Assembly (NCBI GenBank): GCA_002713205.1
Contig: PAVW01000008.1
Coordinates: forward strand, 1 to 20,995
Length of the DNA stretch: 20,995 nucleotides
Direction: 5' to 3'
Source of the DNA: Nitrososphaerota archaeon
GTDB lineage: Archaea > Thermoproteota > Nitrososphaeria > Nitrososphaerales > UBA57
The notes under the pieces are model-generated. The model did not search any database. It had not been told where the DNA came from and was given only the letters and a program-made list of their open reading frames with translations. Position numbers and translations under genes: made by a program. This document shows positions 1 through 20,995 of this stretch, piece by piece (positions within the stretch are counted from its first letter, which is position 1; every line of letters begins with the position of its first letter).

Positions 1-899
1 TCTCAATTAAACCAGACATAATTTTTGCTTTTGAACCAAACCTATTTTCAATCATACCTGCTTTTTTTTACTCAAAGTTACGTGGTGGTAGAGTGATTAG
101 AGCAATAGACGATTTATGGCCAGAATCCCTGTATGAGAGAGGCATTTTTTGTTCTAGCTTACTGAAATTCTTTCTTAATCGGTTGGCTAAATTTTCTTAT
201 GTTTTTCCAGAGTATATTATACCACTTAATGATGCTGTGAAAGATGTTGTACGCACTTCATACGGAATTAACAATAACAAGTTCGAAGTACTCAGTCATG
301 GGATAAACACTGAGATTTTTACATATAGTAAAAAAACCCGTAATGATACTTTTACTCTAATGTATTTTGGTTCCTTAATAGAAACATATGATTTTGATCT
401 TCTTATTAATGCAGCAAAACAGCTAAAGGGAAAAAATATACAATTTATAATCAGAGGAAGAGGGAAACTTTTGTCATATATTAAAGATCAAAAAGAAAAA
501 TACAAACTAGACAATTTTTTGATTGAAACAGACTTTGTACCTAATGAAAAAATATCAAAAATTTTGCACACATCAGATGTTTTATTGGTACCAATGCGAA
601 AAGGTAAACTTGTTAATTATTCTCTACCTACAAAAATCTTAGAATATCAGGCAGTAGGAAGACCTATAATTTGTTGTTCCGATGGTGCAATTGGAGAATA
701 TATAGAAAAAACAAATTCTGGATTAAGAACTAATTCAAGTGATCTTGATTCATTTATTAATTCTGTTTTGAAATTAGAGTTAGATCAAAATCTATGTGAG
801 CAATTAGGTCAAAATGGAAGAAAAATAATAGAAGAAGAAAATACTTTTGAAAAGATAGGGACACGTTTATCATATATTATAAATAAATTAATGAACTAA
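1..899 (+). CDS. Glycosyltransferase, GT-B fold, GT4 / Glycos_transf_1 type (5'-truncated by the window edge)
   Basis: The frame of the tracked ORF (93..899) stays open to the window edge. Codons from nt 3 read SIKPDIIFAFEPNLFSIIPAFFYSKLRGGR before the GTG at 93, so the real start lies upstream of the window (codon phase: first full codon at nt 3). The C-terminal half has GT1-domain blocks: FTLMYFGSL, IIRGRGK, PTKILEYQAVGRPIICCSDGAIGEYI (E-x7-E-like nucleotide-sugar motif). Confidence 0.85.
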   Translation, partial: SIKPDIIFAFEPNLFSIIPAFFYSKLRGGRVIRAIDDLWPESLYERGIFCSSLLKFFLNRLAKFSYVFPEYIIPLNDAVKDVVRTSYGINNNKFEVLSHGINTEIFTYSKKTRNDTFTLMYFGSLIETYDFDLLINAAKQLKGKNIQFIIRGRGKLLSYIKDQKEKYKLDNFLIETDFVPNEKISKILHTSDVLLVPMRKGKLVNYSLPTKILEYQAVGRPIICCSDGAIGEYIEKTNSGLRTNSSDLDSFINSVLKLELDQNLCEQLGQNGRKIIEEENTFEKIGTRLSYIINKLMN

Positions 900-916
900 G
901 AACCTCTATTATATAA

Positions 917-2413
917 CTAGGATTTATTGGTAAACTCGTTAATTATGGCACTAACCAATTTTCTGGTTCTCAAGTCTAGCAGATAGGTAGTTACTAAATA
1001 ACCAACAATTGCTATAGTCGCAAACAGCAATAACTGGGGGATAAATTCAAAAACATTTTCAGTATACACTAAAAATTTCTCTGAAATTACATAAATTAAA
1101 CCAAATATCATAATACTAATTCCAAGATATTTCATGATCAATTTTGTTTCTAATTTTAAAGCAAAATTTTTCTTTACTAGTGAAAAAAGATAGATTGAAA
1201 AGGGAATACTAGTAATCAAGGCCGTAATTGCCCAATACGTCACTAGTTGTAATTCTGAGTATTCATCCCTGAATATGATAAATATCACTGTTAATATCAC
1301 TAAATATACTATATACTGTAAAATTAGAATTGAGGGAACAACAAACAACTTACTTTTAATATAATCTTTAAAACGTGATCCTTGATCAGCATCTACATTC
1401 TCTTGACCTGTTAAAAATAATTGAAAGATGTGACTCATTGCGGCAAAAAATGTGAATAGACTAGTAAATACTGCAATCAAATATGCCTGTTCATAAATAG
1501 GATTTAATGCAAATAATATAGGTCTAGCAAAAATAATTGATAGTGCAGTCAATGGAATAAGGAAATAAAAAAACAAAGTAATGTTACTTGTAAGATAATC
1601 TTTCTTTCCTTCACCAATTAGCTTAGGGTATACAGCTCTAGAAATGGTTGCTGCTTGTGCTATTAAATTTGGCAGAGTAAGTGATACAATCCAAAATGCT
1701 AGACCACTCATGGATCCTATAACCAAAGAAAAAATGGCAATATCCAAAATGGTCATAACGTTATAAATTCCTGGATATAAAGTGGGTAACCAGAAAAGTT
1801 TAAGCCATCTTTTCAAATAGCCTATTTTTATTTGGGTTCTGATTATACCTCTTGTATATATTGCATAAATTATTATACTTGCAAAATTTGCAATTAAAGT
1901 TGAAATTATTATTCCAGAAACACCCATATCTAGATGGAAAACAAACAACAGACTAAATGGAATTTGAAAAATTCCATATGTTAGTAACCCGTAGCTAACT
2001 ATGTGAGGCTTCCACCCAAAGGCAATTGCCATTAAAGTTCTGTTCAGAAATATAGCTGGAACCAAAACTACTGCAAAAATTAAAACTGAATTATTTGCAT
2101 CTGTATTATAGCCCAAAAGATATGCAATTAGTATATAGATTATTATTCCTCCACACGAAAATGTCATACTCGAAAATATTGCTGTCTTGCCAACTAGTTT
2201 TTTTCTTGCAATCTCTCTGGTTGTCCAGTAAGAAATAATTGGTTCTATGATAATCACATATCCAATAATATTTGTAATTAATCCCCATGTTCCATATTCT
2301 GTCTGGTCCAAACTTCTGGTTAGAATTATTGTTAGAATCATTCCTGTAATAATTCCAATTATTCCAAAAACAAAAGTTATCAATCCAGAATAGGTGACTC
2401 TGATTCCTGACAA
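917..2413 (-). CDS. Wzx-like polysaccharide/oligosaccharide flippase (MOP superfamily, Polysacc_synt type)
   Basis: 498-aa ORF with a TTG start (ttg tca gga atc...). It is almost entirely hydrophobic with many TM-like segments (LITFVFGIIGIITGMILTIILT, IIIYILIAYLLGY, VLIFAVVLVPAIFL, LVILTVIFIIF...). Size and topology fit Wzx/MOP flippases, and it is embedded among glycan genes. No catalytic motif is verifiable by eye. Confidence 0.75.
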   Translation of the reverse strand: MSGIRVTYSGLITFVFGIIGIITGMILTIILTRSLDQTEYGTWGLITNIIGYVIIIEPIISYWTTREIARKKLVGKTAIFSSMTFSCGGIIIYILIAYLLGYNTDANNSVLIFAVVLVPAIFLNRTLMAIAFGWKPHIVSYGLLTYGIFQIPFSLLFVFHLDMGVSGIIISTLIANFASIIIYAIYTRGIIRTQIKIGYLKRWLKLFWLPTLYPGIYNVMTILDIAIFSLVIGSMSGLAFWIVSLTLPNLIAQAATISRAVYPKLIGEGKKDYLTSNITLFFYFLIPLTALSIIFARPILFALNPIYEQAYLIAVFTSLFTFFAAMSHIFQLFLTGQENVDADQGSRFKDYIKSKLFVVPSILILQYIVYLVILTVIFIIFRDEYSELQLVTYWAITALITSIPFSIYLFSLVKKNFALKLETKLIMKYLGISIMIFGLIYVISEKFLVYTENVFEFIPQLLLFATIAIVGYLVTTYLLDLRTRKLVSAIINEFTNKS

Positions 2414-2440
2414 GTTAGTAATTATAAATACAAAAACTCT

Positions 2441-2448
2441 ATTATATA
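2441..2448 (-). promoter_or_regulatory. TATA-like box upstream of the flippase gene
   Basis: attatata is centred about 31 nt upstream of the TTG start at 2413, with no Shine-Dalgarno. AT-rich background makes chance matches likely. Confidence 0.3.
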
Positions 2449-2489
2449 CTCGCTCCTATTAGCCGAAAATAATTTAACAGCCATAAGGA

Positions 2490-2598
2490 AGGATTTAACG
2501 ATGATGTGTTTTGTTTAAAATCTTAGTCTCTCACTATGCATTACCTGAAATTAGAAGTTTTAGGACACTAATATTTGAACAAGTTTTACCATTTTTGA
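2490..2598 (+). repeat. Left arm of a ~109-bp inverted repeat (21-nt leader plus codons 1-29 of the 2511 gene); partner at 19045-19153
   Basis: Perfect blocks are shared with the partner: ttacctgaaattagaagttttagg (2541-2564 = revcomp of 19079-19102) and aacaagttttaccatttttga (2578-2598 = revcomp of 19045-19065). Confidence 0.85.
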
Positions 2599-3791
2599 AA
2601 GACCGTGATGTTGAAGTTGAATGGTTTATCTATATGCCTGATAGGATTAAACCTCGTTTACAGAAAAATGAGAAATACAAAGTATTAGATTTTTATGATT
2701 ATGAAAATGCTGTGGATCTAATACGTGATGTTAAACCTGATATAATTTATGCTGCAGCATATCCAATCGCACCAGATATAGCCATTAGGTTAGCTGGCAA
2801 ACACTTCAAAATACCTGTAGTTGCTGATGTGGTTTCTCAGGCTGTATCAGAAGATAGATTAAGAAAAATGATACGAACAAATATTTCTGGGTTCTTTCAA
2901 AATTCAGTTTCAACAGATACTAACGAAAATGAAAAACAATTCATGAGAAGAGGAAAGTTTTGGATTAACAAATATCTTTTTTTGTTAAGAACACAACTTG
3001 TTGTAAAAATGAGTCTATTAAAAATTATTGAAGATTTTTTTAGATTTTTTTTAGCCCATGCGAAGTGGAAAAATCTGAACGACCCAAAATTTGCTGTAGA
3101 CTATCATTTTGTTGAAGGTAATTTATTATTTAACAGTTTAATTAAAAGTGGATACAATAAATCAAGTCTGATTTTAACGGGAAACCCTGTATATGATAAA
3201 GTATTTCAAAATTTATCACATATTTCACCATCTACAAAAAATAGTAAGATCCGAGTTTTGTTACTTACTCATAGCATGTACGAACATGGATTATGGACTC
3301 GAAAACAACGTGATGATCTAGTTAAAGTGTTGGTAACTGAAATTTCTAAACACAAAGACGAAATGTCATTGGTTGTAAAAATTCATCCTTCCAGTGAAAT
3401 CCTTTCAGATTATGAAAAATTAATTCATCCTATTGATTCATCAATACCAATTTATCAAAAGGAGGATATCCAAGAATTTCTTAATAATTCTGATGTTGTA
3501 TTAGCATATTCCGCTTCTTCTGGACCCATTCAAGCACTAATTCTAAAAAAACCAATAATCATAATTAATCTAAATCTTGCTGGAGATATAATGTTAGAAA
3601 GAAAAATCGTGACTGAATGTACTGATCCATCCAAAATTGTTTCATCTATTCACCAAGCTATTTCTTCAAATCCTGCAACAGAGAGAAAAATAAATGAGTT
3701 TGTTGAAGATTATATTTTTAAGGCTGATGGACTTGCCTATGAAAGAGTGGGAAAGGCTATAATTGAAATTATTAAGAAATCTAAACATTAG
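2511..3791 (+). CDS. GT-B-like transferase with K-x-HP motif (TagB/TagF-like or CMP-ulosonic-acid transferase-like); candidate NulO transferase
   Basis: 426-aa ORF with a TTG start at 2511; the ATGATG at 2501 is in another frame and stops after 5 codons. LILTGNPVYD and VVKIHPSSE resemble the xTGxPxxD and K-x-HP signatures of glycerophosphotransferases and of bacterial sialyl-/polysialyl-/Kdo-transferases. There is a central amphipathic segment FWINKYLFLLRTQLVVKMSLLKIIEDFFRFFL. The functional call is contextual. Confidence 0.6.
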   Translation: MFKILVSHYALPEIRSFRTLIFEQVLPFLKDRDVEVEWFIYMPDRIKPRLQKNEKYKVLDFYDYENAVDLIRDVKPDIIYAAAYPIAPDIAIRLAGKHFKIPVVADVVSQAVSEDRLRKMIRTNISGFFQNSVSTDTNENEKQFMRRGKFWINKYLFLLRTQLVVKMSLLKIIEDFFRFFLAHAKWKNLNDPKFAVDYHFVEGNLLFNSLIKSGYNKSSLILTGNPVYDKVFQNLSHISPSTKNSKIRVLLLTHSMYEHGLWTRKQRDDLVKVLVTEISKHKDEMSLVVKIHPSSEILSDYEKLIHPIDSSIPIYQKEDIQEFLNNSDVVLAYSASSGPIQALILKKPIIIINLNLAGDIMLERKIVTECTDPSKIVSSIHQAISSNPATERKINEFVEDYIFKADGLAYERVGKAIIEIIKKSKH

Positions 3792-3801
3792 AATTCAGAA
3801 A

Positions 3802-4446
3802 TTAATCTAAAATACTTCTAATTAGTTGAAAAGACTCTGCTCTTTGCAACCCTGATTCTATGCCTCTTTGAACAGACAGATTTTCAATAGATTCAATAGA
3901 TCTAGAATGTGGAAATTCTGTTATTTCGGATTTATACATTCTAAAAGCTCTAATTTTATATGAAAACTCATTTTTTATGTTCTCATAAACTGTTGGTTGA
4001 AAGGGTGTTTTTACTAATCCAGGTAACTCATAACAAAAAACTTGTTTTACATTACTTGATAATGGTCTTGTAGCAACTAAAGTTGATTCAAAAACTAATT
4101 GATGATCCTTGTTTAAATCATTGTGAGGAGTCGTATAGACAATCTGAGAATTATATTTTTGTATTATTTTCTCTAATTCAATGTTGATTTCAAGATGAGG
4201 TACAGAATCTAGTTTCATATCAGAAAATTCTAAAAAGTTGAATGTAGAAATTCCAAGTAGTTTTCCTGCTTTCAGACATGATTTCTTTCTAACTTCTATC
4301 ATCTTGTTATCTTCATACTGTGCAGTTGTACCTTCTGAAACAACACAAAGATCTATTTTGTGATTTTTTTTAGATAATTTTCGTATGGTAGCACCCATTC
4401 CAAGTACTTCATCATCAGGATGCGCTGCGATTACTAAAATATTCAT
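3802..4446 (-). CDS. PIG-L / LmbE family N-acetyl-sugar deacetylase
   Basis: 214 aa. N-terminal ILVIAAHPDDEVLGMG (AHPDDE zinc motif) and downstream TPHNDLNKDHQLV (H-x-D ... DH) are family hallmarks. It is the last gene of a co-directional minus-strand run. Confidence 0.85.
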   Translation of the reverse strand: MNILVIAAHPDDEVLGMGATIRKLSKKNHKIDLCVVSEGTTAQYEDNKMIEVRKKSCLKAGKLLGISTFNFLEFSDMKLDSVPHLEINIELEKIIQKYNSQIVYTTPHNDLNKDHQLVFESTLVATRPLSSNVKQVFCYELPGLVKTPFQPTVYENIKNEFSYKIRAFRMYKSEITEFPHSRSIESIENLSVQRGIESGLQRAESFQLIRSILD

Positions 4447-4464
4447 ATATACTCACAAGTTCAC

Positions 4465-4475
4465 AAATTAAAAAC
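4465..4475 (-). promoter_or_regulatory. TATA-like box upstream of the PIG-L deacetylase gene
   Basis: The minus strand reads gtttttaattt, centred about 24 nt upstream of the ATG at 4446, inside the 68-nt gap after the carbamoyltransferase stop. Confidence 0.3.
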
Positions 4476-4514
4476 TATTTTGGTTTAAACCTTAATTTCA
4501 TATTATTAACACAA

Positions 4515-6230
4515 TTATTTTATTACTAGTTGATTTCCTAAAATTAAATATTCTAAACCACTATTGAAAAATGTGTTTAGTGCATCATTAGGAGACATTA
4601 CTATAGGTTCACCGTTGATATTAAATGATGTATTTAGAACAATTGGAAAACCAGTTAACTTCTCCATTTCTATAAGTATATTATAAAAATTCTTATTATC
4701 TTGTATGTTAACAGTATGCACTCTTGCTGAACCATCAACATGTGTAATAGATGGTAGTTTACTTCTAAATTCTGATTTTACTGGAACTACTTTTTCCATA
4801 TACTTACATTGAAATTTTTCTGGCACATCAAAAAATTTACTTGCTTTTTCCTCAATAATTGATGGAGCAAAAGGTCTGTAACTTTCTCTATATTTGATGA
4901 TTGCATTAATTTTATTTTTCATTTCTGGTATTCGTGGATCAGCTAAAATTGATCTATTTCCTAGTGCTCTTTCTCCAAACTCCATTCTTCCATCAAAACG
5001 GGCTACTATTTTTCCTTCACTAAGAAGTTTAGCTGTAGTTAATGACACATTTTCTAGTTTTTCAGATTTTATTTTACGTCTATCAAGTGCATCAGTTATC
5101 TCATTTTCTGTGTATTCCTTACCCAAATAACTGCTAGTGGACGAATAATCTCGTTTTTCTCCATGAACGCAATGAGAAACATAAAGTGCTGAGCCAATAC
5201 TATTGCCAGCGTCTGTAGGGTCAAAAGATATGTAGAGATTTTTAAATTGAGTCTTATCTAAAATCTTTCCATTCAAAACTGAATTCATAAAAAAACCTCC
5301 ACTGAGAGCAAGGTTTTCATTGTTTGTTTTTTTATAGAGAGTTTCAATCATATGTAGTGCAATTTCTTCTGAAACAGTTTGCATAGCTTTTGCAACTGAA
5401 AAATACCATTCATCAGGTTCTTCTCCTTTTATCCCCTCTCTCCCACCTAGTAAATTTACAAGTTTATCTGTGTATAACTTGGGTTTATCTAAAATGACTC
5501 CTTGATAATATGACTGATCTAATTCAAACAATCCATCTGATGTTAATTTAATAGTTTTACGAATTTTTTCTAGATGTTCTGTGCAATCTACATCAAAAGC
5601 TGATAAGGCCATTACCTTCCATTCATCATATCCATCTCTATAACCCAATAGTTGAGTGTATGTGGCATAAAACATTCCAAGTGAATGTGGTAGTTCTTTT
5701 GTTGAAAATATCTCAATCTCGTTTTCTTTACCAATTCCTAAACTCGTAGTTTGAAATTCTCCTCTCCAATCACATGTTAATATTGCAGCTTCCTTAAACG
5801 GAGACAAAAAAAATGCATTAGCTGCATGAGCTAAATGATGTCTAACGAAATAAATTGGTGGCATTTTATTTTTTTCTGACTGTTGCATCAAAACCCATTC
5901 TGGTGGTGACCTATCTACAAAATTATACAAATTATCAGCTACTGTATAAAAATAATCTTCTCTTTTTGTACGATAAGTGGAAAATAATGGGTTGTATTTT
6001 TGCCAATTTTCACCAGGGTTCCATCCCTGTGCGATATAATCACAATCTTCTAATTTTTTATCTATGAAATCCAAACAAAATTTTACAGCATTTTGAGGAA
6101 ATAATTTTGTTTTTTTATTTCTAGTAATTCGTTCTTCAGGTGTTCCACATACTATTTTTCCATCTATTGATATGGACGCAGTTGAATTTATTTCCCCATG
6201 ATTAAGACCTAGAACTATCAAAACTTTCAA
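4515..6230 (-). CDS. Carbamoyltransferase, NodU/CmcH/TobZ family
   Basis: 571 aa with a TTG start. Hallmark blocks are KVLIVLGLNHGEINSTASISIDGKIVCGTPEERITRNK, VRHHLAHAANAFFLSPF, LALSGGFFMNSVLNG, ITHVDGSARVHTV and VLNTSFNINGEPIV (Carbam_trans_N plus Carbam_trans_C architecture). Confidence 0.9.
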   Translation of the reverse strand: MKVLIVLGLNHGEINSTASISIDGKIVCGTPEERITRNKKTKLFPQNAVKFCLDFIDKKLEDCDYIAQGWNPGENWQKYNPLFSTYRTKREDYFYTVADNLYNFVDRSPPEWVLMQQSEKNKMPPIYFVRHHLAHAANAFFLSPFKEAAILTCDWRGEFQTTSLGIGKENEIEIFSTKELPHSLGMFYATYTQLLGYRDGYDEWKVMALSAFDVDCTEHLEKIRKTIKLTSDGLFELDQSYYQGVILDKPKLYTDKLVNLLGGREGIKGEEPDEWYFSVAKAMQTVSEEIALHMIETLYKKTNNENLALSGGFFMNSVLNGKILDKTQFKNLYISFDPTDAGNSIGSALYVSHCVHGEKRDYSSTSSYLGKEYTENEITDALDRRKIKSEKLENVSLTTAKLLSEGKIVARFDGRMEFGERALGNRSILADPRIPEMKNKINAIIKYRESYRPFAPSIIEEKASKFFDVPEKFQCKYMEKVVPVKSEFRSKLPSITHVDGSARVHTVNIQDNKNFYNILIEMEKLTGFPIVLNTSFNINGEPIVMSPNDALNTFFNSGLEYLILGNQLVIK

Positions 6231-6250
6231 TTGTTTGATTTTTGATTCGC

Positions 6251-6258
6251 ATATAAGA
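6251..6258 (-). promoter_or_regulatory. TATA-like box upstream of the carbamoyltransferase gene
   Basis: The minus strand reads (t)cttatat, centred about 24 nt upstream of the TTG start at 6230, within the 40-nt gap after neuC. Confidence 0.3.
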
Positions 6259-6270
6259 ATTTTTATTTCT

Positions 6271-7416
6271 TTAATAGAACATTTTATTATTAATTAATTT
6301 ATTACTAAGACAAATATTTTCTAAAACTTTTACAATCTTCTCTGATGAGTTTCCTTGACCATAAATTTTTTCCTTCTTTTTCAACATCTTCATTTTAAAT
6401 GCTTTTTTAATTGCTGAAGTTACATCGTTAGTGGTATTTGCATCAATTCGAATGATATTTTTTCCTACTTCTCTATTATGCTGTCTAATTCCAATTTGTA
6501 TTATAGCTGTGTCAAAATAACTTCCTTCAATAATACCACTACTTGAATTTCCTATTAATAATCTACAATTTTTTAACATTCCAAGATAATCTGCTCTAGG
6601 AATTGTTGGATAATATTTGATGAAACTATATTTTTTTGAATATTTCTTCATATACGAAAAAATAATTTTGTTTCCAGCATCAGAGTTTGGAGCAATTACA
6701 ATGGTTGTTTTTTGTTCTTTAACGATTGCATCTAAAATATTTTTAATGTAAGACTCAGTTTTTTGAGAACCTGATGTAACAGGATGTTGTACAACTAAAA
6801 TTTCATTATTGGTAAACTTAATACCATATTTTTTTTCTAAAGTTTGTTTATCAGAAATTTTATTATTTGCTATTTCATCAATACCTGGCGAACCTGTTAA
6901 AAAAACAGTTTTTGGGTTCTCGCCCATTCTAATAATTCGGTTCTTACTTTTCTTTGTTGCAGGGAAATGTATATTAGAAATTTTAGTTATTGCATGCCTA
7001 TTATATTCATCAATACCTGCTCCAGTTATGTCGCCTCCGTGAATATGAGCATTAGGTATGTTCATATGATAAGCAGCTATACATGATGCAAGTACCTCAT
7101 CCCTATCACCTAATACCAAATTAATATCAGGTCTTAATTTTTTAAAAACTTTGGAAAATTGTAAAATTCCTTCTCCAACTGAAGAAGCCATGTGAAAACC
7201 AGAATCACCCTTAGGAACCATACCAATTTTTGAATAAATCTTAAAACCATCTTTTTTAATTTCGTTAACAGATAATCCATGTTTCTTTGAAAGATGCATT
7301 CCGGAAACAATTAGAAACAAATCTAATTTTCTATTTTTTAAGATCTTTTTTAAAACTGGTCGAATTAGCCCATATTCAGCCCTTGTACCTGTAGTAACAG
7401 AAATTTTTCTTTTCAT
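6271..7416 (-). CDS. neuC: UDP-(di)N-acetylhexosamine 2-epimerase, NDP-hydrolysing (NeuC/LegG-like)
   Basis: 381 aa. VTTGTRAEYGLIRPV, LVLGDRDEVLA, HIHGGDITGAGIDEYNRHAITKISNIHF and LIGNSSSGIIEG match the conserved blocks of the hydrolysing NeuC subfamily as I remember them (xRAEYG, GDRxE, HIHGGE, GNSSSG). Only a 2-nt gap separates it from the upstream formyltransferase stop. Confidence 0.85.
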   Translation of the reverse strand: MKRKISVTTGTRAEYGLIRPVLKKILKNRKLDLFLIVSGMHLSKKHGLSVNEIKKDGFKIYSKIGMVPKGDSGFHMASSVGEGILQFSKVFKKLRPDINLVLGDRDEVLASCIAAYHMNIPNAHIHGGDITGAGIDEYNRHAITKISNIHFPATKKSKNRIIRMGENPKTVFLTGSPGIDEIANNKISDKQTLEKKYGIKFTNNEILVVQHPVTSGSQKTESYIKNILDAIVKEQKTTIVIAPNSDAGNKIIFSYMKKYSKKYSFIKYYPTIPRADYLGMLKNCRLLIGNSSSGIIEGSYFDTAIIQIGIRQHNREVGKNIIRIDANTTNDVTSAIKKAFKMKMLKKKEKIYGQGNSSEKIVKVLENICLSNKLINNKMFY

Positions 7417-7418
7417 TT

Positions 7419-8339
7419 TTATCCTAAAATTGAATCCACATTATCTTTTGTAAATATTTTTGATATTGGAACTTCTTTGTTATCATTAAAACTAATTCTT
7501 TTTAAAATTATTACACCTTTACCAGTACCAATTTTCACATTAAAATTATTTACATGCATAATCTTGCCAATACCCTTACTTTGTTCATTAGAGAATTCTG
7601 CACCCCAAATTATTAATTTTGACCCATTAAAAATTGTGTACGCACCAGGATATGGATGAGTAGTAGCACGAATAAGTGTATGAATTTCTTGTGAATTTCT
7701 TGACCAGTCTATAATTCCATCTTGCGGTCCCCGTTTTTCCCAATTTTCTATAAAATTAGAAACATCTTGTTTTTTTCTTGTATAATTTCCATTTTGAAGT
7801 TTTGTTAGATTATCTTGTATCATTTCTTTTCCAACAGATTCAACTTTTTTATAAACTGATGTTGCATCATCATTTGAGCTCAATTTAAAAGATCTTTGAT
7901 CAAGAATATCACCATTATCAGTTCCCTCTTCAATGAAAAAAAATGTTAACGCACTTGTTTTCAATCCCTTTAAAATTGACCATGGAATGGGTGCCCGTCC
8001 ACGATATTTTGGTAATTCGGTAGGGTGAGAACCAATCACACCTATTTTAGGTATAGAAATAATTTCAGAATTTAATAACTGTGACCAACCCATAACTAGT
8101 ATTATGTCTGGTTCTATTTTTTTAATAATTTCAATATTGTTTTGAGCGTTAATTTTATCTACTTTAATATTTTGTAAATTATACTTTGAACAAAGTTCAT
8201 CTAAAGATATAAAATCACTAATTTTTTCCTTCTTAGAATCATCATAACTGAACACAACTGAAATGTTCCAATTATTCTCTAGAATAGTTTTGAGTATTTC
8301 ATAACTAAATTTAACTCCTCCAATGAAAATAATTTTCAT
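7419..8339 (-). CDS. Formyltransferase (Fmt/ArnA-N/sugar N-formyltransferase-like)
   Basis: 306 aa. MKIIFIGG, PDIILVMGWSQLL, GVIGSHPTELPKYRGRAPIPWSI (compare Fmt INVHGSLLPRWRGAAPI, from memory) and GTDNGDIL (compare LDTGDM), plus a C-terminal Fmt-like domain. Confidence 0.85.
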   Translation of the reverse strand: MKIIFIGGVKFSYEILKTILENNWNISVVFSYDDSKKEKISDFISLDELCSKYNLQNIKVDKINAQNNIEIIKKIEPDIILVMGWSQLLNSEIISIPKIGVIGSHPTELPKYRGRAPIPWSILKGLKTSALTFFFIEEGTDNGDILDQRSFKLSSNDDATSVYKKVESVGKEMIQDNLTKLQNGNYTRKKQDVSNFIENWEKRGPQDGIIDWSRNSQEIHTLIRATTHPYPGAYTIFNGSKLIIWGAEFSNEQSKGIGKIMHVNNFNVKIGTGKGVIILKRISFNDNKEVPISKIFTKDNVDSILG

Positions 8340-8359
8340 GTATATCTAATTAAAAATCC

Positions 8360-8369
8360 TTTAATTAAA
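8360..8369. promoter_or_regulatory. Perfectly palindromic TATA-like element (TTTAATTAAA) in a 54-bp divergent spacer
   Basis: It is centred about 26 nt from the formyltransferase ATG (8339, minus) and about 29 nt from the NeuB-like ATG (8394, plus). It is its own reverse complement. Confidence 0.4.
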
Positions 8370-8393
8370 ATGTGCAACTAACAATCATACGAT

Positions 8394-9083
8394 ATGGTCT
8401 TTATTGTTGCAGAAATTGGAGTGAACTGGGACGGGGATTTTGACTTAGTGAAACAAATGATGAATGAATCAAAACTACTTGGATTAAATGCTGTGAAATT
8501 TCAAGCATTTACATTTGAGATGGTAAAAAATCATCCTGAATCTAATAGACTAATGAATTCATCAATTACCAAAGAAAATATAGAAAAAATTAATGATATT
8601 TCTCAAGAAGTTGGAATTAACTGGTTTTGTACTCCAATGTATCCAGATGCTGTTAATTTTTTAGATAGATTTGTTTCTAGATACAAAATAAGAGAATTTG
8701 ATGGTCGTGAAATAATTCAATCAAATCAAACTGATTTATTTCAAACTATTTATAAAAAACATAAGAACATATTCATAAGTTCTGAAACAGTTCCAGTTAA
8801 TTGTTCATTTTATAATGATCCACAGATCAAATGGCTTTATTGTATTCCTAAATATCCATGCGGTCTTGACGATATCGATTTTTCTCTTTTAAAACATTTT
8901 GATGGTTTTTCAAATCATTGTAATTTAATTGAGGCACCAATTCGTGCATTACATGAGGGTATTGAAATCCTTGAAATCCATGTTACTTCTGATAAAACTA
9001 AAGATTTCGTTGATAATAACGTGAGTTTTGATTATGATGAAATTAAAGACATCATGAAAGTAGCAAAAGTTATCAATTCATAA
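8394..9083 (+). CDS. NeuB-family nonulosonic acid synthase-like protein, TIM-barrel only (no SAF domain)
   Basis: 229 aa. FIVAEIGVNWDGDFDLVKQMMNESKLLGLNAVKFQAF aligns to the NeuB N-terminal block EIGxNHxG...VKxQ. WFCTP, YKIREFD, WLYCIPKYP, GFSNHCN and LEIHVTSD align to FISTP, YKIGSGE, LLHCxxxYP, GLSDHT and LERHFT of N. meningitidis NeuB (from memory), so both metal-ligand His positions are retained. The ORF ends at 9083 and only 95 nt of non-coding DNA follow. Confidence 0.7.
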   Translation: MVFIVAEIGVNWDGDFDLVKQMMNESKLLGLNAVKFQAFTFEMVKNHPESNRLMNSSITKENIEKINDISQEVGINWFCTPMYPDAVNFLDRFVSRYKIREFDGREIIQSNQTDLFQTIYKKHKNIFISSETVPVNCSFYNDPQIKWLYCIPKYPCGLDDIDFSLLKHFDGFSNHCNLIEAPIRALHEGIEILEIHVTSDKTKDFVDNNVSFDYDEIKDIMKVAKVINS

Positions 9084-9148
9084 AATTTAGATGGAAAATG
9101 ATAAAATCTTCTAGAAACACTACAGTTGATTTGTGTTAATAAACTAGA

Positions 9149-9160
9149 AATTATATATAT
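9149..9160 (+). promoter_or_regulatory. TATA-like box upstream of aminotransferase 1
   Basis: aattatatatat is preceded by a purine-rich agaaa (BRE-like) and lies 19-30 nt upstream of ATG 9179, consistent with a leaderless or very short-leader archaeal transcript. Confidence 0.45.
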
Positions 9161-9178
9161 TGAAAGAGAGATAATGAT

Positions 9179-10312
9179 ATGAAAAATTGGAAAATACCTT
9201 TATACAAAATCTATACAGATGACGAGGATGTAAATTTAATCACAAAGGTAATCAAAAGGGGCTCTTCTTGGGCATTAGGACCAGAAATTGAAGAATTTGA
9301 AAACGCAATTAAAAACTATGTTGGTGTTGATTATTGTGCAACTCTAAATTCTGGTACTTCTGCATTACATGCAACTTATTTAGCATATGGAATCAAAGAT
9401 GGTGATGAAGTTATAATACCATCATTTTCATTTATTTCCACAGCAAACTCTGTTATGTTTGTAAATGCAAAACCAATTTTTGCAGATATTGAAGAAACAA
9501 CACTTGGATTAAATCCAGAACTACTTGAAGAAAAAATTTCAAGTTCCACGAAAGCAATAGTCCCTATGGATTATGGTGGTCTTTCATGTAATATTTTTGA
9601 AATTAATAATGTTGCTAAGAATAATAATATTTTATTGATTGAAGATGGTGCAGAGGCATTAGGTTCATCTGTACATGGGAAAAAAGTTGGCAGTGTTTCT
9701 GATTCGACAATATTTAGTTTCTGTGGTAATAAAGTACTAACTACTGGTGAGGGCGGTGCAGTAGTGACAAATTCTAAAGATATCTATGAAAAAATAAAAA
9801 TGGTTCGCTCACACGGCAGAATTAGTCAAATTGATTATTTTAATGACCCAAAAGGATCACAGTATATAGAACTTGGCTATAATTGGAGGATGTCTTCTTT
9901 AACTGCAGCTTTAGGAATATCACAACTTGGAAAACTTGATAAAATTATTAAAATGAGGAAAGAAAATGCAGAATATATCTCAGCCCGACTCTCAAAATTT
10001 ACACAAATTACACCTTTAACTCCCCCTGTTGGGTATGATCATATTTATCAAATGTACACAATTAAACTGCCAGATAGAAAAATCCGTAACTCTCTACATA
10101 ATTATCTTTTAGATAAGAGAATCTTCTCAAAAATCTATTTTGAACCAATTCATTTAACTGATTTTTATCGCCAAAAATTTGGCATAAAAGATGGTGCATT
10201 ACCAATCACAGAAAAAATATCTCAATGCATACTGACAATTCCTATTTATCCGAATATGACTATGGAAGAAAAAACATATCTTGTTGAATCAATTTCTGAT
10301 TTTTTTGAATAA
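9179..10312 (+). CDS. PLP-dependent sugar aminotransferase, DegT/DnrJ/EryC1/StrS family (PseC/LegC/PglE-like)
   Basis: 377 aa. GPEIEEFENAIKNYVGVDYCATLNSGTSALHA, IIPSFSFISTANSV, DGAEALGS, FSFCGNKVLTTGEGGAVVTN (PLP lysine) and WRMSSLTAALGISQL. Confidence 0.9.
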   Translation: MKNWKIPLYKIYTDDEDVNLITKVIKRGSSWALGPEIEEFENAIKNYVGVDYCATLNSGTSALHATYLAYGIKDGDEVIIPSFSFISTANSVMFVNAKPIFADIEETTLGLNPELLEEKISSSTKAIVPMDYGGLSCNIFEINNVAKNNNILLIEDGAEALGSSVHGKKVGSVSDSTIFSFCGNKVLTTGEGGAVVTNSKDIYEKIKMVRSHGRISQIDYFNDPKGSQYIELGYNWRMSSLTAALGISQLGKLDKIIKMRKENAEYISARLSKFTQITPLTPPVGYDHIYQMYTIKLPDRKIRNSLHNYLLDKRIFSKIYFEPIHLTDFYRQKFGIKDGALPITEKISQCILTIPIYPNMTMEEKTYLVESISDFFE

Positions 10313-10336
10313 AACTATAACACTGAAAATAATCTT

Positions 10337-11215
10337 CTACGATAAATAGTGTTTAATTACCCACATATCTGGAAATTCTTCTGCATTATCTCTTTCAACA
10401 TCTGAAATTAAGATTTCATCCATTTTTTCACCCTGTCTTAAGCCTACCACCTTATGTTTTTTAGATATTTTATTAGCTAGTTCTTTTATTTTGTATGACT
10501 TCATTTTTGGCACAAATATCTCTCCTTGATTTATGAGCGGTATACATTTTATAATAAAATCAACAGCTTCACCAATATGGAAAAAATATCTTTTCATGGA
10601 TAAATTGGTAATTGATAGAGGCAAATTATCTTTGAACTCCTTATCCCAAACTTCAAATACATTTCCTCTAGTTTCGATAACATTGCCAAATCGGACGCTG
10701 GCAAATTTAGTATGTTCAACATGCATTCCAGCCCAACTAGTTAATCTCTCACCCAACTGTTTTGTTGTTCCATAAAGTGTGGATGCGTCTGCTGCTTTAT
10801 CGGTACTTATGTTTAGAAATTTAATTGGTTTATTACGAATTATAGCCTTTATAATATTTACAATTCCATTTATGTTAACATCAATTGTTTCAATCGGATT
10901 AAATTCTGAAATCTCAATATTTTTTACAGCAGCGGCATGTATGATTATATCTACATTATCACATGCCATGTTGATTCTGTCTTTATCAGTAATACTTCCA
11001 AGCAGAAGTCTTAATCTTGGATCATTTACGTCACGCTTTAATTTAAATAGCCCATATTCATCAATATCTAAAACTCTTATAGCTTTAATTGGATATTCTA
11101 AAAGATGTTTTGCCAGGGCAGTTCCAATACTTCCAGCTCCTCCAGTCAACAAGATTGTTTTATTTTTTAATTCTTTTTTAATATCTGATAGATTACTAGT
11201 GTTTTTTTTACGCAT
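10337..11215 (-). CDS. NDP-GlcNAc 4,6-dehydratase, short soluble Polysacc_synt_2 type (PseB/FlaA1/PglF/CapD-like)
   Basis: 292 aa. KTILLTGGAGSIGTAL, DPRLRLLLGSITD, HAAAVKNIEISEFNPIETIDVNING, STDKAADASTLYGTTK, RFGNVIETRGNV, GEIFVPKMKSYKIKELA and GLRQGEKMDE align block by block with H. pylori FlaA1/PseB as I recall it. Retaining versus inverting (Leg versus Pse) stereochemistry cannot be judged by eye. Confidence 0.85.
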   Translation of the reverse strand: MRKKNTSNLSDIKKELKNKTILLTGGAGSIGTALAKHLLEYPIKAIRVLDIDEYGLFKLKRDVNDPRLRLLLGSITDKDRINMACDNVDIIIHAAAVKNIEISEFNPIETIDVNINGIVNIIKAIIRNKPIKFLNISTDKAADASTLYGTTKQLGERLTSWAGMHVEHTKFASVRFGNVIETRGNVFEVWDKEFKDNLPLSITNLSMKRYFFHIGEAVDFIIKCIPLINQGEIFVPKMKSYKIKELANKISKKHKVVGLRQGEKMDEILISDVERDNAEEFPDMWVIKHYLS

Positions 11216-11352
11216 TTATTGCATCTCCAAATAAATCATTTTTCTAACATTTGCTCTAAAATCTTGCATATTAATAATTTCGTCTTTTTTTATTTTATTA
11301 TGTTTTAATTTTAGTCATATAATGAATGAATGCAACATAACATAATTCAATA

Positions 11353-11362
11353 CTATTTATTA
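11353..11362 (+). promoter_or_regulatory. TATA-like box upstream of the oxidoreductase operon
   Basis: ctatttatta is centred about 28 nt upstream of ATG 11386, in a 170-bp divergent spacer. Confidence 0.3.
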
Positions 11363-11385
11363 CTAATAATTTGTGAGGTTTATCC

Positions 11386-12327
11386 ATGAAAAAATATAAT
11401 GTGATAGTGATTGGTTTAGGTTTAATCGGAATGAGGTATGGTATTGATCCAAAAAGAAAACAACCTGCAAGTCATATTGCTGCTATATTAGAAAATAAAA
11501 ATTTACAATTAATAGGAGTATGTGATACAGAGAAAAATGCAAGAGATCTTTTTACTGAAAAATATAAAAAAATACATGTTTTTGATAATTTTTCAGAACT
11601 TGCAAGTAAAATTAATCAGAAACAAATTGATTGTGATATTATAGTTATTTCTACTCCTGACTCAACTCATGTAGAGATTTTGAATTCTTTAGTTGAAAAT
11701 CTCAACCATATAGAAAAGTCTGTGATTATATTTTGCGAAAAACCATTAACACCAGATTTGTATACTGCCAAACAAGTAAAATCTCTCATAAAAAATCCTC
11801 ATATCAAAATTGTTGTAAACCATACTAGGAGATGGAGTGAGATTTGGAATGAAGCTCACATATTATCTAAAGACATTGGGCATATTAAAAAGGCAGCATT
11901 TTATTTTTCAACAACTGCTGAAAATAAAGAAATTAATCAAATTAGAGACGGTATTCATATTGCTGATTTAATGAATTGGTTTAATATTTTAGAAAAAACA
12001 ACGATAAACAGATTAGATATACCATATTTTATTTATGATTTCTATCTTTGGGGTTCAAAAGGAAAGATAGAAATTTTATCAAATGGCCAAATTCTAAATT
12101 TCTTTAAATCAAAGGAATCTTCTAAATATGAAGGATATCAAGATTTGGAATTAATTTGCACCAAAAAAGTTAACGAATCATTTTTTTCTAAAATCTATAA
12201 AGAATTTGTAGAATTTTTGGATGGAAGTATTTCTTCACTCTCTACCAATATTGACGATGCTATATCTGCATTATCTACTTTTGAGAAATATGTATTTGAT
12301 ATGGAGAAATCTAAAACTAGGGGATGA
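11386..12327 (+). CDS. Gfo/Idh/MocA family NAD(P)-dependent sugar oxidoreductase
   Basis: 313 aa. Rossmann motif VIVIGLGLIG, VISTPDSTHVEI and the FCEKPL (EKP) motif. An SD-like gtgaggt sits at 11373-11379, 6 nt before the ATG. Confidence 0.8.
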   Translation: MKKYNVIVIGLGLIGMRYGIDPKRKQPASHIAAILENKNLQLIGVCDTEKNARDLFTEKYKKIHVFDNFSELASKINQKQIDCDIIVISTPDSTHVEILNSLVENLNHIEKSVIIFCEKPLTPDLYTAKQVKSLIKNPHIKIVVNHTRRWSEIWNEAHILSKDIGHIKKAAFYFSTTAENKEINQIRDGIHIADLMNWFNILEKTTINRLDIPYFIYDFYLWGSKGKIEILSNGQILNFFKSKESSKYEGYQDLELICTKKVNESFFSKIYKEFVEFLDGSISSLSTNIDDAISALSTFEKYVFDMEKSKTRG

Positions 12328-12333
12328 AACATT

Positions 12334-13503
12334 TTGACTAAACGATTTAACGACAAGGAAATTGAAGCAGTAAAAAATGTCATAGAAAACGGCAAATATC
12401 TTTCAGGATTTACAACAAAGTTTAGAGGAGGTGAAGAGGTACAGAAATTTGAAAAGGAATTTGCTAAATACATTGGTGTGAAGTATGCACTATGTGTAAA
12501 CTCTGGGACATCTGCATTATTTATTGCATTCAAGACTGCTATTCAATATGGTAAAAAAACTAAAAATTCTAAATTAATAAAACCAAATATCCATCTTCCT
12601 GCATATACTTTTACTGCTGATCCAAGTGCTGCGCTTCAAGTGGGTGGTAAAATAGTTTTTGAAGATATTGATAAGAAATCATACTGTATGTTGAAGCCTA
12701 AAATACACACTCCGATATGTGTTCCAACACATTTGTTAGGAAATGCAATACAGCCATCAAATTTTGGAAAAACTGAATTTTTAATAGAAGACTGTTGTCA
12801 ATCTTTGGGAACTCGGGTTGGTCAAAGAATGGTGGGTAGTTTTGGAGCAATGAGCATATTTAGTTTTCAAGAAACAAAACATATTACAACACTTGGAGAA
12901 GGTGGAATGATATGTTCTGATAATGAAGAATTAATTGAGATTGCGGCTGCAATTAGAAATCATGGTGAATATTACCAACAAAAAAATTATTTTGGCGGTA
13001 ATTTTCGTATGACAGAAGCGCAAGCCGCATTTGGAAGAATACAACTAAAAAAAATCAATTCTATTCTGAAAATGTTTAGAACTAATGCTAAACAAATAAT
13101 AAAAAAACTTCCAAACGGTATTATTCCACCATACATAAACCATAAAGTAGAACACTCATTTTTAGTAATTGGTTGTTTATATGACAAAAAAATAATTGGT
13201 GTTGATAGAGAAATTTTCTTAAAAAAACTTACAGCAAACAGAAAGCATATTCTAGAAATGGATGAAAAATCAGATATAAAAGGTATTAATATGAAATCTG
13301 GGAAATTAATTTCTTCAGGTTATTCAATTCCTCTTTATAACGTTCCACTCTTCAAGAAATTTAAGCCTAAGAATGGTTGTAAAAATGTAGAAGACATAAT
13401 AAAAAAATCATTTTGGATGGACATTCACAAGTTTAGAACTAGTGAAGAAATATCTGAAGAAATTGATATTTTAAATGATACTATAACAAAATTTCAACAA
13501 TGA
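12334..13503 (+). CDS. Second DegT/DnrJ/EryC1-family sugar aminotransferase
   Basis: 389 aa with a TTG start 6 nt after the oxidoreductase stop. GEEVQKFEKEFAKYIGVKYALCVNSGTSALFIA, EDCCQSLG, FSFQETKHITTLGEGGMICS and FRMTEAQAAFGRIQL. Its stop overlaps the next start (ATGA at 13500-13503). Confidence 0.85.
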   Translation: MTKRFNDKEIEAVKNVIENGKYLSGFTTKFRGGEEVQKFEKEFAKYIGVKYALCVNSGTSALFIAFKTAIQYGKKTKNSKLIKPNIHLPAYTFTADPSAALQVGGKIVFEDIDKKSYCMLKPKIHTPICVPTHLLGNAIQPSNFGKTEFLIEDCCQSLGTRVGQRMVGSFGAMSIFSFQETKHITTLGEGGMICSDNEELIEIAAAIRNHGEYYQQKNYFGGNFRMTEAQAAFGRIQLKKINSILKMFRTNAKQIIKKLPNGIIPPYINHKVEHSFLVIGCLYDKKIIGVDREIFLKKLTANRKHILEMDEKSDIKGINMKSGKLISSGYSIPLYNVPLFKKFKPKNGCKNVEDIIKKSFWMDIHKFRTSEEISEEIDILNDTITKFQQ

Positions 13504-14210
13504 AAATTATATCTATAATAACTGCACGCTCTGGCTCTAAGGGGGTTCCCCACAAAAACATCCGAAATCTTGGTGGAATACCACTGTTAGGTTGGGGTGT
13601 GAAAGCAGCCAGTAAATCGAAGATGATTAACAAAATTATACTATCAACTGATTCAGAAGAATATTTCAAAATTGCAAATTCATTTAATGACGAAATAATT
13701 TTTCATAAACGAACTCCCGAGTTAGCAGAAGATGTTCCTTCCGAGTTGGTATTGTTAGATGTGATTAATAAATTCGATGAACTTTTTGATGATGATGCTA
13801 TTATTGTTTTAATACAACCAACTACACCGTTTGTATCACATATTGATATTGACACGTGTATTGAAAAATTAATAAAAAATCCACATGTGAATAGTTGTAT
13901 TACTGTAAAAGAAGTAACAGAACATCCTGAATGGGTAATAAATAAAAAAGAAAATTTTGATGATATTGGAGAATGTCTTGATCTATCTGGAAGTTTTTCC
14001 GTGAGGCAAAATCTGAAAAAAAGATGGATTGCTAATGGTGGTGCATATGCAATAAGAAAATCATTTTTTGAAAAAAATAAAAAAATAATAGATGAAAAAA
14101 ATACTCTTGTTCATGAAATGCCAAAAATAAAAAGTTTAGACATAGATGAAGAATATGATTTCATGTTATGTGAATTATTAGCAAATTCTGGATTAGTGAA
14201 TCCAGAATAA
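13500..14210 (+). CDS. neuA: CMP-nonulosonic acid synthetase (acylneuraminate cytidylyltransferase; NeuA/LegF/PseF-like)
   Basis: 236 aa. IISIITARSGSKGVPHKNIRNLGGIPLLGW carries the ARxGSKxxxxKN signature of CMP-sugar cytidylyltransferases; VLIQPTTPF is also present. It is translationally coupled to the preceding aminotransferase. Confidence 0.9.
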   Translation: MKIISIITARSGSKGVPHKNIRNLGGIPLLGWGVKAASKSKMINKIILSTDSEEYFKIANSFNDEIIFHKRTPELAEDVPSELVLLDVINKFDELFDDDAIIVLIQPTTPFVSHIDIDTCIEKLIKNPHVNSCITVKEVTEHPEWVINKKENFDDIGECLDLSGSFSVRQNLKKRWIANGGAYAIRKSFFEKNKKIIDEKNTLVHEMPKIKSLDIDEEYDFMLCELLANSGLVNPE

Positions 14211-14231
14211 GTTTTTAAAATTATTGATTAG

Positions 14232-14243
14232 CTTATATTAAAG
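14232..14243 (+). promoter_or_regulatory. TATA-like box upstream of the small ORF / DUF115 / B12-rSAM unit
   Basis: cttatattaaag lies 28-39 nt upstream of ATG 14271. This suggests the DUF115 and B12-rSAM genes can be transcribed independently of neuA. Confidence 0.4.
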
Positions 14244-14270
14244 ACAAATTAAGTTATTGTTAGTAGAAAA

Positions 14271-14435
14271 ATGAAAAAAAAACTATTATGTGGTAATTAT
14301 GAACCAAAAGTTAATCCTGAAGTAGAAATCTCTGAACCAAAAAACGAACCTGAATTTGAAACAGAAGCACTCAAACATCTTGGTGGAAGCATAGCATTTG
14401 TGAGGGGTGATAAGTTCTATGAAGAAAATAACTGA
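14271..14435 (+). CDS. Hypothetical small acidic protein (54 aa), not in the supplied ORF track
   Basis: ATG at 14271 to TGA at 14433-14435 reads MKKKLLCGNYEPKVNPEVEISEPKNEPEFETEALKHLGGSIAFVRGDKFYEENN. A TATA-like box (cttatattaaag, 14232-14243) lies about 30 nt upstream, the same geometry as other genes here. The ORF overlaps the start of the DUF115 gene in another frame. There is no homology evidence, so it could be a chance ORF in the 196-nt spacer. Confidence 0.3.
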   Translation: MKKKLLCGNYEPKVNPEVEISEPKNEPEFETEALKHLGGSIAFVRGDKFYEENN

Positions 14436-15321
14436 TAATGAACTTCTTGATATTATAACCAAAAGTACATTAGAAATTCATGGTCCTATGTGGCTTGAGA
14501 ATATACAATATAATGAAAAAAAATATGGGTTCAACGATACATTAAATGGAATTAAAATAAAATCGTCTAAAACATTAGTAATTGCTGCAGGTCCTACTTT
14601 CAAGAAAGTTTTTGGAAAAAACTTTCAAGAGATTATGAAAAAAAGAAATGAAATAACCATTGTGGCATGTGATGGAGCATTATCAATGCTTACCGAGATT
14701 AACTGTATTCCGGACTATGTTGTTTCCGTAGATGGTGATCCAATAATTGCAAATTTTTATAAAAAATCTAAAAAAATTCTTCGAGGTGTAACTGTGATTC
14801 TAGCTACATCAATTAATCCAAATGTAGTCAAGGAATGTATTGATGCTGGTGCTAAAATAAAATGGGTTCAACCATTCTTCAGAAATAATTCTGAAGAAGA
14901 ATTCTTTAGAGATGGAATTACATCTATAAAGATGGGAGGAAATGTTGGAACTGCATCATACATTCTAACAGCATTTGCACTTAAAGGGAATCCAATTGGG
15001 TTAATGGGAATAGAATTTGCGTGGAGTGATGATACACCATATAGCGATACACAATATTATAACCAGCTTATGAAATCATTTGATAAAAACCAAGAAAAAG
15101 TTGAAGAACAATTTATTCATGTTAATAATCCAAGAAATGGTAATGTATACATTGCAGATCCAGTGTATTATGCGTATTTCTTAATGCTTAAAGAGATTTG
15201 GAGTGAACTTCCTTCAGAAATTAAGGATAATACCTATAATCTAACTAGTGAGGGGATACTAAATATTGCCGATTTAAAATATATACATATTAAAAAGTTC
15301 TTAGAATTAGAACAGAAATGA
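14419..15321 (+). CDS. MptE-like / DUF115 (Maf, MAF_flag10) domain protein; candidate CMP-NulO-dependent protein glycosyltransferase
   Basis: The ORF is open from 14404. The track uses GTG 14407; I prefer ATG 14419, which is preceded by an SD-like gaggggtga (14402-14410). The core KTLVIAAGPTFKK ... ITIVACDGALSMLTEINCIPDYVVSVDGDP fits the G-P-S/T ... D-x-A ... P-D-x-x-x-x-D signature of the DUF115 domain. Its stop overlaps the next gene's start. Confidence 0.75.
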   Translation: MKKITDNELLDIITKSTLEIHGPMWLENIQYNEKKYGFNDTLNGIKIKSSKTLVIAAGPTFKKVFGKNFQEIMKKRNEITIVACDGALSMLTEINCIPDYVVSVDGDPIIANFYKKSKKILRGVTVILATSINPNVVKECIDAGAKIKWVQPFFRNNSEEEFFRDGITSIKMGGNVGTASYILTAFALKGNPIGLMGIEFAWSDDTPYSDTQYYNQLMKSFDKNQEKVEEQFIHVNNPRNGNVYIADPVYYAYFLMLKEIWSELPSEIKDNTYNLTSEGILNIADLKYIHIKKFLELEQK

Positions 15322-16916
15322 AAATATTATTTATTAATCCAGTAGTAAGATATTTCGATGAACCTCGTCATGTTCCATTAGGCATGCTTCAATTAATGGG
15401 CATACTAGAAAGGGATCATCCTAAAGTAAAATTTCAGTTGTATGATGCCAATGCATTTAGAATTGATAATATGGAAACTGGTGAAACAAAAGGATTAGAT
15501 CAAGTTCTGTCAGCAGAAGAGTTTGATGTTATTGCAATTGGAGGATTAATTACAGCGTATAGATATATTCGACAAGCCGTTAAAAGATGTAAACAATTAC
15601 AACCACATGCAAAGATAATTGCAGGTGGAGGTTTCTATACTGCAACACCATATGATATGATGGATCTTCTACAAGAAATTGATTATGGAGTAGTAGGAGA
15701 AGCGTATTTGACTCTGCCTGAACTTTTAACCGTAATAGATAAAAATGAAGAGCCTTCAAACGTAAAAGGAATTTTTTATCGTAAAGATGGAATAATAAAA
15801 TTTTCTGAACCAAGAGAATTAATTCCAGATATGGATTGGCTACCTTTTCCAGCATACAAATATGCACCACTTGAAATCTATTTCAAAAATTCTGGTATAT
15901 TAATGAGCGAAGTATCAATGACATCGCAAAAGAGACTAGATGCATGTATGAGTTTATCTTGTCCATTTCTTTGTAGGTTTTGTTGGGATTTAGGAATTAC
16001 ATCCAATACAAAAATGAAAGTTGTAGATGGAAAACCTGAACCAGTGACAGGTAGACCTGGAAGAGACAGTATAATTAGGCAGCATTCACCTGAATATTTT
16101 GCAAAATATATCAAACATCTACGGGATGATTATTTAGAAATTCCTAGTGATGATAATGGCAATGGTATTGGAAGTCCTGTTGATTTTATAGCATTAGTTG
16201 ATGAAAATGTTGTAGCTCATGATGCTCAAACTGGATTTACATGGTTAAAAGGCATAAAGGAAGAATTATGGAAACAGGATCTTGTTCCAAATTGTGTAAA
16301 AAAAGGAGTTCCTCATGATTCAAAAATTTGTGATGGGCCACATTTTGGAGGTGCCAGTCATGCTGGTCTAGTGAATAAAGAGATGTTAAAAACTTTGAAA
16401 GATATTGGTTTTACTTATTTGGATTATGGTCTTGAGCATTGGGATCGTAAAATACTAAAAAATCTTGGTAAAGGTACTACACTAGAAGCTAATGCAAGAT
16501 GTATTCAATGGACATTAGAATCAGGAATTAGTCCTATTCCAAATCAAATAATTATGTTTCCAGAAGAAGATTGGGATACACTAAATACAATGATAGATGC
16601 GTGGGAAAAATACAATATAGTTAGTACTCCGTTTATTTGTACACCATATCCAGGTTCAGAGTGGTACATAACATACAAAGACCTCATTCTACAACAATAC
16701 AATAATAATTTAGAATCATTCATACTGGATTTAGAAGATGCAACGAAGGTTACAGCATTACTGACAAAAGATTTTTCTCCAGCAGAGGCTGTAGGTATAC
16801 AAAATATTATGTCTCAAGCTGCAAGAACAGGAGATTTTAAGAATGCAAGAAGGTTATTGGCAATTTCGAAGAGAATGCATGAATCTCGTTTAAGTTTGGC
16901 CATGAGTACAAAGTAG
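15318..16916 (+). CDS. B12-binding-domain radical SAM protein (class B architecture; putative methylase)
   Basis: 532 aa. The N-terminal Rossmann-like cobalamin-binding-type domain has KILFINP, FDVIAIGGLITAYRYI and AKIIAGGGF. It is followed by SLSCPFLCRFCW (CxxxCxxC). ATGA overlap with the DUF115 gene at 15318-15321. Confidence 0.85.
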   Translation: MKILFINPVVRYFDEPRHVPLGMLQLMGILERDHPKVKFQLYDANAFRIDNMETGETKGLDQVLSAEEFDVIAIGGLITAYRYIRQAVKRCKQLQPHAKIIAGGGFYTATPYDMMDLLQEIDYGVVGEAYLTLPELLTVIDKNEEPSNVKGIFYRKDGIIKFSEPRELIPDMDWLPFPAYKYAPLEIYFKNSGILMSEVSMTSQKRLDACMSLSCPFLCRFCWDLGITSNTKMKVVDGKPEPVTGRPGRDSIIRQHSPEYFAKYIKHLRDDYLEIPSDDNGNGIGSPVDFIALVDENVVAHDAQTGFTWLKGIKEELWKQDLVPNCVKKGVPHDSKICDGPHFGGASHAGLVNKEMLKTLKDIGFTYLDYGLEHWDRKILKNLGKGTTLEANARCIQWTLESGISPIPNQIIMFPEEDWDTLNTMIDAWEKYNIVSTPFICTPYPGSEWYITYKDLILQQYNNNLESFILDLEDATKVTALLTKDFSPAEAVGIQNIMSQAARTGDFKNARRLLAISKRMHESRLSLAMSTK

Positions 16917-16955
16917 AAATTATTTGTAATTATATTATTTTAATAATTCAAAAAA

Positions 16956-17999
16956 TTAATCTGAAATATATGAAACATTTTCAATACAGCTCTTACAAGC
17001 AGGATTTTTAGTATAGTCCCCATTTTTATGCATCTCACGCAATTTTTTCATTTTTTCAGAGTTCCAAATCTCACCTAATGATTCTTTTTTCCAGTTACCC
17101 ATAACTAAATCAACTGCATAAAAACTACAACACCCTAAGACATCACCATTTCCTCTTAGTGTCATTCTCTTAAATGGTTCAGGACAATGAAATTTTTTTG
17201 GTGGCTGTCGAGTATTTTCTAAAGCTATCTCATCTTTTTTTGAAGGATCCTTAAATTTTCCATCACCAAATGGGTCTAATAACCTTTGAGCACCTAAGCT
17301 ATCAACCCTATCTTTCCAATAGTCTACAAATTGATCATATTCATGATCATTTATCTTCGATCTAACAAAACTTAAGCGTAATTTTGGTAATTTTGATTTC
17401 ATATTTTTTCTTATTTCCATAAAATCATGAATGTTCTTTACTGTAGCTTTAAGATTTCCACCTACACGAATCTTTTCATATGTTTCTTCAGTTACCGCAT
17501 CTAATGAAATATTAATTTTTGTGAGTCCAGATTCTATTAGTTTTTTCGACATTTCTTTAGTCAGTAATGTACCATTAGTAGTTATTATAACATCTAAAAT
17601 TCCAACGTCAGATGCATATTTAATAAATTGATCAATATCTTGGCGAATTAACGGTTCATTAATGTAACAAAGTCTAATAGATTTTGTACCTTGTGATACA
17701 GCTTCTTTTATTAATTTTTTATAATCTTCAAAAGTAAACCAATCTTCCTTTTTTTCAACTGTAGTTTCCGTAGACCAGGTACACATTGGACATCTCAAAT
17801 TACACGAATAATTCAACTCAAGCTCTAAATGGGAAGGATATTTTGTCTCAATTTCCAATCGTGAACACTTTTCCCAATTCTCTCTATACGAATTCCAGCG
17901 TTCAGCACCTTTAGAGTCAATAAAATCTTTCTCATATTCATCAGTAAAATAAAGATTTTCTGAAAATCCACCATCAAAACTTTTTTTTCCTTTAATCAA
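16956..17999 (-). CDS. Radical SAM protein with partial SPASM / twitch-type C-terminal auxiliary-cluster domain
   Basis: 347 aa with a TTG start (a TAA lies immediately upstream in frame). YSCNLRCPMCTW gives CxxxCxxC. The C-terminus HCPEPFKRMTLRGNGDVLGCC ... MGNWKKESLGEIWNS ... ACKSCIENVSYISD gives C-X12-G-X4-C ... C-X2-C, and then the protein ends. Confidence 0.85.
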   Translation of the reverse strand: MIKGKKSFDGGFSENLYFTDEYEKDFIDSKGAERWNSYRENWEKCSRLEIETKYPSHLELELNYSCNLRCPMCTWSTETTVEKKEDWFTFEDYKKLIKEAVSQGTKSIRLCYINEPLIRQDIDQFIKYASDVGILDVIITTNGTLLTKEMSKKLIESGLTKINISLDAVTEETYEKIRVGGNLKATVKNIHDFMEIRKNMKSKLPKLRLSFVRSKINDHEYDQFVDYWKDRVDSLGAQRLLDPFGDGKFKDPSKKDEIALENTRQPPKKFHCPEPFKRMTLRGNGDVLGCCSFYAVDLVMGNWKKESLGEIWNSEKMKKLREMHKNGDYTKNPACKSCIENVSYISD

Positions 18000-18094
18000 T
18001 TAGAAAAATATTAAATTTTAGATATTTAATGGTTGAGTCATAATAAAGAATATAATTTTAGAATACTACTGAATTAGTGAACTACTCTGAGGTG

Positions 18095-19003
18095 TTATTT
18101 TTTTAATGCCTTCATATGAAGATAACCTTCATTGAATAAAATTTTAGCCAAATCTGATTCATAATTGTGATATAGCGGGCTCAAAAATTGTCTAATGTTG
18201 TTAAATTTTGGATATCTTGTTAATCTTTTAATATCTACAAATCCGTTATTTTCTAGCCAGTTTACAACATCATCTATTGGCGTTTCGTCATAAATCGGTG
18301 TTTGTATTCGATCTTTTATTGTTAAAATTAAATCATTATCAATCAATGATGTAATTGTATCTAAAGGAATTTTATTTATTATCGGTTCATCATGTTTTTC
18401 TAATTCAGTATATATCAAGTTAAGCGATTCCATAATTTTTTGTTCGGTTAAATTATCTATCAATGATTTAAAATTCAAATTTTTTGTATATTCATTTCTA
18501 AGCACTTTAGTTATTTGTGAAAAAAGTCCACCAGCTCCAAATATTGAAAAATATAATGTGCCCCCATGTTTTGTCACTCTCGATAATTCTGAAAGCCCAC
18601 CAAACAAATCTGTTGTACTATGCAAAACACCGTTACAATACACAAAATCAAAGAAATTATCTTCATATGGAATATCTAAAACACTTCCACTTTTTAATTC
18701 ATATTTTCCTTCAAATTTTTTCAAAAATTTTTGTGCTGTTTCTATAAATGATGGTTCAACATCTAAATCAAATGCATGAACTTTTTTTGCTCCCAAATTT
18801 ATTAACGCTCTGGTTCCGTTTACATTTGAACCACATCCTGCATCTAAACAAATTTTATCATTAAAGAATGATTCATCTACCTGAAAGAATTCATGAGAAA
18901 TCATTGAGGTTATTCTATCATATATGGATTCATCATTTCCTTGTTCACAATGAATTTCGTGATAAACTTCTCTTGTTCGTTTTTCGATTTCTTCAGAATC
19001 CAT
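18095..19003 (-). CDS. Class I SAM-dependent methyltransferase
   Basis: 302 aa. Motif I is ICLDAGCGSNVNGTRAL; post-I is KVHAFDLD; also FDFVYCNGVLHS and KHGGTLYFS. It is co-directional with, and 95 nt upstream of, the SPASM radical SAM gene. Confidence 0.85.
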   Translation of the reverse strand: MDSEEIEKRTREVYHEIHCEQGNDESIYDRITSMISHEFFQVDESFFNDKICLDAGCGSNVNGTRALINLGAKKVHAFDLDVEPSFIETAQKFLKKFEGKYELKSGSVLDIPYEDNFFDFVYCNGVLHSTTDLFGGLSELSRVTKHGGTLYFSIFGAGGLFSQITKVLRNEYTKNLNFKSLIDNLTEQKIMESLNLIYTELEKHDEPIINKIPLDTITSLIDNDLILTIKDRIQTPIYDETPIDDVVNWLENNGFVDIKRLTRYPKFNNIRQFLSPLYHNYESDLAKILFNEGYLHMKALKK

Positions 19004-19044
19004 TGTTAATTAAATCCAGACCAAGCCACCAACTTAAAAAAGTA

Positions 19045-19153
19045 TCAAAAATGGTAAAACTTGTTAAAATATTATTTCCCTAAAACTTCTAATTTCAGGT
19101 AACGTATAATTGGTGATTAAAATTTTAACCAAACCACACCATCGTTAAATCCT
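19045..19153 (-). pseudogene. Stump (leader plus ~29 codons, in-frame TAA at codon 23) of a diverged homologue of the gene at 2511
   Basis: The reverse complement of 19045-19153 aligns without gaps to 2490-2598 (hand count: 94/109 identical). It translates from TTG (19132-19130) as VKILITNYTLPEIRSFREIIF*QVLPFL, versus FKILVSHYALPEIRSFRTLIFEQVLPFL for the intact gene. Confidence 0.8.
19045..19153 (-). repeat. Right arm of the ~109-bp inverted repeat (decayed copy)
   Basis: See the left arm. There are 15 substitutions and no indels over 109 nt in my hand alignment. Similarity ends abruptly at both borders. Confidence 0.85.
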
Positions 19154-19193
19154 GTAGATTTTTTACAAAAAACATTACCGTATAATCAAATGT

Positions 19194-19203
19194 ATTATAT
19201 TTA
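19194..19203 (+). promoter_or_regulatory. TATA-like box upstream of gmd
   Basis: attatattta lies 27-36 nt upstream of ATG 19230, with no purine-rich SD between them. Confidence 0.45.
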
Positions 19204-19229
19204 CCGTTCTTAGTTAAAATCATAATATC

Positions 19230-20321
19230 ATGAAGCGTGCTCTAATAACAGGTATTACTGGCCAAGATGGGGCTTATCTAGCAGATTTATTATTAAAAAA
19301 GGGTTACAAAGTCTTTGGTACATTTAGACGAACATCAACGCCTAATTTTTGGAGATTGCAGAATCTAGGAATATATTCTCAAATAAAACTAATCCCTGCA
19401 GATTTACTTGACATGGGTTCTATGATAGAAGCAATCAAGGTTTCTGATGCTGATGAAATATATAATTTAGCGGCTTCTAGTTTTGTCGGTACATCATTTG
19501 AACAATCAGTTGGAAATGCTGAAATCACAGGTCTTGCTGTTACAAAACTTTTAGAAACAATAAGATTTCTTAATGAAGATATAAAATTTTACCAAGCATC
19601 AAGTAGTGAAATGTATGGTGATAACAAATTTATATTTCAAAATGAGAAAACACCATTTATGCCATCTAGCCCATATGGAATTGCAAAACTTTATGCTCAT
19701 TGGATTACTGATATTTACAAAAAATCGTACAACATGTTCGCTGTTAATGGAATATTATTTAACCATGAATCGCCTCTTCGTGGACTAGAATTTGTTTCAA
19801 GAAAAATTACTAATGGTGTAGCAGAAATTTTTCTGGATCGAAAAAAGGAATTGGTTTTAGGGAATCTACAGGCAAAGAGAGATTGGGGATATGCACCTGA
19901 GTATATGGAAGCCGTACATTCAATGCTTCAACAAGATAAGCCAGATACTTTTGTAATCAGTACTGGTGAAACACATAAAGTTCAAGATTTTGTCAAGTTA
20001 GCATTTGACCTGGTTGGATTAAACTGGAAAAAATATGTTAAAACTGATAAACGCTTCTTTCGTCCGTTAGAAGTTAATTATTTACGCGGAAATAACAAGA
20101 AAGCAAAAAGTAAACTGGGTTGGAAACCAAAAATAACTTTTGAAAAACTTGTAAAGATTATGCTAGATGAAGACATAAAAAGATGGAAAATGTTTTTGGA
20201 CGGCAAAACATTTCCTTGGGATGCACCTCTTTATCCTAGTGAATCAAAATTTATTACCAGACTTAGTGATGAAAATAAAAAAATGAAATTAACCCATTCA
20301 CACTCAAAAAAGAAAAAATAG
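19230..20321 (+). CDS. gmd: GDP-mannose 4,6-dehydratase
   Basis: 363 aa. KRALITGITGQDGAYLADLLLKKGYKVFGTFRRTSTPNFWRLQNL, YQASSSEMYG, SPYGIAKLYAHW (YxxxK), NGILFNHESPLRG and RDWGYAPEYMEA are near-canonical Gmd blocks. It has a Lys-rich C-terminal tail. Confidence 0.92.
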   Translation: MKRALITGITGQDGAYLADLLLKKGYKVFGTFRRTSTPNFWRLQNLGIYSQIKLIPADLLDMGSMIEAIKVSDADEIYNLAASSFVGTSFEQSVGNAEITGLAVTKLLETIRFLNEDIKFYQASSSEMYGDNKFIFQNEKTPFMPSSPYGIAKLYAHWITDIYKKSYNMFAVNGILFNHESPLRGLEFVSRKITNGVAEIFLDRKKELVLGNLQAKRDWGYAPEYMEAVHSMLQQDKPDTFVISTGETHKVQDFVKLAFDLVGLNWKKYVKTDKRFFRPLEVNYLRGNNKKAKSKLGWKPKITFEKLVKIMLDEDIKRWKMFLDGKTFPWDAPLYPSESKFITRLSDENKKMKLTHSHSKKKK

Positions 20322-20330
20322 GTTAATTTT

Positions 20331-20995
20331 ATGAATACAGATGAAATTACTAATTCAAGACAAAAGTTTGCTAAAATTACTAGTTGTAGGGTATGCCAAA
20401 ATCCAAATCTAGTTCAAATTCTCTCATTGGGCAGTCAGTTCATTTCAAATTATGTTGATGAAAAATTTGTTCATTCTGATGGTGATAAGGTACCACTAGA
20501 TTTAGTACTATGCCCAGAAAACACTGGTGGCTGTGGTTTGCTCCAATCAAAACATACAGCTTCACGTGAACTGTTATATCGAGAATATTGGTTTAGATCT
20601 GGACTTAACGAATCCATGAAATCAGCTTTAAAGGATGTCACCAAAAGTGTTGAACAAATAATTTCTTTAACACCTGAAGATTTGGTTTTGGATATTGGTT
20701 GTAATGATGGAAGTTTACTTCGATCTTATGATGCTAATGTGATCAAAGTAGGTTTTGAACCTGCTTCTAATCTTATCAACGAAGCACAAGTCGGTACAAA
20801 TTTTATCCTGAATGATTTTTTTAACAGTGATAAGTTTAATGAAAACTTTCCAGAAAAAAAATGTAAAGTAATTACAAGCATTGCCATGTTTTATGATTTA
20901 GATAATCCAAACAGATTTGTTGGAGATGTAGCAAAATGCCTTCACCGTGACGGTATATGGATCATTCAAATGGCATACTTGATACCAATGTTAAA
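20331..20995 (+). CDS. NDP-hexose C-methyltransferase, TylCIII-like (Zn-ribbon Methyltransf_13 plus SAM domain), 3'-truncated by the window edge
   Basis: Not in the ORF track because no stop is reached. ATG 20331, 9 nt after the gmd stop, is open to nt 20995. It reads MNTDEITNSRQKFAKITSCRVCQNPNLVQILSLGSQFISNYV...PLDLVLCPENTGGCGLLQSKHTASRELLYREYWFRSGLNESM...LVLDIGCNDGSLL...ITSIAMFYDLDNP. The C-x2-C ... C-x5-C zinc-binding N-domain, the YWFRSG block and the DIGCNDG SAM motif are typical of sugar C-methyltransferases. Confidence 0.8.
   Translation, partial: MNTDEITNSRQKFAKITSCRVCQNPNLVQILSLGSQFISNYVDEKFVHSDGDKVPLDLVLCPENTGGCGLLQSKHTASRELLYREYWFRSGLNESMKSALKDVTKSVEQIISLTPEDLVLDIGCNDGSLLRSYDANVIKVGFEPASNLINEAQVGTNFILNDFFNSDKFNENFPEKKCKVITSIAMFYDLDNPNRFVGDVAKCLHRDGIWIIQMAYLIPML

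Follow-up and report, generated by a model that had tools for sequence, protein, structure and literature searches.

In the O-antigen and capsule loci of bacteria (those of Escherichia coli and Salmonella, the cps locus of Streptococcus pneumoniae, and the K loci of Klebsiella), remnant gene fragments lie at the junctions of cassettes. In Campylobacter fetus, the S layer undergoes antigenic variation through inversions that depend on RecA and take place between sapA homologues at their conserved 5' regions; these common regions are several hundred base pairs long and nearly identical, the partner genes are complete, and both orientations are observed. In invertons, such as the capsule promoters of Bacteroides fragilis, fimS of E. 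coli, and hin of Salmonella, a dedicated recombinase acts on short near-perfect repeats that enclose a small promoter segment. Among archaea, marine ammonia-oxidizing archaea (AOA) carry a glycosylation flexible genomic island (fGI) that is large and highly variable, and replacement-type fGIs are described in marine prokaryotes, including Nitrosopelagicus brevis CN25 and Nitrosopumilus catalinensis SPOT01 (preprint 10.1101/2024.04.23.590705).

The window analyzed here, i.e., the whole stretch of 20,995 nt (GCA_002713205.1, PAVW01000008.1:1-20995), comes from a population of marine Nitrosopumilaceae, an ammonia-oxidizing archaeon. As in the glycosylation fGIs, it contains a strain-variable cluster of glycosyltransferase and sugar-biosynthesis genes inside which synteny decays, and each version is nearly clonal (0.07 to 0.44% divergence here). 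Whereas the islands of the preprint are described at the level of gene content (10.1101/2024.04.23.590705), we deal with a single probable scar at the nucleotide level and with one allelic crossover point. The locus shares with O-antigen and capsule loci the presence of truncated, disabled glycan-gene pieces at joins and of crossovers in conserved gene ends, but its host is archaeal, it has no IS elements, and its relic is inverted with respect to a live copy 16.4 kb away, which generates a long-range inverted repeat. A preliminary description of the window, which had noticed this repeat, offered three readings: a scar left at the conserved 5' end of a gene, a past inversion, or an ongoing one. 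We consider it probable that the repeat is a recombination scar in a strain-variable glycosylation island; since the arms are two opposed copies of one gene start, the inverted repeat would be a by-product and not a device.

A 109-nt inverted repeat that includes the start of a live gene

A repeat search of the window returned two arms of 109 nt, at positions 2490 to 2598 (plus strand) and 19045 to 19153 (minus strand), which are 86% complementary and lie 16446 nt apart; the runner-up inverted pair in the window reached 37 nt at 76%. Aligned without gaps in inverted orientation, the arms are identical at 94 of 109 positions. Their opposite-strand self-BLAST score was 130 bits. First-order Markov shuffling of the window, repeated 100 times, never gave more than 55.4 bits (median, 36.5), which excludes a chance origin, while an assembly artifact is excluded by the 17 independent contigs that cover the right junction. 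The longest perfect run between the arms is a mismatch-free block of 24 nt (2541 to 2564, plus strand, corresponding to 19079 to 19102) that spans codons 11 to 18, and a further identity block of 21 nt joins 2578 to 2598 with 19045 to 19065. The repeats of ~109 bp and ~86% identity reported in the preliminary description were thus reproduced computationally, the two blocks and the TAA that it placed at codon 23 of the right copy proved correct, and the arms do enclose every open reading frame (ORF) from 2511 to 19003.

The left arm consists of a 21-nt leader, codons 1 to 29, and the first base of codon 30 of a live gene (2511 to 3791, plus strand) that starts with TTG and encodes a GT-B-fold protein of 426 amino acids. 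Its product resembles the Epimerase_2 and Glyphos_transf families: it matches Pfam PF02350 at 1e-09, its homologues carry PF04464, and the closest PDB folds to its AF2 model (pLDDT 85) are UDP-GlcNAc 2-epimerases, with TM scores of 0.5 to 0.55. Two NCBIfam matches remained below threshold, namely, the BFO_1060 glycosyltransferase (58 bits, cut-off 200) and TIGR04396 (41 bits, cut-off 125). In the loci compared, the GT-B gene always lies within clusters of the nonulosonic acid (NulO) type, and its earlier labeling as a putative NulO transferase is plausible. Divergent from it lies the gene of a 474-amino-acid membrane protein with 12 hydrophobic segments (917 to 2341, minus strand), a putative "flippase" in the preliminary description, for which a family search returned no match.

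The repeat does not behave as a known structured RNA or regulatory element, which was ruled out on three grounds: an Rfam search of the repeat gave nothing at the gathering score, its folding did not differ significantly from that of shuffled sequence (z = -0.06 and -1.26), and a 9-bp hairpin within the 24-nt block is not conserved in other alleles. The arm sequence was found solely at the starts of GT-B genes and in the one stub at 19045 to 19153. A 24-nt match at locus L027, picked up in the metagenome pattern scan, falls by chance within an unrelated ORF of 583 amino acids and was dropped as a further copy.

The right arm is a disabled stub of the same gene

The right arm is a homologous, truncated, and disabled pseudogene stub of a second allele of the GT-B gene, cut off on both sides and comprising the final ~21 nt of the leader together with codons 1 to 29. 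Its translation reads LVKILITNYTLPEIRSFREIIF*QVLPFL, compared with LFKILVSHYALPEIRSFRTLIFEQVLPFL in the live gene, and what remains is a 22-codon ORF, MVKILITNYTLPEIRSFREIIF (19064 to 19132, minus strand), closed by a TAA (19064 to 19066) at codon 23, where live alleles have GAA. At codon 19 (19076 to 19078, minus strand), the stub has GAA (Glu) and all live alleles have ACA (Thr); this T19E change affects a nearly invariant position (conservation of at least 90% in the family alignment). When the live protein was searched against the window with tblastn, residues 1 to 29 matched 19132 to 19046 (E = 7.6e-8) and nothing further did, and no other gene relics were found in the window. Limits were set against six live-allele sequences, five of them distinct (L024 being the same as L026). 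In local alignments, homology to the stub begins between -17 and -24 and runs until +84 to +88, ending at +87 or +88 in five of the six; as all six yield essentially the same limits, an extension of the stub past 19045 or 19153 was rejected.

Over the 109 nt, the stub is 78 to 86% identical to live alleles, which are themselves 79 to 91% identical to one another. Most of its differences are states that also occur in live alleles (V2, I6, T7, T10, and I20, with N8 in P0003), and only six states are private to it, including the changes from ACA to GAA at T19 and from GAA to TAA at codon 23. Because the differences fall within the variation of live alleles, the arms must already have been distinct alleles; judged by this comparison, they represent two alleles and would not derive from a fresh duplication.

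Directly downstream of the stub and on the same strand lies a gene for a class I SAM methyltransferase (MT; 18095 to 19003, minus strand). Sequence comparison delimits a junction spacer of 41 nt between the point where homology to the stub ends and the ATG of the MT gene (19004 to 19044, minus strand), for which no match was found outside the present population. On the other side, a strain-specific spacer of 76 nt (19154 to 19229), which sister strains do not have in common, separates the stub from the gene for GDP-mannose 4,6-dehydratase (gmd; 19230 to 20321, plus strand). Neither spacer had a match among any of the fetched loci, and the MT cassette could not be traced to a source, the second-nearest homologue, P0239, standing in an unrelated context. 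Synteny breaks at the stub, with homology to sister strains extending rightward from 19239 and the MT gene on its left absent from loci L026 and L037; this break adds to the homology with a functional gene and to the truncation and disablement that mark the stub as a relic.

The stub could also have been exapted as a promoter, as a 5' leader whose 22-codon ORF lies upstream of the MT and SPASM genes, or as both, an addition that is compatible with a scar and that we regard as rather unlikely. The stub, the MT gene, and the SPASM gene all point in the same direction, with 41 nt between the stub and the MT start. An A/T-rich box, TTTTTTGTAAAAAAT, located ~30 to 44 nt upstream of the TTG of the stub, stands, as we read the sequence, at a distance from the start similar to that of the conserved CGAAAATMATTTAAC box upstream of live alleles. 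Against this, the T-rich box in the 41-nt spacer could by itself serve the MT gene, and the stub has neither an Rfam family nor a significant RNA structure. Its invariance is uninformative on this point because the whole island differs by only 0.07 to 0.44% among contigs.

A single orientation in the population

The right junction is present on the 17 independent contigs in forms that are identical or two SNPs apart, and 3 contigs carry the left junction without any difference, one contig spanning both junctions. All contigs, from many samples, are collinear with the window in a single orientation, at a divergence of 0.07 to 0.44%; they are consensus sequences, which represent the majority arrangement and in which minority arrangements are not visible. 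A metagenome scan with the repeat core detected no hybrid junctions. No recombinase or transposase domain was identified in the 18 complete ORFs of the window, in agreement with the preliminary description, which had seen no recombinase gene there, and the search for recombinase genes was equally negative over 10 kb to the right (L001/L002) and 5.9 kb to the left (L036).

These data bear on the proposal that the arms form an active switch, in which homologous recombination of the RadA type would flip the 16.4-kb interval at low frequency. A crossover in the 24-nt block would exchange the promoter and the N terminus of the GT-B gene, a crossover in the 21-nt block would turn the gene off, and the MT and radical-SAM genes would come to lie behind the other promoter. 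The product logic worked out earlier for each identity block is correct, yet nothing shows that such crossovers happen. The geometry fits, with inverted repeats flanking a segment, homologous crossover between alleles has occurred within the repeated segment (locus L036, see below), and assemblies report the majority arrangement only. A model for such a mechanism is the sapA inversion of C. fetus, in which opposed conserved gene starts likewise flank a multikilobase segment and recombination moves a promoter between surface-structure genes. Here, by comparison, the repeat is 109 nt long and 86% identical, one of the partners no longer functions, and only a single orientation is seen. Inverted repeats next to surface-glycan genes also recall invertons, but the short near-perfect repeats, the small promoter segment, and the dedicated recombinase of these systems are all absent. 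Repeated exchange would keep the arms nearly identical, whereas their longest perfect run does not exceed 24 nt and one of them has accumulated private decay mutations. Together with the uniform orientation at both junctions, at consensus level, and the lack of hybrid junctions, this makes an active switch very improbable. If it were true, marine AOA, an abundant group, would have in this switch their first proposed mechanism of phase variation, toggling the GT-B transferase and rewiring the promoters of surface-sugar modification genes.

Distant relatives carry a full-length gene at the stub position

A genome scan with a single protein as the query found nothing, and homologues were recovered with an alignment as the query. 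In locus L030, a full-length GT-B homologue is directly divergent from gmd across a spacer of 224 nt, and in L028, the two genes are divergent with 1.15 kb between them. In both L033 and L035, the genes that come after the full-length one are B12-rSAM, MptE, CMP-transferase, AT2, and GFO, all on the minus strand; when the MT and SPASM genes are skipped, the same series follows the stub in the window. Read from gene order, the position and orientation of the stub thus correspond to those of full-length genes in distant genomes. The GT-B proteins of these genomes are just 37 to 43% identical to the live one, and the stub, unlike them, belongs to the close allele group; among close relatives (GT-B allele at least 76% identical), no intact copy beside gmd was found.

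Based on these comparisons, we suggest that an earlier lineage carried a GT-B copy that adjoined gmd and pointed away from it, an arrangement that persists in some other Nitrosopumilaceae. A different allele would have come to lie at the far end of the cluster within the membrane-protein/GT-B/PIG-L block that is common to close relatives. The copy on the gmd side would have lost everything from codon 30 onward, its place now being taken by the methyltransferase and radical-SAM/SPASM genes, and the stub would afterwards have acquired its stop codon together with a small number of changes of its own. The order of these events, and whether the loss occurred by deletion, insertion, or cassette exchange, we infer only. 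The disabled stub, the homologues at the same position, and the crossover in L036 all favor the first of the three readings proposed earlier, a scar at a conserved gene 5' end. In a variant of this scheme, the stub could be a patch of 109 to 112 nt copied into the gmd spacer instead of the remains of a resident gene, a possibility raised by the facts that all close live alleles adjoin the membrane-protein gene and that the upstream motif common to them is absent from the stub.

The same gene orders could be taken as the outcome of a single past inversion of the whole module, before which the GT-B gene would have stood beside gmd. The B12-rSAM/MptE/CMP-transferase/AT2/GFO block is oriented relative to the stub as it is after the full-length gene in L033, L035, and L038, and it is inverted relative to the live copy; single-gene inversions are known in the island, as the SPASM gene of the window and L026 is flipped with respect to that of L037 and L038. 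However, inversion alone does not duplicate a gene start, so two copies would have been required beforehand, and many positions that distinguish the arms also vary among live alleles. Moreover, L024, L026, L036, and L037 keep the live gene next to the membrane-protein gene, the spacer upstream of it being conserved, and in L037, the GFO, AT2, and CMP-transferase genes are oriented as in the window with no sign of a stub within its 8.7-kb contig, which ends short of gmd. We therefore judge a past inversion improbable; for inversion of either kind, past or ongoing, positive evidence is lacking, and the contigs uniformly show a single orientation.

In L038, only 128 nt lie between the membrane-protein gene and gmd, which point directly away from each other; this resembles an empty site and might suggest that the arms are the terminal inverted repeats of a mobile element that brought the 16.6-kb module into the spacer between these two genes. 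In that locus, however, the nonulosonic-acid genes lie just past the GDP-sugar genes, which points to a rearrangement and not to an empty site. Transposase and integrase genes are absent, as is a target-site duplication (GCCATAAGGA outside the left arm and GTAGATTTTT outside the right arm). The left "end" would be the translated start of a conserved gene, through which the homology of relatives passes, and the arm sequence is confined to GT-B gene starts and one stub. We give a mobile element next to no credence.

Crossovers in gene starts and stubs at joins

By its title, the preliminary description implied that the repeats delimit the unit that varies between strains, which is not supported on either side. 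In L024, L026 (a locus on a 56-kb contig), and L036, the membrane-protein/GT-B/PIG-L block is continuous through the left arm. The module is mosaic in its interior as well (L025, L026, and L037), with gene orders that differ in L026, L037, and L038. On the right, three sister strains whose gmd products are 94, 87, and 84% identical to that of the window (amino acids, tblastn) have nothing in common with it upstream of 19239; synteny sets in inside the gmd start, 86 nt beyond the arm. In the comparison of related strains that had been proposed as a check, synteny breaks also elsewhere, including at the gmd start.

By itself, the repeat is of little importance. It serves as a caution, in that a long-range inverted repeat bracketing a functional module can amount to no more than the start of a live gene and a defunct copy of that start, and it has modest value as a nucleotide-level record of the reshuffling of an AOA glycosylation island. 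That record shows crossovers in the conserved 5' ends of genes, at the gmd start in the three sister strains and at 2535 to 2549 in L036. The latter interval, placed by informative sites, lies inside the left arm, and allelic crossovers do occur in this 5' segment, the one that the stub also represents: L036 is of the window type to the left of the interval and of the L026 type to the right, in a patch that extends to ~3140. Accordingly, L036 is 99 to 100% identical to the window from ~950 to ~2545, 80 to 87% identical up to ~3140, and 88 to 99% identical thereafter, while its patch from ~2545 to ~3140 is 88 to 98% identical to the L026 allele. The record also includes stubs at joins, the GT-B stub in the window being one and 107 nt of the methyltransferase gene, left at a junction in L025, another.

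A glycosylation island with a duplicated gene start

The window carries a nonulosonic-acid-type cluster comprising a PseB-like dehydratase, two DegT aminotransferases, NeuB, a CMP-transferase and a 2-epimerase, together with an MptE/Maf-like protein, a formyltransferase, a carbamoyltransferase, PIG-L, two radical-SAM enzymes and a methyltransferase (MT). The cluster is flanked on one side by a GT4 gene and a 12-segment membrane protein, and on the other by gmd (GDP-mannose 4,6-dehydratase) and a C-methyltransferase gene. This content fits the single large, highly variable glycosylation flexible genomic island reported for marine AOA (preprint 10.1101/2024.04.23.590705). The gene at 917-2413, called a flippase in the preliminary description, encodes a predicted membrane protein with 12 hydrophobic segments and without a match to any Pfam or NCBIfam family; it could act as a flippase, as a polymerase or in another role. 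The NeuB-like ORF (8394-9083) encodes only 229 aa, lacks the usual C-terminal domain and lies far under the NCBIfam cut-offs (85 bits vs 400 for NeuB, 70 bits vs 340 for PseI); loci L028 and L029 of other genomes also have this short form, and NeuB of L038, a more distant relative, has 354 aa.

The preliminary description had placed an inverted repeat around the module, and a repeat search of the window recovered it at 2490-2598 and 19045-19153 (109 nt, 86% complementary), the runner-up inverted pair being 37 nt long at 76%. Ungapped comparison showed that the arms are identical at 94/109 positions, with perfect blocks of 24 and 21 nt and an in-frame TAA in the right copy, as had been reported. 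Self-BLAST on the opposite strand scored 130 bits, whereas 100 Markov shuffles reached at most 55.4 bits (median 36.5). Neither an Rfam family nor a significant RNA fold was found at the repeat.

The left arm consists of the last 21 nt of the leader and codons 1-29 of an ORF of 426 aa (2511-3791, TTG start), hereafter the live gene. Its product matches Pfam Epimerase_2 weakly, and homologues also match PF04464 and are labelled "CDP-glycerol glycerophosphotransferase family" in Nitrosopumilaceae MAGs. The AlphaFold model (pLDDT 85) resembles known structures of UDP-GlcNAc 2-epimerases (TM 0.5-0.55, 11-16% identity), which assigns the protein a predicted GT-B fold. NCBIfam yielded only sub-threshold matches, to a BFO_1060-family glycosyltransferase and a "surface carbohydrate biosynthesis protein"; given family matches this weak and similarity at the level of the fold, the label "NulO transferase", judged from gene context, is plausible but unproven. 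The MptE/Maf-like protein, which weakly matches the flagellin modification protein PseD, is a candidate alternative nonulosonic-acid transferase; its gene overlaps by 4 nt that of a B12-binding radical-SAM enzyme of methyltransferase type (14407-16916), a pair conserved in loci L033, L035 and L042.

The right arm as a probable remnant of a second allele

The right arm, or stub, lies on the minus strand at 19045-19153, within the 226-nt gap between the starts of MT (19003) and gmd (19230), and translates as LVKILITNYTLPEIRSFREIIF*QVLPFL. Homology to the live gene ends after codon 29, and nothing of the protein beyond this codon is detectable at the right arm. Against six live-allele sequences of other strains, homology begins at -17 to -24 and runs through +84 to +88, so the stub is a fragment limited on both sides. 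It is 78-86% identical to live alleles over 109 nt; identity among the live alleles themselves is 79-91%. Most differences between stub and left arm segregate among live alleles (V2, I6, T7, T10 and I20, with N8 in the homologue P0003), and just six states occur in the stub alone, including two changes that convert the nearly invariant Thr19 to Glu and one that converts Glu23 to a stop. The shared segregating states and the few private ones argue, from sequence comparison, that the arms were already distinct functional alleles and that the stub has since decayed only slightly. On the sole basis of a reading of A/T-rich boxes, the stub may serve as promoter or leader for MT. A five-codon upstream ORF (ATG ATG TGT TTT GTT TAA, 2501-2518), overlapping the TTG start by 8 nt, is conserved in the stub (19125-19142, minus strand) and in 5/5 of the distinct live alleles compared, as MMCFV, MMLFG, MMYFV, MIYFG and MVWFG; it could support termination-reinitiation at the TTG or be a mere by-product of conserved codons 2-3.

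In more distant Nitrosopumilaceae genomes, the position of the stub is occupied by a full-length homologue, directly divergent from gmd in L030 (224-nt spacer) and 1.15 kb from it, also divergent, in L028. In L033 and L035, the homologue is followed by B12-rSAM, MptE, CMP-transferase, AT2 (aminotransferase) and GFO, all on the minus strand; in the window, MT and SPASM (radical-SAM/SPASM gene) come first after the stub, and this same series comes next. These positions are the main support for the proposed truncation of a resident copy at the stub site, with the caveat that the GT-B proteins of these genomes are only 37-43% identical to the live protein. The close alleles found (76-86% aa) all adjoin the membrane-protein gene, and they have in common an upstream motif that is missing from the stub.

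A recombination scar is the best-supported explanation of the repeat. A second GT-B allele would once have stood beside gmd, opposed to the other copy, and would have lost its body, in whose place MT and SPASM now lie; such a history would leave the start of one gene in two opposed copies. We infer that a deletion, an insertion or a cassette exchange removed the body; no origin was traced for the 41-nt junction spacer or the methyltransferase cassette. The scar, which the preliminary description had preferred and placed at a conserved gene 5' end, is thus upheld in substance by the anatomy of the stub, the allelic nature of the arms and a crossover in a related strain (L036). A single past inversion would reverse the intervening segment and cannot create a duplication. 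A transposon-like element also fails, as no transposase in the window and no target-site duplication was found, and homology is continuous across the left arm. Homologues of MT at 44-46% identity are listed under bacterial names (Omnitrophica, Vecturithrix), a hint that the gene has been exchanged between domains.

Orientation and variability of the island

Identical proteins are encoded on marine metagenome contigs from Tara Oceans and elsewhere, and the homologues that carry names belong to Nitrosopumilaceae or Nitrosarchaeum MAGs. Seventeen independent contigs carry the right junction (MT, stub, gmd), 14 of them identical and three with two SNPs, and the TAA of the stub is kept in 17/17; the left junction is on three contigs, one of which spans both. 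All are collinear with the window at 0.07-0.44% divergence, and scanning metagenomes for the core of the repeat revealed no hybrid junction. Since this version of the island is nearly clonal, the invariance of the stub is uninformative about selection. An inversion switch, for which opposed arms could serve as substrate, is not supported: there is no second orientation among the contigs, no recombinase in the window and no homogeneity between the repeats. The SNPs in the MT-gmd spacer (L018, L019, L023) are at 19103 and 19022/19025; that at 19103, only in L018 and L019, turns stub codon 10, ACG, into ACA, with the third base then as in the GCA of the live allele, and could reflect chance or gene conversion.

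Up to ~2545, L036 matches the window at 99-100% identity; there follows a ~600-nt patch of the allele type of L026, another relative, after which identity is again 88-99%. Informative sites map the crossover to 2535-2549, which falls within the left arm and overlaps the 24-nt block, and this documents homologous exchange between alleles at the conserved GT-B gene start. In the same long-read contig (ctg123202_2x_l), the membrane-protein and GT-B genes (L036 6809-9684) are both split by frameshifts, which given 2x coverage are probably sequencing errors rather than real pseudogenes.

The proposal that the arms bracket an invertible or exchangeable unit is not supported: beyond the single orientation, the membrane-protein/GT-B/PIG-L block is unbroken across the left arm in L024, L026 and L036, and these relatives break from the window near 908, 4484, 14220/16832 and 18033, so that the variable unit is not delimited by the arms. 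L037 and L038 have yet other gene orders. In L038 (1775-4548), the membrane-protein gene and gmd diverge directly from a shared 128-nt spacer, with the nonulosonic-acid genes on the far side of the GDP-sugar genes; relative to the window, the two modules have changed places. Sister strains whose gmd is 94, 87 and 84% identical (aa, tblastn) share no sequence with the window upstream of 19239, each having a different neighbour there. The favoured joins are gene starts in general. A second relic of the stub's kind is a 107-nt methyltransferase-gene fragment (L025 671-775, 92.5% identical to window 18233-18339, in the gene interior) at the junction between the carbamoyltransferase and aminotransferase genes of a related strain. 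The inverted repeat is ordinary for a known kind of hypervariable island, here seen in an archaeon and at nucleotide resolution. The SPASM gene (window 16956-17999, L026 2984-4012, L037 7593-8633, L038 13091-14113) reads the same way as the CMP-transferase gene in L037 and L038, but in the window and in L026 it reads the opposite way, indicating that single-gene inversions have occurred in the island.

What the first reader, a model, noticed from the sequence alone, without database searches (positions are those of the whole stretch)
3802..14210. Leg/Pse-type pathway without an N-acetyltransferase but with PIG-L deacetylase plus formyltransferase: predicted N-formyl NulO
Every core step is represented: 4,6-dehydratase (10337-11215), 4-aminotransferase (9179-10312 or 12334-13503), hydrolysing 2-epimerase (6271-7416), PEP-condensing synthase (8394-9083) and CMP activation (13500-14210). 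The NeuC-type epimerase, rather than a PseG-type hydrolase, points to the legionaminic-type branch. The dehydratase is PseB/PglF-like, so stereochemistry is open. No left-handed-beta-helix or GNAT acetyltransferase (LegH/PseH/PglD equivalent) is visible in any frame. Instead, one minus-strand gene run encodes formyltransferase, NeuC, carbamoyltransferase and PIG-L de-N-acetylase. A deacetylase plus a formyltransferase is what is needed to replace the GlcNAc-derived N-acetyl (future N5) with N-formyl. The formyltransferase could also acylate the new 4-amino group (future N7). N-formylated NulOs are known, for example 5-N-formyl-legionaminic acid on Halorubrum-associated glycoproteins and Pse5Ac7Fo in Pseudomonas O-antigens. 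As far as I know, the enzymology of the N-formyl swap is not established.
Basis: partly seen in the sequence, partly recalled or inferred. Interest (0 to 1): 0.6.

Follow-up and report, generated by a model that had tools for sequence, protein, structure and literature searches.

The report
Formylated, carbamoylated archaeal sialic-like sugar cluster
A marine archaeon carries genes for a sialic-acid-like surface sugar that probably has one acetyl group swapped for formyl (a widespread, partly described module), and the usual acetyl-adding enzyme is replaced by a carbamoyl-adding one, which would give a sugar decoration I found in no paper.

Summary
PIG-L + formyltransferase + short NeuB + NeuC is a conserved thaumarchaeal module; the formyltransferase is not a tRNA-Met enzyme (AU p 0.009). 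It does not replace the acetyltransferase. In relatives the gene after NeuC is a 130-aa hexapeptide acyltransferase (22 of 36 loci) or a small second formyltransferase (9), never both. So the pair most likely swaps N5-acetyl for formyl, and the slot gene acylates N7. Here that slot holds a NodU/TobZ-type carbamoyltransferase whose clade lacks the catalytic His of O-carbamoyltransferases and travels with the window's SAM methyltransferase. This points to a 5-N-formyl, carbamoylated (possibly 7-ureido) NulO. A separate oxidoreductase-aminotransferase-CMP-synthetase cassette may add an 8-amino group. Precedents: Halorubrum 5-N-formyl-Leg and the Kuenenia deacetylase/formyltransferase cluster. The scan has already noted the swap pair and carbamoyltransferases in NulO loci on other DNA. 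Genome-wide absence of an acetyltransferase is unproven: the MAG is incomplete and mixed, and has a GNAT beside another NeuB. New variant, no biochemistry; interest 0.42.

The parts
2511..3791 (+). 426-aa GT-B-like protein, candidate NulO transferase (inferred)
   Evidence: weak Epimerase_2 match; recurs in 14 related NulO loci
3802..4446 (-). PIG-L/LmbE zinc de-N-acetylase, inferred to free the GlcNAc-derived amine (future N5)
   Evidence: PF02585; HPDDE at 9 and DH at 114, HPDDE in 67/67 homologues; present in 35 of 38 related loci of 8 kb or more
4515..6230 (-). NodU/TobZ-type carbamoyltransferase in the acyltransferase slot after NeuC; clade motif GLNHGE(I/F)NS lacks the general-base His
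   Evidence: orthologue contexts
6271..7416 (-). NeuC/LegG hydrolysing UDP-sugar 2-epimerase
   Evidence: TIGR03568 above cutoff
7419..8339 (-). two-domain sugar N-formyltransferase (G-S-H in place of N-x-H), 2 bp upstream of neuC
8394..9083 (+). SAF-less 229-aa NeuB-family synthase with most catalytic residues kept
9179..10312 (+). DegT aminotransferase 1, the likely 4-aminotransferase (PseC/LegC step)
   Evidence: PseC model 296 bits; 61-71% orthologues in most related loci, often beside the dehydratase
10337..11215 (-). soluble UDP-GlcNAc 4,6-dehydratase, nearest PseB/FlaA1; C5 inversion unknown
   Evidence: PseB 232, FnlA 146, LegB 44 bits; FlaA1 194 vs PglF 139 bits, TDK and YxxxK kept
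11386..12327 (+). Gfo/Idh/MocA oxidoreductase, first gene of a coupled three-gene cassette
12334..13503 (+). DegT aminotransferase 2, found with this Gfo and this NeuA clade; candidate C8 aminase
   Evidence: 65-71% orthologues in 4 other dereplicated loci; PLP lysine motif intact
13500..14210 (+). CMP-NulO synthetase of the cassette-specific clade
   Evidence: 58-62% to NeuA of cassette loci vs 27-36% in SDR loci
18095..19003 (-). 302-aa class I SAM methyltransferase, orthologue of the gene next to the carbamoyltransferase in a related locus
   Evidence: 75% identity to L124:11770-12669; 300-305-aa MTases flank the carbamoyltransferase

Best explanation
Surface-glycan island of a marine thaumarchaeon that makes a CMP-activated 5,7-diamino-NulO of the NeuC (Leg-like) type. 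Family-level assignments are shown by sequence; all substrates and positions are inferred. Route: UDP-GlcNAc 4,6-dehydration (10337), 4-amination (9179), capping of the new amine (future N7) by the gene in the slot after neuC, hydrolysis with 2-epimerisation (6271), PEP condensation (8394), CMP activation (13500). PIG-L (3802) removes the GlcNAc-derived acetyl and the large formyltransferase (7419) re-acylates that amine from N10-formyl-THF, giving N5-formyl (about 0.65). The slot gene here is a carbamoyltransferase (ATP + carbamoyl phosphate), so the sugar probably carries a carbamoyl group (about 0.6), on N7 as a ureido group (about 0.35) or on a hydroxyl. The linked methyltransferase may methylate that group or the amine. 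The Gfo-DegT2-NeuA cassette probably oxidises and aminates one more carbon, most likely C8 (about 0.3).
For: Module conserved in 71 dereplicated loci; PIG-L in 35/38 long loci. Hexapeptide (22) and small formyltransferase (9) exclude each other in 36 loci where the slot is visible (Fisher p 2e-5; kin not independent). The small formyltransferase is nearest WbkC, a 4-amino-4,6-dideoxysugar formyltransferase. Re-acetylating an amine just freed by PIG-L would be futile, so the slot is N7 and the large formyltransferase N5 (inference). The pair also occurs in PseG-type loci and with GNATs. Halorubrum PV6 has legG, a ~950-bp formyltransferase and a hexapeptide gene in a row and makes 5-N-formyl-Leg; its 302.1-Da step equals Leg5Fo7Ac (PMC6137143). 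Kuenenia has a deacetylase/formyltransferase cluster and formylated CMP-NulO (10.64898/2026.04.20.719630). Carbamoyltransferase orthologues (61-66%) sit in four NeuC loci with no hexapeptide in view, once directly after neuC. GdmN H27, the essential base for O-carbamoylation (PMC9633730), aligns to I14 here and is non-His in at least 118 of 121 rows. NodU-like enzymes can carbamoylate amines (PMC13174530).
Against: No biochemistry or glycan data. The formyltransferase lacks the catalytic Asn (Gly103 in nearly all 120 homologues), so formyl transfer is assumed. The closest carbamoyltransferase (85%) lies in a locus with no NulO core in view, and another lies with two GNATs. His11, conserved in 111/121, could stand in for the missing base. 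A GNAT beside a NeuB on contig C2 could act in trans. In Kuenenia one amine is free and one formylated, positions unassigned. The NeuB lacks the SAF domain whose Arg314 is essential in N. meningitidis (PMC8208679).
Confidence: 0.5

Rival explanations
1. N5-formyl NulO whose N7 stays free or is N-methylated by the 302-aa methyltransferase; the carbamoyltransferase O-carbamoylates a hydroxyl of the NulO or of another sugar in the island.
For: All solved family members hit are O-carbamoyltransferases. In two loci the methyltransferase, not the carbamoyltransferase, follows neuC directly, and an unrelated methyltransferase fills the slot in 3 loci. Free-amine NulO exists in Kuenenia.
Against: General-base His position is Ile/Phe/Leu in the clade. 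L126 has neuC followed directly by the carbamoyltransferase and no such methyltransferase.
Confidence: 0.25
2. One reading: the formyltransferase replaces LegH and formylates N7; PIG-L leaves N5 as a free amine.
For: N7 formylation is established for PseJ (PMC11040635). Kuenenia's one-free-amine, one-formyl product fits this equally.
Against: The same formyltransferase clade coexists with a hexapeptide acyltransferase in 31 loci and with a second small formyltransferase in 10. Halorubrum's product is 5-N-formyl.
Confidence: 0.12
3. N7 is acetylated in trans by an unlinked acetyltransferase (e.g. the 147-aa GNAT beside NeuB on C2), giving ordinary Leg5Fo7Ac; the carbamoyltransferase serves another glycan.
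For: GNAT at C2:12097-12540. C2 is C8's nearest contig in composition within the assembly. C. jejuni legH is also unlinked. The assembly is 76% complete.
Against: That GNAT sits in its own NulO locus with full-length NeuBs. No orthologue of the 130-aa hexapeptide is in the assembly. Loss of the hexapeptide gene coincides with the carbamoyltransferase in several loci.
Confidence: 0.13

Closest known systems
Halorubrum sp. PV6 5-N-formyl-legionaminic acid cluster (PMC6137143)
   Same: Archaeal; NeuC-type epimerase adjacent to a ~310-aa formyltransferase; dehydratase, aminotransferase, NeuB, NeuA
   Different: PV6 has a LegB-assigned dehydratase and a hexapeptide gene after the formyltransferase; the paper names no deacetylase. 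The window has a SAF-less NeuB, a carbamoyltransferase and an extra Gfo/DegT cassette.
Ca. Kuenenia stuttgartiensis Leg-like cluster (SugarBase preprint 10.64898/2026.04.20.719630)
   Same: Deacetylase plus formyltransferase inside a Leg-type cluster; formylated CMP-NulO observed
   Different: Product has one free amine; no carbamoyltransferase mentioned; I could not compare protein sequences.
A. baumannii ElaABC C8-epimerisation cassette (PMC13656337)
   Same: Gfo/Idh/MocA oxidase plus dedicated CMP synthetase; related thaumarchaeal loci carry Gfo + SDR + NeuA
   Different: The window has a PLP aminotransferase where the SDR would be; its Gfo is a different clade; homology to ElaA itself not tested.
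TobZ/GdmN/VtdB/NovN O-carbamoyltransferases and StdF N-carbamoyltransferase
   Same: Two-domain Kae1-like/YrdC-like fold, TM-score 0.75-0.81; metal ligands H131/H135/D154/D340 invariant
   Different: General-base His (GdmN H27) replaced by Ile/Phe/Leu; context is a NulO pathway.
B. subtilis Sps legionaminic pathway (PMC7439481)
   Same: Soluble PseB/CapE-like dehydratase working without net C5 inversion on UDP-GlcNAc; shows a PseB-like hit need not mean Pse
   Different: Uses SpsD and SpsG; no formyl or carbamoyl genes.

Membership tests
Legionaminic acid pathway | Hydrolysing 2-epimerase (NeuC/LegG) | tested here: met
   TIGR03568 409 bits, cutoff 236
Legionaminic acid pathway | Non-inverting 4,6-dehydratase (LegB/PglF type) | tested here: inconclusive
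   LegB 44 bits, PseB 232 (below its 408 cutoff), FlaA1 best PDB hit; SpsM precedent for non-inversion
Legionaminic acid pathway | N-acetyltransferase LegH/PglD | tested here: not met
   none on C8; assembly incomplete
Legionaminic acid pathway | NeuB synthase with SAF domain | tested here: not met
   229-aa barrel only, but E7, K35, Q37, K98, S129, S173, H175, E194, H196, D207 conserved and fold matches NeuB
Legionaminic acid pathway | D-glycero-D-galacto product | not testable with these tools
   needs NMR or HPLC standards
Pseudaminic acid pathway | PseG-type UDP-sugar hydrolase, no C2 epimerisation | tested here: not met
   NeuC present; PseG-like genes occur only in other loci with full-length NeuB
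Methionyl-tRNA formyltransferase | Clade membership and N-x-H motif | tested here: not met
   separate 100/100 clades, joint clade rejected p-AU 0.009; motif is G-S-H
Sugar N-formyltransferases (ArnA, WbkC, PseJ) | Asn-His-Asp catalytic set | tested here: not met
   H105 and D141 invariant, Asn replaced by G103
PIG-L/LmbE deacetylases | HPDD and DH zinc motifs | tested here: met
NodU/CmcH carbamoyltransferases | Two-domain fold and metal ligands | tested here: met
O-carbamoyltransferases (TobZ/GdmN type) | General-base His in loop 1 | tested here: not met
   I14 aligns to GdmN H27 by sequence; a conserved His11 lies three residues earlier, 3D position not inspected
ElaABC-like C8 modification cassette | Gfo oxidase + SDR reductase + CMP synthetase | tested here: not met
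   no SDR; aminotransferase instead; 0 overlap between 13 SDR loci and 5 DegT2 loci

The most novel reading that the evidence does not exclude
The locus makes a CMP-5-N-formyl-7-N-(methyl)carbamoyl, possibly 8-amino, nonulosonic acid. This would define a ureido-forming sugar N-carbamoyltransferase subfamily (GLNHGE(I/F)NS motif) that is interchangeable with LegH-type acyltransferases, and would give the first gene candidates for 8-amino-NulO synthesis.
Probability: 0.25. Interest if true: 0.68.

Novelty: new variant of a known kind. Interest (0 to 1): 0.42.

Why it matters
N-acyl groups on nonulosonic acids set surface charge and virus recognition (Halorubrum virus adsorption, PMC6137143), yet the enzymes for most N-substitutions are unknown (PMC11040635). 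The slot pattern assigns N5 and N7 roles to untested enzyme families and makes them testable with a few purified proteins. A carbamoylated NulO was not found in the papers searched. The module is common in marine Thaumarchaeota metagenomes, so the chemistry could be abundant in the ocean. The swap pair itself is widespread and already proposed, which limits the surprise.

Tried and rejected
Formyltransferase as tRNA-Met enzyme: rejected. Hexapeptide genes elsewhere in the assembly as LegH: those read look like LpxA/LpxD on a bacterial-looking contig C10 and a gamma-carbonic-anhydrase-like protein on C5; C6 and C9 hits were not read; no orthologue of the 130-aa slot gene. The genome-contig scan gave only two distant loci. 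400 order-level genomes held no close orthologue of the formyltransferase, and order- and phylum-level samples none of the carbamoyltransferase: not found in those searched. Viral contig scans were empty. Whole-contig search of L031, L124-L126 was not possible, so hexapeptide absence there holds only for about 10 kb each side. Aminotransferase 2 had no PDB hit labelled as Kdo8N transaminase at E 1e-20. NeuB as pseudogene: rejected, 963 homologues, the best 120 nearly all about 230 aa, pLDDT 96. A dehydratase tree with characterised PseB/PglF/LegB was not built for lack of reference sequences. Kuenenia and PV6 proteins could not be fetched.
Full report
Observation. The window is the first 21 kb of contig C8 (28.9 kb) of a 919-kb, 76% complete assembly. 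Formyltransferase, neuC, carbamoyltransferase and PIG-L run on the minus strand with gaps of 2, 40 and 68 bp; Gfo, aminotransferase 2 and neuA are coupled with gaps of 6 and -4 bp. No hexapeptide or GNAT family match lies on C8. A near-identical contig from another sample has the same gene order and shows none for a further 2.6 kb upstream of the window start.

Host and limits. Named homologues are Nitrosopumilaceae/Thaumarchaeota. The assembly is mixed: C10 encodes LpxA/LpxD/BamA-like proteins. C8 and C2 resemble each other (r 0.90) and other thaumarchaeal NulO loci (up to 0.92) more than the core contigs (0.73-0.86; core to core 0.92-0.96). C8 is therefore either an acquired island or mis-binned. 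C2 holds a second NulO locus with three NeuB genes, a NeuC, a polysaccharide deacetylase, another formyltransferase and a GNAT next to a NeuB. Genome-wide absence of an acetyltransferase cannot be claimed.

The conserved module. I gathered loci by the formyltransferase, clustered their ORFs and dereplicated at 90% identity to 71 loci. PIG-L is present in 35 of 38 loci of 8 kb or more, NeuC in 30 and short NeuB in 25. The usual order is PIG-L, short neuB, formyltransferase, neuC, X. Of 36 loci where the region after neuC is visible, 22 have a 130-aa hexapeptide protein, 9 a 150-aa formyltransferase with intact N-x-H, 3 a methyltransferase, and 2 none of these (one is the window). Hexapeptide and small formyltransferase never co-occur (Fisher p 2e-5; relatives are not independent). 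The small enzyme's best PDB hit is a GDP-4-amino-4,6-dideoxymannose formyltransferase. I infer that slot X acylates the new 4-amine (N7). The large formyltransferase and PIG-L then act on the GlcNAc-derived amine (N5), since acetylating an amine just freed by a deacetylase would be futile. The pair also occurs in PseG-type loci, in Halosimplex with GNATs, in Halorussus, and beside a sugar transferase in Roseibium, so it is a general acetyl-to-formyl module.

The formyltransferase. Sequence search cannot separate Fmt from ArnA (about 100-108 bits each), and databases call it methionyl-tRNA formyltransferase. In a tree, the thaumarchaeal clade and seven true Fmt proteins are separate 100/100 clades and a joint clade is rejected (p-AU 0.009). 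It groups, with weaker support (94/87), with haloarchaeal and alphaproteobacterial sugar-cluster enzymes that share G-x-H in place of N-x-H. His105 and Asp141 are invariant. The missing Asn is a caveat on activity.

Literature. Halorubrum PV6 has legG, a predicted formyltransferase (953-bp amplicon) and a NeuD-like gene in a row and carries 5-N-formyl-Leg (PMC6137143); the reported mass step of 302.1 equals a Leg5Fo7Ac residue. A 2026 preprint links a deacetylase and formyltransferase in a Kuenenia Leg-like cluster to CMP-NulO with one formyl and one free amine. N7 formylation by PseJ is known. I found no enzymology of the N5 swap.

The carbamoyltransferase. It has the TobZ/GdmN fold (TM 0.75-0.81) and invariant metal ligands. 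GdmN H27 is the base that deprotonates the acceptor hydroxyl, and H27N is inactive (PMC9633730). GdmN D28 aligns to N15 here, so H27 corresponds to I14, which is Ile, Phe, Leu, Val or Thr in 118 of 121 rows. An amine acceptor would need that base less (inference), and a NodU-like enzyme that carbamoylates lysine is known (PMC13174530). His11 is conserved and might substitute. Of six homologue contexts read, three (61-66%) are PIG-L/neuB/formyltransferase/neuC loci with no hexapeptide in view, each with a 300-aa methyltransferase adjacent; one has neuC directly followed by the carbamoyltransferase; one is a NulO locus with GNATs; the closest (85%) shows no NulO core. The window's methyltransferase at 18095-19003 is 75% identical to the one beside the carbamoyltransferase in L124. 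Locus L106 has both a hexapeptide and a carbamoyltransferase, but the latter is a 36% canonical His-Asp type. No paper linking a carbamoyl group to a NulO turned up.

Backbone. The dehydratase is nearest PseB/FlaA1 but below the equivalog cutoff. B. subtilis SpsM shows that such enzymes can feed legionaminic acid (PMC7439481). If it does invert C5, NeuC would give the acinetaminic-type (5-epi-Pse) backbone (inference from known stereochemistry). The NeuB is a complete barrel (pLDDT 96; best match the 290-aa Leptospira synthase 6NCS, TM 0.86), keeps most catalytic and metal residues, and has an invariant Arg100 that may replace SAF Arg314 (inference). SAF-less NeuBs are known from environmental bacteria (PMC8208679).

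Second aminotransferase. Aminotransferase 9179-10312 has 61-71% orthologues in most loci and is the 4-aminase. Aminotransferase 12334-13503 occurs with this Gfo (47-55%) and a distinct NeuA clade (58-62%) in four other loci. Thirteen loci have an SDR instead (twelve with another Gfo), the make-up of ElaABC, proposed to epimerise C8 through an 8-keto intermediate (PMC13656337); none of them has aminotransferase 2. This suggests C8 amination. A 5,7,8-triamino NulO exists in Flexibacter maritimus (PMC3210612). The numbers are small and C3 amination of another sugar remains possible.

Verdict. The missing acetyltransferase is better explained by the carbamoyltransferase than by the formyltransferase. 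Earlier scan notes reported the swap pair and NulO-linked carbamoyltransferases on other DNA; I treat them as leads only. New variant of a known kind; interest 0.42.

Noticed in passing
G000 contig C2 (L021:1-16517): Second NulO locus: B12 radical SAM, polysaccharide deacetylase next to a 269-aa formyltransferase, three NeuB (one short, 50% to the window's), NeuC, three cytidylyltransferases, GNAT, class III aminotransferase, SDR.
   Followed up: partly
G000 contigs C10, C8, C2: C10 encodes bacterial-type LpxA/LpxD/BamA/Dxr genes; C8 and C2 differ in tetranucleotide profile from the core contigs, so the MAG looks mixed.
   Followed up: partly
window 14271-16916: 54-aa ORF, MptE-like/DUF115 protein and B12 radical SAM in tandem; a similar trio recurs in many related NulO loci.
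   Followed up: no
L096:3022-5540, L098:10913-13434: NeuC is replaced by a divergent 301-aa epimerase-like protein followed by a 521-aa protein with a metallo-beta-lactamase-like HxHxDH motif (resemblance to CMP-Neu5Ac hydroxylase is from memory, untested).
   Followed up: no
L129 (Halorussus caseinilyticus plasmid NZ_CP119810.1): Cultured haloarchaeon with neuC, PIG-L, neuB, large and small formyltransferases, Gfo, SDR, NeuA and PseB-like dehydratase: a tractable model for the module.
   Followed up: partly
L024:7047-9961 (G000 C11): 316-aa SAF-less NeuB next to a 655-aa cytidylyltransferase fused to a domain that looks like lactate racemase LarA (from memory, untested); a second PIG-L lies nearby.
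   Followed up: no
L032:12643-14565: A 260-aa dehydrogenase-like gene common after the module carries an intein with a LAGLIDADG domain in this locus (640 aa).
   Followed up: no
L065, L071, L083, L097, L113: PseG-type variants of the module (full-length NeuB, PseG-like, same 130-aa hexapeptide); the two where a dehydratase is visible use a different NAD-epimerase family than the PseB-like one.
   Followed up: partly
window 19230-20995 and L001: Downstream GDP-mannose dehydratase, C-methyltransferase-like gene and CDP-glucose (RfbF/RfbG-like) genes: further sugar pathways in the same island.
   Followed up: no

Follow-up and report, generated by a model that had tools for sequence, protein, structure and literature searches.

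A candidate legionaminic-acid-type NulO locus in a Nitrososphaerota archaeon that may have recruited two separate radical SAM enzymes

Radical SAM methylases of class B, among them GenK, GenD1 and Fom3 as well as TokK, CysS, TsrM and MgmA, combine an N-terminal B12-binding-type Rossmann domain with a CxxxCxxC barrel and a helical C-terminal cap. The substrate of Fom3 (HEP-CMP) is CMP-activated, and GenK likewise belongs to the members acting on sugar or CMP-activated compounds. AprD4, the radical SAM 1,2-diol dehydratase of apramycin, also joins a B12-like N-terminal domain to a radical SAM barrel and acts on an amino sugar, independently of cobalamin and with the reductase AprD3 as its partner. 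As regards NulO systems, PtmH takes the nucleotide sugar CMP-Leg5Am7Ac as its methylation substrate (PMC3766260), a Maf-type DUF115 enzyme works with an 89-aa adaptor encoded in cis, GlfM (bioRxiv 10.1101/2023.12.03.569772), and mass spectrometry has revealed CMP-linked Leg/Pse-type sugars with a backbone extended by CH2, the origin of which is unexplained (bioRxiv 10.64898/2026.04.20.719630; PMC8157484). Our literature search for a radical SAM step in Neu, Leg or Pse (NulO) biosynthesis found no characterised case, in agreement with the original prediction made for the locus described below.

Here we analyse a window, i.e. the whole stretch of 20,995 nucleotides of contig PAVW01000008.1, which we read, with a probability of about one half, as a legionaminic-acid-type NulO locus into which two separate, uncharacterised radical SAM enzymes have been recruited. 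The relevant genes are as follows:

6271-7416, minus strand: NeuC-like hydrolysing 2-epimerase (profile matches)
7419-8339, minus strand: formyltransferase (profile matches)
8394-9083, plus strand: NeuB without SAF domain (profile matches)
9179-10312, plus strand: first DegT aminotransferase (profile matches)
10337-11215, minus strand: PseB-like 4,6-dehydratase (profile matches)
11386-12327, plus strand: GFO/IDH/MocA oxidoreductase (Pfam)
12334-13503, plus strand: second DegT-family aminotransferase (Pfam)
13500-14210, plus strand: CMP-NulO synthetase-like cytidylyltransferase (Pfam CTP_transf_3, 91.5 bits)
14271-14435, plus strand: conserved small protein, 54 aa (ORF and homologue HMM)
14407-15321, plus strand: short DUF115/MptE-like protein, about 300 aa (Pfam MptE-like, 77.2 bits)
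15318-16916, plus strand: B12-binding-domain radical SAM enzyme, 532 aa (Pfam B12-binding and Radical_SAM)
16956-17999, minus strand: twitch-type (partial SPASM) radical SAM enzyme, 347 aa (Pfam Radical_SAM and SPASM)
18095-19003, minus strand: class I SAM methyltransferase, 302 aa (Pfam Methyltransf_11 and related)

The core NulO genes (6271-11215) all fall well short of the cut-offs of the Pse/Leg equivalogs, which therefore do not fix the sugar stereochemistry; the cytidylyltransferase does not reach the PseF model either (106 bits, cut-off 205.7). Its gene start overlaps the stop of the second DegT gene, and the GFO and DegT genes (11386-13503) lie on the same strand as the small ORF, DUF115 and B12-domain radical SAM genes, closely packed against them. 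The order GFO-DegT-CTP_transf_3-small ORF-DUF115-B12-domain radical SAM is kept in Nitrosopumilaceae relatives (L001-L003, L012, L013). The window is a mosaic glycan island, in which genes for GT1, flippase-like, carbamoyltransferase and GDP-mannose dehydratase proteins are found as well.

The original prediction had placed three SAM-using genes directly beside CMP-NulO synthetase and DUF115 genes. All three ORFs and both neighbours are present, the motifs CPFLCRFC, CNLRCPMC and C-X12-G-X4-C ... C-X2-C can be read in the translations, and the stop of DUF115 overlaps the start of the B12-domain gene in the sequence ATGA (15318-15321). Pfam, the cysteine motifs and an alignment with BtrN agree with the proposed class-B-type, twitch-type and class I architectures. 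The three genes do not, however, behave as one unit: the two radical SAM families associate independently, the B12-domain enzyme being present in only 7 of 22 loci of close twitch homologues, and the methyltransferase family occurs in 2 of 80 B12-domain loci and in 0 of 36 twitch loci. The twitch gene is convergent with the B12-domain gene, and the methyltransferase gene lies upstream of the twitch gene; both are on the minus strand, on which the prediction was silent, and hence do not belong to the operon of the B12-domain enzyme. Also missed were the 54-aa ORF and the unit which it opens, and this unit changes the mechanistic picture.

The conserved unit around the B12-domain gene consists of the 54-aa protein, the short DUF115 protein and the radical SAM enzyme. 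The small ORF, first gene of this cassette, sits between the cytidylyltransferase and DUF115 genes, and its end is overlapped by 29 or 17 nt, depending on the DUF115 start (GTG 14407 or ATG 14419). Its product bears an N-terminal L-K/C-G-N-Y and a C-terminal F-E-x-x-A-x-x-x-L-G-G-S-I-A-F-V motif, in which G-N and L-G-G-S are invariant. In 69 of 72 genome loci an HMM search located a homologue immediately before the DUF115 gene; in a large database the family comprises 1249 protein clusters, all of about 55-90 aa, named 'hypothetical' and with no Pfam domain in any of them. In at least 56 of the 80 loci the B12-domain gene in turn directly follows a co-directional DUF115 gene. On one metagenomic contig (P0485/L130) the small protein is naturally fused to DUF115 and the B12-domain gene follows directly. 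The DUF115 protein itself matches the PseD model weakly (45.8, cut-off 670) and the archaeal HPPK structure 8sd5 with E 7e-4, in both cases in the nucleotide-binding core only. In one locus (L129) there is, besides, a long Maf with its own gene and a TPR domain, and this speaks against the short DUF115 protein being the final transferase. We propose that the cassette genes are translationally coupled and that the B12-domain enzyme would be the catalytic member, that DUF115 would partner it by binding a nucleotide or CMP-sugar, and that the small protein would be an obligatory adaptor or subunit of DUF115.

The small protein could instead be the substrate of a RiPP-like or protein-modification system, in which DUF115 puts the NulO of the locus on the conserved Ser of LGGS, or on another residue, and the radical SAM enzyme adds a methyl group either to this peptide or to the sugar bound to it. 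Maf-type DUF115 proteins are described in the literature to O-glycosylate Ser/Thr with NulOs, the motifs mentioned above are invariant, and the small ORF is linked to the radical SAM gene as tightly as DUF115 is; in two loci (L004, L056) it abuts that gene without DUF115 between, an arrangement which suits a peptide substrate or subunit no less than the model proposed above. The best NCBIfam matches of the B12-domain enzyme are also RiPP C-methyltransferase families, rSAM_ocin_1 and ApyD, but at scores far under the cut-offs (70.7 vs 281.85 and 49.3 vs 750). Since the sequence of the small protein is highly conserved between phyla, unlike typical RiPP cores, its neighbourhood holds no conserved protease or exporter, its fusion to the DUF115 N-terminus better fits a subunit or adaptor than a released product, and the cassette stands mid-way in sugar-biosynthesis operons, we consider such a system improbable.

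Linkage was counted over 80 genome loci of the B12-domain enzyme (72 for the small ORF), belonging to Nitrosopumilaceae and more than 10 bacterial phyla; the hosts include Dehalococcoidia, Rokubacteria/Methylomirabilota, Nitrospira, Acidobacteria, CPR, Omnitrophota, Elusimicrobia, Planctomycetes, Proteobacteria and Myxococcales. DUF115 is present in 76 of these loci, CTP_transf_3 (CMP-NulO-synthetase-like) in 67, NeuB in 64 and NeuC in 54, and the other recurring neighbours, PglD-type acetyltransferase, CBS-NTP_transferase and HisH/HisF-like amidotransferase, complete a Leg-pathway gene set. The cassette is found within single co-directional Leg operons, often between the synthase or acetyltransferase and CMP-synthetase genes, a position more in keeping with a step of biosynthesis than with a late modification of the glycan. 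It very probably works on the NulO pathway and, judging from operon placement, would modify the sugar during its biosynthesis or at the CMP-sugar stage. That both radical SAM families might target something else, such as another glycan sugar, a lipid carrier or a protein acceptor, and lie near NulO genes through island clustering only, would suit the mosaic nature of the window. Yet co-location in islands hardly explains a linkage to NeuB, NeuC and CTP_transf_3 that holds over so many phyla and gene orders, or the place of the cassette inside one operon, and we regard this explanation as very unlikely, also in view of the twitch loci discussed below.

The B12-domain enzyme exceeds the Pfam cut-off for B12-binding (39.9 bits, cut-off 32.1) and matches Radical_SAM with 42.4 bits. 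Among 86 family sequences the cluster cysteines C215-PFL-C219-RF-C222 are conserved in 100%, and the Rossmann loops (D43-x-N45-x-x-R48, G75, T79, Y81, GGG103-105) in at least 95%, which suggests ligand binding by the N-terminal domain. In the same set, a second motif (C326/H333/C338/H342/H348) shows at least 94% conservation; we could assign it no counterpart in the known methylases, and it might represent a second metal site and a different chemistry. Homologue searches with the window ORFs reach E = 0, and together with the invariant motif residues (86 B12-domain and 21 twitch sequences) this puts the observation far beyond chance. The AF2 model (pLDDT 89.5) matches TsrM, OxsB, MgmA, CysS and TokK in Foldseek with E 1e-15 to 1e-19, and AprD4 too, in all cases at 13-17% identity. 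The profile and structure searches proposed with the original prediction recovered the Radical_SAM, B12-binding and SPASM domains and the class B folds, but the top TM-score among the PDB matches belongs to AprD4 (6fd2; TMq 0.66, TMt 0.76, rmsd 4.4), and no curated class B methylase model of NCBIfam is reached.

As for what we infer of the substrate, cobalamin use and chemistry of the radical SAM enzymes, the leading candidate for the B12-domain enzyme would be a radical methylation at an unactivated carbon that depends on cobalamin, although we hold it at slightly less than even odds. A plain tailoring methylase has no obvious need for a small protein and a DUF115 partner, which counts against this model. 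The enzyme could alternatively use the 5'-deoxyadenosyl radical only, with or without cobalamin, like AprD4, OxsB, HpnJ and BchE, and dehydrate or deoxygenate, rearrange or cyclise a NulO or its hexose precursor. The TM-scores of AprD4, the position of OxsB among the top matches and the partial matches to the HpnJ and BchE models (about 50 bits) are consistent with this; the extra Cys/His motif could bind metal or substrate, and a keto intermediate could be taken on by the neighbouring GFO and DegT enzymes, in the way that AprD3 follows AprD4. On the other hand, by Foldseek E-value the better matches are true cobalamin enzymes, namely TsrM, OxsB, MgmA and CysS, near-invariant Rossmann loops are unexpected in a vestigial cofactor domain, and deoxygenation at C3 and C9 of Leg-type sugars already has known routes, so non-methylating chemistry seems unlikely to us.

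If methylation takes place, C-methylation would bring a 9-deoxy NulO to ten carbons, making it a candidate for the 'C10 higher-carbon ulosonic acids'; that the product is in fact a C10 sugar we find doubtful. Magnetospirillum gryphiswaldense is the organism with C10 sugars. NeuB could instead be the source of C10 sugars, by condensing PEP with a seven-carbon sugar.

The twitch enzyme (Radical_SAM 70.4 bits, SPASM 55.9 bits) carries the core motif C66-NLR-C70-PM-C73 and a C-terminus of the form C272-X12-G285-X4-C290(C291) ... C335-X2-C338, with the stop 9 residues on. C66, C70, C73, C272, C290, C291, C335 and C338 are invariant in 21 family members, in all of which the chain stops no more than about 16 residues after the CxxC, with no further cysteine. 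The fold neighbours are MoaA, BlsE, SkfB, BtrN and DesII. On contigs longer than 2.8 kb, 19 of 20 close homologues adjoin CTP_transf_3, usually with NeuB upstream, so that this enzyme is linked to NulO loci independently of the B12-domain one, and the co-occurrence with NulO genes which the prediction had singled out for checking is found for both families across many genomes. More distant homologues (30-36% identity) are only sometimes beside NulO genes, and that of Campylobacter molothri belongs to a heptose/MeOPN capsule locus and has no NulO gene less than 10 kb away, which speaks for a target outside the NulO pathway. We suggest a separate NulO-pathway enzyme with one auxiliary cluster, similar to BtrN, BlsE and DesII, which would probably oxidise or epimerise a sugar carbon. 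The two uncharacterised radical SAM families in Leg-type operons, from marine archaea to a dozen bacterial phyla, point to an undescribed radical step in the synthesis of cell-surface sugars.

The methyltransferase matches Methyltransf_11, 25, 31, 12 and 23, all above cut-off, with no NCBIfam equivalog and no match to a Pse/Leg-associated methylase model (TIGR03587, 18 bits vs 112). With the methyltransferase that adjoins the twitch homologue of Campylobacter it has only the generic fold in common. It may be a strain-variable decoration enzyme and, by analogy, could act like PtmH on a CMP-activated NulO.

Compared with the known systems, the B12-domain enzyme has the domain architecture of class B methylases and a whole-chain fold match to TsrM, CysS, TokK and MgmA, and the genes around it imply that, like Fom3 and GenK, it acts on a sugar or CMP-sugar; it differs in its remoteness from the solved members and curated models, in the C/H motif at 326-348, and in its obligatory pairing with DUF115 and 54-aa proteins, which no characterised class B enzyme displays. 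AprD4 is equally remote (13% identity), and unlike its cobalamin-independent domain the Rossmann loops here are near-invariant, while the partners are DUF115 and the small protein instead of a reductase. The twitch enzyme shares with BtrN the CX3CX2C core and exactly four auxiliary cysteines, which align, and its fold neighbours BtrN (TMt 0.74-0.77), BlsE and DesII are all sugar-acting; SkfB, anSME and PqqE were compared as well. The twitch enzyme resembles BtrN in sequence only at the core motifs (E about 1e-13) and stays under the cut-off of the NCBIfam twitch subfamily model (82 vs 170). It also has about 55 extra residues at its N-terminus and the additional invariant C291 beside a cluster ligand, and its context is NulO rather than aminoglycoside. 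The flagellin NulO glycosyltransferases Maf, PseD and PseE have the DUF115/MptE-like core in a NulO locus in common with our DUF115, and the GlfM-Maf-2 pair, like the cassette, joins a small cis-encoded partner to a TPR-less DUF115 enzyme. However, Maf proteins reach about 600 aa or more against about 300 aa here, GlfM is a four-helix bundle, as which the 54-aa protein is not recognisable, the cassette hosts include non-flagellated lineages, unlike the flagellin setting, and the B12-domain radical SAM enzyme, always attached here, is not reported for Maf systems. Finally, PtmH (Cj1325) performs N-methylation by ordinary SAM chemistry, and the methyltransferase of the window is not conserved with the locus, but PtmH and Legionella ORF 8 do show, as a precedent, that a SAM enzyme encoded in the locus can add methyl groups to a NulO already activated with CMP.

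The window, with a G+C content of about 30%, is a nonulosonic acid (NulO)/glycan island, and the following of its genes are needed for the analysis:

2511-3791, plus strand: GT-B-like protein with weak Epimerase_2/Glyphos_transf matches
3802-4446, minus strand: PIG-L deacetylase
4515-6230, minus strand: carbamoyltransferase
7419-8339, minus strand: formyltransferase
8394-9083, plus strand: NeuB-family synthase, 229 aa, without the C-terminal SAF domain
13500-14210, plus strand: CMP-NulO-synthetase-like gene (CTP_transf_3)
14271-14435, plus strand: unannotated small protein, 54 aa, between the cytidylyltransferase and DUF115 genes and overlapping the DUF115 start
14407-15321, plus strand: short DUF115/MptE-like protein
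15318-16916, plus strand: radical SAM protein with B12-binding domain (B12-rSAM), 532 aa; Pfam B12-binding and Radical_SAM, both above curated cut-offs
16956-17999, minus strand: partial-SPASM radical SAM protein (twitch rSAM), 347 aa; Pfam Radical_SAM and SPASM, above curated cut-offs
18095-19003, minus strand: methyltransferase, 302 aa; Pfam class I methyltransferase domains, above curated cut-offs

The island also encodes a GT1 glycosyltransferase, a flippase-like membrane protein, NeuC, a DegT aminotransferase and a PseB-like dehydratase. The five Pfam families of a legionaminic/pseudaminic acid (Leg/Pse) locus, i.e. NeuB-family synthase, hydrolysing 2-epimerase/hydrolase, 4,6-dehydratase, aminotransferase and CMP-synthetase, occur together in the window. 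None of the window proteins reached the Pse/Leg equivalog level of the NCBIfam models (PseB 232 vs. 407.75, PseC 296 vs. 423.5, LegC 246 vs. 420, PseF 106 vs. 205.7, NeuB 85 vs. 399.65), and with scores so far under the cut-offs the exact sugar and its stereochemistry are therefore not fixed by the models; the NeuC-type rather than PseG-type enzyme suggests a Leg-like route. The NeuB of relatives L001 and L002 has 342-343 aa with the SAF domain, while the short form (232 aa) recurs in relatives L009 and L011, so it is a lineage feature and not a pseudogene. Among the NulO genes lie those for the PIG-L deacetylase, carbamoyltransferase and formyltransferase. In a Leg cluster of Ca. Kuenenia, a deacetylase and a formyltransferase are linked to NulOs in which an N-formyl group occurs beside a free amine (SugarBase preprint, bioRxiv 10.64898/2026.04.20.719630), and by this precedent the NulO of the archaeon may bear formyl, free-amine or carbamoyl groups. 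The GT-B-like protein is a candidate NulO transferase. Its homologues in L001 (11577-12833, minus strand) and L002 (11632-12921, minus strand) are located directly downstream of the B12-rSAM gene and convergent with it, a slot taken in the window by the twitch rSAM and methyltransferase genes; this difference in position between the window and its Nitrosopumilaceae relatives indicates modular shuffling of the island. Two ORFs, 10779-11234 (plus strand, 151 aa) and 12195-12533 (minus strand, 112 aa), are antisense to or overlap the PseB-like and GFO/DegT genes; they resemble the shadow ORFs of AT-rich genomes rather than genes. A promoter/terminator scan of 14100-19300 was discarded, as its hits were at chance level and its sigma-70 models are inapplicable to an archaeon.

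The conserved unit in this region is a previously unnoticed cassette of three genes, encoding the small protein, DUF115 and B12-rSAM. In the window they end a co-directional, tightly packed series (GFO oxidoreductase, DegT, CTP_transf_3, small ORF, DUF115, B12-rSAM), and the DUF115 stop and B12-rSAM start share an ATGA at 15318-15321, as the original prediction had read it. Its three SAM-using ORFs are likewise present as described, with regard to coordinates, domains and cysteine motifs, in the window sequence and in Pfam. B12-rSAM loci were collected from one genome per species, and HMMs built from the window proteins were searched against the ORFs of the 80 loci listed out of 128 matches. 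These 80 come from archaea (Nitrosopumilaceae) and from Dehalococcoidia, Rokubacteria/Methylomirabilota, Nitrospira, Acidobacteria, CPR Yanofskybacteria, Omnitrophota, Elusimicrobia, Planctomycetes, several Proteobacteria and Myxococcales. A DUF115 gene was found in 76 of the 80 listed loci, directly upstream of B12-rSAM on the same strand in at least 56; of the four loci lacking it, two are on contigs that start at the rSAM gene and two have only 1-2 kb of upstream sequence. Small-protein homologues lie directly 5' of DUF115 in 69 of the 72 listed loci with enough upstream sequence. The same 80 loci contain CTP_transf_3 (67), NeuB (64), NeuC (54) and GFO (49), and when the other neighbours were clustered without supervision, the remaining members of the Leg gene set emerged: a PglD-type acetyltransferase, a CBS-NTP_transferase (PtmE-like) and a HisH/HisF-like amidotransferase. 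In two loci reached through the small protein (L128 and L129) the cassette is embedded in one co-directional operon, between the NeuB/acetyltransferase genes and the CMP-synthetase gene; L129 additionally encodes an 833-aa Maf, separate from the cassette, that carries a TPR domain.

Judging from these linkage data, the cassette very likely has its function in NulO metabolism (probability of roughly 0.85). Its operon position favours a biosynthetic or CMP-sugar stage, and action on another component of the glycan, in an island that also holds glycosyltransferase genes, is improbable. The attachment of radical SAM chemistry to a NulO pathway, which was the core of the original prediction, is well supported by comparative genomics, as the co-occurrence proposed for checking it was found for both rSAM families.

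For the twitch rSAM, CTP_transf_3 is adjacent in 19 of 20 contigs longer than 2.8 kb (from 22 metagenomic contigs with twitch homologues of at least 64% identity), the usual order being NeuB -> twitch <- CTP_transf_3. The idea that the three SAM-using genes form one unit did not hold: B12-rSAM is present on only 7 of the 22 twitch contigs, the twitch family occurs in 11 of the 80 listed B12-rSAM loci, and in the window the twitch rSAM and methyltransferase genes are on the minus strand, convergent with B12-rSAM. The methyltransferase is incidental, with its family found in 2/80 listed B12-rSAM loci and 0/36 twitch loci. A more distant twitch relative (L007, 10001-11032) lies in a heptose/MeOPN capsule locus of Campylobacter molothri and is followed by an overlapping methyltransferase gene; a conserved twitch-methyltransferase pair was nevertheless dropped, since the window methyltransferase shares only a generic fold with this Campylobacter neighbour. 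The phase-variable rSAMs of the C. fetus glycan region, annotated only as 'MoaA/NifB/PqqE/SkfB family', may be related to the twitch family. A twitch rSAM of Patescibacteria (P0148) is 65% identical to the archaeal one, which speaks for lateral transfer of this gene; together with the Campylobacter occurrence, the archaeon-CPR identity suggests lateral transfer of glycan-tailoring genes.

The twitch rSAM has the CNLRCPMC motif (C66/C70/C73) and, at the C-terminus, C272-X12-G-X4-C290 and C335-X2-C338, with the stop 9 residues further on. The SPASM Pfam match (55.9 bits) and the CX3CX2C core followed by a shortened SPASM domain assign it to the twitch enzymes, although it scores 82 bits against a cut-off of 170 with NCBIfam N_Twi_rSAM (NF033640). 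The four C-terminal cysteines align with the twitch cysteines of BtrN and are the predicted ligands of a single auxiliary [4Fe-4S] cluster, in agreement with what had been proposed for this protein. Along with C291 they are invariant in 21 twitch-family members, and in all 21 aligned proteins the chain terminates no more than about 16 residues after the CxxC, without another cysteine and without CX5CX3C. The full seven-cysteine SPASM motif (CX9-15GX4C - CX2CX5CX3C - C) is absent, only CX12GX4C(C) and CX2C being present, and all SPASM maturase models score far under their cut-offs. The structural model (pLDDT 84.6) resembles MoaA, BlsE, SkfB, BtrN, anSME, DesII and EpeE. We raise it as an idea only that C291, beside the cluster-ligand-aligned C290, might donate a hydrogen atom in the manner of radical epimerases. 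A defence role was rejected, as PADLOC gave only generic viperin-core similarity.

The B12-rSAM was found to have the class B architecture assigned to it beforehand. Pfam PF02310 matches residues 18-136 (39.9 bits, cut-off 32.1), where the AF2 model (pLDDT 89.5) has a Rossmann fold, and the Radical_SAM match (42.4 bits) includes CPFLCRFC (C215/C219/C222), a CxxxCxxC motif in a partial TIM barrel. In an alignment of 86 sequences these three cysteines are 100% conserved, and the Rossmann-domain loops D43-x-N45-x-x-R48, G75/T79/Y81 and GGG103-105 at least 95%, which we take as evidence that the N-terminal domain would bind a ligand. A further motif inside the barrel, C326-x6-H333-x4-C338-x3-H342-x5-H348 (at least 94% conserved in the same alignment), may serve as an extra site for metal or substrate; no equivalent could be assigned to it among the class B enzymes known so far. 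None of the NCBIfam models tested (rSAM_ocin_1, a RiPP C-methylase, and ApyD, HpnJ, HpnR, BchE, PhpK, KedN5, BzaD, MgmA) reached its cut-off, the best scoring 70.7 bits against 281.85 and the others at most 53 bits against 251-750, and phmmer against PDB sequences matched CysS alone (E 4e-4). Judged by sequence, the family is distinct and unnamed. At E <= 1e-3 it numbers 993 clusters, the bacterial members being 40-45% identical; the nearest named homologue, 70% identical, is from a Nitrosopumilaceae archaeon, as are the best genome loci.

Methylation of an unactivated carbon would be the most economical reaction for a class-B-type rSAM, and we hold it to be plausible, slightly short of an even bet. 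Whole-chain Foldseek matches join the model to the cobalamin enzymes TsrM, OxsB, MgmA, CysS and TokK (E 1e-15 to 1e-19). TM-scores were highest for AprD4; this sugar diol dehydratase binds no cobalamin despite its B12-like domain, showing that a B12-type fold can be without this cofactor. Chemistry of the non-methylating AprD4/OxsB type is rather unlikely. Methylation of a 9-deoxy NulO would result in a ten-carbon skeleton. CMP-activated Leg/Pse-type sugars with a backbone marker larger by one CH2 ('C10') have been reported by Kleikamp et al. 2020 and in the 2026 SugarBase preprint, from Magnetospirillum gryphiswaldense and, at lower abundance, Methanococcus, with no biosynthetic explanation offered (PMC8157484; bioRxiv 10.64898/2026.04.20.719630). 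It is possible, though doubtful, that the product of the cassette corresponds to these sugars.

In agreement with the original prediction, no radical SAM step in a NulO pathway was found in the literature searched: no paper joins radical SAM with nonulosonic, and searches on legionaminic/pseudaminic acid with radical SAM, radical or cobalamin gave irrelevant matches or unannotated gene mentions, namely radical SAM ORF 13-c of some Legionella Sg1 LPS loci and the phase-variable C. fetus rSAMs. PtmH/Cj1325 N-methylates CMP-Leg5Am7Ac (PMC3766260), so that tailoring at the CMP-sugar level is established. This protein was considered as an existing radical SAM NulO methylase and rejected; it is described as a putative N-methylating methyltransferase, with no radical SAM or B12 domain mentioned.

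Nonulosonic acids are the terminal sugars on the surface glycans of many microbes, where they influence how hosts, phages and the immune system recognise the cell, and to our knowledge their known biosynthesis uses polar chemistry only. A radical SAM cassette in NulO operons would add C-H functionalisation to this toolbox. It spans roughly a thousand protein clusters each for the rSAM and the small protein, its carriers include ecologically dominant nitrifiers (Nitrosopumilaceae, Nitrospira), Rokubacteria, Dehalococcoidia and CPR bacteria, and it offers a specific gene candidate, open to testing, for the 'higher-carbon (C10) ulosonic acids' of the 2020 and 2026 mass spectrometry. If the enzyme is a methylase, surface-glycan structure would be tied to cobalamin supply in major B12 producers or scavengers.

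The small protein matches no Pfam family and belongs to a family of 1249 clusters of 55-90-aa 'hypothetical proteins' in a large protein database, with an N-terminal L-K-G-N-Y/F and a C-terminal F-E-x-x-A-x-x-x-L-G-G-S-I-A-F-V motif. When 1.84 billion representatives were searched exhaustively by HMM, a single fusion was obtained, P0485 (410 aa; L130, 206-1963), in which the small protein is joined in frame to the DUF115 N-terminus; its DUF115 part is 29% identical to that of the window over the whole length, and a B12-rSAM of the window's family begins one base past its stop. P0485 comes from one short metagenomic contig, and an assembly or frameshift artefact is possible. Fusion and gene order argue for joint action of small protein and DUF115 as a single unit; the role that we prefer for the two is that of an adaptor or of presenting the nucleotide sugar. 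Two Chloroflexota loci have the small ORF right against the rSAM gene, an arrangement compatible with a peptide-directed system having the small protein as substrate, which we regard as unlikely. There is a slim chance that the three proteins form a machine of an undescribed kind, in which the 54-aa protein would serve as scaffold for covalent attachment: DUF115 would load it with the NulO, probably on the invariant LGGS serine, and B12-rSAM would carry out radical chemistry on the tethered sugar or peptide. If so, this would amount to a radical-SAM-dependent pathway, templated by a small protein, whose product is a new sialic-acid-like sugar (with ten carbons or modified in another way) or a glycopeptide, and whose conservation extends from the archaeal Nitrosopumilaceae to CPR bacteria.

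The cassette also yields a new family of small proteins, and it gives short DUF115 proteins a role other than that of Maf. The DUF115 protein has the Maf-type central domain (PF01973, MptE-like, 77.2 bits, cut-off 34.6) without the full Maf architecture, matching the PseD model at 45.8 against 670 over profile positions 213-447 only. Maf-type flagellin NulO glycosyltransferases have about 600 aa or more, often with a C-terminal TPR, whereas this protein has 300-304 aa. A TPR-less Maf (Maf-2) needs the cis-encoded 89-aa adaptor GlfM, a four-helix bundle (bioRxiv 10.1101/2023.12.03.569772). The location of the small protein just 5' of DUF115 and its natural fusion would fit an adaptor; with 54 aa and a long variable linker, it is too small for such a bundle. 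The enzymes fall within known superfamilies, but their families are unnamed, and their partnership and pathway are unreported.

Follow-up and report, generated by a model that had tools for sequence, protein, structure and literature searches.

The 226-nt spacer between a methyltransferase gene and gmd, at one end of an archaeal cell-surface glycosylation island, was found to contain an inverted and truncated second copy of the start of a gene located at the other end of the same island. This 109-nt element, which we refer to as the stump, is homologous to the start (leader and codons 1–29) of the intact gene beginning at position 2511 (the 2511 gene), has the sequence characteristics of a diverged allele rather than those of an old, decaying duplicate, and lies at the edge of a segment that differs in every related strain. 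We consider that the stump is probably an inert remnant, namely the first 109 nt of a second 2511-family gene left at the right-hand island junction. The stretch of DNA analysed (20,995 nt; hereafter the window) is a marine metagenome contig of 30% G+C that derives from a member of the Nitrosopumilaceae, and the features discussed below are listed in Table 1.

Table 1. Features of the window relevant to the stump, with coordinates numbered from the first base of the window.
Feature	Coordinates	Strand	Description
unk498	917..2413	-	Polytopic membrane protein, divergent partner of the 2511 gene
Promoter-like (BRE/TATA-like) block	2464..2478	+	CGAAAATAATTTAAC; upstream of 2511-family alleles, missing from the stump
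Resident copy of repeat	2490..2598	+	Leader and codons 1–29 of the 2511 gene, in ancestral context
Intact 2511 gene	2511..3791	+	426 aa, GT-B-fold enzyme of nonulosonic-acid clusters; probable sugar transferase
Strain-variable part of glycosylation island	3806..19238		Nonulosonic-acid pathway genes, two radical-SAM genes, methyltransferase
Methyltransferase gene	18095..19003	-	Class I SAM; first intact gene downstream of the stump
Spacer, stump to methyltransferase	19004..19044	-	41 nt; last 11 nt (19004-19014) shared with methyltransferase homologues
Stump	19045..19153	-	21-nt leader and codons 1-29 of a 2511-family gene; TTG equivalent at 19132
Spacer, stump to gmd	19154..19229		76 nt, strain-specific, AT-rich; presumed gmd promoter
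gmd	19230..20321	+	GDP-mannose 4,6-dehydratase; first gene of the island's conserved right flank

Results

The stump and the start of the 2511 gene form an inverted repeat

Direct comparison of positions 2490–2598 on the plus strand with 19153–19045 on the minus strand gave an ungapped match in which 94 of 109 positions were identical (86.2%), with perfect runs of 14 nt (at the 5' end), 24 nt and 21 nt. The same pair was recovered at E = 5e-31 by self-blastn of the whole window (word size 7), where the runner-up match had an E-value of ~7e-4, and an inverted-repeat search identified it as the single long inverted repeat in the window (109 nt, 86% complementary, arms 16,446 nt apart). Both borders of the match were sharp, since identity beyond it fell on either side to ~25–35%, i.e. 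background. The first matching base lay 21 nt 5' of the TTG at 2511 and the last was the first base of codon 30, while the right copy translated as LVKILITNYTLPEIRSFREIIF*QVLPFL, the stop being a TAA at codon 23. These results agreed with the initial annotation, which had reported the pairing with its 24- and 21-nt blocks, its extent from 21 nt 5' of the TTG to about codon 29, the TAA at codon 23, and an end of similarity 41 nt from the methyltransferase ATG (19003) within a 226-nt spacer (19004–19229).

The stump was base-for-base identical across 10 independent metagenome contigs (an example of a stump-specific 30-mer is one spanning GGGAAATAATATTTTAAC), and it was also present, with one substitution, in a strain 97.5% identical to the window (L042). 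It is thus not an artefact of assembly, and a chimera in particular was ruled out by the identical stump in the 10 independent assemblies.

The parent gene encodes a GT-B-like protein of sugar clusters

The 2511 protein gave a partial match to Pfam PF02350 (38 bits, cut-off 30.6) and, in the Pfam scan, no match to PF04464 (CDP-glycerol glycerophosphotransferase), a family to which several of its homologues have precomputed matches. Its scores against TIGR04396 ('surface carbohydrate biosynthesis protein'; 40.9 bits) and the BFO_1060 model (58 bits) fell below the respective cut-offs of 125 and 200. The AF2 model of the protein (pLDDT 85.4, pTM 0.84) comprised two Rossmann-like domains, and the best Foldseek matches in the PDB were UDP-GlcNAc 2-epimerases and GT-B transferases (E-values as low as 2e-13, TM 0.5–0.65); a sequence search of the PDB with the 2511-family profile returned no match. 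As modelled, the 2511 protein is therefore predicted to be an enzyme of the GT-B fold. In every genome examined the 2511-family gene was located within a sugar cluster, and because of this constant placement the protein is probably the transferase for the sugar, which makes it a candidate archaeal nonulosonic-acid transferase. Two distant members of the family had precomputed matches to a polysialyltransferase family (PF07388).

The family comprised 110 homologues (P0001–P0110), the few of which with source names came from Nitrosopumilaceae or Nitrosarchaeum, and all 10 genome loci from the family-profile search belonged to Nitrosopumilaceae or other ammonia-oxidising archaea; judged by these few names and genome hits, the family appears to be confined to Nitrosopumilaceae. 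Close relatives of the 2511 gene were divergently paired with unk498 wherever the contig reached upstream. The unk498 protein had a dozen or more hydrophobic segments and no Pfam or NCBIfam match, and may be a flippase- or polymerase-like membrane protein.

The stump resembles the 5' end of another allele

In tblastn, residues 1–29 alone of the 2511 protein were placed at the stump (19132–19046, E = 8e-8), and a sensitive tblastn detected no further pieces of a second 2511-type copy in the window. These 29 of 426 codons cover strand 2–8 and most of helix 17–32 of the AF2 model, i.e. the first strand and helix of the N-terminal Rossmann domain. The stump is unable to encode a protein, and it makes none because only 29 codons are present, codon 23 is a stop, and the promoter-like block of the family, described below, is missing.

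Over the 109 nt, the stump was 77–86% identical to seven alleles, which were 75–99% identical among themselves, and in tblastn its translation matched the non-resident homologues P0005, P0006 and P0009 at 76%, against 72% for the resident protein. At 11 of the 15 positions where the stump differs from the resident copy, its base also occurs in a working allele from another strain, and at three of these 11 positions it was the resident copy, not the stump, that carried the private state; the stump therefore reads as a genuine diverged allele. The remaining four differences were found in the stump alone (a change at a third codon position, two base changes that produce T19E, and E23stop), compared with 0–5 private states in functional alleles over the same positions. 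They included two events at conserved positions, one at T19, which is at least 90% conserved in the family, and one converting E23 to the stop codon, and two such protein-damaging events fit a short period of relaxed selection. From these comparisons the stump would be the 5' end of another allele of a 2511-family gene and not an old decaying duplicate. The initial annotation had described it as a decayed and diverged homologue; the divergence was upheld by the 11 states shared with working alleles, but 'decayed' is an overstatement for a sequence with four private changes, against 0–5 in functional alleles.

The repeat was also mosaic. The terminal 14 and 21 nt of the stump were identical to the resident copy, and every other allele differed at these ends, by 2–5 nt and 3–4 nt, respectively, while the centre of the stump (−7 to +30) was nearer to L014 and L017 (6–7 mismatches in 38 positions) than to the resident copy (11 of 38). 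The chance of all 15 differences avoiding the ends was ~0.002–0.004, a post hoc statistic that rests on those 15 differences. The mosaic ends hint at an origin of the stump from the resident gene itself.

The stump lies at the edge of a strain-variable segment

The two arms of the repeat bracket a 16.4-kb nonulosonic-acid sugar cluster that encodes a PIG-L deacetylase, a carbamoyltransferase, a UDP-GlcNAc 2-epimerase, a formyltransferase, a short NeuB-like synthase, two DegT aminotransferases, a PseB-like dehydratase, a GFO/IDH oxidoreductase, a CMP-sugar synthetase, an MptE/PseD-like protein, a B12 radical-SAM protein, a SPASM radical-SAM protein and a class I methyltransferase. The NeuB-like synthase (8394–9083; 229 aa) matched positions 1–254 of a 329-position model and had no C-terminal part; relatives had the same short form, so it is not a local truncation.

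On the left, close relatives of the 2511 gene (72–92% nucleotide identity; L014–L017 and L028–L030) had their flank in common with the window. The window was colinear across both 2490 and 2598 with L028 (92%) and L014 (85%), and there is accordingly no breakpoint at the left arm. The DNA 3' of the 2511-gene stop (~3805) was strain-specific, consisting of PIG-L in L014/L015, an MptE-like gene in L016/L028, DegT1-PseB in L030, a carbamoyltransferase in the opposite orientation in L017, and another methyltransferase in L029. On the right, relatives of gmd (80–92% nucleotide identity; L031–L033, L043 and L044) aligned with the window from 19239 onward only, and in all five the position upstream of gmd was occupied by unrelated genes, either one reading in the same direction or a divergent GT2 or GT1. 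Similarity to related strains therefore ended at ~3805 on the left and resumed at 19239 on the right, which places the stump at the right edge of the variable segment. Island gene content and order were different in every one of these relatives (L014–L017, L028–L030, L031–L033, L043 and L044).

Several rearrangements were seen within the variable islands. In L014/L015 (3167–18528) the order of blocks was circularly permuted relative to the window, with the PseB-to-SPASM block (window 10424–18033, without MptE and B12-rSAM) lying to the left of unk498 and SPASM directly after unk498. The SPASM gene was inverted in L030, and ~950 bp of extra sequence (L016 1395–2348) separated the GT1 gene from unk498 in L016, where the gap in the window is 18 nt. 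L017 carried a 107-nt internal fragment of the methyltransferase gene (L017 3131–3235; 92.5% identical to window 18233–18339) in the spacer after its carbamoyltransferase gene.

No second copy of the 2511-gene start was present within 10 kb of the homologue in L014/L015, nor in L016, L017 or L028–L030, and the stump was absent upstream of gmd in L031–L033, L043 and L044. Among the related contigs that reached the relevant positions, the stump was seen in L042 only. The initial annotation had proposed that a homologue of the 2511 gene once stood divergently from gmd. This was not borne out by the relatives, as the five gmd loci had other genes and no stump at this position, and close homologues were paired with unk498 and never with gmd; at close range, no full-length 2511 homologue adjoining gmd was found among the sampled relatives. 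Only in a distant Nitrosarchaeum (L018) was a 2511 homologue divergent from a gmd operon, which there consisted of a 324-aa gene (GT), gmd and a methyltransferase gene, and one gene lay in between.

Short patches of divergence in the strain that shares the stump

L042 was the sole diverged carrier of the stump, and it was locally near-identical to the window, with two differences in the 872 nt around the stump, both of them in the 226-nt spacer. Over window positions 18437–20995 it showed 65 differences, which occurred in patches: 33, a 3-nt indel among them, fell in 18446–18563 (118 nt, in the methyltransferase gene), a further 15 fell in 19436–19577 (142 nt, within gmd), and there were none in 18564–19021 or 19104–19435. 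To judge from their distribution, these patches bear the signature of homologous recombination over short tracts (~120–140 nt), acting between diverged alleles within a natural population of ammonia-oxidising archaea.

The promoter-like block of the family is missing from the stump

A block with the sequence CGAAAAT(A/C)ATTTAAC was found at −47 to −33 of the 2511-family start codon and was complete in the six alleles whose contigs reach this far, including L030, whose protein is 76% identical; in L029, the seventh allele, the contig begins within the block. The copy upstream of the 2511 gene was the sole exact match to the block in the window, and nothing similar to it was present upstream of the stump. 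In archaeal promoters, the BRE/TATA element is located about 25 nt upstream of the transcription start site, and given this geometry the block is likely the promoter, with a transcript starting ~10 nt 5' of the TTG. The repeat starts at −21, so the block falls outside the stump, and its absence means that both borders of the stump are breakpoints.

The closest homologue of the methyltransferase was P0232 (75%). The nearest methyltransferase homologues with readable DNA, those in L034–L041 (79.5% nucleotide identity), had only the 11 nt upstream of the ATG in common with the window, and the stump was absent upstream of the gene in these loci. No match to Rfam was obtained at the gathering threshold for the whole window. 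The predicted fold of the minus-strand stump RNA had z = −2.06, with 8 of 200 shuffled sequences folding as well, and that of the plus strand was unremarkable (z = −0.55). Nothing in these comparisons supported a conserved regulatory element at the stump. The earlier proposal of a leader retained by the stump, with a possible promoter function for the methyltransferase operon, was not supported, in view of the position of the block outside the repeat and the occurrence of L034–L041 methyltransferase genes without a stump.

Discussion

Origin of the stump

We favour a history in which the stump derives from a full-length second copy. The right sub-cluster (methyltransferase and SPASM radical-SAM, followed by the convergent B12-rSAM/MptE/CMP-transferase/aminotransferase/oxidoreductase block) would once have been headed by its own 2511-type gene next to the gmd operon, and would then have been joined with the unk498/2511 module in one island. 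Everything from codon 30 onward would subsequently have been deleted from the redundant copy or replaced, leaving a fragment that gives no protein and has no demonstrated regulatory role. In the distant loci L023 and L026, a full-length homologue was convergent with the same B12-rSAM/MptE/CTP/DegT2/GFO block, and its topology relative to this block was that of the stump. The divergent arrangement in L018 and the allele-like sequence of the stump also speak for this history. Selection may account for the 5' border just before the start codon, if the gene had to keep working once placed. With breakpoints at both −21 and +88, this history requires at least two events.

The main alternative, which we regard as unlikely though worth serious consideration, is that the element was never full-length, and that ~109 nt of sequence, either copied from the resident gene or taken up as a short DNA fragment, entered the methyltransferase-gmd spacer in inverted orientation through illegitimate or template-switch repair, its centre being later overwritten by short-tract conversion from other alleles. 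A single insertion would account for both breakpoint borders, and conversion confined within the homology predicts exactly the observed pattern of resident-identical ends, at which all other alleles differ, around a centre nearer to L014 and L017. Removal of the insert would leave a spacer of 117 nt, an ordinary length for divergent genes (104–220 nt in L032, L043 and L044), and pieces of comparable size are known from the 107-nt methyltransferase fragment in the spacer of L017 and the 118–142-nt recombination patches of L042. However, a random piece of a 1.3-kb gene would begin less than 30 nt 5' of the start codon in only ~2% of cases by length, the stump protein is nearer to non-resident alleles than to the resident one, no known mechanism for such insertions is documented in these archaea, and the statistic on the identical ends is post hoc and based on 15 differences. 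We prefer the full-length copy to the copied fragment; the element would be a recombination scar under either. The description of the spacer as a recombination scar in the initial annotation was thus retained as regards a 5' fragment at a junction in a variable island, but the simple replacement of a gene body that it envisaged was not, given that both borders are breakpoints and the ends are resident-like.

Functional readings were also weighed. It is very unlikely that the stump has been kept as an RNA or leader, either as a 5' UTR or 22-codon upstream ORF of the methyltransferase/SPASM operon, or as a plus-strand antisense RNA that would pair with the 5' end of the 2511 mRNA and couple both ends of the island. 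The exact conservation of the start-codon region and of the 14-nt end of the leader, the reading frame that the stump ORF shares with the methyltransferase ATG 129 nt away, the minus-strand fold and the small number of private substitutions are compatible with such a role, but the conserved promoter-like block is missing, three stop codons lie between the start of the stump and the methyltransferase ATG, the 79.5%-identical methyltransferase homologues do without a stump, neither Rfam nor the plus-strand fold lends support, and an element found in a single lineage has no comparative support. We consider it extremely improbable that the arms are sites for reversible inversion of the 16.4-kb sugar cluster, in the manner of a phase-variation switch, which would put the intact leader and start in front of the methyltransferase operon and fuse the stop-bearing stump to the 2511 body, turning the transferase off. 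The arms do form an inward-facing inverted pair around the entire nonulosonic-acid cluster, and gene orientation does vary among strains, as for SPASM in L030. Against this, Pfam revealed no recombinase or integrase in 19 of the 22 window ORFs of at least 80 aa, nor (precomputed Pfam) any recombinase in the called genes up to 9 kb beyond gmd, the families present among the scanned window genes and in these 9 kb being sugar-pathway, radical-SAM, methyltransferase and glycosyltransferase families only; 11 right-junction and three left-junction contigs from at least 10 samples all had one orientation, although assemblies show the majority form only; the arms are 86% identical and share no perfect block longer than 24 nt; and no second copy was seen in related strains, so that any switch would be private to one lineage. 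A working inverted pair that flips the cluster independently of a recombinase is likewise highly improbable, as is a weaker version in which pieces of ~100–140 nt (the stump, the L017 fragment and the L042 patches) reflect a short-tract recombination mode characteristic of these archaea that would also seed ectopic gene fragments. If the former were true, each flip would swap which end of the cluster the intact 2511 leader drives, the stump with its stop codon would silence the transferase, and the pair would act as a phase-variation device for the surface glycan of a marine ammonia oxidiser.

Other structural origins were rejected. Inversion of the whole island at staggered breaks was ruled out by the left copy, which has no breakpoint at 2490 or 2598, and tandem duplication followed by deletion, as suggested by the permutation in L014, would give a direct and not an inverted repeat. 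The arms are not the terminal inverted repeats of a mobile element, since Pfam revealed no transposase among the scanned genes, and since strains without the right arm have the left arm embedded in continuous, conserved sequence; nor is there a target-site duplication, as the outer flanks (...ATAAGGA and GTAGATT...) do not form a direct repeat. A viral origin was rejected, the repeat core having no match in viral contigs.

Significance and comparison with known systems

The stump is a small, dated footprint of reshuffling in an island of cell-surface glycosylation genes carried by an abundant marine archaeon, and it indicates that a second allele of the cluster's GT-B enzyme was once present in, or acquired by, this lineage. 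Together with the patches in L042 and the fragment in L017, it shows that diverged alleles recombine here over short tracts. Its use is as context for the population genomics of ammonia-oxidising archaea and for island annotation; no new mechanism is revealed.

Invertible switches flanked by inverted repeats include the capsule promoter inversions of Bacteroides and the shufflons. As in these systems, inverted repeats bracket surface-glycan genes in the window and one arm overlaps the start of a gene. In contrast to them, there is no recombinase gene among those scanned, the arms are long and 86% identical rather than short conserved sites, the intervening segment measures 16.4 kb, and a single orientation was found in 14 contigs.

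The island itself resembles the replacement flexible islands for glycosylation of marine microbes. In marine ammonia-oxidising archaea the main flexible islands are reported to be glycosylation islands (bioRxiv 10.1101/2024.04.23.590705), and homologous recombination at the borders has been proposed as the mechanism of exchange under the replacement-island concept (bioRxiv 10.1101/2024.04.23.590705; PMC4033161). In such islands, including those of Nitrosopelagicus brevis CN25 and Nitrosopumilus catalinensis SPOT01, glycosyltransferase and sugar-gene content varies between conserved borders, as it does here. In so far as these papers describe the exchange, however, they present whole-cassette replacement and SNP peaks at the borders and not gene stumps within the island, and the species behind the window does not appear to be among their reference genomes.

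The closest parallel is provided by bacterial O-antigen and capsule loci. A review of E. coli O-antigen clusters listed nine 'gene remnant' anomalies in 178 serogroups, which were taken as footprints of recent recombination (PMC7685785). Like these remnants, the stump is a partial, non-coding copy of a cluster gene at a junction in a strain-variable polysaccharide locus. It differs from them in being archaeal, in belonging to a nonulosonic-acid cluster with no IS element nearby, in its inverted orientation relative to an intact copy 16.4 kb away, and in its truncation on both sides. The stump is thus an archaeal example, in a nonulosonic-acid cluster, of a kind of gene remnant that is already known.
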